From an uncultured Gemmatimonadales bacterium (GTDB lineage: Bacteria > Gemmatimonadota > Gemmatimonadetes > Gemmatimonadales > GWC2-71-9): a stretch of DNA of 64,000 nt. A model generated the notes under the pieces. It saw nothing but the letters and a program-made list of their open reading frames with translations. It was not told where the DNA came from and ran no database searches. The position numbers and the translations under genes were made by a program. Location: assembly GCA_963828735.1 (NCBI GenBank), contig CAWHFW010000005.1, positions 2,496,001 to 2,560,000 on the forward strand, given 5' to 3'. Positions 1 through 64,000 of the stretch are shown here, one piece after another (positions within the stretch are counted from its first letter, which is position 1; the number at the start of each line of letters is the position of its first letter).

Positions 1-51
1 GCCACTCGGATGGTAAGCCCGGTCCAGCTGCCAGCTACCCTGTGTAGAAGG

Positions 52-244
52 CGGCAAGGTCCGACACTTGAGCAAGTAAAGCACGGGCAAGAGTCCGGCA
101 TCAAATCCAGCAACTCCGCATCGGGTGACACGAGCTCGGTGAAGGGTGCAAATTGCCGGAGTTCGGGCGGTACAACGGCCCCTCTGGATCAGGAGAGTCC
201 TGGTTCACCTGCGGTGGCCTTCGGCTCGAGCCCAGGAGGGGCAA
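52..244 (+). repeat. tRNA-Gln(CUG) 3'-half att-like repeat, copy 1 (leader + tRNA fragment with 21-nt T-loop insert)
   Basis: CTCTGGA at 182-188, TCAGG, CCTGG..CCAGG T-stem, AGGGGCAA at 237-244; insert at 206-226; leader similar to the other copies. Confidence 0.9.
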
Positions 245-248
245 CTGA

Positions 249-280
249 AAGCGCGATGGCTGCTGGCAGCCATCGCGCTT
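249..280. terminator. Terminator-like hairpin after repeat copy 1
   Basis: AAGCGCGATGGCTGC-TG-GCAGCCATCGCGCTT inverted repeat; related hairpins follow copies 3 and 4. Confidence 0.75.
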
Positions 281-299
281 CTCCTTGCTCACGGCCTCA

Positions 300-469
300 T
301 CCAGCGATGGCTCTGGCAGACGTTCGAACTCGGCGACCTAGCGCATCCGAGGCATATCCTTCCGCGCGGTCGCCCAGAGGCGTCTGAACGTGTGCCAGAG
401 GCTTTCTGCGGGCTTCTCCAGGCCGCCGCAACGGAACGGGGCCTCGTTGAGTTACCACACGGCCACGTG
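300..469 (-). pseudogene. Decayed tyrosine recombinase/integrase C-terminal remnant
   Basis: Minus strand reads HVAVW*LNEAPFRCGGLEKPAESLWHTFRRLWATARKDMP, then VAEFERLP; resembles the H-x-x-R box II region; contains in-frame stops. Confidence 0.55.
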
Positions 470-530
470 CCAGGCGACTGGCCCACTGTGATGCCGCCGG
501 CGCTGGGGTGCGGGAAGAGCAGGGACGGGC

Positions 531-923
531 CTAGGCTCCCGGCATGTGGTAGAAGAACTGCTCCCGGACGATCTTCCCGTCCTTCACCGTGTAGAGCGCC
601 ATCTCGCACAGCTGCATCCGTTGGCCGGATTGCTTGACGGTGAAGTCGAAGTCGAACCGCACGGCGAACTGGCCCTCGCCCACGAACGGCCCGATCGCCT
701 CGGCCTTGTGGATCTCGTTGTTCTCGACCCACCGCTCGTTCTTGCCCCGGATTACGTCGATGCCGCGCATCTCCGCGGGCTTCTGCGGGCTGTCGATGGG
801 CTCCACGCTCACAATGTCCTTCGAGTAGAGCTTCGCGACGGCGTCGAGGTACTTTCCGGCCCGGCAGAGGCTGACCAGCTCCTGGGCGACGGTGGCGCTA
901 GAGGCGGGGGCGGCGGTAGGCAT
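531..923 (-). CDS. SnoaL-like / NTF2-fold protein
   Basis: 130 aa; ends EMALYTVKDGKIVREQFFY, a typical NTF2-like C-terminal strand; AGGAG RBS. Confidence 0.8.
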   Translation of the reverse strand: MPTAAPASSATVAQELVSLCRAGKYLDAVAKLYSKDIVSVEPIDSPQKPAEMRGIDVIRGKNERWVENNEIHKAEAIGPFVGEGQFAVRFDFDFTVKQSGQRMQLCEMALYTVKDGKIVREQFFYHMPGA

Positions 924-1240
924 GGTCTCACTCCTGAAATGGGTGCTTCCGGTATTTTAGTCGGTGCCTGAGCAGGCGCCACTCCCTGGTGGGATGCCAT
1001 GGATCGGCGTCCTGGTTGCCAGCAACCGCCGGAACGGCTTGGTGATACCGTGCAGCACCCGAGCGAACAGAGCTGGGAGCCGGGAATCACCGCGTGGACC
1101 TGTTCCACCGCCGCCTTGGGTGAGCCCGTGGTCTTGGCGCCGCCGGCAACGAGGGCGGGGGACTTTGACCTGCTTCGCCCCGTCGAGGATTGGTCCGGTC
1201 ATGACAGGCGGCTCGACGAGACGAAGGGGACTTAGTGGGT

Positions 1241-1436
1241 CCGGCAAACTCCGACATTTGAGTGAGTAAAGGACAGCAAAGTCCGACATGGAAGCCGCAA
1301 AGTCTGGCAGCGGGTGGCGCGAACTCGCGTAAATGGTGGCAAGTTGCCGGAGTTTGAGCGGTTACAGCGGCCACTCTGGATCAGGAGAGTCCTGGTTCAC
1401 CTGCGGTGGCCTTCGGCTCGAGCCCAGGAGGGGCAA
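1241..1436 (+). repeat. tRNA-Gln 3'-half att-like repeat, copy 2 (21-nt insert)
   Basis: CTCTGGA 1374-1380; AGGGGCAA 1429-1436; full leader. Confidence 0.9.
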
Positions 1437-1464
1437 TGCCCACCGTGGCAACGGTGGGCATTTT
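1435..1464. terminator. Intrinsic terminator hairpin after copy 2
   Basis: AATGCCCACCGT-GGCA-ACGGTGGGCATT followed by T-run. Confidence 0.8.
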
Positions 1465-1481
1465 CTTTGGGGCCCTCCGGA

Positions 1482-4157
1482 TCACCGCGCCTCCAGTTGC
1501 GCCACCCAGATGTCGCTTTCTTGGTCTCCGATGGTGCAGTAGAACGTTCGGCCGTCGGTGCTGAAGCCGTAGCGGATATGCTGGCGGGTGGGGTCGTCGA
1601 ATCTCACCAGCAGTCGCGAAGTGCCACCCGTCACCGGTACCGACCGGATCGACGACCCGAGTGGACCCTTGGCTACATAGTAGACGGTCTTCCCGTCGGG
1701 CGACCACGCAGCGAAGAAGGCCTCTTCGCCCGTCGACGTGTTAGGCACGATCAGGCGCGAGGCGCCGGCGGGTGACATTACCTGCAGGCCCTGCGAACTG
1801 TGGAAGGCGATCAGATCCTCGGTCGGTGACCAGTGCGCGAAATCCCCTGCGACCGGGATGGTCCGCATTGCGCTCCCATCCAGTGGAACGAGAATAAACG
1901 TCGAGGCGGCAAGGTAAGTCGAAGTAGCTCCGGACTTCTTGTCGGCCGGGATGACCATTCCGACCAGCTCGTGTCCGTCTGGCGACCACGCCGGGTCGAG
2001 CTCGTGCGCCGGGCTGCTGGTACGTTGGATTACCCCGGATCCGTCGGCCGCCATCGTGTAGAGATCGCGATTCCCGGTACGTATGGAGTGGAACGCAATC
2101 TGGTGCCCGTCCGGTGACCAGGCAGGGCTGTAAGCGCCGGCCGAATCGGTGGTGAGCTGAATCGCTTCTCCTCCGGCCGCCGGCATCTTGTAGATCTGCC
2201 AACTGCCGTTGCGGTCCGAGTTGAACACCAGCCACCGCCCATCCCGGGAGACATCGACGGTTTCGATTGTCTGGTCGCCCGTCGTCACCGGCCGTGCCCC
2301 GGCGATCGACACGGCCCTCGAGGTTGGAACGGGTATGGACCAGATGTTGGAAAGCGTGCGAAAGCGCGCATAGGCGAGTCGTCGCCCGTCAACGGAGAGG
2401 CTGATCGTGTGGGCGTCGGCCCCGGTGGTGAGCCGTTCCGTCTCGCCGGCCGGCGCGCCCGATGCATCGAGGCGGACTCGGTAGACGTCTCGGCTCCCAC
2501 CCCGATCCGAGACCCAGAACAGATGCCGACCGTCTGGGGCCCACTGCGGGCTAATGTTCAGATGCTGGTCTGCGGTCACCCGGATGGCGGGACTGCCGTT
2601 CACGGGCAGCACCCAGATGGAAGAGGGGAACTCATTTCCGAAGTAGACACTGCCAAAGACGAAGTCGGGATTGTCCGCTACGCCCGCGAGGCGGGTACCA
2701 TCGGGGGACCAGGTTAGCGAGTGCACGTCGCGCACCCCGGTGAGGTGGGTGGCTGCCCCTTCCCCGATCGGTACCACCGTAACGTCACGGCCGATTCCAG
2801 TACTGTAGGCGATGCGTCGCCCGTCAGGCGACCACGCGAATCCACGGAGCCGGGTGAACGCGCTCGTGGTTGACTCCGCGAGCTGAGCCTCGAGCCGCAC
2901 CACAAGCCGTGGTTGCCCCCCGAGCGCCGGCACCACCGCGATGCCGTCTTCGCCCTGATACGCGATTCGCGACCCGTCTGGTGACCACCGAGGCCAGCGG
3001 TACCCCTGAGAGGAGTCAGAGGTCAGCGCGATGGTGCGCCCGCCACCGACCTGGCGGACGAAAATCTGCATTCGTGTAGGCGGACCCGCAGCGTACGCGA
3101 CCAGACTGCCGTCGGGTGAGAGCGCGGGATCGACCTCCAGCCCCGGATCGCGCGTGACCTGCACGGTCTGGCCAATGGTGAGTGCGGAATCGCCGTGGCC
3201 GACGCGCAGGCTGAGGAGCACGGCCGCCGCGATGGCGCCGAGGATTGCGAGGCCGGCGATCATCATCCGCCGCCGCGGCGAACCCTTCGGAATCGCGGGA
3301 GGCGGGAGTGGCTGTTGCGCCGAGAGCGCCTCGGCAAACTGGCCGACCGGGTTGAAGCGATCGGCAGGGTTCTTGGCCAGCGCACGCTCGAGGGCCGCCG
3401 CGACAATGCCCGGCACCGCGGGCCTGATCTGGGTGATGGGAGGCGGGGTCGCGGTAAGATGCTGATGAGCGATGCTCTGAACCGTGGGGCCGGAGAATGG
3501 CGGCTGACCCGCCAGCATCTCGTAGAGAACGCACCCGAGGGCATAGAGATCGGTTCGCCCGTCGACGTCCCTGTCTCCCGCGACCTGCTCCGGGCTCATG
3601 TACGCCGGCGTCCCGAGCGCGAGTCCCGTGCCGGTGAGTCTCTCGGCTCCGGTCGTGCTCACCGCTCGCGCGATGCCAAAGTCCGCCACCAGCGCGTGGC
3701 CGCTCTCGAGCAGGATGTTCTCCGGTTTGATATCGCGATGGATCACTCCGTGTCCGTGCGCGTAGCTCAGCGCGTCCGCTACCTGGCCCGCGATGCGTAG
3801 CGCGTCGTCGAGGGGAAGCTGCTTCTCGCGCTTCAGCCGTTCGCGCAGCGATTCCCCGTCGACGAAGGGCATGACGTAATAAAGGAGAGCGCCGGATGGT
3901 TCCGCCGTACGCCCCGAGTCATACAACGGGAGGATATGGGGATGGCGCAGGTTGGCGGTGGTCGCGATCTCGCGCAGGAAGCGCTCGGGTCCGAGGGCGT
4001 GAACCAGCGCGGGTCGGAGCACCTTTATGGCGACCTTGCGATCGTGCTTGAGGTCATGCGCGAGATAGACCGTCGCCATCCCGCCCGCGCCAAGCTCGCG
4101 GTCGAGGCGGTAGCGATCGGCCAGGGCGTCCTGAAGTCGCGCTTGGAGGTCGGACAA
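1482..4157 (-). CDS. Ser/Thr protein kinase with TM helix and TolB-like (PD40) beta-propeller
   Basis: GAGGMATVY, VAIK, HRDIKPEN, DFG, GTPAYMSPE; TM segment; repeated WSPDG motifs. TTG start at 4157 inferred because the longer ORF runs into repeat copy 3. Confidence 0.9.
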   Translation of the reverse strand: MSDLQARLQDALADRYRLDRELGAGGMATVYLAHDLKHDRKVAIKVLRPALVHALGPERFLREIATTANLRHPHILPLYDSGRTAEPSGALLYYVMPFVDGESLRERLKREKQLPLDDALRIAGQVADALSYAHGHGVIHRDIKPENILLESGHALVADFGIARAVSTTGAERLTGTGLALGTPAYMSPEQVAGDRDVDGRTDLYALGCVLYEMLAGQPPFSGPTVQSIAHQHLTATPPPITQIRPAVPGIVAAALERALAKNPADRFNPVGQFAEALSAQQPLPPPAIPKGSPRRRMMIAGLAILGAIAAAVLLSLRVGHGDSALTIGQTVQVTRDPGLEVDPALSPDGSLVAYAAGPPTRMQIFVRQVGGGRTIALTSDSSQGYRWPRWSPDGSRIAYQGEDGIAVVPALGGQPRLVVRLEAQLAESTTSAFTRLRGFAWSPDGRRIAYSTGIGRDVTVVPIGEGAATHLTGVRDVHSLTWSPDGTRLAGVADNPDFVFGSVYFGNEFPSSIWVLPVNGSPAIRVTADQHLNISPQWAPDGRHLFWVSDRGGSRDVYRVRLDASGAPAGETERLTTGADAHTISLSVDGRRLAYARFRTLSNIWSIPVPTSRAVSIAGARPVTTGDQTIETVDVSRDGRWLVFNSDRNGSWQIYKMPAAGGEAIQLTTDSAGAYSPAWSPDGHQIAFHSIRTGNRDLYTMAADGSGVIQRTSSPAHELDPAWSPDGHELVGMVIPADKKSGATSTYLAASTFILVPLDGSAMRTIPVAGDFAHWSPTEDLIAFHSSQGLQVMSPAGASRLIVPNTSTGEEAFFAAWSPDGKTVYYVAKGPLGSSIRSVPVTGGTSRLLVRFDDPTRQHIRYGFSTDGRTFYCTIGDQESDIWVAQLEAR

Positions 4158-4248
4158 GTTGGTCGCCAGAGGGAGAGTGCCCAAAAATGAGTTGGCGGGG
4201 ACCCGGTCGCCAGTCGGGCAGCCCTGAAGGGATCTCTTGGAAGGGACT

Positions 4249-4469
4249 CCGGCAAACTCCGGCATGTGAGCGAGTAAGGCCCGGCAATGTCCGGCATCCA
4301 AGCCGGCAAACTCTGGCAGCGGGTGGCACGAACTCGCGTAAAGGTTGCAAGTTGCTGGAATTTGACTGGTTACAACGGCCCCTCTGGATCAGGAGAGTCC
4401 TGGTTGACCTCAAAAGGTCGCCTTCGGCTCACCTGCGGTGGCCTTCGGCTGGGAGCCCAGGAGGGGCAA
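4249..4469 (+). repeat. tRNA-Gln 3'-half att-like repeat, copy 3 (45-nt insert)
   Basis: CTCTGGA 4382-4388; insert 4406-4450; AGGGGCAA 4462-4469; hairpin 4474-4507 follows. Confidence 0.9.
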
Positions 4470-4545
4470 CTCGAAGCGCGGTGGCTGCGTGGCAGCCACC
4501 GCGCTTTGCCTACTTAGCGGGCGCAGGCCGAGGCGGCGGCGACGG

Positions 4546-6333
4546 TCATCTCTGGTTTCCGACGAAGATCGCCCCGTCGAGCTTGCCCTGCATGTTGGTG
4601 AGGGGCGCGTAGTAGGTGTCGTAGCTCCGGCCGAAGATGGTGGCCTCTCCCCGATACGAGTAGTTCTGCACCAGTGCCTGATAGCTGGCCGACTCGCGAT
4701 CGAGCTTCGTGTTGAGCGCGACTTTGCCCTCGGCGGTGAGCAACGTGGTCTGGATCCGTATAAAGTCCGCGCCGTCGAACGAGAAGATCGTCGCGGTCGT
4801 CATCCGATTGCGCGCATTGAGGACGTGGATGGTCATCATGATGCTCACGACGAGCGCCACCACAAACACCACCGAGAACACGTGCAGGACGGCTTCGTAG
4901 GAGCCCGTGGCCTGATACAGGCGGGCCACCAGCTGTGGGCCGGTGATGCCGGCCAGACCCCAGGCGCTCAACACGTAGCCATGGATGGCGCCCAGCTCCT
5001 TGGTGCCGAACAGATCGCCGATATATGCCGGGAGAGTTGCGAACCCGCCGCCGTAGCAGGTCAGGATCAGGTAGAGCACGAGCTGGAACAGGATGACGCT
5101 GGTGATGTCGGGCAGCACCCAGAACGCGACGACCTCGATGATGAAGAAGGCGGTATACGTGCCCGAACGGCCCAGGTAATCGGATAGCGAGGCCCAGCCG
5201 AGGCGACCGAGGCCGTTGAAGATGGACATGAGCCCGACCACGCCAGCCGCTTGGGCGGGCGTCAGGCCGATGCTTTCCTGCGCCAGCGGGGACGCCGTGT
5301 AAATGATGCCGATGCCACACGAGATGTTGATGAACATCATGATCCAGAGGCCGTAAAACGGGGCTCGCCGGACCGCGGCGTTGGCCGTGAGCTGGGTGAG
5401 GTCGGGAATGACCTTGCGCTTGCCGGCGTCCACGTCCGCTTTCATCCTCTCCGGCATCCAGCCCGGAGGCGGGCGCTCGATGTAGCGGGCGGCCGCGAGC
5501 ATGATGACGAGGTAGGCGATCCCGGCGAAGAGGAAAGCCGCCGAGATGCCGGCCGCGATGGCGCTCCGGAAGGGCGCCGTGCCCGCCGACGCCCAGAACG
5601 GCGCCAGCCCCGGATCGGCCTGGCTGCTCTGGAGCGCGGCCAGCGTACCGGCCGCGTCCCGGGCCTGCTTCTCGGGCAGCGAAGCCAGGACCTTCTCGCT
5701 CCGTCCATCACGCACCATGCTCAAGAATTCCGGGAGCTCGATCGCCGCCGTGGACGAATCGTGGAGGTGCATGTCCTTTAGGATGGTTTTCGCGGCGTTG
5801 TAGTTCGCGACGCCGTGGCTATAGGTGGACTCGGAGAGACCAAGCTGCCCGGCGGCCACCCGGGACATGATGTAGTTGCAGACCGGACCTCCGATGGCGG
5901 CCCCGAAGCCGAAGCCCATGATAGCCAGCCCGGTGGCTAGACCCCGGCGGTCGGGAAACCACTTCACCAGGGTCGAGACCGGGGTGATGTAGCCGATGCC
6001 GAGTCCCATGCCGCCCAGGATCCCGTATCCCAGCCACAGCACCTGGATCACGCCCAGCTTCACGCCGAGGCTGGCGACCAGGAGCCCGGTACCCCAGAGG
6101 GCGGCCGCCACCGTGCCCGAGGTGCGCGGTCCCCGGCGCTCGACGAAGCGTCCCATGACGGCAGCCGACATTCCCAGGAAAAAGATGGCGAGGCTGAAGG
6201 TGATGGCCACATCGCTCTTGGTCCAGCCGAACGCATTCTCGAGTGGCAGGTTGAAGACGCTCCAGGCGTACACCGATCCGATGGAGATGTGAATGCCGAC
6301 GGCCGAGAGCGCGATGAGCCAGCGATTCTTCAC
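4546..6333 (-). CDS. OFA-family (oxalate/formate antiporter-like) MFS transporter with C-terminal Cache-like domain
   Basis: GSVYAWSVF, TLVKWFPDRRGLATG, GRLGWASLSD motifs; C-terminal ATIF..GADFIRIQTTL..YRGEATIFGRSYDTYYAPL resembles Cache domains; GTG start with GAGGAGG RBS. Confidence 0.85.
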   Translation of the reverse strand: MKNRWLIALSAVGIHISIGSVYAWSVFNLPLENAFGWTKSDVAITFSLAIFFLGMSAAVMGRFVERRGPRTSGTVAAALWGTGLLVASLGVKLGVIQVLWLGYGILGGMGLGIGYITPVSTLVKWFPDRRGLATGLAIMGFGFGAAIGGPVCNYIMSRVAAGQLGLSESTYSHGVANYNAAKTILKDMHLHDSSTAAIELPEFLSMVRDGRSEKVLASLPEKQARDAAGTLAALQSSQADPGLAPFWASAGTAPFRSAIAAGISAAFLFAGIAYLVIMLAAARYIERPPPGWMPERMKADVDAGKRKVIPDLTQLTANAAVRRAPFYGLWIMMFINISCGIGIIYTASPLAQESIGLTPAQAAGVVGLMSIFNGLGRLGWASLSDYLGRSGTYTAFFIIEVVAFWVLPDITSVILFQLVLYLILTCYGGGFATLPAYIGDLFGTKELGAIHGYVLSAWGLAGITGPQLVARLYQATGSYEAVLHVFSVVFVVALVVSIMMTIHVLNARNRMTTATIFSFDGADFIRIQTTLLTAEGKVALNTKLDRESASYQALVQNYSYRGEATIFGRSYDTYYAPLTNMQGKLDGAIFVGNQR

Positions 6334-6373
6334 GGACCCTCCTCGAGGAGTGCTCAGGATAGGCCCCCCGGGC

Positions 6374-6393
6374 TTCGAGCCCAGGAGGGGCAA
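6374..6393 (+). repeat. Partial tRNA-Gln 3' end (T-loop to discriminator)
   Basis: TTCGAGCCCAGGAGGGGCAA, matching the 3' end of the full copies. Confidence 0.8.
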
Positions 6394-7296
6394 CTCGGAA
6401 CGAGATAGGCACTTAAGGAGCTATCCCGTTTCTCTTTCGGGAAATGGCCTGTGGCTCGGCGACGGTGTGAAGCGCCTCCCCACACCCTCCCGGCAATCTT
6501 TACAAGAGAATGTGGAGAGCGATGACCCGCTTCCCGTCGAGCGGCACTTCCCGCTCGTTTCCGCTCAGGCGGCGGCGCTGAACCCGGAGAAGATGAACCG
6601 GTACGCCTGGTGTGAAGCGTCGTACTCGGTGTGGAACCTGGTCGGATGCGCGCCGGCCAGCCCCGGGACCTCGGGGATCGGGAAGTCGAACGACTTTTTC
6701 TCCATCAGCATCGCCTTGGAGACCATCGGCTCGACCGGCCTAGAGCAAGCCAAGTGCGCGGTCTAACGACAGCGCGGGCTGCGCCTTAGCGTCACAACAA
6801 GTCCGCCACGGAACGATCCTGCACCCGTCCGCCAGGGATGCGTCGTGCGAGCGCACGCCACCCCTGATGGCTGCTACTCTCGTTGTAGGAGGTGGGAATC
6901 ATTGGTCGCCGCAGACAGCGGCGGCATGGAGTATACGCAGTTGTACCAGTAGATGGGCTGAGCCCGACCGGAATGCGCCTGTCAGGAGGAGGAACTCGCG
7001 GCCACTTGAGGACCGGGCGAGCGGCTGCTCGGAGAACGGCGGCGTGCCCAGCCGGGGCTGGTGGGATCCTCGGTTCTGTGTGCCGCTTGTGTGCCAACTC
7101 GCCAAAAGGCAGGCGCAGTGGCAACGAGAGGCCATGCATTTGCAACACCGGGCACTGCGTGGTTATTCGAGCATGTAGTGCTCGTTATGCGCGTAAGGCC
7201 CCCACCCCGAGATGACGTAGTATGGACTCACCGACGACAGCCACGATGGGCAAGGACGCCGGGTGAGGCATCGTCGTCAGGGAACCCGAGTGAATC

Positions 7297-8295
7297 ATGC
7301 AGATCAGAGCATACGCGATCAGAGAGAAAGGCGGCACGGCGGAGCCCTTCCTGTATGAGAGGACTCTCGGCGGCCGTGAGGTCTTGGTAAGGATCACGCA
7401 TCGTAGCCTCGCGAGGGGCGACATCCAGTTCATCGATAATGATTGGGGTGACGCGCGGTATCCGCTGGTCCCCGGCCACGAGATCGTTGGAATCGTCGAA
7501 GAGGCCGGTTCTGAGGTCGCCGGTCTGCACACCGGCGATCGCGTTGGGATCGGGTACCAGCAGGAGGCGTGTTTCGACTGCTCCTTCTGCAAGCGGGGCG
7601 CGGAGCAACTCTGCGCCAGTCAGAAGGTCATTGCCGTCGACCGTTACGGCGGCCTGGCCGAACACATCATTGTCGATGCTCGGTTCGCCTTCCGGCTCCC
7701 GCCGCAGCTCGATTCGGCCACATCGACCCCTCTGCTCTCGTCCGGCCTGACAGTGTACGCAGGCATTCTTCGGGCCGGACTGGCCGACGGTTGTCCAGTG
7801 GCGGTGCTGGGCGCCGGAGGCCTCGGTCACCTGGCCATACAGTTCCTCCACAAGATGGGACACCGCGTGACGGCGTTTTCGCATTCGCCAGCCAAGAGAG
7901 CGCTGATTGAGCGGCTGGGAGGCGCATTCGCGGACAGCTCGGACGCGGAGCGCCTGACCGAGTACCAGGGGGAGTTTGACTTCATCCTCTCGACGCTGAA
8001 TGTCGCCTTCGACCTTGACTCCTTTGTGAGAATGCTGACGCCACAGGGTCAGCTCTGCCTGGTGGCGTCGCCGTTGAAGCAGCTATCGCTGAGCGGCGGG
8101 CTATTGAACAATTCTCGGCGATCCATCTATGGGAACTACATAGGGAGTCGTGCGGATACAACGCAGATGCTCGCGTTCTCGTCGAAGCATGGCATCGCGG
8201 CTATCGTCGATGTCATGCCGCTCGCTCGAGTGAACGAAGCCATCGAGCGGGTCAGAAGAAGAGATGTCGCGATGGGTCTCGTGCTGGAGAGCTAG
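7297..8295 (+). CDS. MDR-family NAD(P)-dependent alcohol dehydrogenase-like protein (CAD/Ahr type)
   Basis: PGHEIVG, structural Zn C-x2-C-x2-C-x7-C, GAGGLG nucleotide-binding motif. Confidence 0.85.
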   Translation: MQIRAYAIREKGGTAEPFLYERTLGGREVLVRITHRSLARGDIQFIDNDWGDARYPLVPGHEIVGIVEEAGSEVAGLHTGDRVGIGYQQEACFDCSFCKRGAEQLCASQKVIAVDRYGGLAEHIIVDARFAFRLPPQLDSATSTPLLSSGLTVYAGILRAGLADGCPVAVLGAGGLGHLAIQFLHKMGHRVTAFSHSPAKRALIERLGGAFADSSDAERLTEYQGEFDFILSTLNVAFDLDSFVRMLTPQGQLCLVASPLKQLSLSGGLLNNSRRSIYGNYIGSRADTTQMLAFSSKHGIAAIVDVMPLARVNEAIERVRRRDVAMGLVLES

Positions 8296-8336
8296 GATCC
8301 CCGCTCGAGCGCGCAGGCTATCTCCTCATGTCGGGC

Positions 8337-8390
8337 TTTTCTATCTGCGGGGTTGTGTGAGTAGTCTGTGAGTAATATTTGTGACCTCAC
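8337..8390 (+). repeat. Orphan right-flank motif with TGTGAG direct repeats
   Basis: TATCTGCGGGGTTGTGTGAGTAGTCTGTGAG.. matches the flank downstream of copy 4 (11066-11117). Confidence 0.6.
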
Positions 8391-8543
8391 GCCGGCGCTC
8401 CGCCGCCGAGCTTGGAACAGTTCGCGGACCGCCTCCCGGGTTGTCCCCGGGAGGCGGGAGATGAACAGAAGGGCACCGCCAAGACGTGGTAGCCTCGATG
8501 AAACGTATACAGTCCCGCTACGTGCAGCAGCCAAGATACTCGA

Positions 8544-9065
8544 CTACTTCCGACCAACTACCGAGCAACGATACACCTCATCCGTCGAGACGATCGTGAT
8601 CTCGGGGCTCGGGCCGGCCGCGGCCGCGAGGACCTCCTCATCCGAGGTGAACTGGTGGGGCGTGAAACCCGGGTTGAAGACGATGAGGTTCTGGTGCCAC
8701 AGGGGATTGAATCCGTCGCCCTGGATGGCATCGATGACAGAGATGAAGTCCTGCTCCTCGTCCAGATCGTTGGAGGCATAGATCTGATTGATGCTCCCGT
8801 TGTGCGCGATGGTCGCGGCAGATGCATCCTCCGGCAGCTCCTTCATGTTGACGGTGAACAGCTCGCCATCGTAGTACGCCGGCCTCTGGCCCGCCGCGCC
8901 GTTAGTGCTCCGCGCGGCCGCGAGCTCTCCTGCCGGCTGGACCGCAGGGTTCGTCCCAGACTGACCCGTCATGGGGGCCGTAACGTCGGACTGGCATGCG
9001 GTCCAAAGGGCCGACAACGCGACCAGGGCGGCCCGGGCGCGGGCCGAGTTCCAAGCGCTGCTCAT
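8544..9065 (-). CDS. Putative lipoprotein, likely target of the adjacent ECF sigma
   Basis: AAGGAG RBS; lipobox-like LWTAC; conserved-looking domain AYYDGELFTVN..DGFNPLW. Confidence 0.7.
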   Translation of the reverse strand: MSSAWNSARARAALVALSALWTACQSDVTAPMTGQSGTNPAVQPAGELAAARSTNGAAGQRPAYYDGELFTVNMKELPEDASAATIAHNGSINQIYASNDLDEEQDFISVIDAIQGDGFNPLWHQNLIVFNPGFTPHQFTSDEEVLAAAAGPSPEITIVSTDEVYRCSVVGRK

Positions 9066-9149
9066 ATCGCTGCTCCTTCGGTGTGTGCAGTATGTGTGTT
9101 CTGCCTGCGCGCTCGGCATGGGCGTTCCCATGCCGAGGCGTTGTCTAGG

Positions 9150-9178
9150 CAGACGGCACAGACGCGAGGAGTATTCCC
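9150..9178 (-). promoter_or_regulatory. ECF sigma promoter GGGAATA-N16-CGTCTG
   Basis: Same motif and spacing as 10691-10719. Confidence 0.65.
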
Positions 9179-9179
9179 G

Positions 9180-10043
9180 TCACATGCGCATGGCGGCGAG
9201 TTCGGCGGCGGTGAATTCACCCACGAGGAAGGAGCCGTTGTCGCGGCCCGGCCAGCCAACGGCGTGGATCTTCCCCTCGCCTGCGGCATAGAGACCCGAC
9301 GTGGCGATCGCCTCGCGCACCCGGGGCGGTCGGAAGAACACGTGTTCGGGCACGACATACTGGACGACCAGACGGTCATGGCAGCGATAGGCGAGAACCG
9401 CGGCGGGCACGCCGTCGATCGTCGTGGTCCAGGCTCCGATCAACCGCATGTGCGGGGCCTTGAGTGCCGGGACCGAGAAGGGCACCTGTGACTCGACCGC
9501 TGCCAGCTCCGGCCCTTGCGGCAGCGCGGACTTGGCGACCCGGCGAAAGTCATGCAGCGCCGCATCCGCGATGGGCTCGGGGACGCTGTCGATAGAGACC
9601 GAGACCAGGGGACCCATGGACATGCCCCCCATCCCCGAGCCAGCCTGCCCCCGAGGGCCCAGAGCCCACAGCGCGGCGAGGCTCGCCGCGATCAGCCAGC
9701 CGCCCCAGGTAACCAACGGGTGCCGACGCATCGAACCCTTCGACGGCCCGGCACTTGGCATTCGCGGCGATCGCTCCGACGCCTCGCTCCCCAGGCGATT
9801 GACGTGATCCTTGAGGCGATCCAAAGTTTCCGATGGCTCCTGGCAGCTCTTCTCAGCGCGCAGTCTGTGCTTAAGCGCGGTCTGCACCCGAAGCTCCTGC
9901 ACGCACTGAGGACACTCGGCCACGTGGGCGTCCACCTCGCGCCGACCTTCGGGCGGGAGCTCGTCGTCCGCATAGGCGCCGAGTAGCGGCACTAGCTGCT
10001 CGTGCCGGCGAGCAAGCGGAGTTCGCTCGGCAGAGTCGCTCAT
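9180..10043 (-). CDS. Zinc-binding (zf-HC2/ZAS) transmembrane anti-sigma factor
   Basis: HVAECPQC (HxxxCxxC), one TM helix; ATGA overlap with the sigma gene. Confidence 0.85.
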   Translation of the reverse strand: MSDSAERTPLARRHEQLVPLLGAYADDELPPEGRREVDAHVAECPQCVQELRVQTALKHRLRAEKSCQEPSETLDRLKDHVNRLGSEASERSPRMPSAGPSKGSMRRHPLVTWGGWLIAASLAALWALGPRGQAGSGMGGMSMGPLVSVSIDSVPEPIADAALHDFRRVAKSALPQGPELAAVESQVPFSVPALKAPHMRLIGAWTTTIDGVPAAVLAYRCHDRLVVQYVVPEHVFFRPPRVREAIATSGLYAAGEGKIHAVGWPGRDNGSFLVGEFTAAELAAMRM

Positions 10044-10678
10044 GCGCGCCTCACGTGTAGTTGGGCAGTCGGGTTCCCCCGCGACGGGGCGAGATCGGAC
10101 AGGCTCTCGTTCATCAGAATGAGCGCGGCCAGCAGCTTCCGACCGCGATAAATCCGGCTCATGACCGTCCCGAGCGGCACCCCGGTGGCGTTCGCGATAT
10201 CGACGTATCGAAAGCCTTCTAGGTCATGTAGTTCGATAGCCAAGGCGAACTCCTCCGGCAGCATCCGTAGGAGTTCGTGGATCCGCTCCGTGGATGCGGA
10301 GGCGATGAGATCCTCGAGCGGTCCGGCCCCCTGATCTTGCGCGGTGTCGTCCGCCGATTCCAGGGTGAGCGTGGGGGCGAGCTGCTCGCGCCGCGTCTGC
10401 TTCTCGAAATGGTCGCTCAGGGAGGAGCGAAGAATGCGATAGAGCCACGGCAGGACCAGCGCATCTTCGCGCAGGTCGTCGAACGCCACCCAGGCGCGCG
10501 TGCAGGCCTCCTGCACCACATCCTCGGCGTCTGTGGGGTTCCGAAGCCGCCGGCCTGCGAAGCGCAAGAGGCGGGCGAGATGGGGCTGGACAAGAGCCTG
10601 AAAGCGCGCCTGACTGGCAATCGGTACGGCATCCGCTTGGCCCAAGCTCGCCCCCACCTGCACAGTCGATAGGATCAT
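10040..10678 (-). CDS. ECF RNA polymerase sigma-70 factor
   Basis: DAEDVVQE, WLYRI, region-4 IANATGVPLGTVMSRIYRGR. Confidence 0.92.
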   Translation of the reverse strand: MILSTVQVGASLGQADAVPIASQARFQALVQPHLARLLRFAGRRLRNPTDAEDVVQEACTRAWVAFDDLREDALVLPWLYRILRSSLSDHFEKQTRREQLAPTLTLESADDTAQDQGAGPLEDLIASASTERIHELLRMLPEEFALAIELHDLEGFRYVDIANATGVPLGTVMSRIYRGRKLLAALILMNESLSDLAPSRGNPTAQLHVRRA

Positions 10679-10690
10679 ACCTGTCTAACC

Positions 10691-10719
10691 TAGACGGCGT
10701 CACCCCTTGGAATATTCCC
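10691..10719 (-). promoter_or_regulatory. Autoregulatory ECF promoter GGGAATA-N16-CGTCTA
   Basis: Directly upstream of the sigma ATG; duplicated upstream of the lipoprotein gene. Confidence 0.65.
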
Positions 10720-10810
10720 GGGCCCGTCACCCGTGAGCCGGTAACGCCTGTGGGAAAGGAGAATGGGCCGGAGACTCTGGAGCGCTTTGGGATGCGCGTG
10801 TAGGACCTCC

Positions 10811-11025
10811 ACAAGTCCGAGCATTTGTGAGAGTAGAGTACGGCAAAGTCCGGCATGAAACCCAGCAAACCCCAGCATCGGGTGGCACGAACTCGCGTAA
10901 ATGGTGGCAAGTTGCCGGAATTGGGGTGGTTCCAGCGGCCCCTCTGGATCAGGAGAGTCCTGGTTGACCTCAAAAGGTCGCCGGCTCACCTCCGGTGGCC
11001 TTCGGCTCGAGCCCAGGAGGGGCAA
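10811..11025 (+). repeat. tRNA-Gln 3'-half att-like repeat, copy 4 (two-unit insert, first UUCG hairpin missing TTC)
   Basis: CTCTGGA 10942-10948; AGGGGCAA 11018-11025; hairpin then TGTGAG repeats at 11081, 11092 and 11104. Confidence 0.9.
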
Positions 11026-11645
11026 CTGAAAGCGCGGTGGCTGCTTGGCAGCCGTCGCGCTTTGCTTATTTGCGGGGGTGTGTGAGCAGTGTGTGAGTTA
11101 CTGCGTGAGTTACTCACGGCTGGGCAGGCGAGTTGCTCATCTTTGAGCTGCGGCTCGCTGGAATGACGGCGGAGATGCTGCACCGCTCTGGCTGGGAGGC
11201 GATCGACGGATTACTCAGCGCGGGGGAGGGATGCCGTAAAAGCGGCCGCCGCACGGAGCAATCCATGCGGCGGTCTAAGGAGCAGCTCCGGTAACTCTAA
11301 CTGGACAGAGTTCCCCGCTAGGGGGGCGGCGGGATCGAAAGCCCGCCCGGGCCATTCCCGTGCACCGCCTTCGAGGGGCGGCACCTGAAGTATACGCGTC
11401 AGCCCCTCTGCACGCTACTCGACCCCAAGCCTCGCCCGTTCCGCTACGAGGCCCCCCGTAGTAGGTGAGCCCGCCGCATCGCCGACAGTGAACCGGGTCC
11501 TGCTCTTCTCAGGAACGATGGCCGCCCGGGAGGGACAATGGCTCGCGCTGTTGCGGAGCCTTTTTGTTGGGCTTTGCCTTCCGTTCGATCCGGGAGAGGC
11601 ACTGTGCCGGTCACGGCTGCGTGACAGAAGGAAGCGTTCCCTTCC

Positions 11646-12473
11646 CTAGGGAAGCGCGGCAGAAAACTCCGCCATGCTCGTGAATCGCTCGGCAGCCGAT
11701 TTAGCGAGCGCCCGACCCAGGGCCTCATCAACCGTCTCCGGCACGGTGGCCCGAAGCCGCCGAGCCGAGGGCACGGGTGTTCGGAAGATTCGGGTGACCA
11801 CTTGGTGCGCCAGCGCCCCCGCGTAGGGAGGTTCGCCGGTCAACATCTCGTACAGAAGGCAGCCCAGACTATAGATGTCGGCCCGCTGGTCCAGCTCGCG
11901 CTCGCCGAGTAGTTGCTCCGGGCTTATGTAAAACAGGGTCCCCACCATGATTCCTGTATCGGTCAGCTTGCGATAGTTCGCGACGCCGAGGGCCCGGGCC
12001 AGCCCGAAATCCGCAACCAGCGCCCGGGGTTCGGCAAGGAGGATGTTCCCCGGCTTCACATCCCGGTGCAGGATGCCTAGGCCGTGGGCGTACCCGAGCG
12101 CCTCGGCCACGTCGTGCGTGATCCGGAAGGCTTCCTCCAGAGAGAGCTGACGCTCCCGATCCAACCGCTGATGAAGTGAGCCGCCTTCGATGTACGGCAT
12201 ACTGTAGTAGGGCACCTCGCCGGCGTCCCCAGACTCAAGCAGGGGCAGGATGCTTGGGTGCGAGAGCGACGCGGCTATCTCCATCTCGCGCCGAAATCGC
12301 TCGGTGTCGAGCGTAGCGCTCAGATCACGGTGCATGATCTTGATGGCCACCGGCTGTCGCTGGCGGACGTCGTGCGCGAGGTACACCGTGGCCATCCCAC
12401 CGCGCCCGATCTCGCGTTCAATCAGATAGCGGTCGCGGAAGGCCTGAGGGAGTGGTGAGGGTGTTGCGGTCAC
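11646..12473 (-). CDS. Ser/Thr protein kinase (catalytic domain only)
   Basis: GRGGMATVY, VAIK, HRDVKPGN, DFG, SPE motifs. Confidence 0.9.
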   Translation of the reverse strand: MTATPSPLPQAFRDRYLIEREIGRGGMATVYLAHDVRQRQPVAIKIMHRDLSATLDTERFRREMEIAASLSHPSILPLLESGDAGEVPYYSMPYIEGGSLHQRLDRERQLSLEEAFRITHDVAEALGYAHGLGILHRDVKPGNILLAEPRALVADFGLARALGVANYRKLTDTGIMVGTLFYISPEQLLGERELDQRADIYSLGCLLYEMLTGEPPYAGALAHQVVTRIFRTPVPSARRLRATVPETVDEALGRALAKSAAERFTSMAEFSAALP

Positions 12474-12607
12474 ATCGGTACCAACGACGGCAATGATGGC
12501 TAACCTAGCCCGAAGGACAGCCTCACGCTAGCCAAATACGCATGGGTGGCCCGCGGGCAAAGCAGCTGCCTGACGTCGGGAGGGACATCGAAGTGGCGTA
12601 ATGACCT

Positions 12608-12826
12608 GGCGAACCCCTTCATTTGCGCGAGTTAAGTACGGCAGGGTCCAGCAACCAACTCGGCAAACTCCAGCATCGGGTGACACGAACTCGCGTGAAT
12701 GCTAGCAAGTTGCTGGGGTTCAGCCGGTTACCACGGTCCCTCTGGATCAGGAGAGTCCTGGTTGACCTCAAAAGGTCGCCTTCGGCTCACCGTCGGTGGC
12801 CTTCGGCTCGAGCCCGGGAGGGGCAA
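12608..12826 (+). repeat. tRNA-Gln 3'-half att-like repeat, copy 5 (45-nt insert)
   Basis: CTCTGGA 12740-12746; T-stem 3' CCGGG (G-U wobble); terminator GGCTCCCGC-GACA-GTGGGAGCC plus T-run at 12828-12860. Confidence 0.9.
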
Positions 12827-13703
12827 TGGCTCCCGCGACAGTGGGAGCCGTTTCCTTTTTAGGTCGCGGTCTTCAGCGGCTTGGCCGTCTCTGGGTCTAG
12901 TCAAGGACGGGCAATCGGCTGCAGCAAGCTCGGCCGTATTCTTGTGAAGGCTCGGCCCGTCCCAACCGCGGCGTTTCAGGATTCGAGGCTGGTCTCTACT
13001 GCGGAACGCGATCTGGATGCCGGACTCCGGAGGGTCCGCAGCTGGGTCTCGGTCACGCTCGACGATGAGCGTTGGAGTATCCGTTTCGTGGGCCACCTCA
13101 CATCATTTCCTCCTCTGCGGTCTTAGGAATGCAGGGACAACGCGTGACTGTGGGCGCCCTGAGCCACTGGAAGCTGTGCCATGGTACAAGTTGTTCGTGA
13201 AGCTGCACTTAAACCCTCCGCGGCAGAATCCTACCCGTATTTACCAGCCCGTATGTGGACGGCGGCTGGCGGACTGGCTGATCTTGTGGCGAAATACCGG
13301 GGGATCCCGGCCGAGGCTGTGAACCGCCTCAGTCGGGTGCTGTCGGACCGGGATTTCATGTTTCGCGGGGGAGGGCCGGCGACGGCCTGAGCAATCCGCC
13401 GGTAGTCTGAGCTAGCAAGAATGGAGATTCCGATGCCGCGCTTCGCACATGTGCGGCGCATGCCGAGAATTATCGGGCACGGGCATCTTTAATCCCATCA
13501 CGCGCCACCGGCGGGGCCATACTGGTCCACGCCCGGCGCCGACGGACGTAGCAGCAGCCATCTATCAACGGCACCGAGCTCTATGCTCTTACATGGGCGC
13601 CTGTTTTCTAGGGCCCCAGGAGTAGGATCCCACCACCGATCGCAGTACGTCATGGTCAGTTCGGTTCGGCCCGCTGACGGCCCGAGCTCGAAGGAGGCCC
13701 CTG

Positions 13704-14630
13704 ATGGGTATTTTCGATTCATCTCGCACCCGCGTTGCGCCGGTCTTCGGCCGCCTGCAGTGCTTGGATCCATCCGGCAGACTGTGGCTCCAGGGACTCC
13801 TCGAACTGGCAAACAGTCGAAAGGTGCCGAGGCCGGAGGCCGGTCGCTCGCGCCTGCGGCTGGCGAGGTGGTGGCCGAGGGAGGCGAGACTGGCCGCTCC
13901 GCCGGGGCTTCTTCGATGGCTTCTGGAGAATGTGGAGGAGCCACGTGATGCCGCGGCATGGGGTCGCAGGCCGGAGGTGATGGCCAACCGGCGCCGAGTC
14001 GTCGACCGAGATGCCGACACGCTCGCTGGGGCGTTACGGAGTCTTCAAGAACGCCGCCTGTCGCCTCGCGCCTGGTACGTGCTTGAGGGGCCAAGTCAAC
14101 CAGACGTATATCTGGATTCCGCGGATGCCGTGATCGTTGTCGAAGGAAAACGAACGGAGACCGCTCCGACAACTTCCACAGCCTGGATGCGTGTGCGGCA
14201 TCAGATGCTGCGGCACCTTGACGGCGCCTGGGAGCATCTAGAGGGTCGGCGAATCTATGGCCTCTATATCGTCGAGGCGGACAATGGAACCAGCTCCACC
14301 GAACCCCCATCCACCTGGCACGAGGCAGTCGAGTCAACGATCTCGGACGAGGTGCTGAGGGGCAGCCTGCCGCACCGCACGTCCGACGAACGATCGCAGA
14401 TCGCCAGTGCTCTGCTCGGCGTTACCACCTGGCAGGCTGTCTGCGACGAGTTCCAGATACCCCGTGACGTTCTCATCCCCGAAGTCTTTGATGACGCGCC
14501 CGCGCTGAGAAGCACGCGCCGGAAATCGGGGAAGTCTCGGCGGCCTACCCCTTTGCCTGGTGACCTTGACCGGGCAGAGCCATCGCAAGCGACGGCAGCT
14601 CGTGGCCAACCTGATCATTTGAGTGAGTAA
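13704..14630 (+). CDS. Hypothetical protein with PD-(D/E)XK nuclease-like motif
   Basis: AAGGAGG RBS; QPDVYL...VVEGK...RHQMLR; stop codon lies inside the leader of copy 6. Confidence 0.6.
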   Translation: MGIFDSSRTRVAPVFGRLQCLDPSGRLWLQGLLELANSRKVPRPEAGRSRLRLARWWPREARLAAPPGLLRWLLENVEEPRDAAAWGRRPEVMANRRRVVDRDADTLAGALRSLQERRLSPRAWYVLEGPSQPDVYLDSADAVIVVEGKRTETAPTTSTAWMRVRHQMLRHLDGAWEHLEGRRIYGLYIVEADNGTSSTEPPSTWHEAVESTISDEVLRGSLPHRTSDERSQIASALLGVTTWQAVCDEFQIPRDVLIPEVFDDAPALRSTRRKSGKSRRPTPLPGDLDRAEPSQATAARGQPDHLSE

Positions 14631-14822
14631 AGGATGGCAAAGTCCGGCATCGAAGCCAGTGAACCCCAGCGGCGGGCGACACGAACTCGTGTCAATGGTT
14701 GCCAGTTGCTGGAACGCGGATAGTAATTCTGGCCCCTCTGGATCAGGAGAGTTCTGGTTGACCTCAATAGGTCGCCTTCGGCTCACCTCTGGTGGCCTTC
14801 GGCTCCAGCCCAGAAGGGGCAA
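14604..14822 (+). repeat. tRNA-Gln 3'-half att-like repeat, copy 6 (45-nt insert)
   Basis: CTCTGGA 14736-14742; T-stem TCTGG/CCAGA is a compensatory change; ends AGGGGCAA at 14822. Confidence 0.9.
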
Positions 14823-14951
14823 TGAAGTCCGCAACGGCTTGCTGTTGCCGGGCTTCGTCTATTTATCCACCTGCCGTAGGGGCTCGCGATCCGCCGGATG
14901 GGCACGATAAGCTGTCATGTACCACAAGTTCACCTTGCGAAAGGAGCTCCC

Positions 14952-15344
14952 ATGTTTGCCGTCATCCGCCATTACCACTTCGACAAGAAGGACAGTGCCG
15001 AGATCGATCGGCTCATCGAGGAACAGTTCGTGCCCATCATCCGCAAGGCCAAGGGCTTTGACCGCTACTACTGGCTGGATACCGGGAATGGTGAGGGCGC
15101 CTCATTCGGCGTCTTCAAGGACAAGGACGGTGCGGACGAATCGGTGGCTCTCGCGGCCGAGTTCGTGCGCACGCATATGGCGCAACTGCTGAGACAAAAG
15201 CCCGAAGTCATCGAAGGATCGATCAAGGCGCACAGACTGATCGACGACAGCACAGCGATGTCGCGCAATACGCCGTCATGGCGCTTCCCGAGCGCGGCAG
15301 AGAAGGTCTCGGATAGTGTACACCGGTCGTGTAGTCCGCCTTAG
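14952..15344 (+). CDS. ABM-like dimeric alpha/beta barrel protein (C-terminus possibly extended by a frameshift)
   Basis: AAGGAG RBS; MFAVIRHY..FVPII..GFDRYY..SFGVF..ADES pattern. Confidence 0.65.
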   Translation: MFAVIRHYHFDKKDSAEIDRLIEEQFVPIIRKAKGFDRYYWLDTGNGEGASFGVFKDKDGADESVALAAEFVRTHMAQLLRQKPEVIEGSIKAHRLIDDSTAMSRNTPSWRFPSAAEKVSDSVHRSCSPP

Positions 15345-15432
15345 CGGCCGCTGCGGGCGACGAGCGGCAGTTGATTTGGACTCCTTCGCGTGAACGTAGC
15401 TGCCGCTCGTACTGAGCGGCAGGGCGTTAGGG
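15338..15432 (+). mobile_element. Degenerate integron attC-like site
   Basis: ACGAGCGGCAG/CTGCCGCTCGT inverted repeat; ends GAGCGGCAGGGCGTTAGG (GTT R' box); left box degenerate (GCCTTAG). Confidence 0.45.
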
Positions 15433-15687
15433 GGCTTGGTTGTTCGATGTCGACGGTCAGATCATACGGTTGCTAGTCTACCCGTCGGCGGTACTCAGCG
15501 GCCGCGACATCCCTGAGCGGGAGCTCCTTCCGCTCCGTCACCCACTTCCGCCCTCAACCGATCGTCAACGCCCCAGCGCCCCTGGTGCAGTACAGGACCC
15601 CGTCCATCTACCGCGCGGATGCTGTCGAGGCGTACCTTACCCTATGTAACCCACCGGCAGGGCTGTCATCTCGAGCCCGGAAGGCGT

Positions 15688-16083
15688 ATGGCCTCTTCCC
15701 CAATCAGCCCGGCGCGACCGGTTGTGCTCGTAGTGGACGACGAGCCGGTGGCGCTGGCAGTGCTCCAACGAACGTTGGAACCGCATTATCGCGTGCTCAC
15801 CGCCTCCGACGGCTTGGAGGCGTTAAACGTGATCGAAGCGTGGGGTTCCAGCGTCCGGGTAGTGGTCACCGACGTGCGGATGCCTGGGCTGTCCGGGCCG
15901 GCCCTGGCGGCACACCTGGCGCGCTTGAACCGATCTCCCGCCGTCCTGTTCGTCTCGGGCTTTACCGACCCGGACGTGCCGGGGGAGGTGCTCGCCAAGC
16001 CTTTCCAACCCGACGCGCTCCTTAGCGCCGTCTCCCGGCTCCTTGAGAGCCAAGAGCGCAGCGGAAGTCGCGCTGACTCTTGA
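15688..16083 (+). CDS. Single-domain response regulator (CheY-like)
   Basis: VLVVDDE, VVTDVRMPG, VSG, AKPF. Confidence 0.88.
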   Translation: MASSPISPARPVVLVVDDEPVALAVLQRTLEPHYRVLTASDGLEALNVIEAWGSSVRVVVTDVRMPGLSGPALAAHLARLNRSPAVLFVSGFTDPDVPGEVLAKPFQPDALLSAVSRLLESQERSGSRADS

Positions 16084-16324
16084 GCGGCCTCAGTGTCGCT
16101 GTAGGGCGGTCTCGCCGTCCGATCACGTTTCCCGGTGACCCCAGGGGCATGGGCTCAACCGACCCTCAACGCTGGGCGCGCGTCGCTCCCCATCTCCGCT
16201 GCGCAAGCCCGGCCTGCCATCCGAGTGGACCCGGGTGCTAACCGTCCATCCCGACGGGATCAAGACGCTTCGGGCGGTGCTGTCCAACCCCGAAACGCAA
16301 TCGACAGACCGGGAGGTAGGATCG

Positions 16325-16648
16325 ATGCCACGCCGCATTCGCCGCCGTCCCGACGCGGACCCGAAGGCAGGCGTGCGCAAATACGGGAAGGCCGCGTTCG
16401 CCGATCCCGTGAACAACAAGTACCCGATCGACACGCCAGGGCGGATCAAGGCCGCGTGGGCCTACATCCACCAGCCCGAGAACGCAGCCAAGTACAGCGA
16501 GGCTGAGGTCCGAACGATCAAAATCAGGATCCGCCGAGCGGCGGAAATGCGGGACGTGGCGCTGCCAGATCCGGATGAGTTCGTCGAGCTGATGGCGCGC
16601 GTGAGAAAGAAGAAAGGATCGAGGACGCGGAAGGCGAACGACGAATGA
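16325..16648 (+). CDS. Small conserved protein (DUF6582-like)
   Basis: GGGAGG RBS; YG..FADPVNNKYPIDT..IKAAWAYI..NAAKYS motif. Confidence 0.6.
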   Translation: MPRRIRRRPDADPKAGVRKYGKAAFADPVNNKYPIDTPGRIKAAWAYIHQPENAAKYSEAEVRTIKIRIRRAAEMRDVALPDPDEFVELMARVRKKKGSRTRKANDE

Positions 16649-16736
16649 GCAAAGCACCGGAGCCTGCTCTCGCGTTCTCAGACAGCGTTCCACCGTTGGT
16701 CAGCCCAAGCCTTTTGCACAGTAACCGGGAGGTCCG

Positions 16737-17021
16737 ATGAGTCACTTCACACCCGAGGAGCTTGAGCGAGTCCGGACCATAATGCGCAAGGCCGGCGTCC
16801 GGGACGAGTGTGCCGCCTGCGGGAACATCGCTCTCAAAATCGACCAGGGACGGTACGGCCTCGTCGAGGTGGAATCCCTACTCGCGAATCCGACCGGCGC
16901 ACCGGGCGGCGGCGCGGGCCCAACCGGTCGCATCGCGACCTGCGTCCTGTTCTCCTGCTCACGGTGCGGCTGGATTCGACTGCACTCGCTCGCGGCGCTC
17001 GATCTGGACGCCATGGTATGA
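16737..17021 (+). CDS. Zinc-ribbon small protein
   Basis: GGGAGG RBS; CAACG...CSRCG. Confidence 0.6.
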   Translation: MSHFTPEELERVRTIMRKAGVRDECAACGNIALKIDQGRYGLVEVESLLANPTGAPGGGAGPTGRIATCVLFSCSRCGWIRLHSLAALDLDAMV

Positions 17022-17305
17022 CGTTGGCGGGTTCGTTCCGACCTGGAGATGTCATACAGGTCACGACCGCGTCGGGCATTGCGAATGGCCTGGTGGGTCC
17101 AGCCCCGGACGGCTCGAATGGTGTCGAGGTGAACGCTCGCACCCATGAACAGTGGCGGGCTTCATCCGTCTCAGGCACGCTGGAGGTTGTGGGAGTGGCG
17201 CCGCTGTGGCTGCGCATGGATCTGCTGGCCATCAATGTGCCAGGCGACGATGTCCGGATCCGGGGAGAGATCACGACCGTACTCCGTCATTTCCCCTGCG
17301 ACTGA
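17018..17305 (+). CDS. Hypothetical protein
   Basis: ATGA overlap with the preceding stop; beta-rich 95 aa. Confidence 0.45.
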   Translation: MTLAGSFRPGDVIQVTTASGIANGLVGPAPDGSNGVEVNARTHEQWRASSVSGTLEVVGVAPLWLRMDLLAINVPGDDVRIRGEITTVLRHFPCD

Positions 17306-17424
17306 ACTGCGGGACCTTTGCGTAGCCTCAACGCCGCTCACCTTGAACTGGCTCGAAGGTTCCTCCAGGCGTCGACAGACTGGGTTCCCTCCGCGGGCGG
17401 CCCTTGCAGCCGTCCTCGCTTTGA

Positions 17425-18189
17425 CTATTTGCGGGGGGCGTGTGAGTAAGGGGGCCATGAGGCCCGGCTCGCCTTCATCGTCGAGACATAAGGCTGCACC
17501 CGCTTCACCCACGCATCGATCTCCGGCGGGAAGATTGATCCCGTCTTGTGGGCGATCGAAACCTGAAAGCCGCTCTCGCTCAACTGTCGAGCCAACTCCT
17601 CCTCGTCTCGGCCCGCCTGGCCGCCGGTCCCGTGGAACTCGAGACCGACCGCGCGGACAAGGTGCAATTGCGGCCTGATCGACTCCAGCACTTCCGCTTC
17701 CATTCCTTCGATGTCGAGCTTGAGATAGTCGATCGGTCCGGTGATGTAGTCGGCCAGCGGGACCGTGTTGACCGGGATGTATTGGTCGGATCGCTGGGTG
17801 CCCCATTCCTGCCGGAGCGAGTGGGCCGAGGCCATCGGAGCGGGAACGCCGAATTCCCCGAACAAGCGGGCTGTGCCTCTCCGAGACGAGACAGCCAGGT
17901 TCAACAGCTCGACGCCTTCGAATCCATTGATTCCGATGTTGGTCTGCAGGAGCTCGAAGTTCTGGGGATCCGGCTCGAACGCAATGATTCGAGCCTCGGG
18001 GAACCGCCGCTTGAACCACGCGATGGAAAGGCCGATATGACTTCCGCAGTCCAGGATGATCGGGTCGCTCTTGTCGCAGTCGAACGAGTATTCCGCTTCC
18101 TCGAAGATCTCCCGTGAGAGCAGCTCGAATTCGGGCTCGTTGCGGTGGTGGAAGGTGAACCCGCCGCACTGGGCAGTGTAGGTTCGCAC
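17425..18189 (-). CDS. FkbM-family methyltransferase
   Basis: ILDCGSHIG, AFEPDP, YLKLDIEG. Confidence 0.88.
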   Translation of the reverse strand: MRTYTAQCGGFTFHHRNEPEFELLSREIFEEAEYSFDCDKSDPIILDCGSHIGLSIAWFKRRFPEARIIAFEPDPQNFELLQTNIGINGFEGVELLNLAVSSRRGTARLFGEFGVPAPMASAHSLRQEWGTQRSDQYIPVNTVPLADYITGPIDYLKLDIEGMEAEVLESIRPQLHLVRAVGLEFHGTGGQAGRDEEELARQLSESGFQVSIAHKTGSIFPPEIDAWVKRVQPYVSTMKASRASWPPYSHAPRK

Positions 18190-18429
18190 GGATGATTCCT
18201 CGTCAGCGATCCTGAAATCCTGAGGAGCGGGGTCTCAAGGCGCGTCACTCTCAGCGGACGGGCAGGGTACGGACGCGCCGCTATTGCACCCACGTGCCCT
18301 TACTCGCCGCCTGATTGCGACCGACGCTCGTTCGCGGCAGATGGTTGAGCCCCGGCCGCCCTGCGACGGGCGATCTAGGGCTCTCTGGCCCGTAGCCGAC
18401 TGGAGCTCCCTGCCTGGGCGACAGGACTC

Positions 18430-18448
18430 TCGAGCCCAGGAGGGGCAA
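18430..18448 (+). repeat. Partial tRNA-Gln 3' end
   Basis: TCGAGCCCAGGAGGGGCAA. Confidence 0.8.
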
Positions 18449-18460
18449 TTGGACTCCGTC

Positions 18461-18892
18461 CTACCTGGTGCTCTTCGCGATCTTGGCGCGAAGCTCGTTC
18501 ACGCCCGCCGCGATCTCGGGGCTGAAGTCCTCCGCCTCCCAGATCGGGCGGATCTCGAGGTCGCTCGGACCCGGCATCGGGTTGGGGCACCGCTTGGCCC
18601 ACTCGATCGCCTCTTCCATCGACCGGACCTGCCAGATCCAGTACCCCGCCACCAGCTCCTTCGCCTCGGCGAAGGGGCCGTCGGTCACCGACCGCTTGGT
18701 CCCATCGAAGTGGATCCGCTTCCCGAACTTGCTCGGCTTGAGCCCGTCACCGACGAGCATGATCCCCGCCTTGATCAGCTCTTCGTTGAACTTTCCCATC
18801 TGCTCGAACATCTCTTCGGCCCCTTCCATCTCGAAGGGATGCGACTCCGCTTCCGACTCCTTGGTCGCCTTCACGATCACCATGACCCGCAT
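18461..18892 (-). CDS. YciI/DGPF-family protein
   Basis: VTDGPFAEAKELVAGYW; GAGGAGG RBS. Confidence 0.9.
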   Translation of the reverse strand: MRVMVIVKATKESEAESHPFEMEGAEEMFEQMGKFNEELIKAGIMLVGDGLKPSKFGKRIHFDGTKRSVTDGPFAEAKELVAGYWIWQVRSMEEAIEWAKRCPNPMPGPSDLEIRPIWEAEDFSPEIAAGVNELRAKIAKSTR

Positions 18893-18943
18893 AGGACCTC
18901 CTCGATGGTTGGGAGCGGCCCTGGTGGCCTGCTCTACCCATAC

Positions 18944-18970
18944 GTCGTTCGGGGGTACCGGAAATCGACA
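18944..18970 (-). promoter_or_regulatory. ECF42-type promoter TGTCGA-N17-CGAC
   Basis: Motif directly upstream of a DGPF gene, the known target class of ECF42 sigmas. Confidence 0.5.
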
Positions 18971-19403
18971 TCACCTGCCCAGGAAGAGCTCTTTGGCCAT
19001 CGTCGCGGCCGGCTCGGCCGCCAGGTTGTGGGTCTGCCCCTCGAGCTAACGAAGCCGGGGATCGCCCCGCTCGTCGGCGCGGACCAGTTCGCAAAGGGCA
19101 GCGACGTGCTGACTCGGCGTCTTCCCGCTTGCCGTCGTCGGTACACGCCGCTTCGTACATGGCCACCTTCTTGAAGCCGAGCCCGCCACTTACGCCTGCT
19201 CGCCTCGGCGACGGCAAAAGTGTACAGGATTGTAGAGACAGGGAACAGTACGGGGATTGGTACCGACTCGACCCGATCATCTCGAGGCCGCCGGGCTCTC
19301 CCGTGGGCTCGGGTTCCCCGCGCGGCCCTAGAGTGCGTGTTCAAGGCGCTGCTGATCCTGAGGTCGGAGAGTCGGCTCAGTCCTTCTCTCCGACCGCCGC
19401 CGC

Positions 19404-20174
19404 CTACCCCACCGCCCGCAGCGGCTGCTCGCCGGTAGCGCCTTCCAGCGATTCCGTTCTCACCACGATCGCCGTGATGTTGTCCCGCCCGCCCCGGCGG
19501 TTCGCCTCCGTGATCATCCGGTCCACCCAGCGCTGCGGTTCACCATCCGAGCTCAGGATCCGGATGAGCTCCTCGTCCTCCAGCATCCCCGTCAGTCCGT
19601 CCGACGCCAGCAGGATGATGTCCCCTTGCTCCAACGAACCGAGGTAGATGTCCGGCACCACCTCGCCGCTCCCGCCGACGCAGCGGGTGATGATGCTGCC
19701 GGACGGATGGCCCCGGGCCTGGTCAGGCGTGAGCAGCCCCGCGTCCACCAGCTCCTGAACGTAGGAATGGTCCTTGGTGAGCTGGAGAAACTGCCCGTCG
19801 CGGAGAAGATACGCTCGACTGTCACCCACCTGCCCGATGAGATAGCGGCCCCCGAGCAGGACCAGCACGGTGGCCGTCGTCCCCATTCCCTGCTGGTGGT
19901 GCTCCGACAGGGCGCGCTCGAAGATCGCGTCGTTGGCGGCCCGGATCGCCGCTCGCATCCGATCGCTCGCCTCCTCGTCCGACATCCCGCGGAGCGAGCC
20001 GATGGCGCGGGACGTGATCCGCACCGCCATCTCGCTGGCGACTTCCCCGGCCGCATGCCCCCCCATTCCGTCCGCGACGATGAAGATCCCGCGCTCGGAG
20101 TGCATGAGGTAGCTGTCTTCGTTGCCCGACCTGACGATCCCGACGTCGGTGCGGGCGGCGCAGGTGAAGTGCAC
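19404..20174 (-). CDS. PP2C-type Ser/Thr phosphatase (Stp1/PrpC family)
   Basis: RSGNED, VADGMGG, GMGTT, VGDSR, SDGL, GGRDN. Confidence 0.93.
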   Translation of the reverse strand: MHFTCAARTDVGIVRSGNEDSYLMHSERGIFIVADGMGGHAAGEVASEMAVRITSRAIGSLRGMSDEEASDRMRAAIRAANDAIFERALSEHHQQGMGTTATVLVLLGGRYLIGQVGDSRAYLLRDGQFLQLTKDHSYVQELVDAGLLTPDQARGHPSGSIITRCVGGSGEVVPDIYLGSLEQGDIILLASDGLTGMLEDEELIRILSSDGEPQRWVDRMITEANRRGGRDNITAIVVRTESLEGATGEQPLRAVG

Positions 20175-20265
20175 GGTGCCTCGTCGGCTCCAGGTCAGTA
20201 AGCAGGGCGGGCGACCGCCTCGTCGCGGGCGTCACGGTGCGGGGTCTTTCCGCGCCGCTCGCTGC

Positions 20266-20356
20266 TGTCATCCTGAGGAAACGCAGTGACCGACGGATTC
20301 ACTCGACCGAGCACCGAGCTTGGTCCGCCCAGGTCTTCGCTTCGCTCAGGATGACA
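20266..20356. repeat. REP/REPIN-like palindromic element
   Basis: TGTCATCCTGAG...CTCAGGATGACA terminal inverted repeats with internal CTTCGCTTCG; intergenic. Confidence 0.7.
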
Positions 20357-20398
20357 AAGGTCGCAGGGTGCACTGTGAGGCATCCTGCGACCCACAGT

Positions 20399-21226
20399 TC
20401 ACCGGATCTCCTGCGGCTCTCCGTAGAGGAAATCGTCCATCACGACGAGATCGAGGTTGCCGCCGTCACTGAGATCCTGGACGTCCGCGCCGAGCGCCCG
20501 CTGGCCCGACGTGATCCGGACCTGCGCCACGATCGGCGACTCGAACACGACTCCGACGAAGGAAAATCCGGCCGGATCGCTCCGGACCGGCGCGTTGTAC
20601 CGGCCCAGGCTCCGGCCCTCGGCGTCGAGAAGCGTGATGGACGCCGCCCCCACTCGCTCGACATCGGAGAACACCAGCCCGAACCCGCGCGTCGCCGCCG
20701 GAGTGTCGGAGCCAGGCACGCGGAAGGTAGTGGTCAGCGACGCGCTGCCGACCGGCATGAAGGTCTTCGGGGCGCTGAAGGCGTTGAAGTCGTCGGCGTA
20801 GTTCGGGTTGGTGTCAGCGAAATCGTTGTCGCTGTTGTGGAATCCGCTGCCATCGGTGGTGAAGATCGCACCAGCCTTCACCGTGGTGTTGAAGAAGTCG
20901 CCCGGCATGTCCGCCGGAGCGCCGTCCCATTTGATTTCGCGCCGGCCGGCTTGCAGAGGCCCTGGTGTGCCGCCGTTCGGTGGATCGCCGAGCGCGGCGC
21001 GGAACTCGGTGAGCGTCGCAGTGAGATCGCCCGTCGCAGTAAAGACCCGGAACTCGGACCGACCCACGGCCGCCGAGGTGGCATATCCTCCCGGCCTGGC
21101 AATCGCCGCGGTGTCCCCGTCCCCCGGGCCGGTCATGTTGGAGTTGCGGTCATATCCGCACGCCGTTGCTGCCAACGTCAGGACAACGATCCCGGCGCCG
21201 AGCAGGCCGCCAAACTTTCCAGCCAT
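20399..21226 (-). CDS. Putative lipoprotein
   Basis: GGAGGG RBS; hydrophobic signal ending ATAC; globular beta-rich body. Confidence 0.7.
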   Translation of the reverse strand: MAGKFGGLLGAGIVVLTLAATACGYDRNSNMTGPGDGDTAAIARPGGYATSAAVGRSEFRVFTATGDLTATLTEFRAALGDPPNGGTPGPLQAGRREIKWDGAPADMPGDFFNTTVKAGAIFTTDGSGFHNSDNDFADTNPNYADDFNAFSAPKTFMPVGSASLTTTFRVPGSDTPAATRGFGLVFSDVERVGAASITLLDAEGRSLGRYNAPVRSDPAGFSFVGVVFESPIVAQVRITSGQRALGADVQDLSDGGNLDLVVMDDFLYGEPQEIR

Positions 21227-21670
21227 GGTTCCCTCCCTGAGGTGAATAAGTCCCTGATGCCAAGCGTGTATCGCCAGCCGGCCAGTCAGACCCGTGGCCG
21301 CAGGCACAGCGTCCTTCGGTACCATGCGGCGCCAATATGGGAATGCCGCGGTCCGCGAACATCCGGCCTCGGTCCGGACTGGAGGCTCACGATCGCCGGA
21401 CGCGCGAGGGCGCCTAAGGCGGGGGTGGATCCCTGTCTGGAGTCGGAGGGCATGGCGATGTGCCGCCTAAGAGCCGTAGGTCGAGGTCTGTGGGTCCTAG
21501 CTCGTGGCTGGCAGGGTCTACGACCCGAGATCGACGACCTACGACTCGGCGGTGGGTATTGCGATCCAGGGCCCGAAGGGCTGCCGCGGCAACGAACGCG
21601 GGGCGCGTCGTCTACACGCTCGTATGGTGCCCAGCGCGCCCCCGTGTCTCGGGCCGACGTCGGAGAGGGT

Positions 21671-21889
21671 CGGCAAGCTTCGACGTCTGTGTGAGCAAAG
21701 GCGGGCAGAATCCAGCATTCAGCACAGCCAACTGCAGCATCGGGCGACACGAACTCGCGTGAATCGTTGCAGTTGCTGGAGTTTGGGCAGCTACTGCGTC
21801 CCCTCTGGATCAGGAGTGTCCTGGTTGACTTCAAAAGGTCGCCTTCGGCTCACCTGCGGTGGCCTTCGGCTCGAGGCCAGGAGGGGCAA
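21671..21889 (+). repeat. tRNA-Gln 3'-half att-like repeat, copy 7 (45-nt insert)
   Basis: CTCTGGA 21803-21809; AGGGGCAA 21882-21889; hairpin plus T-run 21893-21926. Confidence 0.9.
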
Positions 21890-22029
21890 CTGAAAGCTCT
21901 GCAACGGATTTTGTTGTGGAGCTTTTCTGTTTTTCAGCTGCCCTTGGTGTGTGCTCCGCTGTGGGTTCCTGACCCGTTGCTGTCACGCGAGCTCAAGCCC
22001 CGCGCCGAGGATGAGCACGCGCCTCTTGA

Positions 22030-22695
22030 TCACGCCATCGCCGGCTGCGGGACGAGGCGAAGGTAAGGCTTCAGCTGTTTCCAGCCGTTCGGATAGAGGG
22101 TCTTGGCCTCATCGTTCGACACCGAGGGCACGATGATGACGTCCTCGCCCGGCTGCCAGTTGACGGGAGTCGCGAGGCGGTGCTTGGCGGTGAGCCGCAT
22201 CGAGTCGATGACCCGAAGGATCTCGTCGAAGTTTCGGCCCGTGGTCATAGGGTACGAAATGGTGAGCTTGATCTTCTTGTCTGGCGCTATGACGTACACC
22301 GTACGGACGGTCTGGTTGTCGGCGGCAGTGCGAACGCTGGCGTCTCCTTCTGTCGCGGCGGGGAGCATGTCGTAGAGTTTCGAGACGGCCAGCGTCGGGT
22401 CGCCGATCATCGGGAAGTTCGGGGCGACGCCCTGCGTCTCCTCGATGTCTTTGGCCCAGCCCTCGTGCTTGTCGACGGGGTCGACGGAGAGGCCGATGAC
22501 CTTGACTCCGCGCTTGTCGAATTCGGGTTTGAGCTTCGCCACGTAGCCGAGCTCCGTCGTGCAGACCGGCGTGAAGTCTTTGGGGTGCGAGAACAGGATC
22601 CCCCAGGCGTCTCCGAGCCAGGCGTGAAACGAGATCGGCCCGTGGGTGGTGTCGGCGCGGAAGTCGGGGGCGGTGTCGGCGATTCTGAGGGACAT
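22030..22695 (-). CDS. 1-Cys peroxiredoxin (Prx6 family)
   Basis: FSHPKDFTPVCTTE; YPMTTGRNFDE. Confidence 0.95.
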   Translation of the reverse strand: MSLRIADTAPDFRADTTHGPISFHAWLGDAWGILFSHPKDFTPVCTTELGYVAKLKPEFDKRGVKVIGLSVDPVDKHEGWAKDIEETQGVAPNFPMIGDPTLAVSKLYDMLPAATEGDASVRTAADNQTVRTVYVIAPDKKIKLTISYPMTTGRNFDEILRVIDSMRLTAKHRLATPVNWQPGEDVIIVPSVSNDEAKTLYPNGWKQLKPYLRLVPQPAMA

Positions 22696-22828
22696 GGCTA
22701 TCTCCTTTTGGGTGTTGAGTCCGATTGCAAAGGGACGTTAACGACCGTACGTTCCCTGAGCGTTCCCCCAGTGCGCTCGGTCCGGTGACGCGGATTTGCG
22801 GGCGCGGGTGGCGCCTCAGGCAGGTACA

Positions 22829-24544
22829 ATGCGCGTCCAGATCCTCCTGCTCGGCCAGTTCCGTGTCAGCGTTGGCGACACCGTCATCCCCGCGGACGCC
22901 TGGCGCCGCGAGCGTGCCGCCGCTCTCGTGAAGCGCCTGGCGCTGCTCGCGCGACATCGTCTCCACCGCGAGCAGGCGATGGAACTGTTCTGGCCGGACC
23001 TGGACTCGGATGCCGCGGGTGCGAACCTGCGAAAGGCCATCCATTTCGCTCGGCGCTCACTGGGCGAGCACGACCTGCTCGAAGTGAACGGCGATATCGT
23101 CGCCCTCGCGCCGAGAGCCGAGCTCGTCATCGACACCGAGGAGTTCGACGCTGCCGCCAAGGCGGCACTCAGCGGCCAGGGTGGCAGCGAGTGCAAGCGA
23201 GCGGCGGACCTGTACGGCGGAGAGCTCCTACCCGACGACCGCTACGTGGAGTGGCTGGAGGAACCGCGGCAGCAGCTGCGGGAGCTCTACGCGCGAGTGC
23301 TCAAGACGGGCAAGCTGTGGGAGCGGCTGGTCACACTCGATCCGACCGACGAGCAAGCCCAATGCGCACTCATGCAGGCAGCGCTCGACGCCGGGAACCG
23401 CGCCGAAGCGATCCGGCTGTTTCAGCGCCTTCGGGAACTATTGCGCATCGAGCTCGGCGTGGGGCCGAGAGCCGCCACCATCGCGATCTACGAGCGCGCG
23501 CTCGCGATGTCGGGGGTCGCGCCCGTTAGTCCCGTCGATGGCATCCGCGCCTCTCTTGCCTGGGGGCTCGTTCATCTCCAAAGCGGTGATTTCGCGAAGG
23601 CCGAGAGCATCGCCAGGGAGACGCGCGACCTGGCTCTCGGGGCCGAGCTTGGGCGCGAGGTGGGAGAGGCCAGCGCGCTCCTCGGACTGGCCGCGCACAT
23701 GCGGGGCCAGTGGCGGGATCTATTCCTAACGGAATTCACGGAGTGGATTCGCGCCGCGCCGAAGTTCGCCTCGAACATGTTCGACGGACACCTGTGCTTG
23801 GCCCAGTTCTGTCTCTGTGGATCGAGCGGTCTCGAGGAGACGCGGAGCACTGCGCAGGAGCTGCTCTCGGTCGCGGAGCGCGAGGGCTCGGTCGCAGGGC
23901 GCGCGCTCGCGCTGGTGTGCCTGGGCGAGGCCGAGCTCTTCTCGGGCCGGCTCGATGAAGCCGAGCGGCTCCTGGATGAAGCCGAGCGCCTCCATGTCGA
24001 GAGTGGGACGGCCGCAGGGCGCGCGCTCGCTCTCGAGCGGCTGGCGGAGATCGCGCTCTTGCGTGGTCAGAAGTGGCGGGCAGGCCGCATTGTCCAGCGA
24101 GCGGAGCGTGTCGCCCAGACGAGCTGGCTAACGCCGCACCTCCTCATCCGTCTGAAGGGCCTTGCCGTGCAGACAGCATCGACCCCGGAAAAGGCCGCCA
24201 AAGTCATCCTGGAGGGCGATCGAGCGCTGGCGGGCGGGAGCAGCTGCCAACCTTGTTCGATGGGATTTCGTGCCGCGGCCGCGATAGCGCTCGCCGAGGC
24301 GGGCGAACTGGAACAGGTCGGCCGGCGGCTCGACGAAGCCGAGCGCCTGGCTGGCATGTGGAGCGGCGGCCCGTGGGTCGCGGCCCTGTGGGAGGCGCGT
24401 GGCGTGCAGCGCAGGGCCCAAGGCAGCGAAGAGCGAGCTCTGGCGGCTTTCAGCGAGGCGGCCGAACGGTTCGGGGAGCTGGGGCGGCCACTCGATGAAG
24501 CGCGCTGCCGGGGCCGGATGAAACTCGCTACCGCCGCCCACTGA
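22829..24544 (+). CDS. SARP/BTAD-domain transcriptional regulator with TPR-like C-terminus
   Basis: LLG.F.V, LHREQ..LFWPD, LYGGELLP, DPTDE..LM motifs. Confidence 0.8.
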   Translation: MRVQILLLGQFRVSVGDTVIPADAWRRERAAALVKRLALLARHRLHREQAMELFWPDLDSDAAGANLRKAIHFARRSLGEHDLLEVNGDIVALAPRAELVIDTEEFDAAAKAALSGQGGSECKRAADLYGGELLPDDRYVEWLEEPRQQLRELYARVLKTGKLWERLVTLDPTDEQAQCALMQAALDAGNRAEAIRLFQRLRELLRIELGVGPRAATIAIYERALAMSGVAPVSPVDGIRASLAWGLVHLQSGDFAKAESIARETRDLALGAELGREVGEASALLGLAAHMRGQWRDLFLTEFTEWIRAAPKFASNMFDGHLCLAQFCLCGSSGLEETRSTAQELLSVAEREGSVAGRALALVCLGEAELFSGRLDEAERLLDEAERLHVESGTAAGRALALERLAEIALLRGQKWRAGRIVQRAERVAQTSWLTPHLLIRLKGLAVQTASTPEKAAKVILEGDRALAGGSSCQPCSMGFRAAAAIALAEAGELEQVGRRLDEAERLAGMWSGGPWVAALWEARGVQRRAQGSEERALAAFSEAAERFGELGRPLDEARCRGRMKLATAAH

Positions 24545-24555
24545 AGGCGGAGTCG

Positions 24556-24668
24556 CGGGAATTGGGGTGGTTACAGCGGCCCCTCTGGATCAGGGGAGTC
24601 CTGGTTGACCTCAAAAGGTCGCCTTCGGCTCACCTGCGGTGGCCTTCGGCTCGAGCCAAGGGGGGCAA
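24556..24668 (+). repeat. tRNA-Gln 3'-half att-like repeat, copy 8 (leader truncated, 45-nt insert)
   Basis: CTCTGGA 24583-24589; ends GGGGGCAA at 24668; hairpin and (T/C)GCCGTAG direct repeats follow. Confidence 0.88.
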
Positions 24669-24821
24669 TGAAGCCCGGCAACGAATCAGCTGTTGCCGGG
24701 CATCGTCGATTGCCTACCTGCCGTAGTTCCGCCGTAGTTTCTCGCCCTTCAGCTCCCCACACTTCGCAGTTCGGGGAGCATCCATCACCCGGACCATCAG
24801 CACCTCATGGGTCTGCCGAGG

Positions 24822-25913
24822 TCAGAACGTGATCGACCGGATCCAGGCGGCGGAGGCGACGCTGGCGAGATTCAAATCGGGCAGCTTGGCCCGCAAGTCC
24901 TCCATGTTCTTGATCTGTTCTTTCAACAGGAAGGACTGGGTAACCAGGACACCGGGGAACACGACCTGCTTGCTGCCGAGTTGACCGGCCAACTGAAGGG
25001 CCAGCGTGCGGGTGACGGCGGCGCCGACCGCGCTCGGATCGGTGGTGGCGGTGGCCTTCCAGGGGCTGTCCTTCTTGGTCATCAGCTCGATGTCGGCGTT
25101 CGAGATGTCGATCCCATACGCGGCGACCTTCGATGCCCAGCTTGTTCTGTTCGATGGCTGAAACGGTGCCCTTGGTCAGCTCGTCGTAGGGAGCGAAGAC
25201 GGCCTTCACCCCGGGATGGGCCTTGAGCGCCTCGGCGGCGAGCCGCGCGTTGTCGGCCGCCACGGCGTGGCTGAACTTACCGACAGCGAACTTCTGGTCC
25301 CATTTGTGGTCGGCGACGAACTTCTTCCACACGACGTCGCGCCGCTCGAGCGGGGCGATGACGAACGGGTTCACATAGCCGACGGGGACACCGTCGCCGA
25401 TGTCCTTGGTCATCTGGGTGAGCACGAGGGTGGCGAGATCGGCGTCGTTCTGCGCGGTCTCGATGGCCTTGGGGGCACACTCGGCGACTTTGACGTCGTA
25501 CACCACGACGGCGATCCCGGCGTCGGTGGCCTGGTTGATCAGCGGGCACAGGGTGGCGGATCGACCATGGTCCACGATGATGCCGGCGACGCGGGACTCT
25601 ATCGCGGTTTTCATGTCGGCGGCCTGTCTGGCATCGTCGGCCCGCGCGTCGTAGAGCTGCATGCTGAAGCCGATCGCGTCGGCCTGCTGCTGTGGCGCCC
25701 TTGGTCCACAGCTCGAAGTAGTCACCGGCGCCGCTGTACTGGACCAGGGCGATCTTCACCGGCCCTTTGTCGAACGGACTCGGCTTCTCAGCCGTCGTCG
25801 GCAGCCGTATCGGTGCGAGCCGCACCCTGTTGATCGCGGTCGCGGTTCTGGGAGCAGGCCACGAGAAGGAGAGCAGTGCACAGCCCGAAGCTGGGAATCG
25901 TCTTGCTCCTCAT
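24822..25913 (-). pseudogene. Frameshifted sugar ABC substrate-binding lipoprotein (RbsB-like)
   Basis: Signal/lipobox LVAC, KIALVQYSG, GIIVD, VFAPYD, ATATTDP are spread over several frames (shifts near 25800, 25697, 25135). Confidence 0.75.
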
Positions 25914-25973
25914 TTGATCCCCCTTTCCGATGATCTGGGGTCTGGTGAGGCAAGAACTCGTAAGTCGCTGGCG

Positions 25974-26049
25974 GTCCAAACTACGACATCCGGAGCGAGT
26001 AAACCACGGCAGAGTCCCATAATCGGACCCGGCAAAGCCCAGCATCGGG
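25974..26049 (+). repeat. Leader-only fragment of the att-like repeat
   Basis: CAAACTACGACAT..GAGCGAGTAAA..GGCAGAGTCC..CGGCAAAGCCCAGCATCGGG aligns with the leader; tRNA part absent. Confidence 0.65.
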
Positions 26050-26108
26050 GGAACGCCGAGACCGATCGGCTCGTTGTAGCTTCGCTATTGCAGCGGCGTC
26101 TCGCTCGT

Positions 26109-27062
26109 TCACTTGAGGAGTCCCCCGAAGCTGATGAACACGACGAATCGATTGCCCTCGAAGGTGGACCGGGCCCCCACGTCCCAGAGATACCGGGCCG
26201 TGATTGACCCGACGTAGGGCTCTTTGTACAGGCCGGTGTAGATCAGTTCCGGGCCCACGGTGTACAGGTGGTTCTTGCCGGGTGCCAGAGTAGCAGGGAA
26301 GTCGTTTCCACTATCCTCGCTGATCTTCCATTGACCTCCGTAAGCCACCCTGGCCTGGAGCTTGTCACCAAGGAGTTTCGCGCCCAACCCGCCCTCAACT
26401 GAGAGGATGTCCCCCGGCTTGAGGTCCTGGCCTTCCTTGTTGGTGTGGGTTTCGTAGGACACCAGCGCAGAAAGCTGATAGCGCTGGCCGGGGTCGAAGT
26501 AGAAGGTCGAGCCGCCGGACAGCTCGAAGGACCACATCCCAAGGCCCTTGTTCTCATTGCCGTTCGGTTCATAACTCCCGGTTGGAGCATAGAACCCGAA
26601 CCCGGCCATGTAGTCGGCCCGCGACGTGTGCCATCCCAGATTCACCGGCTGGACGTAGATGTCCGAAAGGCCGAGCGACGAGCTGGTAGCGAACCCGAGG
26701 CGGGGCACCTCCAGGGAGCTGGCGACCGCGGGCACGAGCAGCTGAAGTCCGTAGGTCCCGCCAAGCACCTTCCTGGGCGTCACGACCCAGGCGAAGAGCC
26801 CGAGCGAGCTCAGGGAAAGGTCGAAGGGCGTCGCGCTGCCATTGTGGTCTACGATGTTGTTTACGTCCCAATTCGCGTAGGTGAGTCCCAGAAGTACGGC
26901 CGGCGGTGGTTGGGTACCGGACTTGGAGCCCCAGGCCATCAAGGCGTGGGAGCCGGCGAGCTGCGCTTCCGACCGCCCGTGGCACAAGATGAGGAGAACG
27001 GCCATAGTGGCGCTGATACGCCGGCCCCGTCCCCGAAACCGACCCGACACTACGAAGGTCAT
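26109..27062 (-). CDS. SphA / phenol meta-pathway-type outer-membrane channel
   Basis: GLSDIYVQP..LGWH, YAPTGSY, alternating beta-strand pattern. Confidence 0.75.
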   Translation of the reverse strand: MTFVVSGRFRGRGRRISATMAVLLILCHGRSEAQLAGSHALMAWGSKSGTQPPPAVLLGLTYANWDVNNIVDHNGSATPFDLSLSSLGLFAWVVTPRKVLGGTYGLQLLVPAVASSLEVPRLGFATSSSLGLSDIYVQPVNLGWHTSRADYMAGFGFYAPTGSYEPNGNENKGLGMWSFELSGGSTFYFDPGQRYQLSALVSYETHTNKEGQDLKPGDILSVEGGLGAKLLGDKLQARVAYGGQWKISEDSGNDFPATLAPGKNHLYTVGPELIYTGLYKEPYVGSITARYLWDVGARSTFEGNRFVVFISFGGLLK

Positions 27063-27263
27063 GACCCTCTCGAAGTTGAGCTTTCCTTACGAGCTTGAAG
27101 CCCCCTTTCGACGCTTGCCAGTGCACCTTGGTTGATGTTTGAGTGGCTCCGTTTGAATGGCCCGCGCCAGGGTACTCCGTGGTTCTAAGATGGACTGCGG
27201 GTGGACAGGGAAGTTCGAGCGACTGAGTGGGAGATGCCCAGGTGACAAGCCTGGGCATCTCTT

Positions 27264-27307
27264 TCACCTGTCGGCCTCAGGCGTGAGCCCAGGAGGTCGA
27301 CTCGAAG
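27264..27307 (+). repeat. Highly degenerate copy of insert + tRNA 3' end
   Basis: TCACCTG..GGCCTCAGGC..GAGCCCAGGAGGTCGACTCGAAG versus consensus TCACCTGCGGTGGCCTTCGGCTCGAGCCCAGGAGGGGCAACTCGAAG. Confidence 0.5.
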
Positions 27308-27385
27308 GCTCGGTGGCGCTCACCGATGTCGGGCCCTCTGGTCTTCACGCCAGCCGCTGAAGTCCTGATGCTGCGGCGGCACCAT

Positions 27386-28594
27386 CTAGCGCAGCGACCG
27401 GAGCCCGACGCGAATTTCTTCCGAAAGCAGTTTGGGCTGCTCCCACGCCGCGAAATGTCCGCCTTTGTCGAGCTTGTTGTAATGGATGAGCTTGGGGTAC
27501 GCCAGTTCGGTCCAACTCCGCGGAGCTGGATAGAGCTCGTCTGGAAAGACGCTCACGGCAACCGGGATGGAGACGCCTTTGGCATTGAAATACCCTTTGC
27601 CAAAATACTCCCAATAGAGACGGGCACCGGAGAGCGCCGTGTTCGTCAACCAGGTGATCGTGATGTTGTCGAGGATGTCGTCGCGCGTGAGGCCCTCCGG
27701 CTGTCCGTCAAAGACGCGCGCGATGAGCTCATAGCTGCGGGCGTCGTGATCAAGGAAATACGCCGCCAGGCCGACCGGTGAGTCCGCGATTCCGTATAAT
27801 GTTTGCGGTCGCAGACCCATCTGGAACCCGTAGGCGATTCCCTTTTGGTAAACGAACTGCAGACGGTCGTAGGCGAGCTTCTCGTCGGCTGAGAGCCCCG
27901 ATGGCGCCGGGGCGCCGGAAAAGGCCGCCCCATCAATGTCGGCTGGAAAGATGCCGGGCATGTTGCTGTGAATGCCGAGCAACTCCGGAGGCGCCTGCAA
28001 GCCCATCAGGTCCGTGATGACCGCTCCCCAATCGCCGCCTTGCGCCACAAATCTCGTGTAGCCGAGGCGCGTCATCAGCTCGACCCAGGCACGCGCGATG
28101 TGAGGGGGATCCCAGCCGGTGGTGGTCGGCTTGCCGGAATACCCGTAGCCCGGTATTGAGGGGATCACCAGGTGAAAAGCATCCGACGCGCTCGCCCCAT
28201 GTGCCGTGGGATTGGTCAATGGATCGATAATCTTTAACTGCTCGACGATCGATCCGGGCCATCCGTGTGTGACGATGAGCGGCAACGCATTCTCATGCTT
28301 CGAACGCACGTGAATGAAATGAATGTCCAGGCCATCGATCGTCGTGATGAAGTGCGGGAGGGCCTTGAGTCTCGCCTCGCACTTGCGCCAATCGTATTCC
28401 TTCGCCCAGTAGCGAGCGAGGGCCTGAATCGTCGCGAGCTGTACGCCCTGGGACTGATCTGCGACGGTCTCCTTTTCGGGCCAGCGCGTGGCCGCGATGC
28501 GCGCGCGCAACGCTTCCAGTTCCGCGTCGGGGGTCTCGATCTTGAACGGTCGGATCGCTATGGCAGCCGGTGGCTTTGCAGTCGCGACAGACAT
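27386..28594 (-). CDS. Epoxide hydrolase (EHN + alpha/beta hydrolase)
   Basis: HGWPGS, QGGDWG, GGHFAAWEQP. Confidence 0.93.
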   Translation of the reverse strand: MSVATAKPPAAIAIRPFKIETPDAELEALRARIAATRWPEKETVADQSQGVQLATIQALARYWAKEYDWRKCEARLKALPHFITTIDGLDIHFIHVRSKHENALPLIVTHGWPGSIVEQLKIIDPLTNPTAHGASASDAFHLVIPSIPGYGYSGKPTTTGWDPPHIARAWVELMTRLGYTRFVAQGGDWGAVITDLMGLQAPPELLGIHSNMPGIFPADIDGAAFSGAPAPSGLSADEKLAYDRLQFVYQKGIAYGFQMGLRPQTLYGIADSPVGLAAYFLDHDARSYELIARVFDGQPEGLTRDDILDNITITWLTNTALSGARLYWEYFGKGYFNAKGVSIPVAVSVFPDELYPAPRSWTELAYPKLIHYNKLDKGGHFAAWEQPKLLSEEIRVGLRSLR

Positions 28595-29062
28595 GGGGTT
28601 CCTTTCTCCGGGGGTGACGGCACCACTGTTCTCGTCTACACGTCGCGCCCGTCGAAGGTCCTGGGTGGCAAAAAGGAAGACCGCCGAGCTGACCTTCACG
28701 TAGCTCGGCGGTCTTGGGGCCTTCGTGACGGTCTAAGACTTCGGCGTCGCGAGGGAGGCGAGGACCCGTGGCTTTGCGACCCCGGCTTTAGCCGGGTGTG
28801 CATGGATCGTTTAGTAAGCAGATCGAACGTAGGCTTGGGGATCGGAGCGGTCAATGGCGGTAAGGCTGCCCATCTGTAACGCACTCGTATCCGAACTGCT
28901 CCGGCGGCGATGGCGATGATGATGTGCCTGGATCTGGTTTCCCCGCGTCATCGCCATCGCGCTGGACGAGTATCTCTCCCGGCCGGCTGTCGGCGCTCGA
29001 ATTGTGATCTGACCCTGCTCGCTCCGCAGCGCGTCCCCTGACCGCCCTGAGCCCCGACCCCT

Positions 29063-30733
29063 ATGTCCTCAGCCCCCAATCTCAATCATCCCACGGCGTC
29101 CCAGCATCGTGCCGTACTCGAGCGGGGACTCGATACTTCCAGTGGACTGGACTTCGTGAGCAAGCGTCTGGCGCTGCAGGGCAAGACGCTCTTCCTCGTG
29201 TCGTTCGGGTTCTACCTCTTCCTTCTCGCCAACATGGTGCTGGTCGGCGGCGCCCCGTTCGTTGCCGTGGTGCGGGGACCGGTCGCGCTCGGCCACCTCT
29301 GTGCCAGCTGGACGATGGGCCTGCTCTGGCTGCTGGCCAGCCGGCCCCGGCTCACGCGGCAGAGGCTGGGCGCTCTCGATGCCATCAGCATCGTCGCGGG
29401 CGGCGGGTTCCTGTCCCTCATGACGCTGCAGGACGAGGGGCAGATCCTTCAGACCCTGTTGGCCCTGATGGTCACCGTGATGGTCCGCGCGATCCTGGTG
29501 CCCTCCAGGCCCAGCCGGACGATGGTGCTCTCGGCCATCGCCTTCGTCCCCACCGTGGTCGTCTGCATTGTGCGCCATCACCCGACGCAGCTCCTGCCCG
29601 GATTCTCCCCGGGGTTTCAGAAGCTGCACATGACCTTGAACACCGTGCTCTGGAGCGTCCTGGGCACCACGCTGGCCACGATTGTCTCACGGGTCATCTA
29701 CGGACTGCGGCAGCAGGTCGCCGAAGCGAATGAGCTGGGACAGTACATCCTGGAGGAGCCGATCGGTGGCGGAGGTATGGGCGAGGTCTGGCGCGCCCGG
29801 CACCGCCTGCTGATCCGCCCGGCGGCGATCAAGCTCATCCGCCCGCAGGCACTGGGAGCGCTGGCCGGCGATTCCGAGCTGCTCATGCGGCGCTTCGAGC
29901 GCGAAGCGCGCGCCACCGCCGCGCTCAAGTCCCCGCATACCGTCCAGCTCTACGACTTCGGCGCCACCGAGGACGGCCGGTTGTACTACGTCATGGAGCT
30001 GCTCGACGGCCTCGATCTCGACACCCTGATCAGGCAGCACGGGCCGCTGCCTGCGGAGCGGGTCATCCACATCCTCCGCCAGGTCTGCTCCTCGCTCCAG
30101 GACGCGCATGGGAACGGCCTGGTGCACCGCGACATCAAGCCGGCGAACGTGGTCGTGAGTCGCGCGGGCACCACTTTCGATTTCGCCAAAGTGCTCGACT
30201 TCGGGCTGGTCAAGCTCGATACCGCGCGGCGGGCCGAGGACGATGCGGTCGCAAAGCTCAGCACCGAGGGCAGCACCAGCGGCACCCCGGCGTTCATGGC
30301 GCCGGAGGTCGTGCTCGGCGACGCCGTCACCGATCACCGGGTTGACCTGTACGCCCTGGGCTGCGTCGCGTACTGGCTGCTCACCGGCAAGATGGTCTTC
30401 GAGGGAGAGAACGCCATCCAGGTGATGCTCCATCACGCGCACACCGCGCCGCCGCGGCCGTCGCTCCGGGTGGAGTGGCCCATCCCGGCTCCGCTCGAGG
30501 ACCTGATCATGGGATGCCTGGAGAAGGACCCGGCTCGCCGACCGCCCAGCGCGGAGGCTGTGAGCACACGGCTCGACGCTGTCCCCCTGGCATCGGCCTG
30601 GACGGCCGAGCGAGCGGAGCACTGGTGGGCAACGCACCGGCCCCCGTCGCCGGACGCGCGCCCTGTGGCGGATGTTCTTCTGTCGCAAGAGGGCCGCGAG
30701 CTGCGCATCGGTCCCAGGGTGCGGCCCCGTTAA
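29063..30733 (+). CDS. Ser/Thr kinase with N-terminal multi-TM region
   Basis: About 6 hydrophobic helices, then GGGGMGEVW, HRDIKPAN, DFG, GTPAFMAPE. Confidence 0.9.
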   Translation: MSSAPNLNHPTASQHRAVLERGLDTSSGLDFVSKRLALQGKTLFLVSFGFYLFLLANMVLVGGAPFVAVVRGPVALGHLCASWTMGLLWLLASRPRLTRQRLGALDAISIVAGGGFLSLMTLQDEGQILQTLLALMVTVMVRAILVPSRPSRTMVLSAIAFVPTVVVCIVRHHPTQLLPGFSPGFQKLHMTLNTVLWSVLGTTLATIVSRVIYGLRQQVAEANELGQYILEEPIGGGGMGEVWRARHRLLIRPAAIKLIRPQALGALAGDSELLMRRFEREARATAALKSPHTVQLYDFGATEDGRLYYVMELLDGLDLDTLIRQHGPLPAERVIHILRQVCSSLQDAHGNGLVHRDIKPANVVVSRAGTTFDFAKVLDFGLVKLDTARRAEDDAVAKLSTEGSTSGTPAFMAPEVVLGDAVTDHRVDLYALGCVAYWLLTGKMVFEGENAIQVMLHHAHTAPPRPSLRVEWPIPAPLEDLIMGCLEKDPARRPPSAEAVSTRLDAVPLASAWTAERAEHWWATHRPPSPDARPVADVLLSQEGRELRIGPRVRPR

Positions 30734-30735
30734 GG

Positions 30736-31134
30736 CTACTTCAGGGTGTAGAGATAGGTGGCGATGTCCCGTGCCTTGCCGTAGGAGACGCCGAGATTGG
30801 GCATGGCGGTTCCGGGCTCGATCGACTGGGGCACCGCGATCCACTGGGTGAGGAAGTCGGGATTGTTGGGCACCTGGCCGGCGATGTACGCGCGCTTGGC
30901 AAAGTGAGTCAGTGGCGGGCCAACCAATCCGGTCGCCTGCCCCACCCCGGGAATGACATGACACGAGCCGCACCCATACGCGACGATCTGCTGCTTCCCA
31001 CGTTCCGCGCTTTCCCGGATTGCCGAGGCCCCGGGTTGTGGTTTCTGGCAGGCGACGAGGGGCGCGATCAGGACAGCTGTCGCCCGCGCGAGGGAGACGA
31101 GCCGTCCGCGACTCCATGGATCATCGCGGCGCAT
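30736..31134 (-). CDS. Cytochrome c class I (lipoprotein)
   Basis: CGSCH heme motif; GPPL; PGTAMP. Confidence 0.88.
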   Translation of the reverse strand: MRRDDPWSRGRLVSLARATAVLIAPLVACQKPQPGASAIRESAERGKQQIVAYGCGSCHVIPGVGQATGLVGPPLTHFAKRAYIAGQVPNNPDFLTQWIAVPQSIEPGTAMPNLGVSYGKARDIATYLYTLK

Positions 31135-31672
31135 CGTCGGCTCCCGGGGGAAGGTCGGCGGCTGTTCCGGTCAGCGCCGCAGCCGGAACCAGATCGACGT
31201 GGGTTCGATGGCCACCCGGCCAAGGCTCGCCTTGCACCTGGCTGATGACCCAGACGTACGCTGCCGCTGCCAGGCACTCGTCGGTGCTGAGATCCGACTT
31301 TCCTCCCCGGGCCGGCATGGCGATGGCCGAGCGCGTAATACGCTCGGGGATGCCGTAGACGATGATGGAATCGATCGCCTCGACATCGCTGGGCACGAAA
31401 TTCACGGCCAGGGTGAGTGCGGAGCCGGCATCGGGGAGGCCCTCAGCGTCCGCGCCGTGGCAGGCAAAGCAATGTCCCTTCCCGTGAAACACGCTGTCGC
31501 CGGCGCGCACGAGATCGAGCGTGACCCCGTGCGGCAGGGGAGGCACCTTGGTCGGCTGTCCATCCTCGTTGGTCCTGCTGAGCAAGAGCTCGAGCGAGTC
31601 GGGGCCCTGGGCCGCCGCGCCGACCGGCAGGCCAAGCGACAGGATCCACCCCGCGACAATGGCGCGCCTCAC
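31121..31672 (-). CDS. c-type cytochrome
   Basis: CFACHG; MPARGG; GTGA overlap with the PQQ dehydrogenase stop. Confidence 0.8.
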   Translation of the reverse strand: MRRAIVAGWILSLGLPVGAAAQGPDSLELLLSRTNEDGQPTKVPPLPHGVTLDLVRAGDSVFHGKGHCFACHGADAEGLPDAGSALTLAVNFVPSDVEAIDSIIVYGIPERITRSAIAMPARGGKSDLSTDECLAAAAYVWVISQVQGEPWPGGHRTHVDLVPAAALTGTAADLPPGADDAPR

Positions 31673-33399
31673 GGTTCGGCCTGCGCTGCTTGTTTCCGGG
31701 CACCCAAGGTCGTGAGCGCGAAGGCCAACACCTGGTCGCCGCGGGGCGCATTGATCTGATAGTTCCCGCCCGCTGCCACTGCCACGTATTGCTGTCCATC
31801 CACGGCATAGGAGATCGGCGGCGCGTTGACCCCGGCCGCCGCCCGGTAACTCCACAGTTCGCGGCCGCTCTTCGCGTCAAAGGCGACGAATCGCTGGTCC
31901 TTGGTTCCGGTGAAGACCACTCCGCCGGCGGTGGCGAGCGCCCCGCCGATCATTGGATCCTCGATTCGCTTCTGCCAGGCGATTCTTCCAGTGCTCAGCT
32001 CGACCGCGCTGAACAACCCGTACTGTTGCTCTCCCGTCCCGACGAAGATGCCACCGAGCCACATGGCAGGAGGCTGGAGGCGCTGGTGCTTGGTCTTGTA
32101 GTACATCGGTTGATGGAGGCCGAGCACGTACAGGTATCCCGTCTCCGGGCTGTAGGCGGGAGCCGACCATTCGGAGCCGCCGTTGGCGCCGGGAAGCATG
32201 CGGACGCCCGCTGCCGTGGGCTGGGCGAAGATGTTCTGCTGGGGCACGAACGCCTCGGAGCGGCGAATGGGGCGTCCGGTCGCACGCTCCAGCATATAGA
32301 CCCAACCGGTCTTGCCCGCCTGGACCACCGCGGGAACAGGCTTACCGTCGGGACCGGGAAGATCCGCCAGGACGACCGGGCTGGCCGGGTCGAGATCCCA
32401 GACGTCATGCGGCAGCTCCTGAAAGGACCATTTGAGCCTTCCGCTCGCCAGATCGAGCGCGACGATCGAGTTGGTATGGAGGTTGTCGCCCGGCCGAACG
32501 CTTCCGTCGAGATCGGGGGAGGCGTTTCCGACGGCGAAGATCACGAGCCCGAGGGTACGGTCGATCGCGGGCGCTTGCCACACCGCGCCTCCGCCCACTT
32601 TCCAGGTGTCGCCATAGCGGGCACTGTCCGCCCTCTCCCGGGCCAGATCGCGGTGCAGCGGGACGCCAAACGGATCGGTCTCGCTCCACTTGCCCCACCA
32701 CCCACCCTCCTCGGGGCTGGGAATGGTATAGAAGCGCCAGACCTCCGCGCCGGTTGCCGCGTCGTAGGCGGTCACCCGACCCCGGACGCCGTACTCGCCG
32801 CCACTCACGCCGACGATCACCTTGCCGTCGGCCGCAACCGGTGCCGCGTCCACCGTATAGCCCCGCTCGTTGTCGGCTACCCGCACGTCCCAGGCTTTGG
32901 CGCCGGTTCGGGCGTCGAGCGCCACGAGGCGAGCGTCGAGGGTCCCCATATAGACCCGGCCAGCGTAAACGGCGACCCCGCGGTTCACCGGCCCGCAACA
33001 GTGGACCGTGGTCCCCAGGCTCTCGGCATGCTCCCAGAGCTTGCGGCCAGTCTTCGCATCGAGCGCGACAACGTGATTGAGGGGCGTGGAGACATACATG
33101 ACGTTGTCGATGACGACGGGGCTGGCTTCAAACGCCTGGCGAATGCCGGTCGCGTAGTGCCAGGCCGGCTTCAAATCCTTGATGCTGGCGGGCGTGATCT
33201 GGGAAAGCGGGGAATACCGTTGGTTGCTATGGTCGCGGCCGTAGGAGGGCCAACTCGAGGTGTCGGCCATGGCTCGCCGCAGCGCGGCATCGGCGTCGGA
33301 CGGATGCTCGGCCGGTTTGACCCGACAGGTGATCAGCCCAATGGCCAGAAGTGGGATCGACCGGCACAGGCCACGAGTCAACCATCGTTGGGAGGCCAT
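31669..33399 (-). CDS. PQQ-dependent dehydrogenase (alcohol dehydrogenase type)
   Basis: CCGPVNRG vicinal disulfide, GVSGGEYG, HDVWDLD, beta-propeller W motifs. Confidence 0.92.
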   Translation of the reverse strand: MASQRWLTRGLCRSIPLLAIGLITCRVKPAEHPSDADAALRRAMADTSSWPSYGRDHSNQRYSPLSQITPASIKDLKPAWHYATGIRQAFEASPVVIDNVMYVSTPLNHVVALDAKTGRKLWEHAESLGTTVHCCGPVNRGVAVYAGRVYMGTLDARLVALDARTGAKAWDVRVADNERGYTVDAAPVAADGKVIVGVSGGEYGVRGRVTAYDAATGAEVWRFYTIPSPEEGGWWGKWSETDPFGVPLHRDLARERADSARYGDTWKVGGGAVWQAPAIDRTLGLVIFAVGNASPDLDGSVRPGDNLHTNSIVALDLASGRLKWSFQELPHDVWDLDPASPVVLADLPGPDGKPVPAVVQAGKTGWVYMLERATGRPIRRSEAFVPQQNIFAQPTAAGVRMLPGANGGSEWSAPAYSPETGYLYVLGLHQPMYYKTKHQRLQPPAMWLGGIFVGTGEQQYGLFSAVELSTGRIAWQKRIEDPMIGGALATAGGVVFTGTKDQRFVAFDAKSGRELWSYRAAAGVNAPPISYAVDGQQYVAVAAGGNYQINAPRGDQVLAFALTTLGARKQAAQAEP

Positions 33400-33533
33400 A
33401 CACTGGACTACATCTCATGTTCCGGCACCCCCGCGCCGTGATACCGCTCACGGGCCGGAGAATCGATACCCCAATAGGAGGTCAGCGTCTGGATGAGGTG
33501 AGAACACAAGACTGTCAGCGACGCGCTTGTTTG

Positions 33534-35111
33534 CTACGGACGTGCCGACCGATTCTCCCCTGCGAGCCATGCGAGGTCGACACGCTTGAACGCCAAGGGG
33601 GCGCGATGCACGGAGAGATACATGTCATCGGGCTCCCGAGGCAAGGCGGCACCTAGATAGAAGCGCAGCACGTTTCCCATCACGTTCACGATGGTCACGC
33701 TGTCTCCGAACACCTCGCTCCCATTGTCCGGCAGGTAGTAGGCTCCGAACGCGCCGAGGCGCTCTTCGGCAGCGGCGAGCGTGATGTTCTCGGGGCCTCG
33801 GTCCTTGTAAGGCAGCAGCGTCTTGCTGCCGTGATCGCCCTGCAGGAGGATGATCGGTGGAACCTCTGAGGTGCGAAGCAATGTCGTCACGAGGTCGAGC
33901 ACCATGTGATTAACGCACTGGACCTGCTCTACATACCGAGCTGAGTTGCGCTGCAGCCGGCTGCCACCCGCCGCCTCCTCGTGCGCCGGTCCGCAGTCTC
34001 GGTCGAAGACGTACGGACTGTGTGGACTCATCACATGCGCGAACGCGAATACGGGTCCGGGCATCCTGGGGACTTGGGCGATGGCGGCCAAGGTGCGCGC
34101 CACGTGACTACGTACAAGCCGACCCGTTTCCCAGTCGACGAATTTGAGCAGCGAGGTCTTGTTCACGACCTGTCGAAGACCCGAACCGGTCACCTCGCGC
34201 GCGGGATCCCATCCGTGCCACGCTCGAAACACAAAGTTCGCGCGTGGGTCGTCCTTGGTTGCCTCCCACGAGAGTGAGGGGAACAGCGCGTACTGGTAGC
34301 CCTGGGCCTTGAGGAAAGGCACCGTTCGGTTGTGCGTGACCAGATAGTCCGGGACGGTACGATCGACCGACCGCCTACCGAGTTCGCCCGAAAGCGCGGC
34401 GATGTGAGATGCGTTGAGCATCGACGGCAGCGACAGAAAGGTGTGGCAATAATTGCTGTGGACCGCTGGCACCACGAAGCCTAGCCGTCGCAAGGAATCC
34501 AAGAAGACGTGATTGTCGAACCCGAAGAGCCGTCCGGTGACCTCGGCGTTGGCGTACTCATCCAGGACGATCAGGTAGATGTCCCGCTTTGGGCCGACCT
34601 TCGTACCTGGCTGAATTCGGATTGGTTCCACCAGCCGCCGCACAACCGCGCTTTCCCGAACGGCGCGTGCGCTTCGATACTTGGCAACGCCGGTGGATAC
34701 CATGAGCCAGGCGACCAGCATCCCGCTGGTCAGCGTCAGAAACATTTCCGCTCGATCGAGCAGCGCCGGTCGGCGAACCAGCCACCAGATCATGCCTACC
34801 GTGGCCGCCACCCACAGCGGCAACAGCATTGGATGCGACCAGCCTGTCCTGCGCTCCACGAGTGGGGCGAGACGCACGTAGACCCAGAAGGCGAGCACAA
34901 CGCCCAGCAGAATCAGGGGTGGAAGTCGGTGGCCCCGACGGCGGGTCGCGAGCAAGGCAAGCCCGTACACCACTCCGCACGCGGCCAGAACTGCTGTCAC
35001 GACGACCGCCGCGTCGTCCACCTTCATCCACCCTGGGTTTTCTGCGACCAGGCGCACAACAGGGATGATGGCGAACAGAAAGGGATAGATGTGAGTGATT
35101 CGCCGGGCCAT
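33534..35111 (-). CDS. Membrane-anchored sulfatase/alkaline-phosphatase-superfamily protein
   Basis: N-terminal TMs; DIYLIVLDEY, SNY..T..S, PH.PY, QGDHG. Confidence 0.75.
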   Translation of the reverse strand: MARRITHIYPFLFAIIPVVRLVAENPGWMKVDDAAVVVTAVLAACGVVYGLALLATRRRGHRLPPLILLGVVLAFWVYVRLAPLVERRTGWSHPMLLPLWVAATVGMIWWLVRRPALLDRAEMFLTLTSGMLVAWLMVSTGVAKYRSARAVRESAVVRRLVEPIRIQPGTKVGPKRDIYLIVLDEYANAEVTGRLFGFDNHVFLDSLRRLGFVVPAVHSNYCHTFLSLPSMLNASHIAALSGELGRRSVDRTVPDYLVTHNRTVPFLKAQGYQYALFPSLSWEATKDDPRANFVFRAWHGWDPAREVTGSGLRQVVNKTSLLKFVDWETGRLVRSHVARTLAAIAQVPRMPGPVFAFAHVMSPHSPYVFDRDCGPAHEEAAGGSRLQRNSARYVEQVQCVNHMVLDLVTTLLRTSEVPPIILLQGDHGSKTLLPYKDRGPENITLAAAEERLGAFGAYYLPDNGSEVFGDSVTIVNVMGNVLRFYLGAALPREPDDMYLSVHRAPLAFKRVDLAWLAGENRSARP

Positions 35112-35326
35112 ATAATAACTATACCATTTTACGAGCCTGCTGGAGCCGCAAAGGCTCGATGGCCCAATTCATCCCATAGGGACACGGCGGGCAACTCATG
35201 AATCCGTACAGGCTCAAGCCGGGAAATGCAGCCGATCAAGCCCACAATGACGGGCGGTCGCTCTGTCTGCGGCCCTGGGCGCGTGGGTGCAAATGAGTAA
35301 TTCGCCTTCGGCCCGAACGACGCTCT

Positions 35327-35814
35327 CCTTGACGACTCTGCCGTTCGCCGCCTGAGTAGGCCGAGTGTTGTTGGGGTAGATCGCGCTGAAGGTGTGCAGC
35401 TCCGAGGGCGAGATTCCTTCCGGATCGCTCAGGACCAGCCACCGGACGCCTTCGGTACAGGGCGGGGTGGTCAGGGAGCCCTCGAACGCATAGTACCCCG
35501 TGTGCTTCGGCAGAAGATCGGCGGCGTTCACCTGCACATTGGCGACGCTCGCCTCCTGCCCAACCTGCTTCGGCAGATGATCCCACAGCGTCTGGATCAG
35601 TGGGTTGGCCTGACCCTGCTTCAGCAGCACCGCGACGACGGCCAGATGGCCTGCCGGGTCCTTGTGCACGAGATGCGCCACCATGTCGTACCCGTGCCCG
35701 TCGATGCGCTCTTCACTCGGATGGTGGAAATGGAACTGGACCAGCTGGTACTTCTGCTCGTCCACGGTGATGAAGCTGCCCGGTGCGTAGTCGACCTGGA
35801 TCGTGTGGCCGTTG
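35327..35814 (-). pseudogene. 5'-truncated duplicate of the alpha-carbonic anhydrase gene
   Basis: Near-identical to ~37746-38233; lacks the N-terminus. Confidence 0.85.
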
Positions 35815-36133
35815 ACCGCTTGTACTCAGCCGCGAGGCCGGACTCTTCGGCGAAGGCGAAAAGCGTTCCCACCTGGATGCCCGTGGCCCCGGCGTCGAGC
35901 GCCACACGAAGGCCGCCGGGGAGCCGGTGCCGCCGGCCAACCAGAACGGCAGCCCGAGATCGCGGACCGCCGCGAGGTCCACCATGTCACGTTCGCCGTA
36001 GATCGGCTCACCGCCCATTGAGCCGCAACGCCCCACGCGGCGGCGCGTTGTGGCCGCCCGCTGGGGGCCCCTCGATCACGAAGCCGTCGACCCGGCCGCT
36101 TGCCTTGCGCACGAGCATGGTGGCGAGGGAATT
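35815..36133 (-). pseudogene. Internal fragment duplicate of the nitronate monooxygenase gene
   Basis: Near-identical to ~39046-39367 with small indels; joined directly to the CA fragment. Confidence 0.85.
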
Positions 36134-36337
36134 TCCGCGGACGAACGTCATACACCAGCTCGCCCGCCCCATCCTCGCGAGTGCCTGCTCCACGAAGGTC
36201 CAGCGCTTCGCGTCCGCTTCGAGCAGCGCCTCCACCTCTCTTCTCCGGGCCGCGATGCTCCGGACTACGATCCGGAACCGATGCTGCGGCGTGGCGTCCG
36301 CGTCCGGAGCGACCGACGCTGAGGCGAGCGGCCCGGC

Positions 36338-37105
36338 CTATGGCCGAGCCGGCCGATGGCCCAGGAGGACCTCGACCTTCCCGTACATTGTGTTGACCGC
36401 TCCGGACAGCAACTCGAAGAAGTGGCGGCGCAGTGCCTCGCTCCGACTCGCCGTCTGCTGCCACCGTTGGGACAGGTCCGCGATCGCCTCACGACCCGAT
36501 TCGACGGCCCGAGTGGACCACTCGTTCACCCGATCCCCAGGGCTGGAAAGGACTCGCGCCGGCGAGCCAGTGGCCAAGGCCGAGGCCAGGTCGGGTTGGG
36601 CTTCGTCCAAGAGGGATTGGAGTCGGGCTTCCGCCAGGAACGGCGAGCCCGCGGGCACGAGGGACGTGAATCGCGACTCGGTCGCGGAGTCGAAGCGGAG
36701 GTGACGGTCCGGTAGAACGATGGTGCTCCCCAGTTCTCGCCATACTTCTCGTCCAGCGCCCTCGATGTACGCCAACCAAACCGCCCCATCCCGGTCCGTG
36801 AATTCCATCGATTCGGTGAGGGGATTCCCCCGCGGGAAGAACGGCGTCGGTGACGCGCTCGAGGCAGCTCCTCGGGCTTGGGACGGAGAACGACTTCTGC
36901 GGGGGGGCGCTTCTGGGGCTACGAAGCGTGCCGCCCGCAGATCCCGCGTGCACTCGGCGAGACGGTTGATCAGCTTGGCGACGTCCTTCTCCGTCTTCCT
37001 GTAGTTCCCTGCAGTGACGGACTCGTACTCGGGCTTCCTCTGATGTCGCTGCCTGCGGGCCGGCTTGGGCTCAGCCGGCTCCGGCGGTGCGTTGCTCTCA
37101 CTCAT
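36338..37105 (-). CDS. Hypothetical protein
   Basis: GGAGG RBS; contains FTDRDG..W....LRFDS..ESR module. Confidence 0.55.
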   Translation of the reverse strand: MSESNAPPEPAEPKPARRQRHQRKPEYESVTAGNYRKTEKDVAKLINRLAECTRDLRAARFVAPEAPPRRSRSPSQARGAASSASPTPFFPRGNPLTESMEFTDRDGAVWLAYIEGAGREVWRELGSTIVLPDRHLRFDSATESRFTSLVPAGSPFLAEARLQSLLDEAQPDLASALATGSPARVLSSPGDRVNEWSTRAVESGREAIADLSQRWQQTASRSEALRRHFFELLSGAVNTMYGKVEVLLGHRPARP

Positions 37106-37433
37106 TGTTCCGCCTCCTGTTGGAATTGCACACCACGCGGTATCGGCGGCCAGATCACGCCGGCCCGGCGCCACGAGACGATCCCGCACGCGCGGGACCT
37201 TTCGCTGGACCTGGGCTGTTGCCTGGGTAGCTTGTCTCGAGGAGGAGGGGCGCTCACCGACAGCGTTCTGGTGATCGAAACCTACGGCAGACTCAAGACC
37301 AAACGTCCCTTGGCCTAGGGAGCAAGATGATGGTGAGACGGAGGGTCAGATATTGGACCTTGGTACATGCAGCAGCTCGATTTCTCGAGCAGTGACAGCT
37401 CGGTCGTTTGCCCCACGCCCCTGCCAATTCTGC

Positions 37434-37455
37434 GGTTCGGGCCCAGGAGTGGCAA
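37434..37455 (+). repeat. Partial tRNA-Gln 3' end with uninterrupted T-loop
   Basis: GGTTCGGGCCCAGGAGTGGCAA, followed by a hairpin and a TGCCGTAA..CGCCGCAG flank like that of copy 8. Confidence 0.7.
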
Positions 37456-37734
37456 CTCGAAGGCCCGATGCTGCTTGATGGCATCGAGCCCGCGATCTTT
37501 TCTACCCGCCTGCCGTAATTTCGCCGCAGTTTCTCAACTACTATCCGCAGCCAAGCCGCTGAGTTCTCAGGCGCCTCCATCAGGCGTGGGTGTTGGTCAC
37601 CCGGGCATCGAGTCCGCGCTCTTTACGGGCAAGTGGATCGAGCCTAGGAGGCTAGAACGGTCGCGGAATGCGCGGCCGTTTCCTTTTTTGGCTTGGCGGG
37701 CCTGAGAATCGAGAGGCCGACGGCACCTGGAAAC

Positions 37735-38487
37735 CTACTCGCTCTCTTTGACGCTCCTGCCGTTCGCCGCCTGAGTCGGGCGAGCGTTGTGGGGGTAGAT
37801 CGCGCTGAAGGTGTGCAGCTCCGAGGGCGAGATTCCTTCCGGATCGTTCAGGACCAGCCACCGGACGCCTTCCGTACAGGGCGGGGTGGTCAGCGAGCCC
37901 TCGAACGCATAGTACCCGGTGTGCTTCGGCAGAAGATCGGCGGCGTTCACCTGCACGTTGGCGACGCTCGCCTCCTGCCCGACCTGCTTCGGCAGATGGT
38001 CCCACAGCGTCTGGATCAGTGGGTTGGCCTGACCCTGCTTCAGCAGCACCGCGACGACGGCCAGATGGCCTGCCGGGTCCTTGTGCACGAGATGCGCCAC
38101 CATGTCGTACCCGTGCCCGCCGATGCGCTCTTCACTCGGATGGTGGAAATGGAACTGGACGAGCTGGTACTTCTGCTCGTCGACGGTGATGAAGCTGCCC
38201 GGTGCGTAGTCGACCTGGATCGTGTGGCCGTTGTTGATGAGCTTGAGCGGAACGGGATGATAGTCGAAGCTGAGCTTCGGCAGATTGGCGCGTTCGGGAT
38301 TGCGAATGTCGATCGGGGATTGATGTGTACCGGTCTTGCAGGCCGAGTACTCGGGCTCGAGATCGCCCCAGTGTTGAGGCCCGGAGCTTCCCTCGTAACT
38401 CCAGTGCGGGGCTGACCCAGCGTGCTCCTGGCCGTACAGCAGGGCCGGCAACAGACTCACCAACGCGAGGGTCAAGAACTGTTTCAT
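37735..38487 (-). CDS. cah: Alpha-carbonic anhydrase, periplasmic
   Basis: HWSYEG, QSPIDI, QFHFH, EGSLTTPPCTE; signal peptide. Confidence 0.95.
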   Translation of the reverse strand: MKQFLTLALVSLLPALLYGQEHAGSAPHWSYEGSSGPQHWGDLEPEYSACKTGTHQSPIDIRNPERANLPKLSFDYHPVPLKLINNGHTIQVDYAPGSFITVDEQKYQLVQFHFHHPSEERIGGHGYDMVAHLVHKDPAGHLAVVAVLLKQGQANPLIQTLWDHLPKQVGQEASVANVQVNAADLLPKHTGYYAFEGSLTTPPCTEGVRWLVLNDPEGISPSELHTFSAIYPHNARPTQAANGRSVKESE

Positions 38488-38554
38488 GAACGGCTCCAGC
38501 GAGATGTGCTCCCAAGCTAACTGGATCACATCCTCCGAGTGGGTGCCAAGGACA

Positions 38555-40042
38555 TTATGGCCCCGTCTCCTGCGGCTCGGCTCCGGCCGTCGCCCCAACC
38601 TGCTCGGACTCGCCGTCCAGGAGATAGTCGAGCACCTCGGCCGCCGTGTAACACGTCCTCCCGCGGAGGAACCCGTCGATCGATACCAGATCGTCGCCGC
38701 TCGTCAGCAGGGGTGGTTCCACCCGTCCGTCCGCGCGCACCTGCGCGTGGCCGATGTTTGCCATGAGCCCGTTGCACAGACACCGGCGACCGACGGTCTC
38801 CTCCAGCCGGCCGCCCTTGTCGACATACGCTTGCACCGGCTCGGCCGAGCAGCGATAACCCAACCGCCCGTCCGGCCGCTGATACGGGGTGCGCAGGTAG
38901 CCGAGGTCGCAGACCCGCTCGCGCGGCGGAGACGCGTGCTGCGGGTCTCCCGGCCAGCGCACCACCTTGAAGGGATAGCCCGTGGGTGATGCCTCCGGAT
39001 CGGTATGAACCTCGACCGCACCTTGCGCAGCATGCAGCAGCACGGACCGCTTGTACTCAGCCGCAAGGCCGGACTCTTCGGCGAAGGCGAAGAGGGTGCC
39101 CACCTGGATGCCCGTGGCCCCGGCGTCGAGCGCCGCACGAAGAGCCGCCGGGGAGCCGGTGCCGCCGGCCAACCAGAACGGCAGCCCGAGATCGCGGACC
39201 GCCGCGAGCTCCACCACGTCACGTTCGCCGTAGATCGGCTCACCGCGTCCGTTGAGCCGCAACGCCCCCCGCGGTGGCGCGTTGTGGCCGCCCGCCGTGG
39301 GTCCCTCGATCACGAAGCCGTCGACCCGGCCGCTCGCCTTGCGCACGAGCATGGTGGCGAGGGAATTGCTCGCGATGATCGCAAGGAAGCGCGGGCGGGT
39401 CAGGAGCGCCGGCAGAGCGCCCTCCCAGTGGTCGCGCGGGTCGAGCCGGACGGTCGCGTCGAGGTCGGGCGACGCGCCGTCGATCTCGAGCCGTATGCTC
39501 GCCGGTTGGTGCGCAGCGAGCGCATCGAGCACGCCCGGGATCTCGCGCGGTATCCCGGCGCCCATGAGCACGTAATCCACTCCGGCGAGCATCGCGCCGT
39601 ACAGGATGGCGAGATTGGGAAGCTGTATCTTGGTGAGGAGGTTCACGCCGACCGGCCCGTCGTGGCCCTCCTTTGCCAGCCAGACCTCCACGAAGCTGGC
39701 CAGCATGGTCAGCTGCTCGCGAGCCCGACCGACGCCCTTGTGATACATGCTGAGCATGCGATAGGGCACGCCGGCTGGGCGCCCGCCCTCGCGGAAGTAC
39801 CGCCGGAGAGCAGCGGTCGCGATCCCAGGCAGGGGAAAGTGGTCCATCGCCCGCCGGAGGTCACCTTCCGGATCGCCGTCCTGCAGGCGCCGGACGAACA
39901 CCGAGTCGATCGCCGTTGCCGAGACGACGCCGAGCTGTCCGCGAGAGGAAACGGCACGGGCGAGTCGCCAGCCTGAAACGCCGATGCCCATGCCGCCCTG
40001 AATGATCGTCGGGAGCGGGGAGCCAGTGGTCGATTGCGACAC
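38555..40042 (-). CDS. Nitronate monooxygenase / 2-nitropropane dioxygenase family flavoprotein
   Basis: IIQGGMG, EGPTAGGHN, LAGG, GIQVGT. Confidence 0.9.
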   Translation of the reverse strand: MSQSTTGSPLPTIIQGGMGIGVSGWRLARAVSSRGQLGVVSATAIDSVFVRRLQDGDPEGDLRRAMDHFPLPGIATAALRRYFREGGRPAGVPYRMLSMYHKGVGRAREQLTMLASFVEVWLAKEGHDGPVGVNLLTKIQLPNLAILYGAMLAGVDYVLMGAGIPREIPGVLDALAAHQPASIRLEIDGASPDLDATVRLDPRDHWEGALPALLTRPRFLAIIASNSLATMLVRKASGRVDGFVIEGPTAGGHNAPPRGALRLNGRGEPIYGERDVVELAAVRDLGLPFWLAGGTGSPAALRAALDAGATGIQVGTLFAFAEESGLAAEYKRSVLLHAAQGAVEVHTDPEASPTGYPFKVVRWPGDPQHASPPRERVCDLGYLRTPYQRPDGRLGYRCSAEPVQAYVDKGGRLEETVGRRCLCNGLMANIGHAQVRADGRVEPPLLTSGDDLVSIDGFLRGRTCYTAAEVLDYLLDGESEQVGATAGAEPQETGP

Positions 40043-40181
40043 CTACGCCTCCGCCGGGCGGCAAGGAAAGGGGAGTTCGCGAGAGGGGTACGGACAGTCT
40101 AGTGGCGGTTCCGCAAGAACCGTCAAAGTTTCGATGAAATCTCCTTTACACCTGCCGGCTTGGAGCCGAACGAGCATCGAC

Positions 40182-42098
40182 GTGACCGGAAATGCCATCG
40201 GGGACTACGCCGCCATCGGCGATGGTGGATCGGCCGCTCTCGTCGGACGGGACGGCTCGATCGATTGGCTGTGCTGGCCGCGGTTCGACAGCCCGTCCAT
40301 CTTCGGTGCCCTCCTCGACCCGTCAGCCGGGCGATGGCGTATCGCGCCGGTCGCGCCTTTCCGGACTGAACGACACTACATCAAAGACACCAACGTGCTC
40401 CAGACGCGGTTCGATACCGGCGCGGGCATGCTCGTTCTCACCGACCTCATGCCCGTCGCCTCGGAGGAAGAGAAGGCGCGCTTCCTGGTGCCGGAACGGG
40501 AGATCCTCCGGCAGGTGGAGTGCGAGCGGGGCGAGGTGGAGATCGAATGGTCGTTCGAACCTCGTCCCGGGTACGGACTCCGGCCGGTCAGCATTCGCCA
40601 GGCCGGACAGCTGGGAATGCGCGTGCAGACCGATGCAGGCCTGCTCTCGTTGCGCACCGACCTGCCGCTCGATATTCGTGCGGACGGAAGAGCAGGGGGA
40701 CGCGCTCGTCTCTCGGCGGGAAACGCGGCCCATGCCTCATTGACGTTCGCGGCCGACGGGCCGGCGGTGCTGCCGCCGTTAGGCGAGTGGTCCCGGACCG
40801 CCCTCGCGCGCACGGTGGACTGGTGGCGGACGTGGACCTCGCGAGTCCGCTACGACGGCCCCTGCCGGGAGACCGTCGTTCGGAGCGCGCTCGCCCTCCG
40901 GCTGATGGTCTACGCCCCTTCGGGTGCGGTCGTCGCCGCACCGACCACCTCGCTCCCCGAGCGGATCGGCGGGTCGCTCAACTGGGATTATCGGTTCTGC
41001 TGGCTGCGCGATGCTTCCCTCACGGTTCGCGCGCTCGCCGGCCTCGGCTTCGGCGACGAGGCCCACGCCTTCGTGAACTGGCTGTTGCACGCCACCCGAT
41101 TGACTCAGCCCGAGCTGCGTGTGCTCTACGACGTGCACGGCAACAAGCCGCCCGGCGAGCGCACCCTGGATCGCCTGGCCGGTCACCGGGGATCGCGCCC
41201 GGTCCGGACCGGCAACCTGGCCGACGCGCAGCGGCAGCTCGATGTGTACGGCGAGGTGATCGATGCGGTGACCAACTTCGTACGGGAGGGAGGCACCCTC
41301 GACCGCGAGACCGAGGGAGTGCTGCGCGCCTGGGGCGAATACGTCTGTCGCCACTGGGACGAGCCGGACGAAGGCATCTGGGAGCCGCGGACCGGCCGGA
41401 CGAACCACACGCATTCGCGGGTGCTTTGCTGGGTGGCGCTCGACCGCCTGCTGCACCTTCACGCGCAGGATCACGTGCGCTGGGCACCCGCCGCCAAGTT
41501 TGAGGAGAACCGCGAAGCCATTCGCCGCCAAGTGGAAAGCCGGGCGTGGAATCCGGGGCTGGGGAGCTACGTCGCCGAGCTCGACGGCGACCGCGTGGAC
41601 GCTACGCTGCTGCTCCTGGCATGGTACGGATTCGAGCCCGCCGAGTCCGAGCGGATGCGGGGAACCTACCAGCGGATTCGAGAGCGGCTCGGCGGGGGGG
41701 ACGGGAACTCGCTGCTCTATCGCTATCGCAGCGAGCCATCGCTGCACTCGGAGGTTGTCGCCGGCGGGGAGGGGCAACCTGACTCGCCGGGCGAGGGTGC
41801 GTTCGGCATCTGCAGCTTCTGGGGTGCGGAGTACCTGGCACTGGGCGGGGGGACGGTGCAGGAGGCCCGCGAGCTGTTCGAGAGGCTCTGCGGCTACGCG
41901 AACGATGTGGGACTCTTCGCCGAGGAGATCGACCCCGCCACCGGTGCGGCGCTTGGCAACTTCCCCCAGGCGTTCACCCACGTGGGCCTGATCAATGCGG
42001 CCATATCGCTCGCCCGCCGGCTCGAGGGCGAGGCGCCGATCGAGCGGCACGTGCCACCGCGGCAGGAGGCGTCGGAGACGAACCAGGTGCGAGTATGA
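40182..42098 (+). CDS. Glycoside hydrolase family 15 (trehalase/glucoamylase-like)
   Basis: IGDYAAIGD, AAPTTSLPE, NWDYRFCWLRD, QLDVYGE, GNFPQAFTH; start could be 40134. Confidence 0.93.
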   Translation: MTGNAIGDYAAIGDGGSAALVGRDGSIDWLCWPRFDSPSIFGALLDPSAGRWRIAPVAPFRTERHYIKDTNVLQTRFDTGAGMLVLTDLMPVASEEEKARFLVPEREILRQVECERGEVEIEWSFEPRPGYGLRPVSIRQAGQLGMRVQTDAGLLSLRTDLPLDIRADGRAGGRARLSAGNAAHASLTFAADGPAVLPPLGEWSRTALARTVDWWRTWTSRVRYDGPCRETVVRSALALRLMVYAPSGAVVAAPTTSLPERIGGSLNWDYRFCWLRDASLTVRALAGLGFGDEAHAFVNWLLHATRLTQPELRVLYDVHGNKPPGERTLDRLAGHRGSRPVRTGNLADAQRQLDVYGEVIDAVTNFVREGGTLDRETEGVLRAWGEYVCRHWDEPDEGIWEPRTGRTNHTHSRVLCWVALDRLLHLHAQDHVRWAPAAKFEENREAIRRQVESRAWNPGLGSYVAELDGDRVDATLLLLAWYGFEPAESERMRGTYQRIRERLGGGDGNSLLYRYRSEPSLHSEVVAGGEGQPDSPGEGAFGICSFWGAEYLALGGGTVQEARELFERLCGYANDVGLFAEEIDPATGAALGNFPQAFTHVGLINAAISLARRLEGEAPIERHVPPRQEASETNQVRV

Positions 42099-42577
42099 AC
42101 TGGAGGGACTGGTTGCTGTGGAGCTTCGTGGCCACGCTGGCGCTCACCTCGGTGATGGCCGGGAGCCAGGGTCTCCGCCTCACGCGGATGAATCTCCCCT
42201 ACATGCTGGGCTCGATATTCACCCCCAACCGAGACCGGGCCAAGGTGATCGGCTTCTGCGTCCATATGTTGGACGGGTGGATCTTCTCGCTGGCTTATGT
42301 CGCCGCGTTCAACGCCTGGGGGCGCGCAACCTGGTGGGCGGGCGCGGCCATCGGACTGGTCCAGGCGGTCTTTGTGCTGACCGTGGTGATGAGCCTGTTA
42401 CCGAGCTTTCACCCGCGCATGGCCAGCGAGCAGAAAGGGCCTACCGTCACCCGTCAGCTCGAGCCACCCGGGTTCCTGGCACTCAACTATGGCTACCAGA
42501 CGCCGGTCTCCGTGCTGATCGCGCATCTGATCTATGGTGGCATTCTGGGAGCGTTCTACTCGGTGGCGGGGAGGTGA
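42095..42577 (+). CDS. Four-TM membrane protein coupled to the GH15 gene
   Basis: ATGA overlap; hydrophobic helices. Confidence 0.75.
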   Translation: MNWRDWLLWSFVATLALTSVMAGSQGLRLTRMNLPYMLGSIFTPNRDRAKVIGFCVHMLDGWIFSLAYVAAFNAWGRATWWAGAAIGLVQAVFVLTVVMSLLPSFHPRMASEQKGPTVTRQLEPPGFLALNYGYQTPVSVLIAHLIYGGILGAFYSVAGR

Positions 42578-42684
42578 AGCGCTTCAAGCGGGCGCGCCTG
42601 CTGACACGAGCTCTTACCAACCTGCCTTGGGGTAGAGCGACGGGCTAGGTGGACGGCGCCGGAGGTTCGGGGCAGCCACATCCC

Positions 42685-42762
42685 GGCAGCGGGTGGCGCG
42701 AACTCACTCAAATCGTTGTAGGCCGCTGGAGTTCTGGTGCCTACAGCGACCCCTATGGATCA
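42685..42762 (+). repeat. Degenerate leader + anticodon-loop fragment of the att-like repeat
   Basis: GGCAGCGGGTGGCGCGAACTC..CTGGAGTT..TACAGCGACCCCTATGGATCA; the match ends in the anticodon stem. Confidence 0.7.
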
Positions 42763-42852
42763 CCTCCTGTCCGGTTCGGATGCCGGAATGCGATTACTCC
42801 GCACAAGCCATCATCGCGTCGGAGTGACCTCAAACCGGCAGGAGGTGTGTCC

Positions 42853-43401
42853 ATGTTCAGCGAAACCCGTTTTCCCCTGCGCGCACTCGTAGCGGCTGTT
42901 CTGATCCTCGGAGCGGCCGGCTGCGAGTCCCAAGGCCCGACCGCAGCCAACACACCCGACCTCAAGGGCAAGGGAAACGGCAGCCCGCCCAGCAAGCTGC
43001 TGGCCGTCTCGCCCGACTATTCGTCGTTCCCCTCACCGCTGGTGCTGGAGGGTGGCTCCTTCAGCTATGACTTGGATATCGTGAACGGCCATCAGGAAAC
43101 GGACGAGGTCTGGGTCGAAGTGAGGGTAGAGCAGGGTGGCACCTTCACAGCCCCGGCGGTCTGGCGTCAGCTCGACAGCTTTCACGCGAGCTGCGGTCTG
43201 GGCGATGGCGTCGTCCCCCGCAACTCGACATGTCCGATGACGCGCACCGGCTCGGTCTCGAACTCGGCGCCCGGTTCCGGAACCCTCGTGCCAAGCAATG
43301 GCACGGACACCTGGATCGCAACCTACTGGTACCAGGGATTCGCCGCGCCAGTGCGGCTCGGCTTCACCTTCAGGGGGATCACACTCGTCGCGGCACAGTG
43401 A
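42853..43401 (+). CDS. Putative lipoprotein
   Basis: GGAGG RBS; signal peptide ending AAGC. Confidence 0.7.
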   Translation: MFSETRFPLRALVAAVLILGAAGCESQGPTAANTPDLKGKGNGSPPSKLLAVSPDYSSFPSPLVLEGGSFSYDLDIVNGHQETDEVWVEVRVEQGGTFTAPAVWRQLDSFHASCGLGDGVVPRNSTCPMTRTGSVSNSAPGSGTLVPSNGTDTWIATYWYQGFAAPVRLGFTFRGITLVAAQ

Positions 43402-43509
43402 CAGGCTCCGCGTGCTTCGCGCCGGGTCGCCGTCCGCTATAGATCCTGCATGGCCCGGTGCAGGAGCAGGCGCGCGTTCCGCCAGTGTCGGCGGATCGTG
43501 CGCCCCGGC

Positions 43510-43800
43510 GATCGGCGGCTCGAGCTCGCGATCGCCTTCAACGGGCTCGGCGTGCTGCACGCCGAGCGGGGCGATCACCGGAAAGCGGCGAGGTGGCTCG
43601 GGCGGTCGGCCACGCTCAAGTGGCGGGCAGCTGGTCCGGCGCACACCAGTCTCGCCGTGACGTTACACAACCTGGCATTGGTGCTCGACCGCTGCGGCGA
43701 GCCTAGCAGGGCGGCGGAGCTTCATAGGAGGGCACTGCGCATCTTCGAGCGCTTGCTGGGGCCCGAGCACGAACAGACCCGGCGATGCCGGCGCACTCGT
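43510..43800 (+). pseudogene. TPR-repeat (kinesin light chain-like) fragment
   Basis: ELAIAFNGLGVLH..., LAVTLHNLA..., ALRIFERLLGPEH; no convincing start. Confidence 0.55.
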
Positions 43801-43840
43801 CCGTTTCAAACTCCACCACACCATCCTCACGGAGGGACAT

Positions 43841-44026
43841 ATGACCGAGCACACCACTCCCGCCACCCTGCGCATGACCTTGACTCCTGCGCAGAAGGCC
43901 CAGGTCCGCGCACTGCTGAACCGCGACGCGGAAGAGATCGAGCTCACGATTGAGGAGCTGGAGGAGCGGATCGCGCCCAGGTTGGCAGCCAACCACAACG
44001 AGCCGATGTTGGACCGGCTGGCATAG
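43841..44026 (+). CDS. Small peptide, possible RiPP precursor
   Basis: GGAGGG RBS; IEELEERIAP followed by RLAANHNEPMLDRLA. Confidence 0.65.
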   Translation: MTEHTTPATLRMTLTPAQKAQVRALLNRDAEEIELTIEELEERIAPRLAANHNEPMLDRLA

Positions 44027-44168
44027 CGACTCCTCGAGGTGGCGAAGAGTGCTTCGCGGTCGGGCCTTGTCGTCTTCACCACCCCTGGGCGTACTGCTGT
44101 ATCTTGCCAGGTCGAATGACGACAGCGAGTCGATTTCCAGATCCTGACGATGAGCGTCTGCGCTCTAC

Positions 44169-45197
44169 GTGCCGGGCGACGTGAGGGCGATCGTCCTCGA
44201 CCGGCACGGCCGCCCCGACGTGCTGCGCGTTCGCACGGTTCCCGACCCGACGCCCGGTCCGGGGGAGGTCCGGGTGCGGGTCGAGGCGATCGGTGTGAAC
44301 TTCGCCGAGGTCCTCTCCCGCAAGGGGCGGTACGGCTGGGCGCCGCCGATTCCGTACACGCCCGGCATGGAGGCGACGGGAACCATCGAGCTGCTCGGCC
44401 CCGGCGTCGAGCAACGCGCGATCGGCGAGCGGGTCATTGTCGGCGCGCAGTACGGGGCATATGCGGAGAAAATGGTGGTACCGGCGCGGCAGGCGCTGCC
44501 CGCCATCGCCGACTATTCGATCGAGGAAAACGCCGCGATCGCGGTGAACTACCTGACGGCGTGGGTCGCGCTCATCGAGATGGCACGGCTCCGCCCAACC
44601 GACCGCGTCCTCGTCACCGCCGCTGCGGGGGGTGTCGGCACCGCGGCCATTCAGATCGCGACGCGCTTCGGCTGTGCCACGGTGGGGCTGGCCGGGAGCG
44701 ACGCGAAGCTCGAGGCGATCCGCGCGCTCGGTGCAGAGTCGGCCGTGAACTACCGCCGCGCCGACTTCGAGGAGCGACTTCGAGCGGCTGCCGGGCGCGA
44801 TCGTTTCGACGTGGTGCTGGAGACGGTTGGCGGTGAGGTCCTCCGCGCGGTTTGGCCGGTCCTCGCTCCGTTCGGCCGGGTGGTGGTCGCCGGGTTCGCG
44901 AGCCTCAACCTGCAGTGGTGGAACCCGCTCTCCTGGCTCCGCACCTGGCGCGATCTCCCCAGGGCCGACATCCGAACCCTCGCACCGGCATCGCACGGCC
45001 TCTTGGCGACGCACATCGGCTACCTGCTTGCCGACCCGCCGCGGCTCGCGCGGGTTTGGGACGCCCTGATGGCGTTCGTCGGGGCGCACGGAATCCGGCC
45101 GGTGGTGGGAGCGACCTTTGCCTTCGAAGACATGGGGGAGGCGCATCGACTCATGGAGTCGCGGCGGAGCGTGGGGAAGATCGTGGTACGGGTGTGA
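44169..45197 (+). CDS. Zinc-independent MDR (quinone oxidoreductase / VAT-1-like)
   Basis: GVNFAE, PGMEATG, AAAGGVG, SVGKIV. Confidence 0.88.
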   Translation: MPGDVRAIVLDRHGRPDVLRVRTVPDPTPGPGEVRVRVEAIGVNFAEVLSRKGRYGWAPPIPYTPGMEATGTIELLGPGVEQRAIGERVIVGAQYGAYAEKMVVPARQALPAIADYSIEENAAIAVNYLTAWVALIEMARLRPTDRVLVTAAAGGVGTAAIQIATRFGCATVGLAGSDAKLEAIRALGAESAVNYRRADFEERLRAAAGRDRFDVVLETVGGEVLRAVWPVLAPFGRVVVAGFASLNLQWWNPLSWLRTWRDLPRADIRTLAPASHGLLATHIGYLLADPPRLARVWDALMAFVGAHGIRPVVGATFAFEDMGEAHRLMESRRSVGKIVVRV

Positions 45198-45363
45198 GGC
45201 GCGTAGCGCTCCGTCAGGACTCGGCGTGGCAAACGGGCGCATTTGAGAAAGCAGGTCCGGGCTAGCCGGCGCTCTCGCGCCCGCCCATGCCCGGCTGGAA
45301 GCGCTCGAAGACCAACCGTCGGCGTCTAGGGATACCAGGCGACCGACGAGGGTTAGACAGGGG

Positions 45364-46368
45364 TCAGATCAACACGTCTTCCACGGGCCGCCGCGGAGTG
45401 TGGTGTCCCTCTTCCCTCGACGAAAACCCCACCCGGAACAGGTGCTGCGGTGTCCACGATAGCGAAGGGAGCAGTTCCCCTACTGCGGCCCTCAGCTCCG
45501 GATGCCGCATGGTCTGGCTCATCGGATGGATGCTCACCCCCATCGCAGTTGCCGTGAGCCATACCCGCTCGAAGAGCTGCCCGGCCCGCACATGAACTAC
45601 GTGGCTATCGCCTGTGGCGCTAATGAGACCCAGCAACGCGGCGCTCTCCACGATCGCGTGGTCCTGTCGAGCCACCGGCTCGGCCAGATTTACTCGGGAA
45701 ACCACAGCCCGTCCCAGCCGCGCCATCACCGGCGGCGTGCCGAACGCTCCTTGCCCGATCCAGTAGCTCAGCTCTTTCCGGAATGCCGGGTCGGCGAACT
45801 CTAGCCGGTCGGCCTCACGTGTGAGCGCGCTGATCCAGCGGCGGAAATGACGGTCGTCGGTCAGGTGGAGCTGCAGATCCGGCTCCACAGCGCACGCCAT
45901 CAGTCGCACTCGCAGCTGCTCCGGCACCGGCGCGGTGCGAAACACTCCATTGTCATTGTGGCGCCGAAGGAGCGCCGCCACTGTCGCACCCAAACGGGCC
46001 TCGGACGGCGCCCCGCCGGGCGCGAAGGTCACGGTTGCCACCAGCTCGGCATGTCCCTGCTCGGGAAAGTACGTGATCCCATGCCGGAAGCCGAAGTGCT
46101 CGGCTGCCACCAACAGGTTCTCCAGCGCACAGCCTAGGCTGACGTACAGCTCGCGCCGGTTGGGATCCGCGATCGACTGACCCCGCCTGAAGTCGGCGAT
46201 GAGATGGATCCGGTTCCCTTGAACCGAGAAGGCCCAGGGCTGGCTGTTTCTGGTCGAAGGGGCCAGGATGGCATAGCGGAGCAGGAAACGGAGCTGGGCC
46301 TCGATGGGCGAGCTTCCTGGGAAGTCGTGCTCGGACACTTCCCACATGTCTTTCCTCGGAGCGGACAT
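45364..46368 (-). CDS. Acg-type FMN-binding nitroreductase-family protein
   Basis: APST.NSQPW, SLGCALENL, AGQ.FERVWL, TPRRP; GGAGG RBS. Confidence 0.88.
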   Translation of the reverse strand: MSAPRKDMWEVSEHDFPGSSPIEAQLRFLLRYAILAPSTRNSQPWAFSVQGNRIHLIADFRRGQSIADPNRRELYVSLGCALENLLVAAEHFGFRHGITYFPEQGHAELVATVTFAPGGAPSEARLGATVAALLRRHNDNGVFRTAPVPEQLRVRLMACAVEPDLQLHLTDDRHFRRWISALTREADRLEFADPAFRKELSYWIGQGAFGTPPVMARLGRAVVSRVNLAEPVARQDHAIVESAALLGLISATGDSHVVHVRAGQLFERVWLTATAMGVSIHPMSQTMRHPELRAAVGELLPSLSWTPQHLFRVGFSSREEGHHTPRRPVEDVLI

Positions 46369-46492
46369 AAGGCACCTCCAAGCACCGTGCTTCAATCTTG
46401 GCTGGGCATGGTGATGCGGGGATGAAAACCGGGTGAAGCTGAGTTCAATCTTGTCAGGCTGCCGCGGGGCCGCAGGCAACTGGACTGGACGG

Positions 46493-46705
46493 TAGCCGAC
46501 ATCCGTTACGCCCTGTGGGCGCTGCGGCACAGTCCCTGGTTCGAGCGCGGTGGTCGTGACAACCCTGGCGCTAGGCCTTGGGGCCAACACCGCGATCTTC
46601 AGGGTCGTCCGGCGGTACTGACGTACGAGCTCGGGATGAAACGAATCGGCAGCGATCCCGCCATCGTGGGCAACCAATTGACGCTGGATAGGAAGCCGGT
46701 CATGG
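46493..46705 (+). pseudogene. Remnant of an ADOP/MacB-like ABC permease
   Basis: DIRYALWALRHSP, then TLALGLGANTAIF after a frameshift, then GSDPAIVG..LTLD after a large deletion. Confidence 0.6.
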
Positions 46706-46739
46706 GTGAGCGCGCCCGGCTCACTTCGGCCCCGAGCGC

Positions 46740-48707
46740 TTAGCGCACGTGGATCGCCACGCTCACCGTGGGCGGCAGCGTGGGCCCGGGTGGCGAGCCC
46801 GATGGCGGTGGGGCGTCTGACGGGGGCGGAGGGCCGGCGGCCTGCGCAGGCGAGGGGGCAGGCGTTGGAGGCACCAATCCGAACCTGAGCGTCAGCTCCT
46901 GCGCGGTGGCCGGAGTGTACTCGAAATCGTAGATCTCCCCGGGATCGAACACGACCACCGCGGCGCGCGGAGCGCTCTGCGATGGAGGCAGCGGATATCC
47001 GTCCTTCGCCACCGGACGCCAGTCGATCGGCGCGTCGCCGGCGCTCAGTGAGACCTGCAGCGGCGAGTCGCCGGCGAGGTTGAACAGCCGCAAGCGGTAT
47101 CGGGTACCGGCCTTGAGATCCATCGCTTCCGGCTGCGTCTTCCCATTCATGACGAAGTTGGGGAAGGGGCCGAAGACCGGATTGGTGGCGGTGCCCGCCG
47201 TGCCGAAGAACAAGATCTTGTCCGTCACCGGATCGAAGCGCTCCCCGGGCTCCAGCACGATGATCGGCCCGTACAAGCCGCTTCCCATCTGCATCGCTTC
47301 GTTGAAGTGCGTGTGGTACATGAACGAGCCGGCACGCGGCGGCGTCCAGCGGACCGTGAGCGAGTCGCCCGGAGCGATGGACGGAAGAATGGACTTCCCC
47401 GACCCGCTCCATCCCGGCACCCCATCCGGATAGCTCTCGAGCTCTATGCCGTGCCAGTGGACCGCGGCGGGTTCCTGGGACGTGTTGACGAGCGTGACCG
47501 CGACGCGCTTGTTCCGCTCGAGCAGGAGCAGTGGCCCCGGCACGGGCAACGCGGTGGAATCCCCCGCCTCGGGTGTGCCGTCGAGGACGTACGACATGCC
47601 GGCCTGTGATCCGTAGACGTTCGCCCGCTCGCGCAGGACGATCCGCAGGGCGCGCGGCGTCTCCGTCGACGCCAGGTTCGGCCCCTTGGGCGCGATGTTG
47701 ATTCCCATCACGAGCCCGAACATCTGGTGCGGACGATCGGACATGTGATGATCCAGCATGCCGGCGTCCAGCTCGCCGTTCTCCGTGTCCAGCTCGACCA
47801 GCTTCGAGAGATGCGTGGCGTAGTGGCAGTGATAGATCCAGTTCCCCGGCCGCGCCGCGGCCCAGGACAGCGACATGGTGCTGAACGGCTGGAGGATCTC
47901 CGTGACACCCATCCGCCGCTGCTCCGGGGTGTAGATCGAGTCCGCCAACCCGTTGCCCTTCGAGTCGGTGCGGAAGTAGAAGCCGTGGAGGTGCATGGGG
48001 TGATCGAGCTCGGTGAGATTGACCACCCGCCAGTGCACCGAGTCGCCCTGCGTGTAGCTCAAGCGCTCCGTGTGCGGCCAGGAGAGCCCATTGATCGCCA
48101 TGGTGCACCGGCTCAATCCCGACGGGCTCGACGGCGCCACCGCGCACCACCAGGAGATCGCGAAGATGCGGTCGGCCGGCTTGCGCGGCGCGTCCGGCGG
48201 GTCCACGACGATGACGCCGTGGAGCTGCATGTCCTCGGCGAGCCGGAGGCCACTCGGATCGACCCCGCGCTTTGCGTAGTAGTAATACGTCCCCGGCGCG
48301 GTCGCCTTGAGCTGGAGCGGCGCCGTGCCGTTCACCGGGATGGTGACCGAGTCCGGCTGCCCCTGCACCTTGCCGAAGCCGTAGACGGTGAGCGGCCTGT
48401 CCAGCCGATTTCGAACGGTCGCGCGGATCTCGGTGCCCTGCGGGACGCGAATGACGGGGCCGGGTGTGGAGAGCGCCTTGCCCGACTCCCCGAACGCGGC
48501 CACGTCGAGGCCACGGCCGCTGTCACCATCGGGCCGCCACACGCCGGTTCGCGCCTCGATCGCGACGGTCAGGACCCCGTGCTCGAGAGTACCGCTGGGC
48601 CGGCGGTTGTCGTTGGGGAGGATGCGATCGGCCGCGGGCGGCCGCGCCGACGCGGTCGCGAGGGACCCGAGAGCGACCAGCGCGGCGTATGCGATCCACT
48701 TCGGCAT
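46740..48707 (-). CDS. Multicopper oxidase with atypical domain order
   Basis: HPMHLHG and HCHYATH occur before HWHG and YHTH; signal peptide. Confidence 0.88.
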   Translation of the reverse strand: MPKWIAYAALVALGSLATASARPPAADRILPNDNRRPSGTLEHGVLTVAIEARTGVWRPDGDSGRGLDVAAFGESGKALSTPGPVIRVPQGTEIRATVRNRLDRPLTVYGFGKVQGQPDSVTIPVNGTAPLQLKATAPGTYYYYAKRGVDPSGLRLAEDMQLHGVIVVDPPDAPRKPADRIFAISWWCAVAPSSPSGLSRCTMAINGLSWPHTERLSYTQGDSVHWRVVNLTELDHPMHLHGFYFRTDSKGNGLADSIYTPEQRRMGVTEILQPFSTMSLSWAAARPGNWIYHCHYATHLSKLVELDTENGELDAGMLDHHMSDRPHQMFGLVMGINIAPKGPNLASTETPRALRIVLRERANVYGSQAGMSYVLDGTPEAGDSTALPVPGPLLLLERNKRVAVTLVNTSQEPAAVHWHGIELESYPDGVPGWSGSGKSILPSIAPGDSLTVRWTPPRAGSFMYHTHFNEAMQMGSGLYGPIIVLEPGERFDPVTDKILFFGTAGTATNPVFGPFPNFVMNGKTQPEAMDLKAGTRYRLRLFNLAGDSPLQVSLSAGDAPIDWRPVAKDGYPLPPSQSAPRAAVVVFDPGEIYDFEYTPATAQELTLRFGLVPPTPAPSPAQAAGPPPPSDAPPPSGSPPGPTLPPTVSVAIHVR

Positions 48708-48972
48708 TGAGGCATTCCTCGCGTGAGTGGACCGGAGGCGGCGTGGTCGCGCGCTACGGCGATGTCGGACCCGCCACGAGCGCGGCGGTCGGGGTCGATT
48801 GCGCTGCGTAACACTGCAGCGAGTTGGCTTGTTGGGAGGCTGTGATTGCAAGATGGAGCCAAATGCGGGGTCTCGCCAGTCGAGCACCAGGCGCCGGGAT
48901 GTATCGGAGGTCACGTTTGCCGACCCCGGAAAGCGGACAGCCCTCGCCTCCTGCGCGAGCACTGCGCTCGGC

Positions 48973-49857
48973 TCACGGGTGCCGTTTCGAGCCCCGAGTA
49001 GCGATGCGCGTCTCCGCCGCGGCCCAGCCCGCTTCGAGCGGATGCCCGGGCCGGTCGAGATCGATCACCAGCGGCGCATGGTCGGAAGGGGTCGGCTTGC
49101 CTTTCCGGGCCTCGCGATCGATCTCCGCCCAGACGGTGCGTTCGGCCAGCGCGCGCGTCACCAGCAGATGGTCGATCCGCATCCCGAAATTCTTGTGAAA
49201 GGCGCCGGCCTGATAATCCCACCAGGTGTAGCGACCGGGCTCGGCGTGGTGGAGCCGGTAGGCGTCCATTAGTCCCCAGCGGCCGAGCCGGGCGAACGCG
49301 TCTCGCTCCGCCGGCGAGACGTGGGTACCACCGTGACACGCCTCGGGATCCCAGACGTCCCGGTCCTCGGGCGCGATGTTGAAGTCCCCGCCGATCACGA
49401 GGACCCCGCCTGGATCGGCCGCCGCCTCGAGCCAGTGGACCAACCGGTCGTACCAGGCGAGCTTGGCCGCATAGAACCGCGAACCGACCGTCCGCCCGTT
49501 CGGTGCGTACAAGCACACCACGCGCACGCCGCCGCAGGTGGCCGCCATCATCCGCGCCTCGGCCAAGGGCTCGTCGTCTCCGACTTCGGGCGTCGGGTCC
49601 GCCCGGAGCGGCTCGCCGAAGTTGGTGACCACGTCCTCCACAGGTAAGCGGCTCGCGATCGCGACGCCGTTCCATTGCCCCTGCCCGTAGTGCGCCAGCT
49701 CGTAGCCGGCGTCGCGAAGCGCGGCGGCCGGCGCGGCGCCGTCGGCGAGCTTGGTCTCCTGCAGCAGCAGCACGTCCGGCCGGGCCCGCTCCAGCCACCA
49801 GAGCACCTTCTCAAGCCGCGCCTTGAGCGAGTTCACGTTCCATGTGGCGATGCGCAC
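48973..49857 (-). CDS. xth: Exodeoxyribonuclease III
   Basis: ATWNVNS, LQETK, GDFN, YTWWDY, RIDH, SDHAP. Confidence 0.95.
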   Translation of the reverse strand: MRIATWNVNSLKARLEKVLWWLERARPDVLLLQETKLADGAAPAAALRDAGYELAHYGQGQWNGVAIASRLPVEDVVTNFGEPLRADPTPEVGDDEPLAEARMMAATCGGVRVVCLYAPNGRTVGSRFYAAKLAWYDRLVHWLEAAADPGGVLVIGGDFNIAPEDRDVWDPEACHGGTHVSPAERDAFARLGRWGLMDAYRLHHAEPGRYTWWDYQAGAFHKNFGMRIDHLLVTRALAERTVWAEIDREARKGKPTPSDHAPLVIDLDRPGHPLEAGWAAAETRIATRGSKRHP

Positions 49858-49860
49858 CGT

Positions 49861-50595
49861 CTACCCCACGACGAGCCCGACGTCGAATCGCGCAGCGTAG
49901 CCCTCGTCCGCTTGCGTCGGGGCCAGCAGCAGCTGCCCTCCACCGCGGGCGAAGATCTCGTCGTCCGCGTTCCGGTCGCGGCGCTTTCCTTTGGCCGCGT
50001 ACGGCGCCTTGGAATGGACCTGGGACGTCAGCTCGTCATCGAAGTAAAGCTGGGAGGTGAACTCGTGTCCCCGCTCCGCTCCCGGATCGGTGCGGACCTT
50101 GAAATGGATGTGCACGGTCCGGCCGGCGTACCACCCGGGATAGATCGTTCGGAAACGGGCCTCCCCCCTGGCATCGGTGATCTGATAGCCCCGAAGGAAA
50201 CGCTGCCCGACGGTGTTGAACCCGGGATCTTCGACGTCGGAGTACACTCCCGCCGCATCGCAGTGCCAGATGTCTACGTGGGCGCCGGCCAGGGGGGCGC
50301 AGGCTCCCTGGTCGAGCCGGGACAGGACAAAGGTGAGCGCCAGCGGTGTCCCTTCCTTCACCACGCCGCTCTTGGGATCGGCCCGGATGTCGGACCGGTT
50401 GAGCTTCTCGTCGACGAAGTAGGGACCCGCGGTCTGCTCGGGGCGGACGACGCATCCCGGAGCCGGTCGCCCTGTTGTCGGCCAGGCGAGGCCGGGAGTA
50501 GTGCGGCCCAGCAGCGCGAGGCCGGACACGCCAAGCACCGCGAGTGCCTCTCGGCGAGTCAGCACTCGTCCTACCGGTGAGTCGTCGCGATCCAT
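49861..50595 (-). CDS. Intradiol ring-cleavage dioxygenase-like protein with Tat signal
   Basis: TRRE signal, GPYF, IWHCDA.G.Y, YPGWY.GR..HIH. Confidence 0.88.
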   Translation of the reverse strand: MDRDDSPVGRVLTRREALAVLGVSGLALLGRTTPGLAWPTTGRPAPGCVVRPEQTAGPYFVDEKLNRSDIRADPKSGVVKEGTPLALTFVLSRLDQGACAPLAGAHVDIWHCDAAGVYSDVEDPGFNTVGQRFLRGYQITDARGEARFRTIYPGWYAGRTVHIHFKVRTDPGAERGHEFTSQLYFDDELTSQVHSKAPYAAKGKRRDRNADDEIFARGGGQLLLAPTQADEGYAARFDVGLVVG

Positions 50596-50821
50596 GCGAT
50601 TCCTCCAGGAAGGCTGTGAAGGTTGAACGGTCTCACCTGACGTCGTCGGACCGGAAAGGTAATGCTTGGCCCACCGGCCGAGTGACCATGAAAGCGAACG
50701 CGCGACTAGATATCATGGGTGTCGGAAGGTCACGGCGGACCAGCAGCGCTGACCCTCGAACCCGTGGTTCCCGTCAGTGGCCGGCGACATCGTCACCAGG
50801 ACTGAGGAAGGATTGCTTCAC

Positions 50822-51853
50822 ATGCGTGCAACCGTCATGTACAGTGCTGGCGACGTGAGGGTAGAAACGGTCCCGGATGCCCATCTCACCGAGCCAACCG
50901 ACGCCCTCCTCATCGTCACGCGGGCCTGCATCTGCGGCAGCGATCTGTGGCCATACAAGTCGATGGCGCCGAACGAAAAAGGCCGGCGCATGGGACATGA
51001 GTTCATCGGCGTCGTCGAGGAGGTTGGAGCTGAGGTCCGCACGATCAAGCCGGGCGACCTGGTTGTCGCTCCCTTCGCCTGGTCGGACGGCACCTGTGTG
51101 TTCTGCCGTGAGGGACTGCAGACCTCCTGTCTCCACGGTGGCTGGTGGGGCGGGGACCTCGACGGAGGCCAGGGCGAGGCGGTGCGGGTCCCACAGGCGG
51201 ACGGGACGCTCGTCGTGCTGCCTGTGGACCGCGACGATGCGCTGATGCCGTCGCTCCTCACGCTTTCAGACGTCATGGGAACCGGCCACCATGCAGCCCT
51301 CGCGGCAAAGGTCGGCCCCGGCAGGAGCGTGGCCGTGGTGGGCGACGGCGCGGTCGGTCTGTGCGGTGTGATCGCCGCCCGCCGGCTGGGCGCCGAGCAA
51401 ATCCTCTTGCTGGGCCGTCATCCGGACCGGATCGCGCTGGCGAAGGAGTTCGGGGCGACGGACATCGTCAGCGAGCGGGGCGAGGAAGCGATTCAGCGCG
51501 TGCGTGATCTCACCGGCGGCCTCGGCGCACACTCCGTTCTCGAATGCGTGGGCCTCGAGCAGTCGACCGTCACCGCGCTCAGCATCGCCCGTGCGGGCGG
51601 TGCGGTCGGCCGCGTCGGCGTTCCCCAGGAAGGGTCGATTCCGGCGGCGATACCGACCTTCTTCGGCAACATCACCATCGGCGGCGGGCCGGCTCCGGCT
51701 CGCGCCTATATCGAGGAGCTCCTGCCGGACGTGCTGCAGGGGCGGATCACTCCGGGCCGGGTGTTCGACCGCACCACCGACCTGGAGGGGGTACCGGATG
51801 GCTACCGGGCCATGGATGCGCGCGAGGCCATCAAGGTGCTGATCGATTTTTGA
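50822..51853 (+). CDS. Zinc-dependent alcohol dehydrogenase family protein
   Basis: CICGSD, GHE, LSDVMGTG, GDGAVG. Confidence 0.92.
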   Translation: MRATVMYSAGDVRVETVPDAHLTEPTDALLIVTRACICGSDLWPYKSMAPNEKGRRMGHEFIGVVEEVGAEVRTIKPGDLVVAPFAWSDGTCVFCREGLQTSCLHGGWWGGDLDGGQGEAVRVPQADGTLVVLPVDRDDALMPSLLTLSDVMGTGHHAALAAKVGPGRSVAVVGDGAVGLCGVIAARRLGAEQILLLGRHPDRIALAKEFGATDIVSERGEEAIQRVRDLTGGLGAHSVLECVGLEQSTVTALSIARAGGAVGRVGVPQEGSIPAAIPTFFGNITIGGGPAPARAYIEELLPDVLQGRITPGRVFDRTTDLEGVPDGYRAMDAREAIKVLIDF

Positions 51854-51949
51854 TCGCATTGACGGAAGGGCACCAACTGGAAGCGCCACGTCAGCGTACC
51901 TGGTGTGGCGCTCGTATTGACGGGCGGATGCGGGACGGCGAGTGCCGTC

Positions 51950-52453
51950 TCAGTGCGCCAGGGGGATGCGCGCCGCGAGCTCCATCTGGGCCACCAGGGA
52001 TAGCCGCCGGTCGATCTGCATCGCTCGCACGGCGAGCTTGGTGGGCAGCGCCTTCTGGAACTCGGCCAGCCACTTCTTCCGCAGGGCGTTCATCCTGGCA
52101 TCCCGCTCGAGGTGGGCGTTCATGAGGCCGAGTGCCGCCGCGTCATCCAGGCTATCGTAGCCGGCCACATACTTCTGGATGCCCTTGAGCTGCTCGTCCA
52201 TGATGGCGTTCTGCTCCTTCTGGTAGGCCTCGAAGACCGGCCAGAATTTTGCCGCCTGCTCCGCGGTGAGCGTCAGGTTCTTTGCCATGATGTCGGCTCT
52301 GCTGCTCTGCATGTCCGCACGCAGGGTTTTCAGGACGTCATCCACCGACGGGGCCGGCGCCGTGGTGGTCGAGGCCTGCTGTGCTGGCGTCTGGGCCTGC
52401 GCAGAGCGGACGACGAAACACACGGCCAAGAGCCATGGCAGAATCCGGTGCAT
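51950..52453 (-). CDS. Secreted alpha-helical protein (Spy/CpxP-like)
   Basis: Signal peptide AQA; LTLTAEQAAKFWPV motif. Confidence 0.65.
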   Translation of the reverse strand: MHRILPWLLAVCFVVRSAQAQTPAQQASTTTAPAPSVDDVLKTLRADMQSSRADIMAKNLTLTAEQAAKFWPVFEAYQKEQNAIMDEQLKGIQKYVAGYDSLDDAAALGLMNAHLERDARMNALRKKWLAEFQKALPTKLAVRAMQIDRRLSLVAQMELAARIPLAH

Positions 52454-52861
52454 CGCTGTTCCTCCAGATTGCAAAAGGGAGCACACGCTATCCCGAACCC
52501 CTAGCGCACCCAAACGAAACGGCCGCCCGAGCGCCCGGCCACGGCGCCGAGTCGGTGGGGTCCGGGCTATCCATCGCAGATCTAAGGAAGACGGTAAGGA
52601 CTTGTTCTATCTGTGATTCGCTCGATCGAAGCTGTCGCCCAGGGGCCAGAGAGGGCACTGGACTTTGGTATAGCCCGTGACCCCGAGGGGCCTCAATGCG
52701 CCTCTCGATGAGCCCATCCGAAGGCGAAAGGGAGCGAGCCGATGGGCGCTAGTATCCAGGTGTACAGGCCCGTATATTGAATGGCCGGTCCTGCCTAGAC
52801 TGGATCAACCCTAGCCCAGCTGGATTCCCCAAGGACCCCGCGCCTTCACGACGAGGCCCTG

Positions 52862-53878
52862 TTGCCCGAACATCAATCCGCCTTTTCATACTCCGTCGGC
52901 CCCGAGCCTCATCGCAACCGCACCAAACAGATCCTTCGGCGGCATCCCGAGGTCCGAGCACTCATTGGCCCAAGCCCGGTCACCTTCTGGTGCATTCTGG
53001 GACTCGTGGGCCTGCAGTTCGGCGTCGCGTGGTTCGTGGCAGATCGGCCGGTTTGGCTGATGCTTGCGCTGGCCTACACCGTCGGGGCGTTCGCCAGCCA
53101 TGGGCTCTTCGTCATGATCCATGAGTGCGCCCACCGTCTGGTCTTCCGGCGGCGACTGCCGAACATTCTGACGGGTATCGTCGCGAACCTCCCGCTCTTC
53201 GTGCCGGGCTCGTTCTCCTTTCAGAAGTACCACCTCAAGCACCACGCCTATCAGGGCGTCTACGACCTCGATGCCGACATACCGAGTCTGTGGGAGGCTC
53301 GACTCATCGGGCGCTCCCCCCTCGGGAAAGCGCTCTGGCTCATGCTGTATCCGCTGTTCCAGGCCGTGCGCTCGTTTCGGGTGAAGGAAGTGCCACCGCT
53401 CGACGCGTGGACGCTGACGAACCTCGCCATCCAGATCGGCATCAACCTGGCCGTCTACCTGATGTGGGGTCCGATGTCGCTCGCCTATCTGGTGCTGGCG
53501 TTCTTCTTTTCCATCGGCCTCCACCCGTTGGGGGCGCGCTGGATCCAGCGGCACTACCTCGTGGACGGTGGAGAGCAGGAAACCTTCAGCTACTATGGCA
53601 AGCTCAATCTTTTGACGTTCAACGTGGGATACCATAACGAACACCACGATTTCCCCTCGGTGCCGTGGCATCGGTTGCCCAGGATCCGTGCGGCGGCACC
53701 CGAGGCCTACCTCGATCTCACCGCACACACGTCGTGGACGCGGCTCCTCTTCAGATTCCTCTTCGACCCCGAGATCTCGCTGTATTCACGAATGACGCGG
53801 GCGCATGCAGCCGACGGACTCTTGAACCGCACGGTAGGCGGCCGCCCATCGTCCGCGGAAGCTGCCCGGGTTTCGTAG
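52862..53878 (+). CDS. Fatty acid/sphingolipid desaturase (DES1-like)
   Basis: EPHR.R.K.IL..HPE N-terminus; HECAH, HLKHH, HNEHH boxes; GLHPLGA. Confidence 0.85.
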   Translation: MPEHQSAFSYSVGPEPHRNRTKQILRRHPEVRALIGPSPVTFWCILGLVGLQFGVAWFVADRPVWLMLALAYTVGAFASHGLFVMIHECAHRLVFRRRLPNILTGIVANLPLFVPGSFSFQKYHLKHHAYQGVYDLDADIPSLWEARLIGRSPLGKALWLMLYPLFQAVRSFRVKEVPPLDAWTLTNLAIQIGINLAVYLMWGPMSLAYLVLAFFFSIGLHPLGARWIQRHYLVDGGEQETFSYYGKLNLLTFNVGYHNEHHDFPSVPWHRLPRIRAAAPEAYLDLTAHTSWTRLLFRFLFDPEISLYSRMTRAHAADGLLNRTVGGRPSSAEAARVS

Positions 53879-54189
53879 CTCGCGGCCCGTAAGCGCTCGG
53901 GCAGCGACCTCACGGCCCGACCCCCGCACTCGCATCACCTGACCGGCGACCGCCCGCGCATCCGCTGAAAGGCGGCCCTCCAGCTCGCCCGCGGACTCCA
54001 GTACCCCAGCCCACAAGACCCAGTCCCCAAATTCCAGCCCAAACCCACCAGTCCCGGTGCCCCTCCGCCGGGCCGGAGAGACAGGAGACACCTGCACTAA
54101 CATCCGGGTGTCGGCCCAGCCCCCCTTTCCTAGATTCGGGCAGGGCGTGCAGTCGGGCTCCCCCTTCCACCTACTCTTTGGAGGAGAGC

Positions 54190-54717
54190 ATGAGTACCTA
54201 TCGCGCGTGGTACCTGTCACTTGCCGCGTTCCTGATGGTCGCCGGCCCGCTGCCGGCACAGGAGTCGGCCCCACCGCTCAAGATGATCTACGCCGTCTGG
54301 AAGGACACGACAGGGGCCGCGAGCACCGTCAAGCACATGACCAAGGATGCCAAGGACATGGTCCAGGCCTATGCGGTCCTCACCAAAGACAGCACCGGCA
54401 AGGTGGAGGTCAAGCAGAGGCACAATCAGGCTGGCGGCTCCGTCGCGGCCTTGCAGGCCAGCCAGGTCGTCGACACCGCGATCGCAAGGCTCAGTGCGCC
54501 CCTCCCGACTGCTGCCGACTCCGCCAGCGGCTACGCGCCGAGTGGGACGGCCAGGCGTTTGTCGGACGAGGACTTCGTGAAGATCCACGGCATGTTCAAC
54601 CCCGGCGAATCAGCCCTGATCCTCATGTCGGCGAAGCCGGACGTCTCGCAGATCGAGCGCACCCTGGGTCTGGGAGCGCAGAGTAACGCCGAGATCGTCG
54701 AGTTGGAGGTCAAGTAA
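54190..54717 (+). CDS. Secreted hypothetical protein (DUF1269-like)
   Basis: GGAGGAG RBS; signal peptide; AVLTKD..GKV.V and PGESALIL motifs. Confidence 0.55.
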   Translation: MSTYRAWYLSLAAFLMVAGPLPAQESAPPLKMIYAVWKDTTGAASTVKHMTKDAKDMVQAYAVLTKDSTGKVEVKQRHNQAGGSVAALQASQVVDTAIARLSAPLPTAADSASGYAPSGTARRLSDEDFVKIHGMFNPGESALILMSAKPDVSQIERTLGLGAQSNAEIVELEVK

Positions 54718-54801
54718 TAGGCGGGGCGATGGGCGGCGGCCGTGCAGACGTCCCCCCTCGAGTCCGTCGCTTGCCCGCCACGAACTCGGGGTGCCTACGG
54801 T

Positions 54802-57155
54802 CTACTGCCCTTCGAGCCGGCGTGCCAAGGCGAGAAACCGAGAGTCCTTCCGCAGCGACGCCAGCCGCGGATCGATCAGCACGTACGCGAGAACGGTCGA
54901 GCGTTCCTCGTACGCGCGCTCGAGATCGCGGAGCGCTTGGTCGCGCTCGCCGAGACCGGCGTGCACCAGGGCGAACCAGTAGGCAGGCACGTAGCTTCGG
55001 GTCGCGGCCTCGCGCAACGCGGCGAGAACGCTCCGCGCCCGGGCCGTGTTGCCGGCCACCGCGTAGGCATGGCCGAGGGACGACTTGCGGAGGTTGCTGC
55101 TGCCGCTGATCGGCTCCAACAGCGCGATCGCCCGGTCGGGTTTCCCCTGCTGTTCGGCCACGAGTGCCAGCCCCCATTTGGCCAGCACATCGCTGGAGTC
55201 GCTCTTGAGAACATCGCGCAGCCGGCGGTCCGCCTCGTCGTAGCGACCCGCGAAGTAGTCGAGCAGGGCGCGGTTGGACTGCAGTGCGAGCGACAGCGGG
55301 TCCAACTCCACGGCCCGGCCGAGCTGCGCGATGGCTTCGCCGAGCCGGCGGCGTGACGCGAGAAAGCGGCTGTAGGAGAAGTACGCGTCGGCATAGTTGG
55401 GCCGCAGCTCGAGCGCGCGCTTGAACTCCTGCTCGGCGGCCCGCCAATCCCATTCGTAGTAGGCCCGGATGTACGCGTTGGCGGCGTGCGCTTCCGCCAG
55501 CGTCTCGTCCAGTCGGAGGGCCTGAACCAGCGCCGCCCGGGCTTTGGGCAGCACCTCCGCCGGCGACACGTTGGTATAGAAAGGAAGCGCGGTGTAATAG
55601 TTGGCCATGCCGACGTAGGCGGGCGCCCAATCGGGAGCCATCTGGATCGCGTAGTCGAACAGCTTGCGGGACTGCTCCAGCTCGCCGCGATCCAGATAGA
55701 AGCGGCCCCGCAGGTAGGCGTCGTACGCCCGCTGATCAATTTTGCGGCGCGCCTCGAGGCGGCTTTGCTCGGCGCCCTTGACGTCGGCCTTGATCGAGCC
55801 GGTGATGGCGAGCGTGATCTGCCGTTGGAGGTCCGGCAGCTCTCCCAGGCCACTCTGATACTCTCTCGCGAAGAGGAGCATGCTGTCCCTGGCCTGGAGG
55901 AGTCGTACGCTCACCCGTACGCTATCGCCCACCTTTCGGATCGAGCCTCGTACCACGGCGTCGACGCCGAGGTCGCTCGCCAGCTCGGCCAGCGAACGTG
56001 TCGTCCCCTGGGCTGCGGCACCCGACGAGCGCGAGATCACCTTCAGGGAGCCGATCTCGGCCAGATCGGCTATGAGCCCGTCCGTCATCCCCTCCCCGAG
56101 GTAGGCGCTGTCCGGGCCCGCCGCCACGTCCTGGAACGGGAGAACTGCGACCGCGGTGAGCCGAGGCGTGCCTCCGTGACCCCCGAGCGCGCTTCGCCCC
56201 GCCACGAGCCACCATCCGATCGCGGCCACCAGCCCGGCGGCGCTGAGGACGGCCATCAGCCGCCGGCTCATCCGCGGCCGCGGTCGGCTCAGCGTCGGGG
56301 CAGACACGGCGGTAGCCGCCGACGAGACGGGCGACGCGAGCGCGTCCAGGAACCGCTGAATCGAGGCAAATCGGTCGGCCGGCACCTTCGCCATGGCCTG
56401 CACGATGGCTGTCTCAACGCCCTGCCGGCACCGTCTGACGAACCGATCGCAGGCTGGGTACCGGGATCGAGTGAGTGCCGGGCGACGACTGCCTGAGATG
56501 ACGGCCCGGTGAAAGGCGGCCCACCACTCAGCATCTCGTACAGGGTGCATCCAAGGCTGTACTGATCGCTCCGGCCGTCTACCGCACCTCCGCTGGCCTG
56601 TTCCGGGCTCATGTACTGCGGCGTGCCAACGACCATGCCGGTCAGTGTGAGCGGCTCCGCGCTCGCGGCGTCCAGTGCCCGGGCGATGCCGAAGTCGGCG
56701 ACCACGGCCTGGCCCGCGGACAGCATGATGTTCTCGGGCTTGATGTCCCGGTGGACGACCCCGTGCTCGTGGGCGTACTGGAGGGCGCTGCCGACCTCGC
56801 GGGTGATCTGAAGCGCGGCATCGAGCGGAAGCTGCTGTTCCCGCGCGAGCCGCTGCCGGAGGGACTCCCCTTCGGCAAACGGCATGACGTAATACAGCAG
56901 GCTGCCGGCCTGCCCCGAGTCATACAGCGGGAGAATGTGCGGGTGCTGGAGTGTCGCGGCGAGCTCGATCTCACGCAGGAACCGCTCGCTGCCAAGAACG
57001 GCCGACAGCTCGGGCTTGAGCAGCTTGATGGCGACGCGCCGGTGGTGCTTCAAGTCCTCGGCGAGAAAGACGACCGCCATCCCACCGCGTCCAACCTCTC
57101 GCTCGACGCGGTATCGCTCGCCGAGCGCCGTCCCAAGCTGCTCGAGGAGCTCCAT
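54802..57155 (-). pseudogene. Ser/Thr kinase - TM - TolB_N-like - TPR protein split by frameshifts
   Basis: Kinase motifs in 56289-57155; AVLPF and TPR repeats in 54802-56550; two apparent single-base insertions near 56463 and 56421. Confidence 0.85.
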
Positions 57156-57236
57156 GGCCGACCCTTTCCGCCTGTCGAGCCAATGTGTCCCGCGCTTTCG
57201 GGGCTGGCAAGGAACCGACCTAGCCGGCCGAGGGTG

Positions 57237-57926
57237 TCATCCCCCCAGCGCGATGGTGGCCCAGACCAGCACAACCCCGAGGGCAAGGGTGACCAGGCCG
57301 CCCAGCCACCGGTGCCTCCCGCCGTGCTCCCCGAGGTAGTAACCGCCCAGAAACAGCATCACCAGCGCGATGCCATTGGAGATGCGTAGAGCGCGATGGG
57401 CTTCGTGAATGAAGGCGAACGGGAGCGCTACCGGGAGGGTGGCGAGGAACACCAGTAGAAAGACAGCCAGCGCAGCACCGAAATCGCCGGCCGTGATGGG
57501 CAACTTGGCGGGCGGCTCTGGCAGGCGGGCCAGACGGTCTCGGATGACATCTACTTCCGCGGGCTCCATTGCGGAGGCAATCACCGGAGGCAGTGCCTCC
57601 CGGATCAGGTCATGCGCGCGGGCCGGGTCTGGCGGGCGCCGCACCTGTCTCAGGATGGCGAGATTGCGGCCCCTTTCAGTCACCGTGGCCATCAGGTACA
57701 TCACCGCGTCCACCAGACCCCAGGCGATGTTGCATCCCAGAGCACCGATCAGCATGCTCCGGACCTCGCTCCTGTCCGCCGTGGCCACGCTCAGCGACCC
57801 GGTGAAGGTGAGGGCCATGATCAGGCCGAAGATCACTTCGGAGACCCGATCGACCGGAGTCAAGACGGGAGCCGGGCCCACCGGGTGCGCAACGGAGCCG
57901 GCGAGGATGGTCGACGGGCTCTTCAT
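57237..57926 (-). CDS. VIT1/CCC1-like membrane protein
   Basis: DRVSEVIFGLIMAL, GCNIAWG..D; several TMs. Confidence 0.7.
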   Translation of the reverse strand: MKSPSTILAGSVAHPVGPAPVLTPVDRVSEVIFGLIMALTFTGSLSVATADRSEVRSMLIGALGCNIAWGLVDAVMYLMATVTERGRNLAILRQVRRPPDPARAHDLIREALPPVIASAMEPAEVDVIRDRLARLPEPPAKLPITAGDFGAALAVFLLVFLATLPVALPFAFIHEAHRALRISNGIALVMLFLGGYYLGEHGGRHRWLGGLVTLALGVVLVWATIALGG

Positions 57927-58046
57927 GCGGGAGCCAGGTAGAGGAGGCCGATCATCATGTACACCGCCGAGAGTCGGGTGCGCATCGTTCCCAGCCGCAG
58001 CGGCAGTACCGTGGTGCGGCTCTACAAGAGCTAGTACCGTGGCCGT

Positions 58047-59036
58047 CTACGAAGCAGGACCCTCGCGCTCTCCCACAAGGACCGGGAGAAGCTGCTTGAG
58101 CGTGAGCGTCAGGGGGATGGCCAGCAGCGCTCCCATCGGCCCCAGCACCACGCCCCAGCCGAGCAGTGCCAGCACGATGACCAGGGCCGAGAGTCCCAGT
58201 CCGGCTCCCATGTACTTCGGCTTGATCACGTTGTCCCCGATGAAGTTCACGACAAAGAAGAGCCCGGCCAGCGTGAGGGCTCGGCCCATGCCGGATTCCA
58301 GCAGGGTGATCAGGAGGGGGGGAATCATCGAGAGGACGAATCCGAAGGGGACGAACGCGAACAGGAAGCAGATCACCGTCCAGAGCGCGGGGGCATCGGT
58401 GCCCACCAGCAGCATGATGGCGAGGTCCATCAGCGCGATGACGGCGCCGATCATCCCGTTGAGCCCCACGAAGCGTCGCACCAGCCGCATCGCTTCGTCG
58501 AGCCGGTTCCGGAGGGAACCGGGCCCGGAGTCGGCACCCTGAAACAGGGGAAGCTCGATCAGGAAGAGTACGACGAGCACGAGCGCGAAAAGGCCGTACC
58601 CGACCAGGCCGAGCGCCCCTCCCACCAGCTGGCCCACCTTGGCCATGATCTTCGCCGGGTTTGGCTCGAGGGCCTGATCCACCGCGATCCCTCGCGCCGC
58701 CAGCTTCTGGTTCACACCGTCCACGAGGCCCGCGAGCGAGCTCTGGTACTTGGGGAGATTCTCCGAGAGGCGGCCGAGGGAGCCCGTGAGCACCAGGATC
58801 AGGATGGCTCCTCCCACAAGGGCGAGCACGACCGTGATCGCGATGGCGGTGCCGCGTCCCATCCCGCGGTTCGCCAGCATGAGCGGCAGCGGCGACAAGG
58901 TGGCCGCGAGCAGGAGGGAGACCAGCACCAGGTTCACGACCGGCGCGGCTGCCTGCAGCGCTGCCGCGATGATGGCCAGGCCTGCACCCAGGATTACTAG
59001 TCGGAGGAGTGGAGATCCTCGATCGCTGGACGTCAT
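58047..59036 (-). CDS. AI-2E family transporter
   Basis: DNVIKPK.MG.GLGLS, WG.VLG..GALLAIP. Confidence 0.88.
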   Translation of the reverse strand: MTSSDRGSPLLRLVILGAGLAIIAAALQAAAPVVNLVLVSLLLAATLSPLPLMLANRGMGRGTAIAITVVLALVGGAILILVLTGSLGRLSENLPKYQSSLAGLVDGVNQKLAARGIAVDQALEPNPAKIMAKVGQLVGGALGLVGYGLFALVLVVLFLIELPLFQGADSGPGSLRNRLDEAMRLVRRFVGLNGMIGAVIALMDLAIMLLVGTDAPALWTVICFLFAFVPFGFVLSMIPPLLITLLESGMGRALTLAGLFFVVNFIGDNVIKPKYMGAGLGLSALVIVLALLGWGVVLGPMGALLAIPLTLTLKQLLPVLVGEREGPAS

Positions 59037-59221
59037 AGGTCCTCGCGCTGATGCGGGGGCGATGCGCCTCCGCCCCACCGTCCGGGGCAACTCCTCAAGG
59101 GCGTAGGCTCATCGCGTTGGGCTCGCGAGTCAGGACCACGAGCGCGTGGGTGCTCCTCCACCATACCGTTCGGCCTCCGGTCGCCCCATTACACCTTGGT
59201 AGAGGTCGGGGATGACCGGCC

Positions 59222-60628
59222 TCACGGTGTTGGCGGCCCCGATGCGGGCTCCCGCCGCTGTTCGACGTTTGCCCTGGCCTGGGCAATGTGGCTCTTCAGA
59301 ATGAACAGCTGCTGCGAGTAGCCCAGCGGGACCGACAGGTGGTTCGCCCGCCTCGCCAGATCTTCCAGGGCCGCGGCGAGGTGGTGCGGGGCCTGGCCCG
59401 GACCGGCCCGTTCCAGCTCTGCCTCCAGGATCATCAGCTGGCCGTAGAGACTGTAGATCCGGCGCTCGACCATGTACCGGTAGACTGCAGGCAGGAACCG
59501 GGCGGCGGGGAACACCACGACAAGCAGTGGAATGAGCAGGATCAGCAGGCGCTCCGTCAGGCCTGCCAACCACAACGGGAACACGCGATAGACGAACGGC
59601 AGGCCCGACTGATAGAACTCCCGGGCCTGCCGATTGAGAGGCAAGTTGACGGCCTCGGAAGCGGGGAACCGGCCGGCCTTGTTGAAGATATCCGGGCCGC
59701 CGTGGATCTCGGCGGCGGCCTGGAGCAGCAGGTACTGCAGCGCGGGATGGAGATCCTTGCGCACCACCAGGCTCGTCTCGACGGCGAGCAGCGTCACGTC
59801 CCGCGGCGGGAGGTTCCTCGCCAGGTCGGCCACGCCAGTGGGGAGCACGACCTTGTACAGGCTGGGGAACAGGGCGACATACGCGTCCGCGCGGGGATAC
59901 GCCTGGAGCACGATGCCATCCGCGACCAGGAGTCTCCGCACCACGGGCGACCGCCAGGAGGTGAGCATCGCGGCACCGTCGATCTCGCCGCGTAGCAGCG
60001 CCTCGGCGCTTTGCGCGGGTGGCAGGCTGAGCAGCACGACGCTCGTGTCGGCCACGCCGTTGAGCGCGAGCAACCGGCGAGCCAGGATTCGGGTCGCGCT
60101 GCCCTCGGGCTCGATCGAGATGCGTTTGCCCTTGAGCTTCCGGGCCAGGGCTCCCGGCGTCTGGTCCGGGCCTTCCCCGCCCAGCGCCTGACGGCGGAAG
60201 AACCACCAGAGAGGCGCGAGCGAGATCGTGCCGAGCGAAATGAGGTCCGGCGACTCCTCTTGGGTGGTGAGCCCACTCTCGAGAAAAGCGACCTTCACCC
60301 CTGAGCGCGGGTCGCGCAGGCGCGCGAGGTTCTCGACCCCACCTTGGGTCCGAATCACGTGGAGATCGAACCCCGACCGGTGGAGGACCTCGCGGTAGCG
60401 GGCGCCGAGCTCATATTCGGCGCTCCCCTCCGGTCCGGTCGCCATGATGACCGTATGCGGGGGAAAGGGGTTGCCCACCGTGAGGGCCATCCACACCGCG
60501 GCACCCACGACGGCAAGGACGACGAGAGCTCCCGCGAGCCGTCGGCCACTGCGCGGCCGGGATGACAACATTGGAGTCGGCGCCTCTCGACCGGCCGATC
60601 GCGTCTCAGCGACGCCGGACTGGCTCAT
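59222..60628 (-). CDS. TAXI-family TRAP solute-binding protein with C-terminal TM extension
   Basis: MATGPEGS, T.GGVENL, GKRISI..EGS; start uncertain. Confidence 0.8.
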   Translation of the reverse strand: MSQSGVAETRSAGREAPTPMLSSRPRSGRRLAGALVVLAVVGAAVWMALTVGNPFPPHTVIMATGPEGSAEYELGARYREVLHRSGFDLHVIRTQGGVENLARLRDPRSGVKVAFLESGLTTQEESPDLISLGTISLAPLWWFFRRQALGGEGPDQTPGALARKLKGKRISIEPEGSATRILARRLLALNGVADTSVVLLSLPPAQSAEALLRGEIDGAAMLTSWRSPVVRRLLVADGIVLQAYPRADAYVALFPSLYKVVLPTGVADLARNLPPRDVTLLAVETSLVVRKDLHPALQYLLLQAAAEIHGGPDIFNKAGRFPASEAVNLPLNRQAREFYQSGLPFVYRVFPLWLAGLTERLLILLIPLLVVVFPAARFLPAVYRYMVERRIYSLYGQLMILEAELERAGPGQAPHHLAAALEDLARRANHLSVPLGYSQQLFILKSHIAQARANVEQRREPASGPPTP

Positions 60629-60867
60629 CGTGTGCCATCGGAAATGGAGCCGGTGATCGAAGTGAGCGGGTGGCTCTGGCGTTCGAGAACCTAGGCGGAG
60701 AGTTAGACCCCGTTTCAACGCTCGCCAGTGCACCTTGGTCGAGGCATTCTCCCCCGCAAGGCTGAAGAAGGCTCGGCGCGCTCTCGACGGGCCCATGCTT
60801 TCCCCGCGCCCCGGACGAGTTGAGATTGGTACCACCCGCTTCACGTGAGATTGGGGAACCCCGAGCC

Positions 60868-62166
60868 ATGCCGCGACTGCTGGTGCTGTTCGTGACGGCG
60901 TTCGTGGACATGGTGGGGCTCACCATGATCATCCCTCTGTTGCCGTTCTACGCCACGGAAATGGGTGCGAGCGCCACCTGGGTCGGGGTGCTGGTCTCTG
61001 CCTTCTCGGTGGCCCAGCTGGCCGTGGCTCCGCTGTGGGGCCGCTTCTCCGACCGCTACGGCCGCCGGCCCGCCATCCTCGTGGGGTTGCTGCTCACCGC
61101 CTGCGCCTACGTCATCTTCGCGTTCGCGGGATCGCTGTCGGTGCTTCTCCTGTCCCGTCTCGTGCAGGGGTTGGGCGGCGGCACGATCGGAGTGGTGCAG
61201 GCGTACGTCGCCGACGCCTCGCCGCCCGAGCAACGCACCAGGAGTCTGGGCTGGCTCTCGGCCGTGACCAGCCTTGGCGCCGTCGCCGGTCCGGCCTTCG
61301 GATCGGTGATGATCAGCATTGGGGGAAAGGGCGCGCCGGGGCTCGCCGCGGCGGCGCTCGCGCTCGCGGTTGCGGGGTTCGCCGCGCGCTTCCTGGGCGA
61401 GTCGCGCCAACTCGGGCCGTCGGGGTCGCATGCCGCCCCCTCCACGACCAGTGCGCGCCAGGCGATCGGACGGGTCATCTCCCACTGGCACGAGCCGGCG
61501 TCGCGGCTCATCTGGATCTACACCGTCGGCATCGGCGCCTTCTATGGCACCATCCAGGTCGTGCCGCTTCTGCTCATGGACCGGCTGGGAGTCACCGCAG
61601 GGCACATCGGCTACTTCATCATGTACCTGGGTGGTGCCGGTGTGGTCGTGCGCTCTTTCATGCTGGGGCGGGTGCTGGATCTGCTAGGCGAGGCGCGGCT
61701 CTCCCGACTCGGGATCGTCCTGCTGGCGGCAGGCCTCTGCTGCACGGGCGTCGCCGCACACCGCAGCATCGTCTTCCTCGGCTTCACCCTGATGCCCTTC
61801 GGCACCGCATTTCTCTTCCCCTGCGTCACCGGGCTTCTTTCCCGGGTGGTGCCGGGCAATGAGCGAGGGCTCTACATGGGGGTCCAGCATACCTTCGGCG
61901 GAGTCTCTCGGGTGCTGTTCCCGATCGCCGCGGGCGTCCTGATGGACCAATTCGGGATGGGGGTGCCGTTCTGGATCGCGGGACTTCTGGTGCTCGCTAC
62001 GCTGCCGTTCGCCTGGGCGCTGGCCGAATCGCTGCCGCCTGAATCCCCGGCGACCCTCGCAGTACGGACGGTTTCTTCCGCGGATGTGACGGGGGAATTC
62101 CCGGTGCAACCGGCGGTGCAGGAGGGGTCGGCAGGCGAGTCGGCGGAGCCGCGAAGCACCGCGTGA
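60868..62166 (+). CDS. MFS transporter (TetA/DHA1-like)
   Basis: GRFSDRYGRRP motif A; AYVAD. Confidence 0.9.
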   Translation: MPRLLVLFVTAFVDMVGLTMIIPLLPFYATEMGASATWVGVLVSAFSVAQLAVAPLWGRFSDRYGRRPAILVGLLLTACAYVIFAFAGSLSVLLLSRLVQGLGGGTIGVVQAYVADASPPEQRTRSLGWLSAVTSLGAVAGPAFGSVMISIGGKGAPGLAAAALALAVAGFAARFLGESRQLGPSGSHAAPSTTSARQAIGRVISHWHEPASRLIWIYTVGIGAFYGTIQVVPLLLMDRLGVTAGHIGYFIMYLGGAGVVVRSFMLGRVLDLLGEARLSRLGIVLLAAGLCCTGVAAHRSIVFLGFTLMPFGTAFLFPCVTGLLSRVVPGNERGLYMGVQHTFGGVSRVLFPIAAGVLMDQFGMGVPFWIAGLLVLATLPFAWALAESLPPESPATLAVRTVSSADVTGEFPVQPAVQEGSAGESAEPRSTA

Positions 62167-62224
62167 GCGGCTTCGAACACCGCGCCCACGTCGCTCTCAT
62201 TGGATCGCTAGCGCTCCCGCGACG

Positions 62225-62851
62225 TCATTTCGAGGGCGCAGCGACCGCCGCCGCGATCCCTTCAGCGGCCTTCTGCACCTCCGGGGTGAGAATATCCTCA
62301 CCATCGGCCTGTGCCTTCCGCTTGTCGGACTTCTCGAGGATGACGGTCCCCGAGCCCGACTCCAGCCGGTAGCCCAACGTCAGCTCATCCTTCACCTTCG
62401 TCGCGGTGGCGTAGTTGTAGGCCGCGGCGCCCGCCGCTTGGGCGGCGGCATCGGTCGCGATGCGACCGGCAGTGGAGCCGACGGATCCAGCCGCCGACCA
62501 TGCCCCTTGCTGGATGGCACTGCCCACGGTGCGGCCCAGGAGTCCACCTCCACTACTCTTGTGCTCGTGCTTGAGCGTGGTGAGCAGGAGATAGGGGCAG
62601 GTGGCGGCCTTGGCCTCTTCACGCACCTGGGACTCGAGCCGCGCCGTGAGCGGCGTGACGCTCAGGCTGGGCCCGGTGAGGAAGCTGGTGAAGGTCTCGC
62701 GGACCGCGCTCATCGCGGTGTCCGGGTTGCCCGCGTTGCCTTCGACGGTCGCCGGGGCGAGGCAGATGCGCGCGGCGGGCGGCGCGGTCTGGGCTGCCAA
62801 CGCCACCGGCACGGTGAAGAGAAGCTCGAGAGAAAGCGTGCGAGCCGTCAT
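62225..62851 (-). CDS. Secreted hypothetical protein
   Basis: GAGGAG RBS; signal-like N-terminus; Gly/Ala-rich centre. Confidence 0.6.
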   Translation of the reverse strand: MTARTLSLELLFTVPVALAAQTAPPAARICLAPATVEGNAGNPDTAMSAVRETFTSFLTGPSLSVTPLTARLESQVREEAKAATCPYLLLTTLKHEHKSSGGGLLGRTVGSAIQQGAWSAAGSVGSTAGRIATDAAAQAAGAAAYNYATATKVKDELTLGYRLESGSGTVILEKSDKRKAQADGEDILTPEVQKAAEGIAAAVAAPSK

Positions 62852-62992
62852 TGGCTCCTCGATGCTCGATGAGCTGCTGAAGTTCTCGTGAGATATGGGA
62901 ACCGGGACGCCTGGAGGGCCCCCTCGTCGGGTGGACCTGCACGATTGTATGGCCCAGCGGGGACTGGTGCAACCGCCGCCTTCACACCGGGT

Positions 62993-63913
62993 TCAGGGGA
63001 CGGAATGGCCCATGCCGGGATTCGCTGTCGCCAGGAGGTGCGGCAGCCGAACGATCTCGGAGCGAACGACTACCGCGCCCAACAGGATCAAGAGCAGCGC
63101 CCCTGCGGTGGCGGGCGGCGCGTCGAGCGCCAACAACCACAGCGGCACGAGAATGCCCCCCACGATCGCCAGCATGCCGATGACCGCGAGAGCGCGGAAA
63201 CCACGGGCCGCCGACAGCGGGCCGCGAAGATCGGCCAGGAGCAGACCCAGCACCAGCAGGTTCAGGGGCAGCAGCAGCCTCAGCGCGAGGCGGAGCACGA
63301 TCGCGGCCTCGGGTTGCCGCGCGGCCATTGCCAGGAGCAGCAGCTCGGCCGAGCCCAGCACCAGGGCCGAGTTGACCAGGTAACCGCCCAGCCACCGAGC
63401 GTCCCCCCAGCCGCGCTGCGCCGTGGTGCTGAACAGGACGCCCTTGTACGCCGCCGCACCCACCGCGAGCACCAGGCCGACGACGAGAGTCAGCCGGCGC
63501 GCCCACTCGAGACCCGCGCTCGCAGGCACAAGGCCCATCACCGTGACCGCCGTGAGCAGAACGGCGTAGGCCGCGAGGCACCACGTGCCAAGCGACATGG
63601 GCGAGCTGGGCTTCCACACCCTGAGCATATGATGAAACCGGAACGGGTCGCCCAGATCCAGCACCAGGCACACGAGGTCGCCGATCAGGAAGAGCAGCGC
63701 GATCGGATACGCCAGCGCCGCCAGCGACTTGAAGCTCTCCGGCACCACCAGCTCTCCGAGCGCCGCCACAAGGAAAAGGCCCGAGCTCAGATTGTTGAGC
63801 AGCAGATCCAGCGTGACGAGCCCGTGCCAGTTCGGCGGCTTCGTCACGGGGCGGTCCGAGTAGCCGGTCGCCGTGGCCTGCGCGGTGGGATCGATGTTCA
63901 GGGGCGCGGTCAC
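62993..63913 (-). CDS. NrfD/PsrC-family membrane anchor subunit
   Basis: LVLDLG.P.RF, SPMSLG.W, YKGVLFS; multiple TMs. Confidence 0.85.
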   Translation of the reverse strand: MTAPLNIDPTAQATATGYSDRPVTKPPNWHGLVTLDLLLNNLSSGLFLVAALGELVVPESFKSLAALAYPIALLFLIGDLVCLVLDLGDPFRFHHMLRVWKPSSPMSLGTWCLAAYAVLLTAVTVMGLVPASAGLEWARRLTLVVGLVLAVGAAAYKGVLFSTTAQRGWGDARWLGGYLVNSALVLGSAELLLLAMAARQPEAAIVLRLALRLLLPLNLLVLGLLLADLRGPLSAARGFRALAVIGMLAIVGGILVPLWLLALDAPPATAGALLLILLGAVVVRSEIVRLPHLLATANPGMGHSVP

Positions 63914-64000
63914 GTCCGCGCTCCACCGAGGACCAGGGCAGCCAGCAAGACCGCGAGCGACAGCAGTCCGCTCAGCACCGCACGCAGATAGTCGCCCTTC
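63910..64000 (-). CDS. 3' end of the upstream gene (TM tail; probably an Fe-S subunit partner of NrfD), partial
   Basis: KGDYLRAVLSGLLSLAVLLAALVLGGART*; GTGA overlap with the NrfD start. Confidence 0.5.
   Translation of the reverse strand, partial: KGDYLRAVLSGLLSLAVLLAALVLGGART

What the first reader, a model, noticed from the sequence alone, without database searches (positions are those of the whole stretch)
52..42762. Integron-like array of small integrase-less gene cassettes delimited by tRNA-Gln(CUG)-derived att sites
Seen: 8 near-complete direct repeats (anticodon-loop cores at 182, 1374, 4382, 10942, 12740, 14736, 21803, 24583) plus partial copies (6374, 18430, 25974, 27264, 37434, 42685), all on the + strand. 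Each near-complete copy is a conserved leader, then a tRNA 3' half whose tRNA identity begins exactly at the 7-nt anticodon loop (the 5' stem CCTGA is absent), then a terminator-like hairpin. In the first 27 kb the blocks between sites are only ~1-5 kb, carry unrelated genes, and none has an intact integrase. Established: tyrosine integrases can cross over in the tRNA anticodon loop and displace the 3' half as attR. Inference: this is a serially loaded platform of non-autonomous mini-elements mobilised in trans, functionally like an integron but using tRNA-derived sites. The intact tRNA-Gln, and possibly the integrase, should lie left of position 1.
Basis: partly seen in the sequence, partly recalled or inferred. 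Interest (0 to 1): 0.92.

Follow-up and report, generated by a model that had tools for sequence, protein, structure and literature searches.

The report
Integrase-less gene cassettes stacked at tRNA-Gln
Behind the only tRNA-Gln(CUG) gene of an uncultured soil Gemmatimonadales bacterium lies a 107-kb stack of some twenty small gene units, each bounded by a recombination arm plus a copy of the tRNA's second half; almost none has a recombinase, yet the same units occur nearly identical in distantly related species, so they look like mobile cassettes moved by a borrowed enzyme.

Summary
In detail: all 14 sites named are real, all on the + strand. The predicted intact tRNA-Gln(CUG) exists, in the same orientation, 38 kb left of the window. 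The window holds the distal two thirds of a 107-kb array.

Each junction is a ~135-nt arm with phased GCAAAsT repeats, then tRNA sequence from the anticodon loop to the 3' end, then its own terminator. No intact integrase or excisionase lies in the array. Seven short 3' remnants of a tyrosine-integrase gene do; that family is intact right behind tRNA-Gln in one relative.

The arm occurs in 60 of 103 genomes of the genus. Single integrase-less units are 95-99% identical between species whose core DNA is 68-85% identical. They sit at different ranks and are bounded core to core. In 13 of 15 cases the unit next to the tRNA has no integrase.

Best reading (0.6): tandem accretion of CIME-like cassettes mobilised in trans. 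This kind is known (Dehalococcoides ssrA islands, CIMEs, tycheposon islands) but here it is unusually minimal and large. The integron likeness is only by analogy.

An unexplained extra: covarying hairpin modules sit in the T-loops of displaced tRNA halves.

The scan noted similar arrays before in other genomes (13 notes).

The parts
46..298 (+). Junction 1: arm (46-181), core CTCTGGA at 182, tRNA-Gln 3' half with a 21-nt T-loop insert, terminator hairpin
350..436 (-). 3' remnant of a tyrosine-integrase gene (family profile positions 350-378), just right of junction 1
   Evidence: E 3e-8
531..923 (-). Cargo of the 1.2-kb unit 182-1374: SnoaL-like protein, 130 aa
1237..1468 (+). Junction 2 (core at 1374, 21-nt T-loop insert, type-C terminator)
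1482..4301 (-). Cargo of unit 1374-4382: Ser/Thr kinase with PD40 propeller, 939 aa. The whole unit is 95.8% identical to the first unit behind tRNA-Gln in G104, 94.9% to G088 and 93% to G002
4245..4522 (+). Junction 3 (core at 4382, 46-nt T-loop insert made of two modules)
4546..6393 (-). Cargo: MFS transporter fused to a Cache domain, 615 aa. The unit is 97.8% identical to G109 and 92% to G064
6372..6436 (+). Degenerate junction: only the T-loop 3' part, the acceptor strand and the terminator remain
7297..10678 (.). Cargo: Zn-ADH (7297-8295, +; 96-97% identical in G105, G112 and G113), an ORF without a Pfam match, an anti-sigma zf-HC2 protein and an ECF sigma factor (-)
10803..11076 (+). Junction 4 (core at 10942, 42-nt insert)
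11646..12473 (-). Cargo of the 1.8-kb unit: Ser/Thr kinase, 275 aa
12601..12860 (+). Junction 5 (core at 12740, 45-nt insert)
14598..14875 (+). Junction 6 (core at 14736, 45-nt insert)
15497..15550 (-). Short integrase 3' remnant
   Evidence: E 8e-5
18429..18454 (+). Degenerate junction (TCGAGCCCAGGAGGGGCAAT) in front of the YCII unit. The YCII gene (18461-18892, -) is 93-96% identical in G007, G094, G100, G101, G105, G106 and G113
21666..21939 (+). Junction 7 (core at 21803, 45-nt insert). It is followed by a peroxiredoxin gene (22030-22695, -) and a BTAD/TPR regulator gene (22796-24544, +)
24439..24721 (+). Junction 8 (core at 24583, 45-nt insert; only the core-proximal ~35 nt of the arm are kept)
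25977..26052 (+). Arm fragment (5' part only)
27264..27331 (+). Weak partial copy of the 3' half with terminator
   Evidence: E 0.04
37431..37489 (+). Partial copy of the 3' half with terminator. It is followed by CTACCCGCCTGCCGTAA, which resembles the integrase-3'-end sequence seen behind type-B terminators
42677..42762 (+). Arm fragment with a degenerate core (CCCCTATGGATCA)

Best explanation
The window is the distal part of a ~107-kb integration hotspot behind the genome's only canonical tRNA-Gln(CUG) gene.

Elements of one family carry an attachment site with three parts:
- a ~135-bp arm holding four helically phased GCAAAsT-type repeats;
- a block identical to the tRNA from the anticodon loop to the 3' end;
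- their own terminator.

A tyrosine integrase recombines this site with the tRNA gene or with an earlier junction. Each insertion renews the tRNA's second half and pushes the old half, and all earlier units, outward. That produces the observed series arm / core / 3' half / terminator / cargo.

Most units today are 1-7-kb cargo-only derivatives that keep both att ends but no integrase (CIME-like). They are inferred to be excised and inserted by an integrase supplied in trans, from a full element of the family such as the one behind tRNA-Gln in relative G090. They are carried between cells by an unknown vehicle.

Shown: the anatomy, the anchoring at the tRNA, the integrase remnants, genus-wide spread, and unit-wise sharing between species with boundaries inside the tRNA-identical block.

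Inferred: trans-mobilisation, arm-site function, and the direction of growth.
For: 1. An intact tRNA-Ala(CGC)-tRNA-Gln(CTG) pair sits at C5:2457616-2457781 (+). It is followed by 19 further profile hits, all on the + strand, up to C5:2564613. The same tRNA pair starts the arrays in G007, G087, G113, G090, G101, G108, G015 and others.

2. tRNA identity starts exactly at CTCTGGA and runs to GGGGCAA. Each copy has its own hairpin with a T-run.

3. The consensus of 200 copies shows conserved blocks with GCAAAsT at profile positions about 9, 41, 64 and 106, giving spacings of 32, 23 and 42 nt.

4. No PF00589, PF00239 or PF12728 match lies inside the array. No mobility domain appears in the 82 of 107 ORFs that were scanned.

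5. G090 has a 420-aa tyrosine recombinase, with RHRY-type residues readable in the sequence, directly behind tRNA-Gln. Two HTH_17 genes follow it. The island is 12.4 kb and ends in core plus 3' half.

6. A profile of that integrase family finds seven 3' remnants in the G000 array. All are on the minus strand and lie just right of a junction terminator. The best is E 1e-38 with 49% identity. Relatives show the same pattern.

7. The arm is found in 60 of 103 genomes of the genus and in 0 of 16 genomes of other genera of the order.

8. Unit-wise sharing:
- TetR/SDR unit, 99.15% over 2716 nt between G000 (third unit) and G113 (first unit);
- kinase unit, 95.8% with G104 (first unit there, eleventh junction here);
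- MFS unit, 97.8% with G109;
- ADH unit, 97% with G105.
Two 4-kb chromosomal control segments are 68-85% identical to the same genomes, and the upstream flank is 68-80% identical. Unit order differs between G000 and G113.

9. Homology starts at the core and ends within the next tRNA-identical block.

10. The tRNA-proximal unit has no integrase homolog in 13 of 15 cases, an intact one in 1 and a remnant in 1.

11. Of 54 metagenomic junctions with at least 1.3 kb of downstream sequence, none is followed by an intact integrase of the family.

12. GC3 of the tRNA-proximal cargo is 0.63-0.81, against 0.91-0.92 for the flanking genes.
Against: - No excision product, circle or empty site was seen. 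The only public data were short contigs.
- No intact integrase was found next to an arm of this particular family in 103 genomes or 75 metagenome contigs. The one intact integrase (G090) has different arm repeats (AAGCGTTTCT), so the cognate enzyme for the arm is not identified.
- G000 itself has no intact integrase of the family. Its relatives at tRNA-Ile and tRNA-Leu are split over two frames, so the array may be frozen here.
- The sequence left of the core in the arm (GGCCC) does not resemble the tRNA's CCTGA, which is odd for a core-type site if crossover is in the anticodon loop.
- Boundaries inside a 41-nt perfect repeat are equally what homologous recombination would give.
- T-loop inserts follow neither neighbour, which the model does not predict.
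Confidence: 0.6

Rival explanations
1. Fossil stack plus homologous recombination. Only full, integrase-bearing islands ever integrated. Their integrases and most other genes were deleted afterwards. The cross-species sharing of single units comes from uptake of foreign array DNA and double crossover in the conserved tRNA/junction repeats, with no site-specific mobilisation of integrase-less units.
For: Integrase 3' remnants of different length and divergence lie in 7 units. The 41-nt perfect tRNA block and the 80-90% similar arms on both sides of every unit are usable homology. Unit boundaries fall inside that block. G000 has no intact integrase. Partial junctions show frequent deletions.
Against: In 13 of 15 cases the unit next to the tRNA, expected to be the newest, already has no trace of an integrase. 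None of 54 metagenomic junctions is followed by an intact integrase, so full elements of the arm family are rare relative to cargo-only units. The arm keeps sharply conserved, phased blocks across 200 copies, which pure homology tracts would not need. Units travel singly, core to core.
Confidence: 0.25
2. A dedicated, integron-like capture platform. A chromosomally encoded recombinase of the host, such as a Xer-type enzyme, serves the arm-core sites. The array is then a host-controlled cassette store rather than a by-product of selfish elements.
For: G000 and G008 have only two strong PF00589 genes, of Xer-like scores, yet hold arrays. The arm is genus-specific. Hairpin modules with covarying stems sit at the sites, loosely recalling attC.
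Against: No recombinase gene is linked to the locus. The genes face both ways and have no common promoter. Integrase remnants and a full integrase island tie the sites to ordinary tRNA-targeting integrases. Nothing resembling a dif or Xer site was seen at the core; this last point rests on reading the sequence and on recalled knowledge of dif.
Confidence: 0.05
3. The repeat is a multi-copy small-RNA gene or a REP/MITE-like dispersed repeat, not a recombination site.
For: Each copy ends in a good terminator with compensatory stem changes. The T-loop modules show stem covariation. The end of the arm can pair with the acceptor strand.
Against: The copies are confined to one locus and one strand, starting at the intact tRNA. 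Identity to the tRNA begins at a sharp point. Unit-wise exchange is bounded by the repeat. There is no Rfam match. Predicted arm pairs show few double changes.
Confidence: 0.03

Closest known systems
ssrA genomic islands of Dehalococcoides (McMurdie et al. 2011, PMC3146451; passages read)
   Same: Many tandem islands lie within about 100 kb downstream of one small-RNA gene. They are delimited by direct repeats of its 3' end plus a short conserved motif. The integration module sits next to attL on the reverse strand. Fifteen islands lack an integration module, and the authors propose these as cis-mobilizable elements. Islands are shared between strains.
   Different: There the target is tmRNA, the repeat is 20 bp, the integrase is a serine recombinase, and about half of the islands keep the module. 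Here the target is a tRNA, the identity block is 41-45 nt with a 135-nt arm, the integrase is a tyrosine recombinase seen only as remnants, and units go down to 1.2 kb with a single gene. The T-loop hairpin modules are an added feature here.
CIMEs and tandem accretion of ICESt1/ICESt3 (Pavlovic et al. 2004; recalled, and cited as ref. 54 in PMC3146451)
   Same: These are att-flanked units without integrase or transfer genes. They derive by deletion from full elements, sit in tandem with them, and can be mobilised by the full element's integrase.
   Different: CIMEs are known as one or two units beside an ICE at a protein-gene 3' end in Firmicutes. Here there are about 20 units and no resident full element. 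Mobilisation is not shown experimentally.
Tycheposon-associated genomic islands of Prochlorococcus (Hackl et al., bioRxiv 10.1101/2020.12.28.424599; passages read)
   Same: The islands lie next to tRNA genes. Partial tRNAs separate successive integrations that push older ones inward. Fragmented integrases and extra partial tRNAs are scattered in the islands. Cargo is adaptive.
   Different: Tycheposons are defined by an integrase plus a replication module, and the degenerate material there 'lacks clear boundaries'. Here the cargo-only units keep sharp, conserved ends and are themselves the shared entity. No replication genes were seen.
Integrons (recalled)
   Same: A one-directional stack of small, unrelated gene units separated by recombination sites, with unit-wise exchange between genomes.
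   Different: This array has no intI, attI or Pc. Its sites are tRNA-derived with an arm, not attC. The genes run in both orientations and have their own terminators.
tRNA/tmRNA genomic islands as mapped by Islander/TIGER (PMC12424338; passages read)
   Same: A displaced tRNA fragment serves as the distal att site, and tandem arrays are resolved.
   Different: [quoted passage not shown] Units like these are therefore not reported by design.

Membership tests
Integron | An intI tyrosine recombinase gene next to attI at the head of the array | tested here: not met
   Six-frame PF00589 gives no match between C5:2457709 and 2564613. The genes upstream of the tRNA are an FAD oxidoreductase and others.
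Integron | attC sites: imperfect palindromes closing each cassette | tested here: not met
   The sites are an arm plus the tRNA 3' half. The small T-loop hairpins are not attC-like in sequence or position.
Integron | Mostly promoterless cassettes in one orientation behind a common promoter | tested here: not met
   Called genes lie on both strands, and each junction ends in a terminator.
CIME / tandem accretion | The unit is flanked by att sites of an integrative element family | tested here: met
   Every unit runs from core + 3' half + terminator to arm + core. The same core is used by an integrase-bearing island in G090.
CIME / tandem accretion | Lacks integrase, excisionase and transfer genes, and derives from full elements by deletion | tested here: met
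   No PF00589, PF00239 or PF12728 match in the array. Seven integrase 3' remnants were found.
CIME / tandem accretion | Can be excised or mobilised by the integrase of a related full element | not testable with these tools
   Only indirect evidence: 95-99% identity of single units between species whose core DNA is 68-85% identical.
tRNA-targeting genomic island (Islander/TIGER sense) | An intact tRNA at one end and a displaced tRNA fragment at the other | tested here: met
tRNA-targeting genomic island (Islander/TIGER sense) | At least one integrase gene inside the island | tested here: not met
   No unit of G000 has an intact integrase. This feature is met only by the G090 island.
Tycheposon | Integrase plus a replication module (primase, helicase or polymerase) with cargo | tested here: not met
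   None of these domains appears among the 82 ORFs scanned. The 25 ORFs right of window 43.4 kb were not scanned.
REP/MITE-type dispersed repeat | Scattered genome-wide in both orientations | tested here: not met
   20 of 25 hits lie in one locus, all on the + strand, and none lies on six of the seven contigs.

The most novel reading that the evidence does not exclude
In soil Gemmatimonadales the main mobile unit at tRNA-Gln is not the integrase-bearing island. It is a 1-7-kb cargo-only cassette whose only conserved parts are a 135-bp arm and a tRNA half. This would be a tRNA-anchored, integron-like gene-capture and exchange system, working across species with an integrase borrowed in trans, and invisible to island finders that demand an integrase. 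On this reading, the covarying hairpin modules in the T-loops of displaced halves are selected, structure-dependent modifiers of the sites. They might lock cassettes in place, protect the tRNA gene from recombination, or act as folded sites in the manner of attC.
Probability: 0.2. Interest if true: 0.8.

Novelty: new variant of a known kind. Interest (0 to 1): 0.6.

Why it matters
If cargo-only units with tRNA-derived ends are exchanged as such, a large share of accessory-gene flow in abundant, uncultured soil bacteria would run through a cassette system. Current island finders skip such units by design, because they require an integrase and a 2-kb minimum length (PMC12424338).

The locus offers a defined substrate pair for testing trans-mobilisation: the arm-core-half site and the tRNA-Gln gene. 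It also offers a candidate enzyme family.

The T-loop hairpin modules are an unexplained, testable feature. They may bear on how genomes stabilise arrays of direct repeats next to an essential gene.

The scan has noted comparable stacks at other tRNAs in at least 13 other genomes, so the phenomenon may be general.

Tried and rejected
1. Public reads. Only short Logan contigs of four runs from four studies could be laid on window 1-20000. They show that parts of the array exist in several soil and rhizosphere data sets. The listed joints have short sides of 20-23 nt inside the shared tRNA block, except one 'goes back' joint (19059 to 1104, with 26 foreign letters) in one run. There is no verdict on circles or excision.

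2. Rfam. The only match at gathering threshold is an unrelated c-di-GMP-I riboswitch. An E-value scan of one junction gave only chance hits on the terminator.

3. A third type of PF00589 gene in relatives (G017:C96, G007:C144 and C38, G009:C160, G024:C122) was fetched. It has no arm or tRNA-Gln nearby, so it was rejected as the partner.

4. Full-length homologs of the G090 integrase with 35-39% identity sit at other tRNAs: Ala-TGC, Pro-TGG/Arg-TCT and Gln-TTG. They belong to the same family but use other targets.

5. Is the T-loop insert inherited with the left arm or with the right cassette? With neither.

6. Is the insert a genome-wide mobile hairpin? No. It occurs only in array junctions.

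7. Arm phylogeny against T-loop type or terminator type showed no clean association.

8. The leader as a structured RNA: RNAalifold finds pairs, but most double changes lie in the terminator. Not pursued further.

9. Literature. Searches for 'integrase-less' + tRNA + genomic island gave 0 papers. Searches for integron-like + tRNA gene + gene cassettes and for Gemmatimonadota + genomic island + integrase + tRNA gave 3 papers, seen as listings only. None describes this array. This covers the held library only.


Full report
**Observation**

There are eight near-full copies, with cores at window 182, 1374, 4382, 10942, 12740, 14736, 21803 and 24583 (E 1e-58 to 1e-86). There are six partial copies, at 6372, 18429, 25977, 27264 (weak, E 0.04), 37431 and 42677. 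All are on the + strand.

Each full copy has three parts:
- a ~135-nt conserved leader, called the arm below;
- CTCTGGA followed by tRNA-Gln sequence to GGGGCAA;
- a hairpin with a T-run whose stem differs between copies by compensatory changes.

ARAGORN finds no tRNA in the window. Rfam finds only an unrelated c-di-GMP-I riboswitch.

**The array and its anchor**

The window is G000:C5:2496001-2560000. Genome-wide, 20 of 25 profile hits lie between C5:2457739 and 2564613, all on the + strand. Five lie elsewhere on C5, and none lies on the other six contigs.

The first hit is a canonical 73-nt tRNA-Gln(CTG) at C5:2457709-2457781, preceded by tRNA-Ala(CGC). It is the only canonical tRNA-Gln(CTG) in the assembly. 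Two other ARAGORN 'Gln-ctg' calls are 89 and 95 nt long.

Copies near the tRNA carry a perfect 3' half.

**Gene content**

I called ORFs with a simple third-position-GC rule (107 ORFs over C5:2455001-2566000) and scanned 82 of them against Pfam. The 25 ORFs right of window 43.4 kb were not scanned.

The units hold ordinary, unrelated cargo on both strands:
- Kelch proteins, a TetR regulator with an SDR, response regulators, cupins and SnoaL-like proteins;
- transporters, ArsA, several Ser/Thr kinases and a GH31 enzyme;
- an ECF sigma/anti-sigma pair, PP2C and peroxiredoxin.

Six-frame searches of the whole genome find no tyrosine-recombinase domain, no resolvase domain and no HTH_17 excisionase-type domain inside the array.

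tRNA-proximal cargo has GC3 of 0.63-0.81, against 0.91-0.92 for the flanking genes.

**Relatives**

The closest relatives of the flanking oxidoreductase are MAGs titled 'Gemmatimonadales bacterium'.

The arm is found in 60 of 103 genomes of the genus, and in 29 of 46 high-quality ones. It is found in 0 of 16 genomes of other genera of the order. These tallies include four unpublished genomes (G003, G047, G083, G084); no named example below rests on them.

Arrays start at the same tRNA-Ala/tRNA-Gln pair in G007, G087, G113, G090, G101, G108, G015 and others.

With PF00589, only 1 of 20 relatives examined (G084 among them is unpublished) has a match at its array.

**The integrase**

That one relative is G090. 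A 420-aa tyrosine recombinase (PF00589, E 1e-10) with catalytic-type residues readable in the sequence lies on the minus strand directly behind tRNA-Gln. It is followed by two HTH_17 genes and by PLD-nuclease and methylase cargo. The 12.4-kb island ends in core plus 3' half. NCBIfam gives it no family at cut-off.

Its arms carry AAGCGTTTCT twice on each side, not the arm studied here.

Searching the genus with this protein, and the G000 array with a profile of five family members, shows what Pfam missed. Seven 3'-terminal integrase remnants lie in the G000 array, all on the minus strand and just right of a junction terminator:
- C5:2460207;
- C5:2465112-2465362;
- C5:2468568;
- C5:2473124-2473417 (E 1e-38, 49% identity);
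- C5:2485781;
- window 350-436;
- window 15497-15550.

Relatives show the same pattern, for example G101, G108, G015 and G117.

Full-length homologs with 35-39% identity sit at other tRNAs.

So the units descend from integrase-bearing islands of one family, with the integrase gene next to attL.

**Are cargo-only units mobile?**

Comparison of 31 array stretches (117 core matches) with the G000 array shows single units shared at high identity:

| Unit | G000 position | Match | Identity |
|---|---|---|---|
| TetR/SDR | C5:2462331-2465044, third unit | G113, first unit behind the tRNA | 99.15% over 2716 nt |
| Kinase-PD40 | window 1415-4405 | G104, first unit there | 95.8% |
| Kinase-PD40 | same | G088 | 94.9% |
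| Kinase-PD40 | same | G002 | 93% |
| MFS | window 4453-6374 | G109 | 97.8% |
| MFS | same | G064 | 92% |
| ADH | window 7278-8304 | G105, G112, G113 | 96-97% |
| YCII | window 18451-18998 | seven genomes | 93-96% |

None of the TetR/SDR, kinase or MFS units has an integrase remnant.

Two 4-kb chromosomal control segments of G000 are 68-85% identical to G113, G104, G109, G105 and G088. The flank upstream of the tRNA is 68-80% identical.

Unit order differs between genomes. In G113 it is TetR, kinase h037, YCII, h056, ADH. In G000 it is TetR, h037, ADH, h056, YCII.

Homology begins exactly at CTCTGGA: a tRNA 5' half lies to the left in G113 or G104, an arm in G000. It then runs through the unit's own arm and ends inside the next tRNA-identical block.

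The unit next to the tRNA lacks any integrase homolog in 13 of 15 cases, has an intact one in 1 (G090) and a remnant in 1 (G101).

In metagenome contigs found with an arm pattern, 125 stretches matched and 75 loci (237 kb) were examined. Of their junctions, 54 have at least 1.3 kb of downstream sequence. None is followed by an intact integrase of the family, and three contigs show remnants.

**Interpretation**

These results fit tandem accretion at a tRNA gene by a tyrosine-integrase family, with cargo-only deletion derivatives that keep both att ends (CIME-like) and are still, or were recently, moved as units.

The arm's four GCAAAsT-type repeats, spaced 32, 23 and 42 nt in the 200-copy consensus, look like phased protein-binding sites. 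This is inference.

Trans-mobilisation is also inferred. No circle or empty site was seen, and the available public data are short contigs.

The main rival is homologous recombination in the 41-nt perfect block and the similar arms after DNA uptake. It would give the same boundaries and cannot be excluded.

The crossover point is also open. tRNA identity starting at the anticodon loop suggests the loop. In the other arm families the sequence left of the core ends in CCGA or GGA, resembling the tRNA's CCTGA. In the arm family studied here, however, the sequence left of the core (GGCCC) does not resemble CCTGA. The only full inverted repeat inside the site is the T-arm.

**Unexplained feature**

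In 46 of 180 junction copies the T-loop of the displaced half holds one to three tandem modules of 21-24 nt. Each module is a 4-bp hairpin followed by a GCC-TKC-GGC hairpin.

The first stem occurs as CACC/GGTG (26 times), GACC/GGTC (12), GGGC/GCCC (8) and GGCC/GGCC (7). It is fully paired in 56 of 61 modules, while the loops vary.

True tRNA genes never have the modules (15 of 15).

Module types are genome-specific and follow neither the left arm nor the right cassette. The kinase unit has none in G104 and G002 but 21 nt in G000. The MFS unit has none in G109 and G064 but 46 nt in G000.

The modules occur nowhere else in the genome.

Partial junctions start exactly at the T-loop.

Short-patch gene conversion between junctions, selection to break the 41-nt repeat, or a structure-dependent role at the site are all possible. 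None was tested.

**Comparison with what is known**

The closest described case is the ssrA island array of Dehalococcoides. It has tandem islands within 100 kb of the gene, the integration module next to attL, and 15 islands without a module that the authors proposed as cis-mobilizable (PMC3146451, passages read).

Tycheposon islands show successive integrations separated by partial tRNAs, together with fragmented integrases (bioRxiv 10.1101/2020.12.28.424599, passages read).

CIMEs and accretion (Pavlovic 2004) are recalled, and are cited in PMC3146451.

Islander/TIGER require an integrase and a length of at least 2 kb (PMC12424338), so such units go unreported.

Integron membership fails on intI/attI, attC and orientation.

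My searches of the held library found no description of this array or of the T-loop modules. Earlier notes of this scan report comparable stacks at other tRNAs in other genomes.

**Verdict**

The finding is a real and well-delimited example of a known kind, in an unusually minimal and large form. It comes with good comparative evidence that cargo-only units are the exchanged entity, and with one new unexplained structural feature.

Noticed in passing
window 28696-28812 (-): A c-di-GMP-I riboswitch (Rfam RF01051, 41.8 bits, gathering score 35) lies directly upstream of an epoxide-hydrolase-like alpha/beta hydrolase gene (27386-28699, -). This is an unusual gene to be placed under c-di-GMP control.
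   Followed up: no
window 35321-36133 versus 37740-39367: Segmental duplication at 93-98% identity (repeat families D7 and D9-D11). The copy at 35.3-36.1 kb appears to be a degraded duplicate of the carbonic-anhydrase / nitronate-monooxygenase-like gene pair at 37735-40042.
   Followed up: no
G000 C5:721330-722702 and C5:517228-517393 (outside the window): Further junction copies lie away from the array. One is an inverted pair at 721-723 kb. The other is a copy on the minus strand about 230 nt behind the tRNA cluster His-Trp-Glu-Glu-Lys. These may be traces of rearrangement or of secondary insertion sites.
   Followed up: partly
G000 C5:598089-598662, C4:260847-261361, C5:755443, C5:666047, C2:281844: Split or partial tyrosine-integrase matches lie next to tRNA-Ile, tRNA-Leu(CAA), tRNA-Lys(TTT), tRNA-Asn and tRNA-Met. 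Several tRNA genes of this genome are therefore old integration sites.
   Followed up: no
L074 (G104:C2) positions 6719 and 16462: Two copies with the tRNA-type left side (GGCAACACGCCTGA) lie 9.7 kb apart inside one array. This suggests a second tRNA-Gln(CUG) gene, or its 5' part, carried within the stack.
   Followed up: no
L055 (G090:C1) 8202-9402 and L059 (G104:C1) 9955-11156: A full arm-core-Gln-half junction sits just upstream of a second tRNA-Ala(CGC) and a convergent tRNA-Arg(CCG). In G090 a weak integrase-like match lies nearby.
   Followed up: partly
junctions without the arm, e.g. C5:2492898 (3.1 kb left of the window), G113, G064, G002, G094, G112: At least two further conserved arm families use the same core. 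Their sequences left of the core are GGTACCGA and CCGGAGGA. So several element lineages target this tRNA.
   Followed up: partly
window 156-245 of alignment A1 (e.g. window 171-244): The last bases of the arm plus the core (GGCCCCTCTGG) can pair with CCAGGAGGGGC of the tRNA half. GCCCCT equals the tRNA's own 5' acceptor strand, so the junction can close into a mini-tRNA-like fold. All positions are invariant, so there is no covariation test.
   Followed up: no
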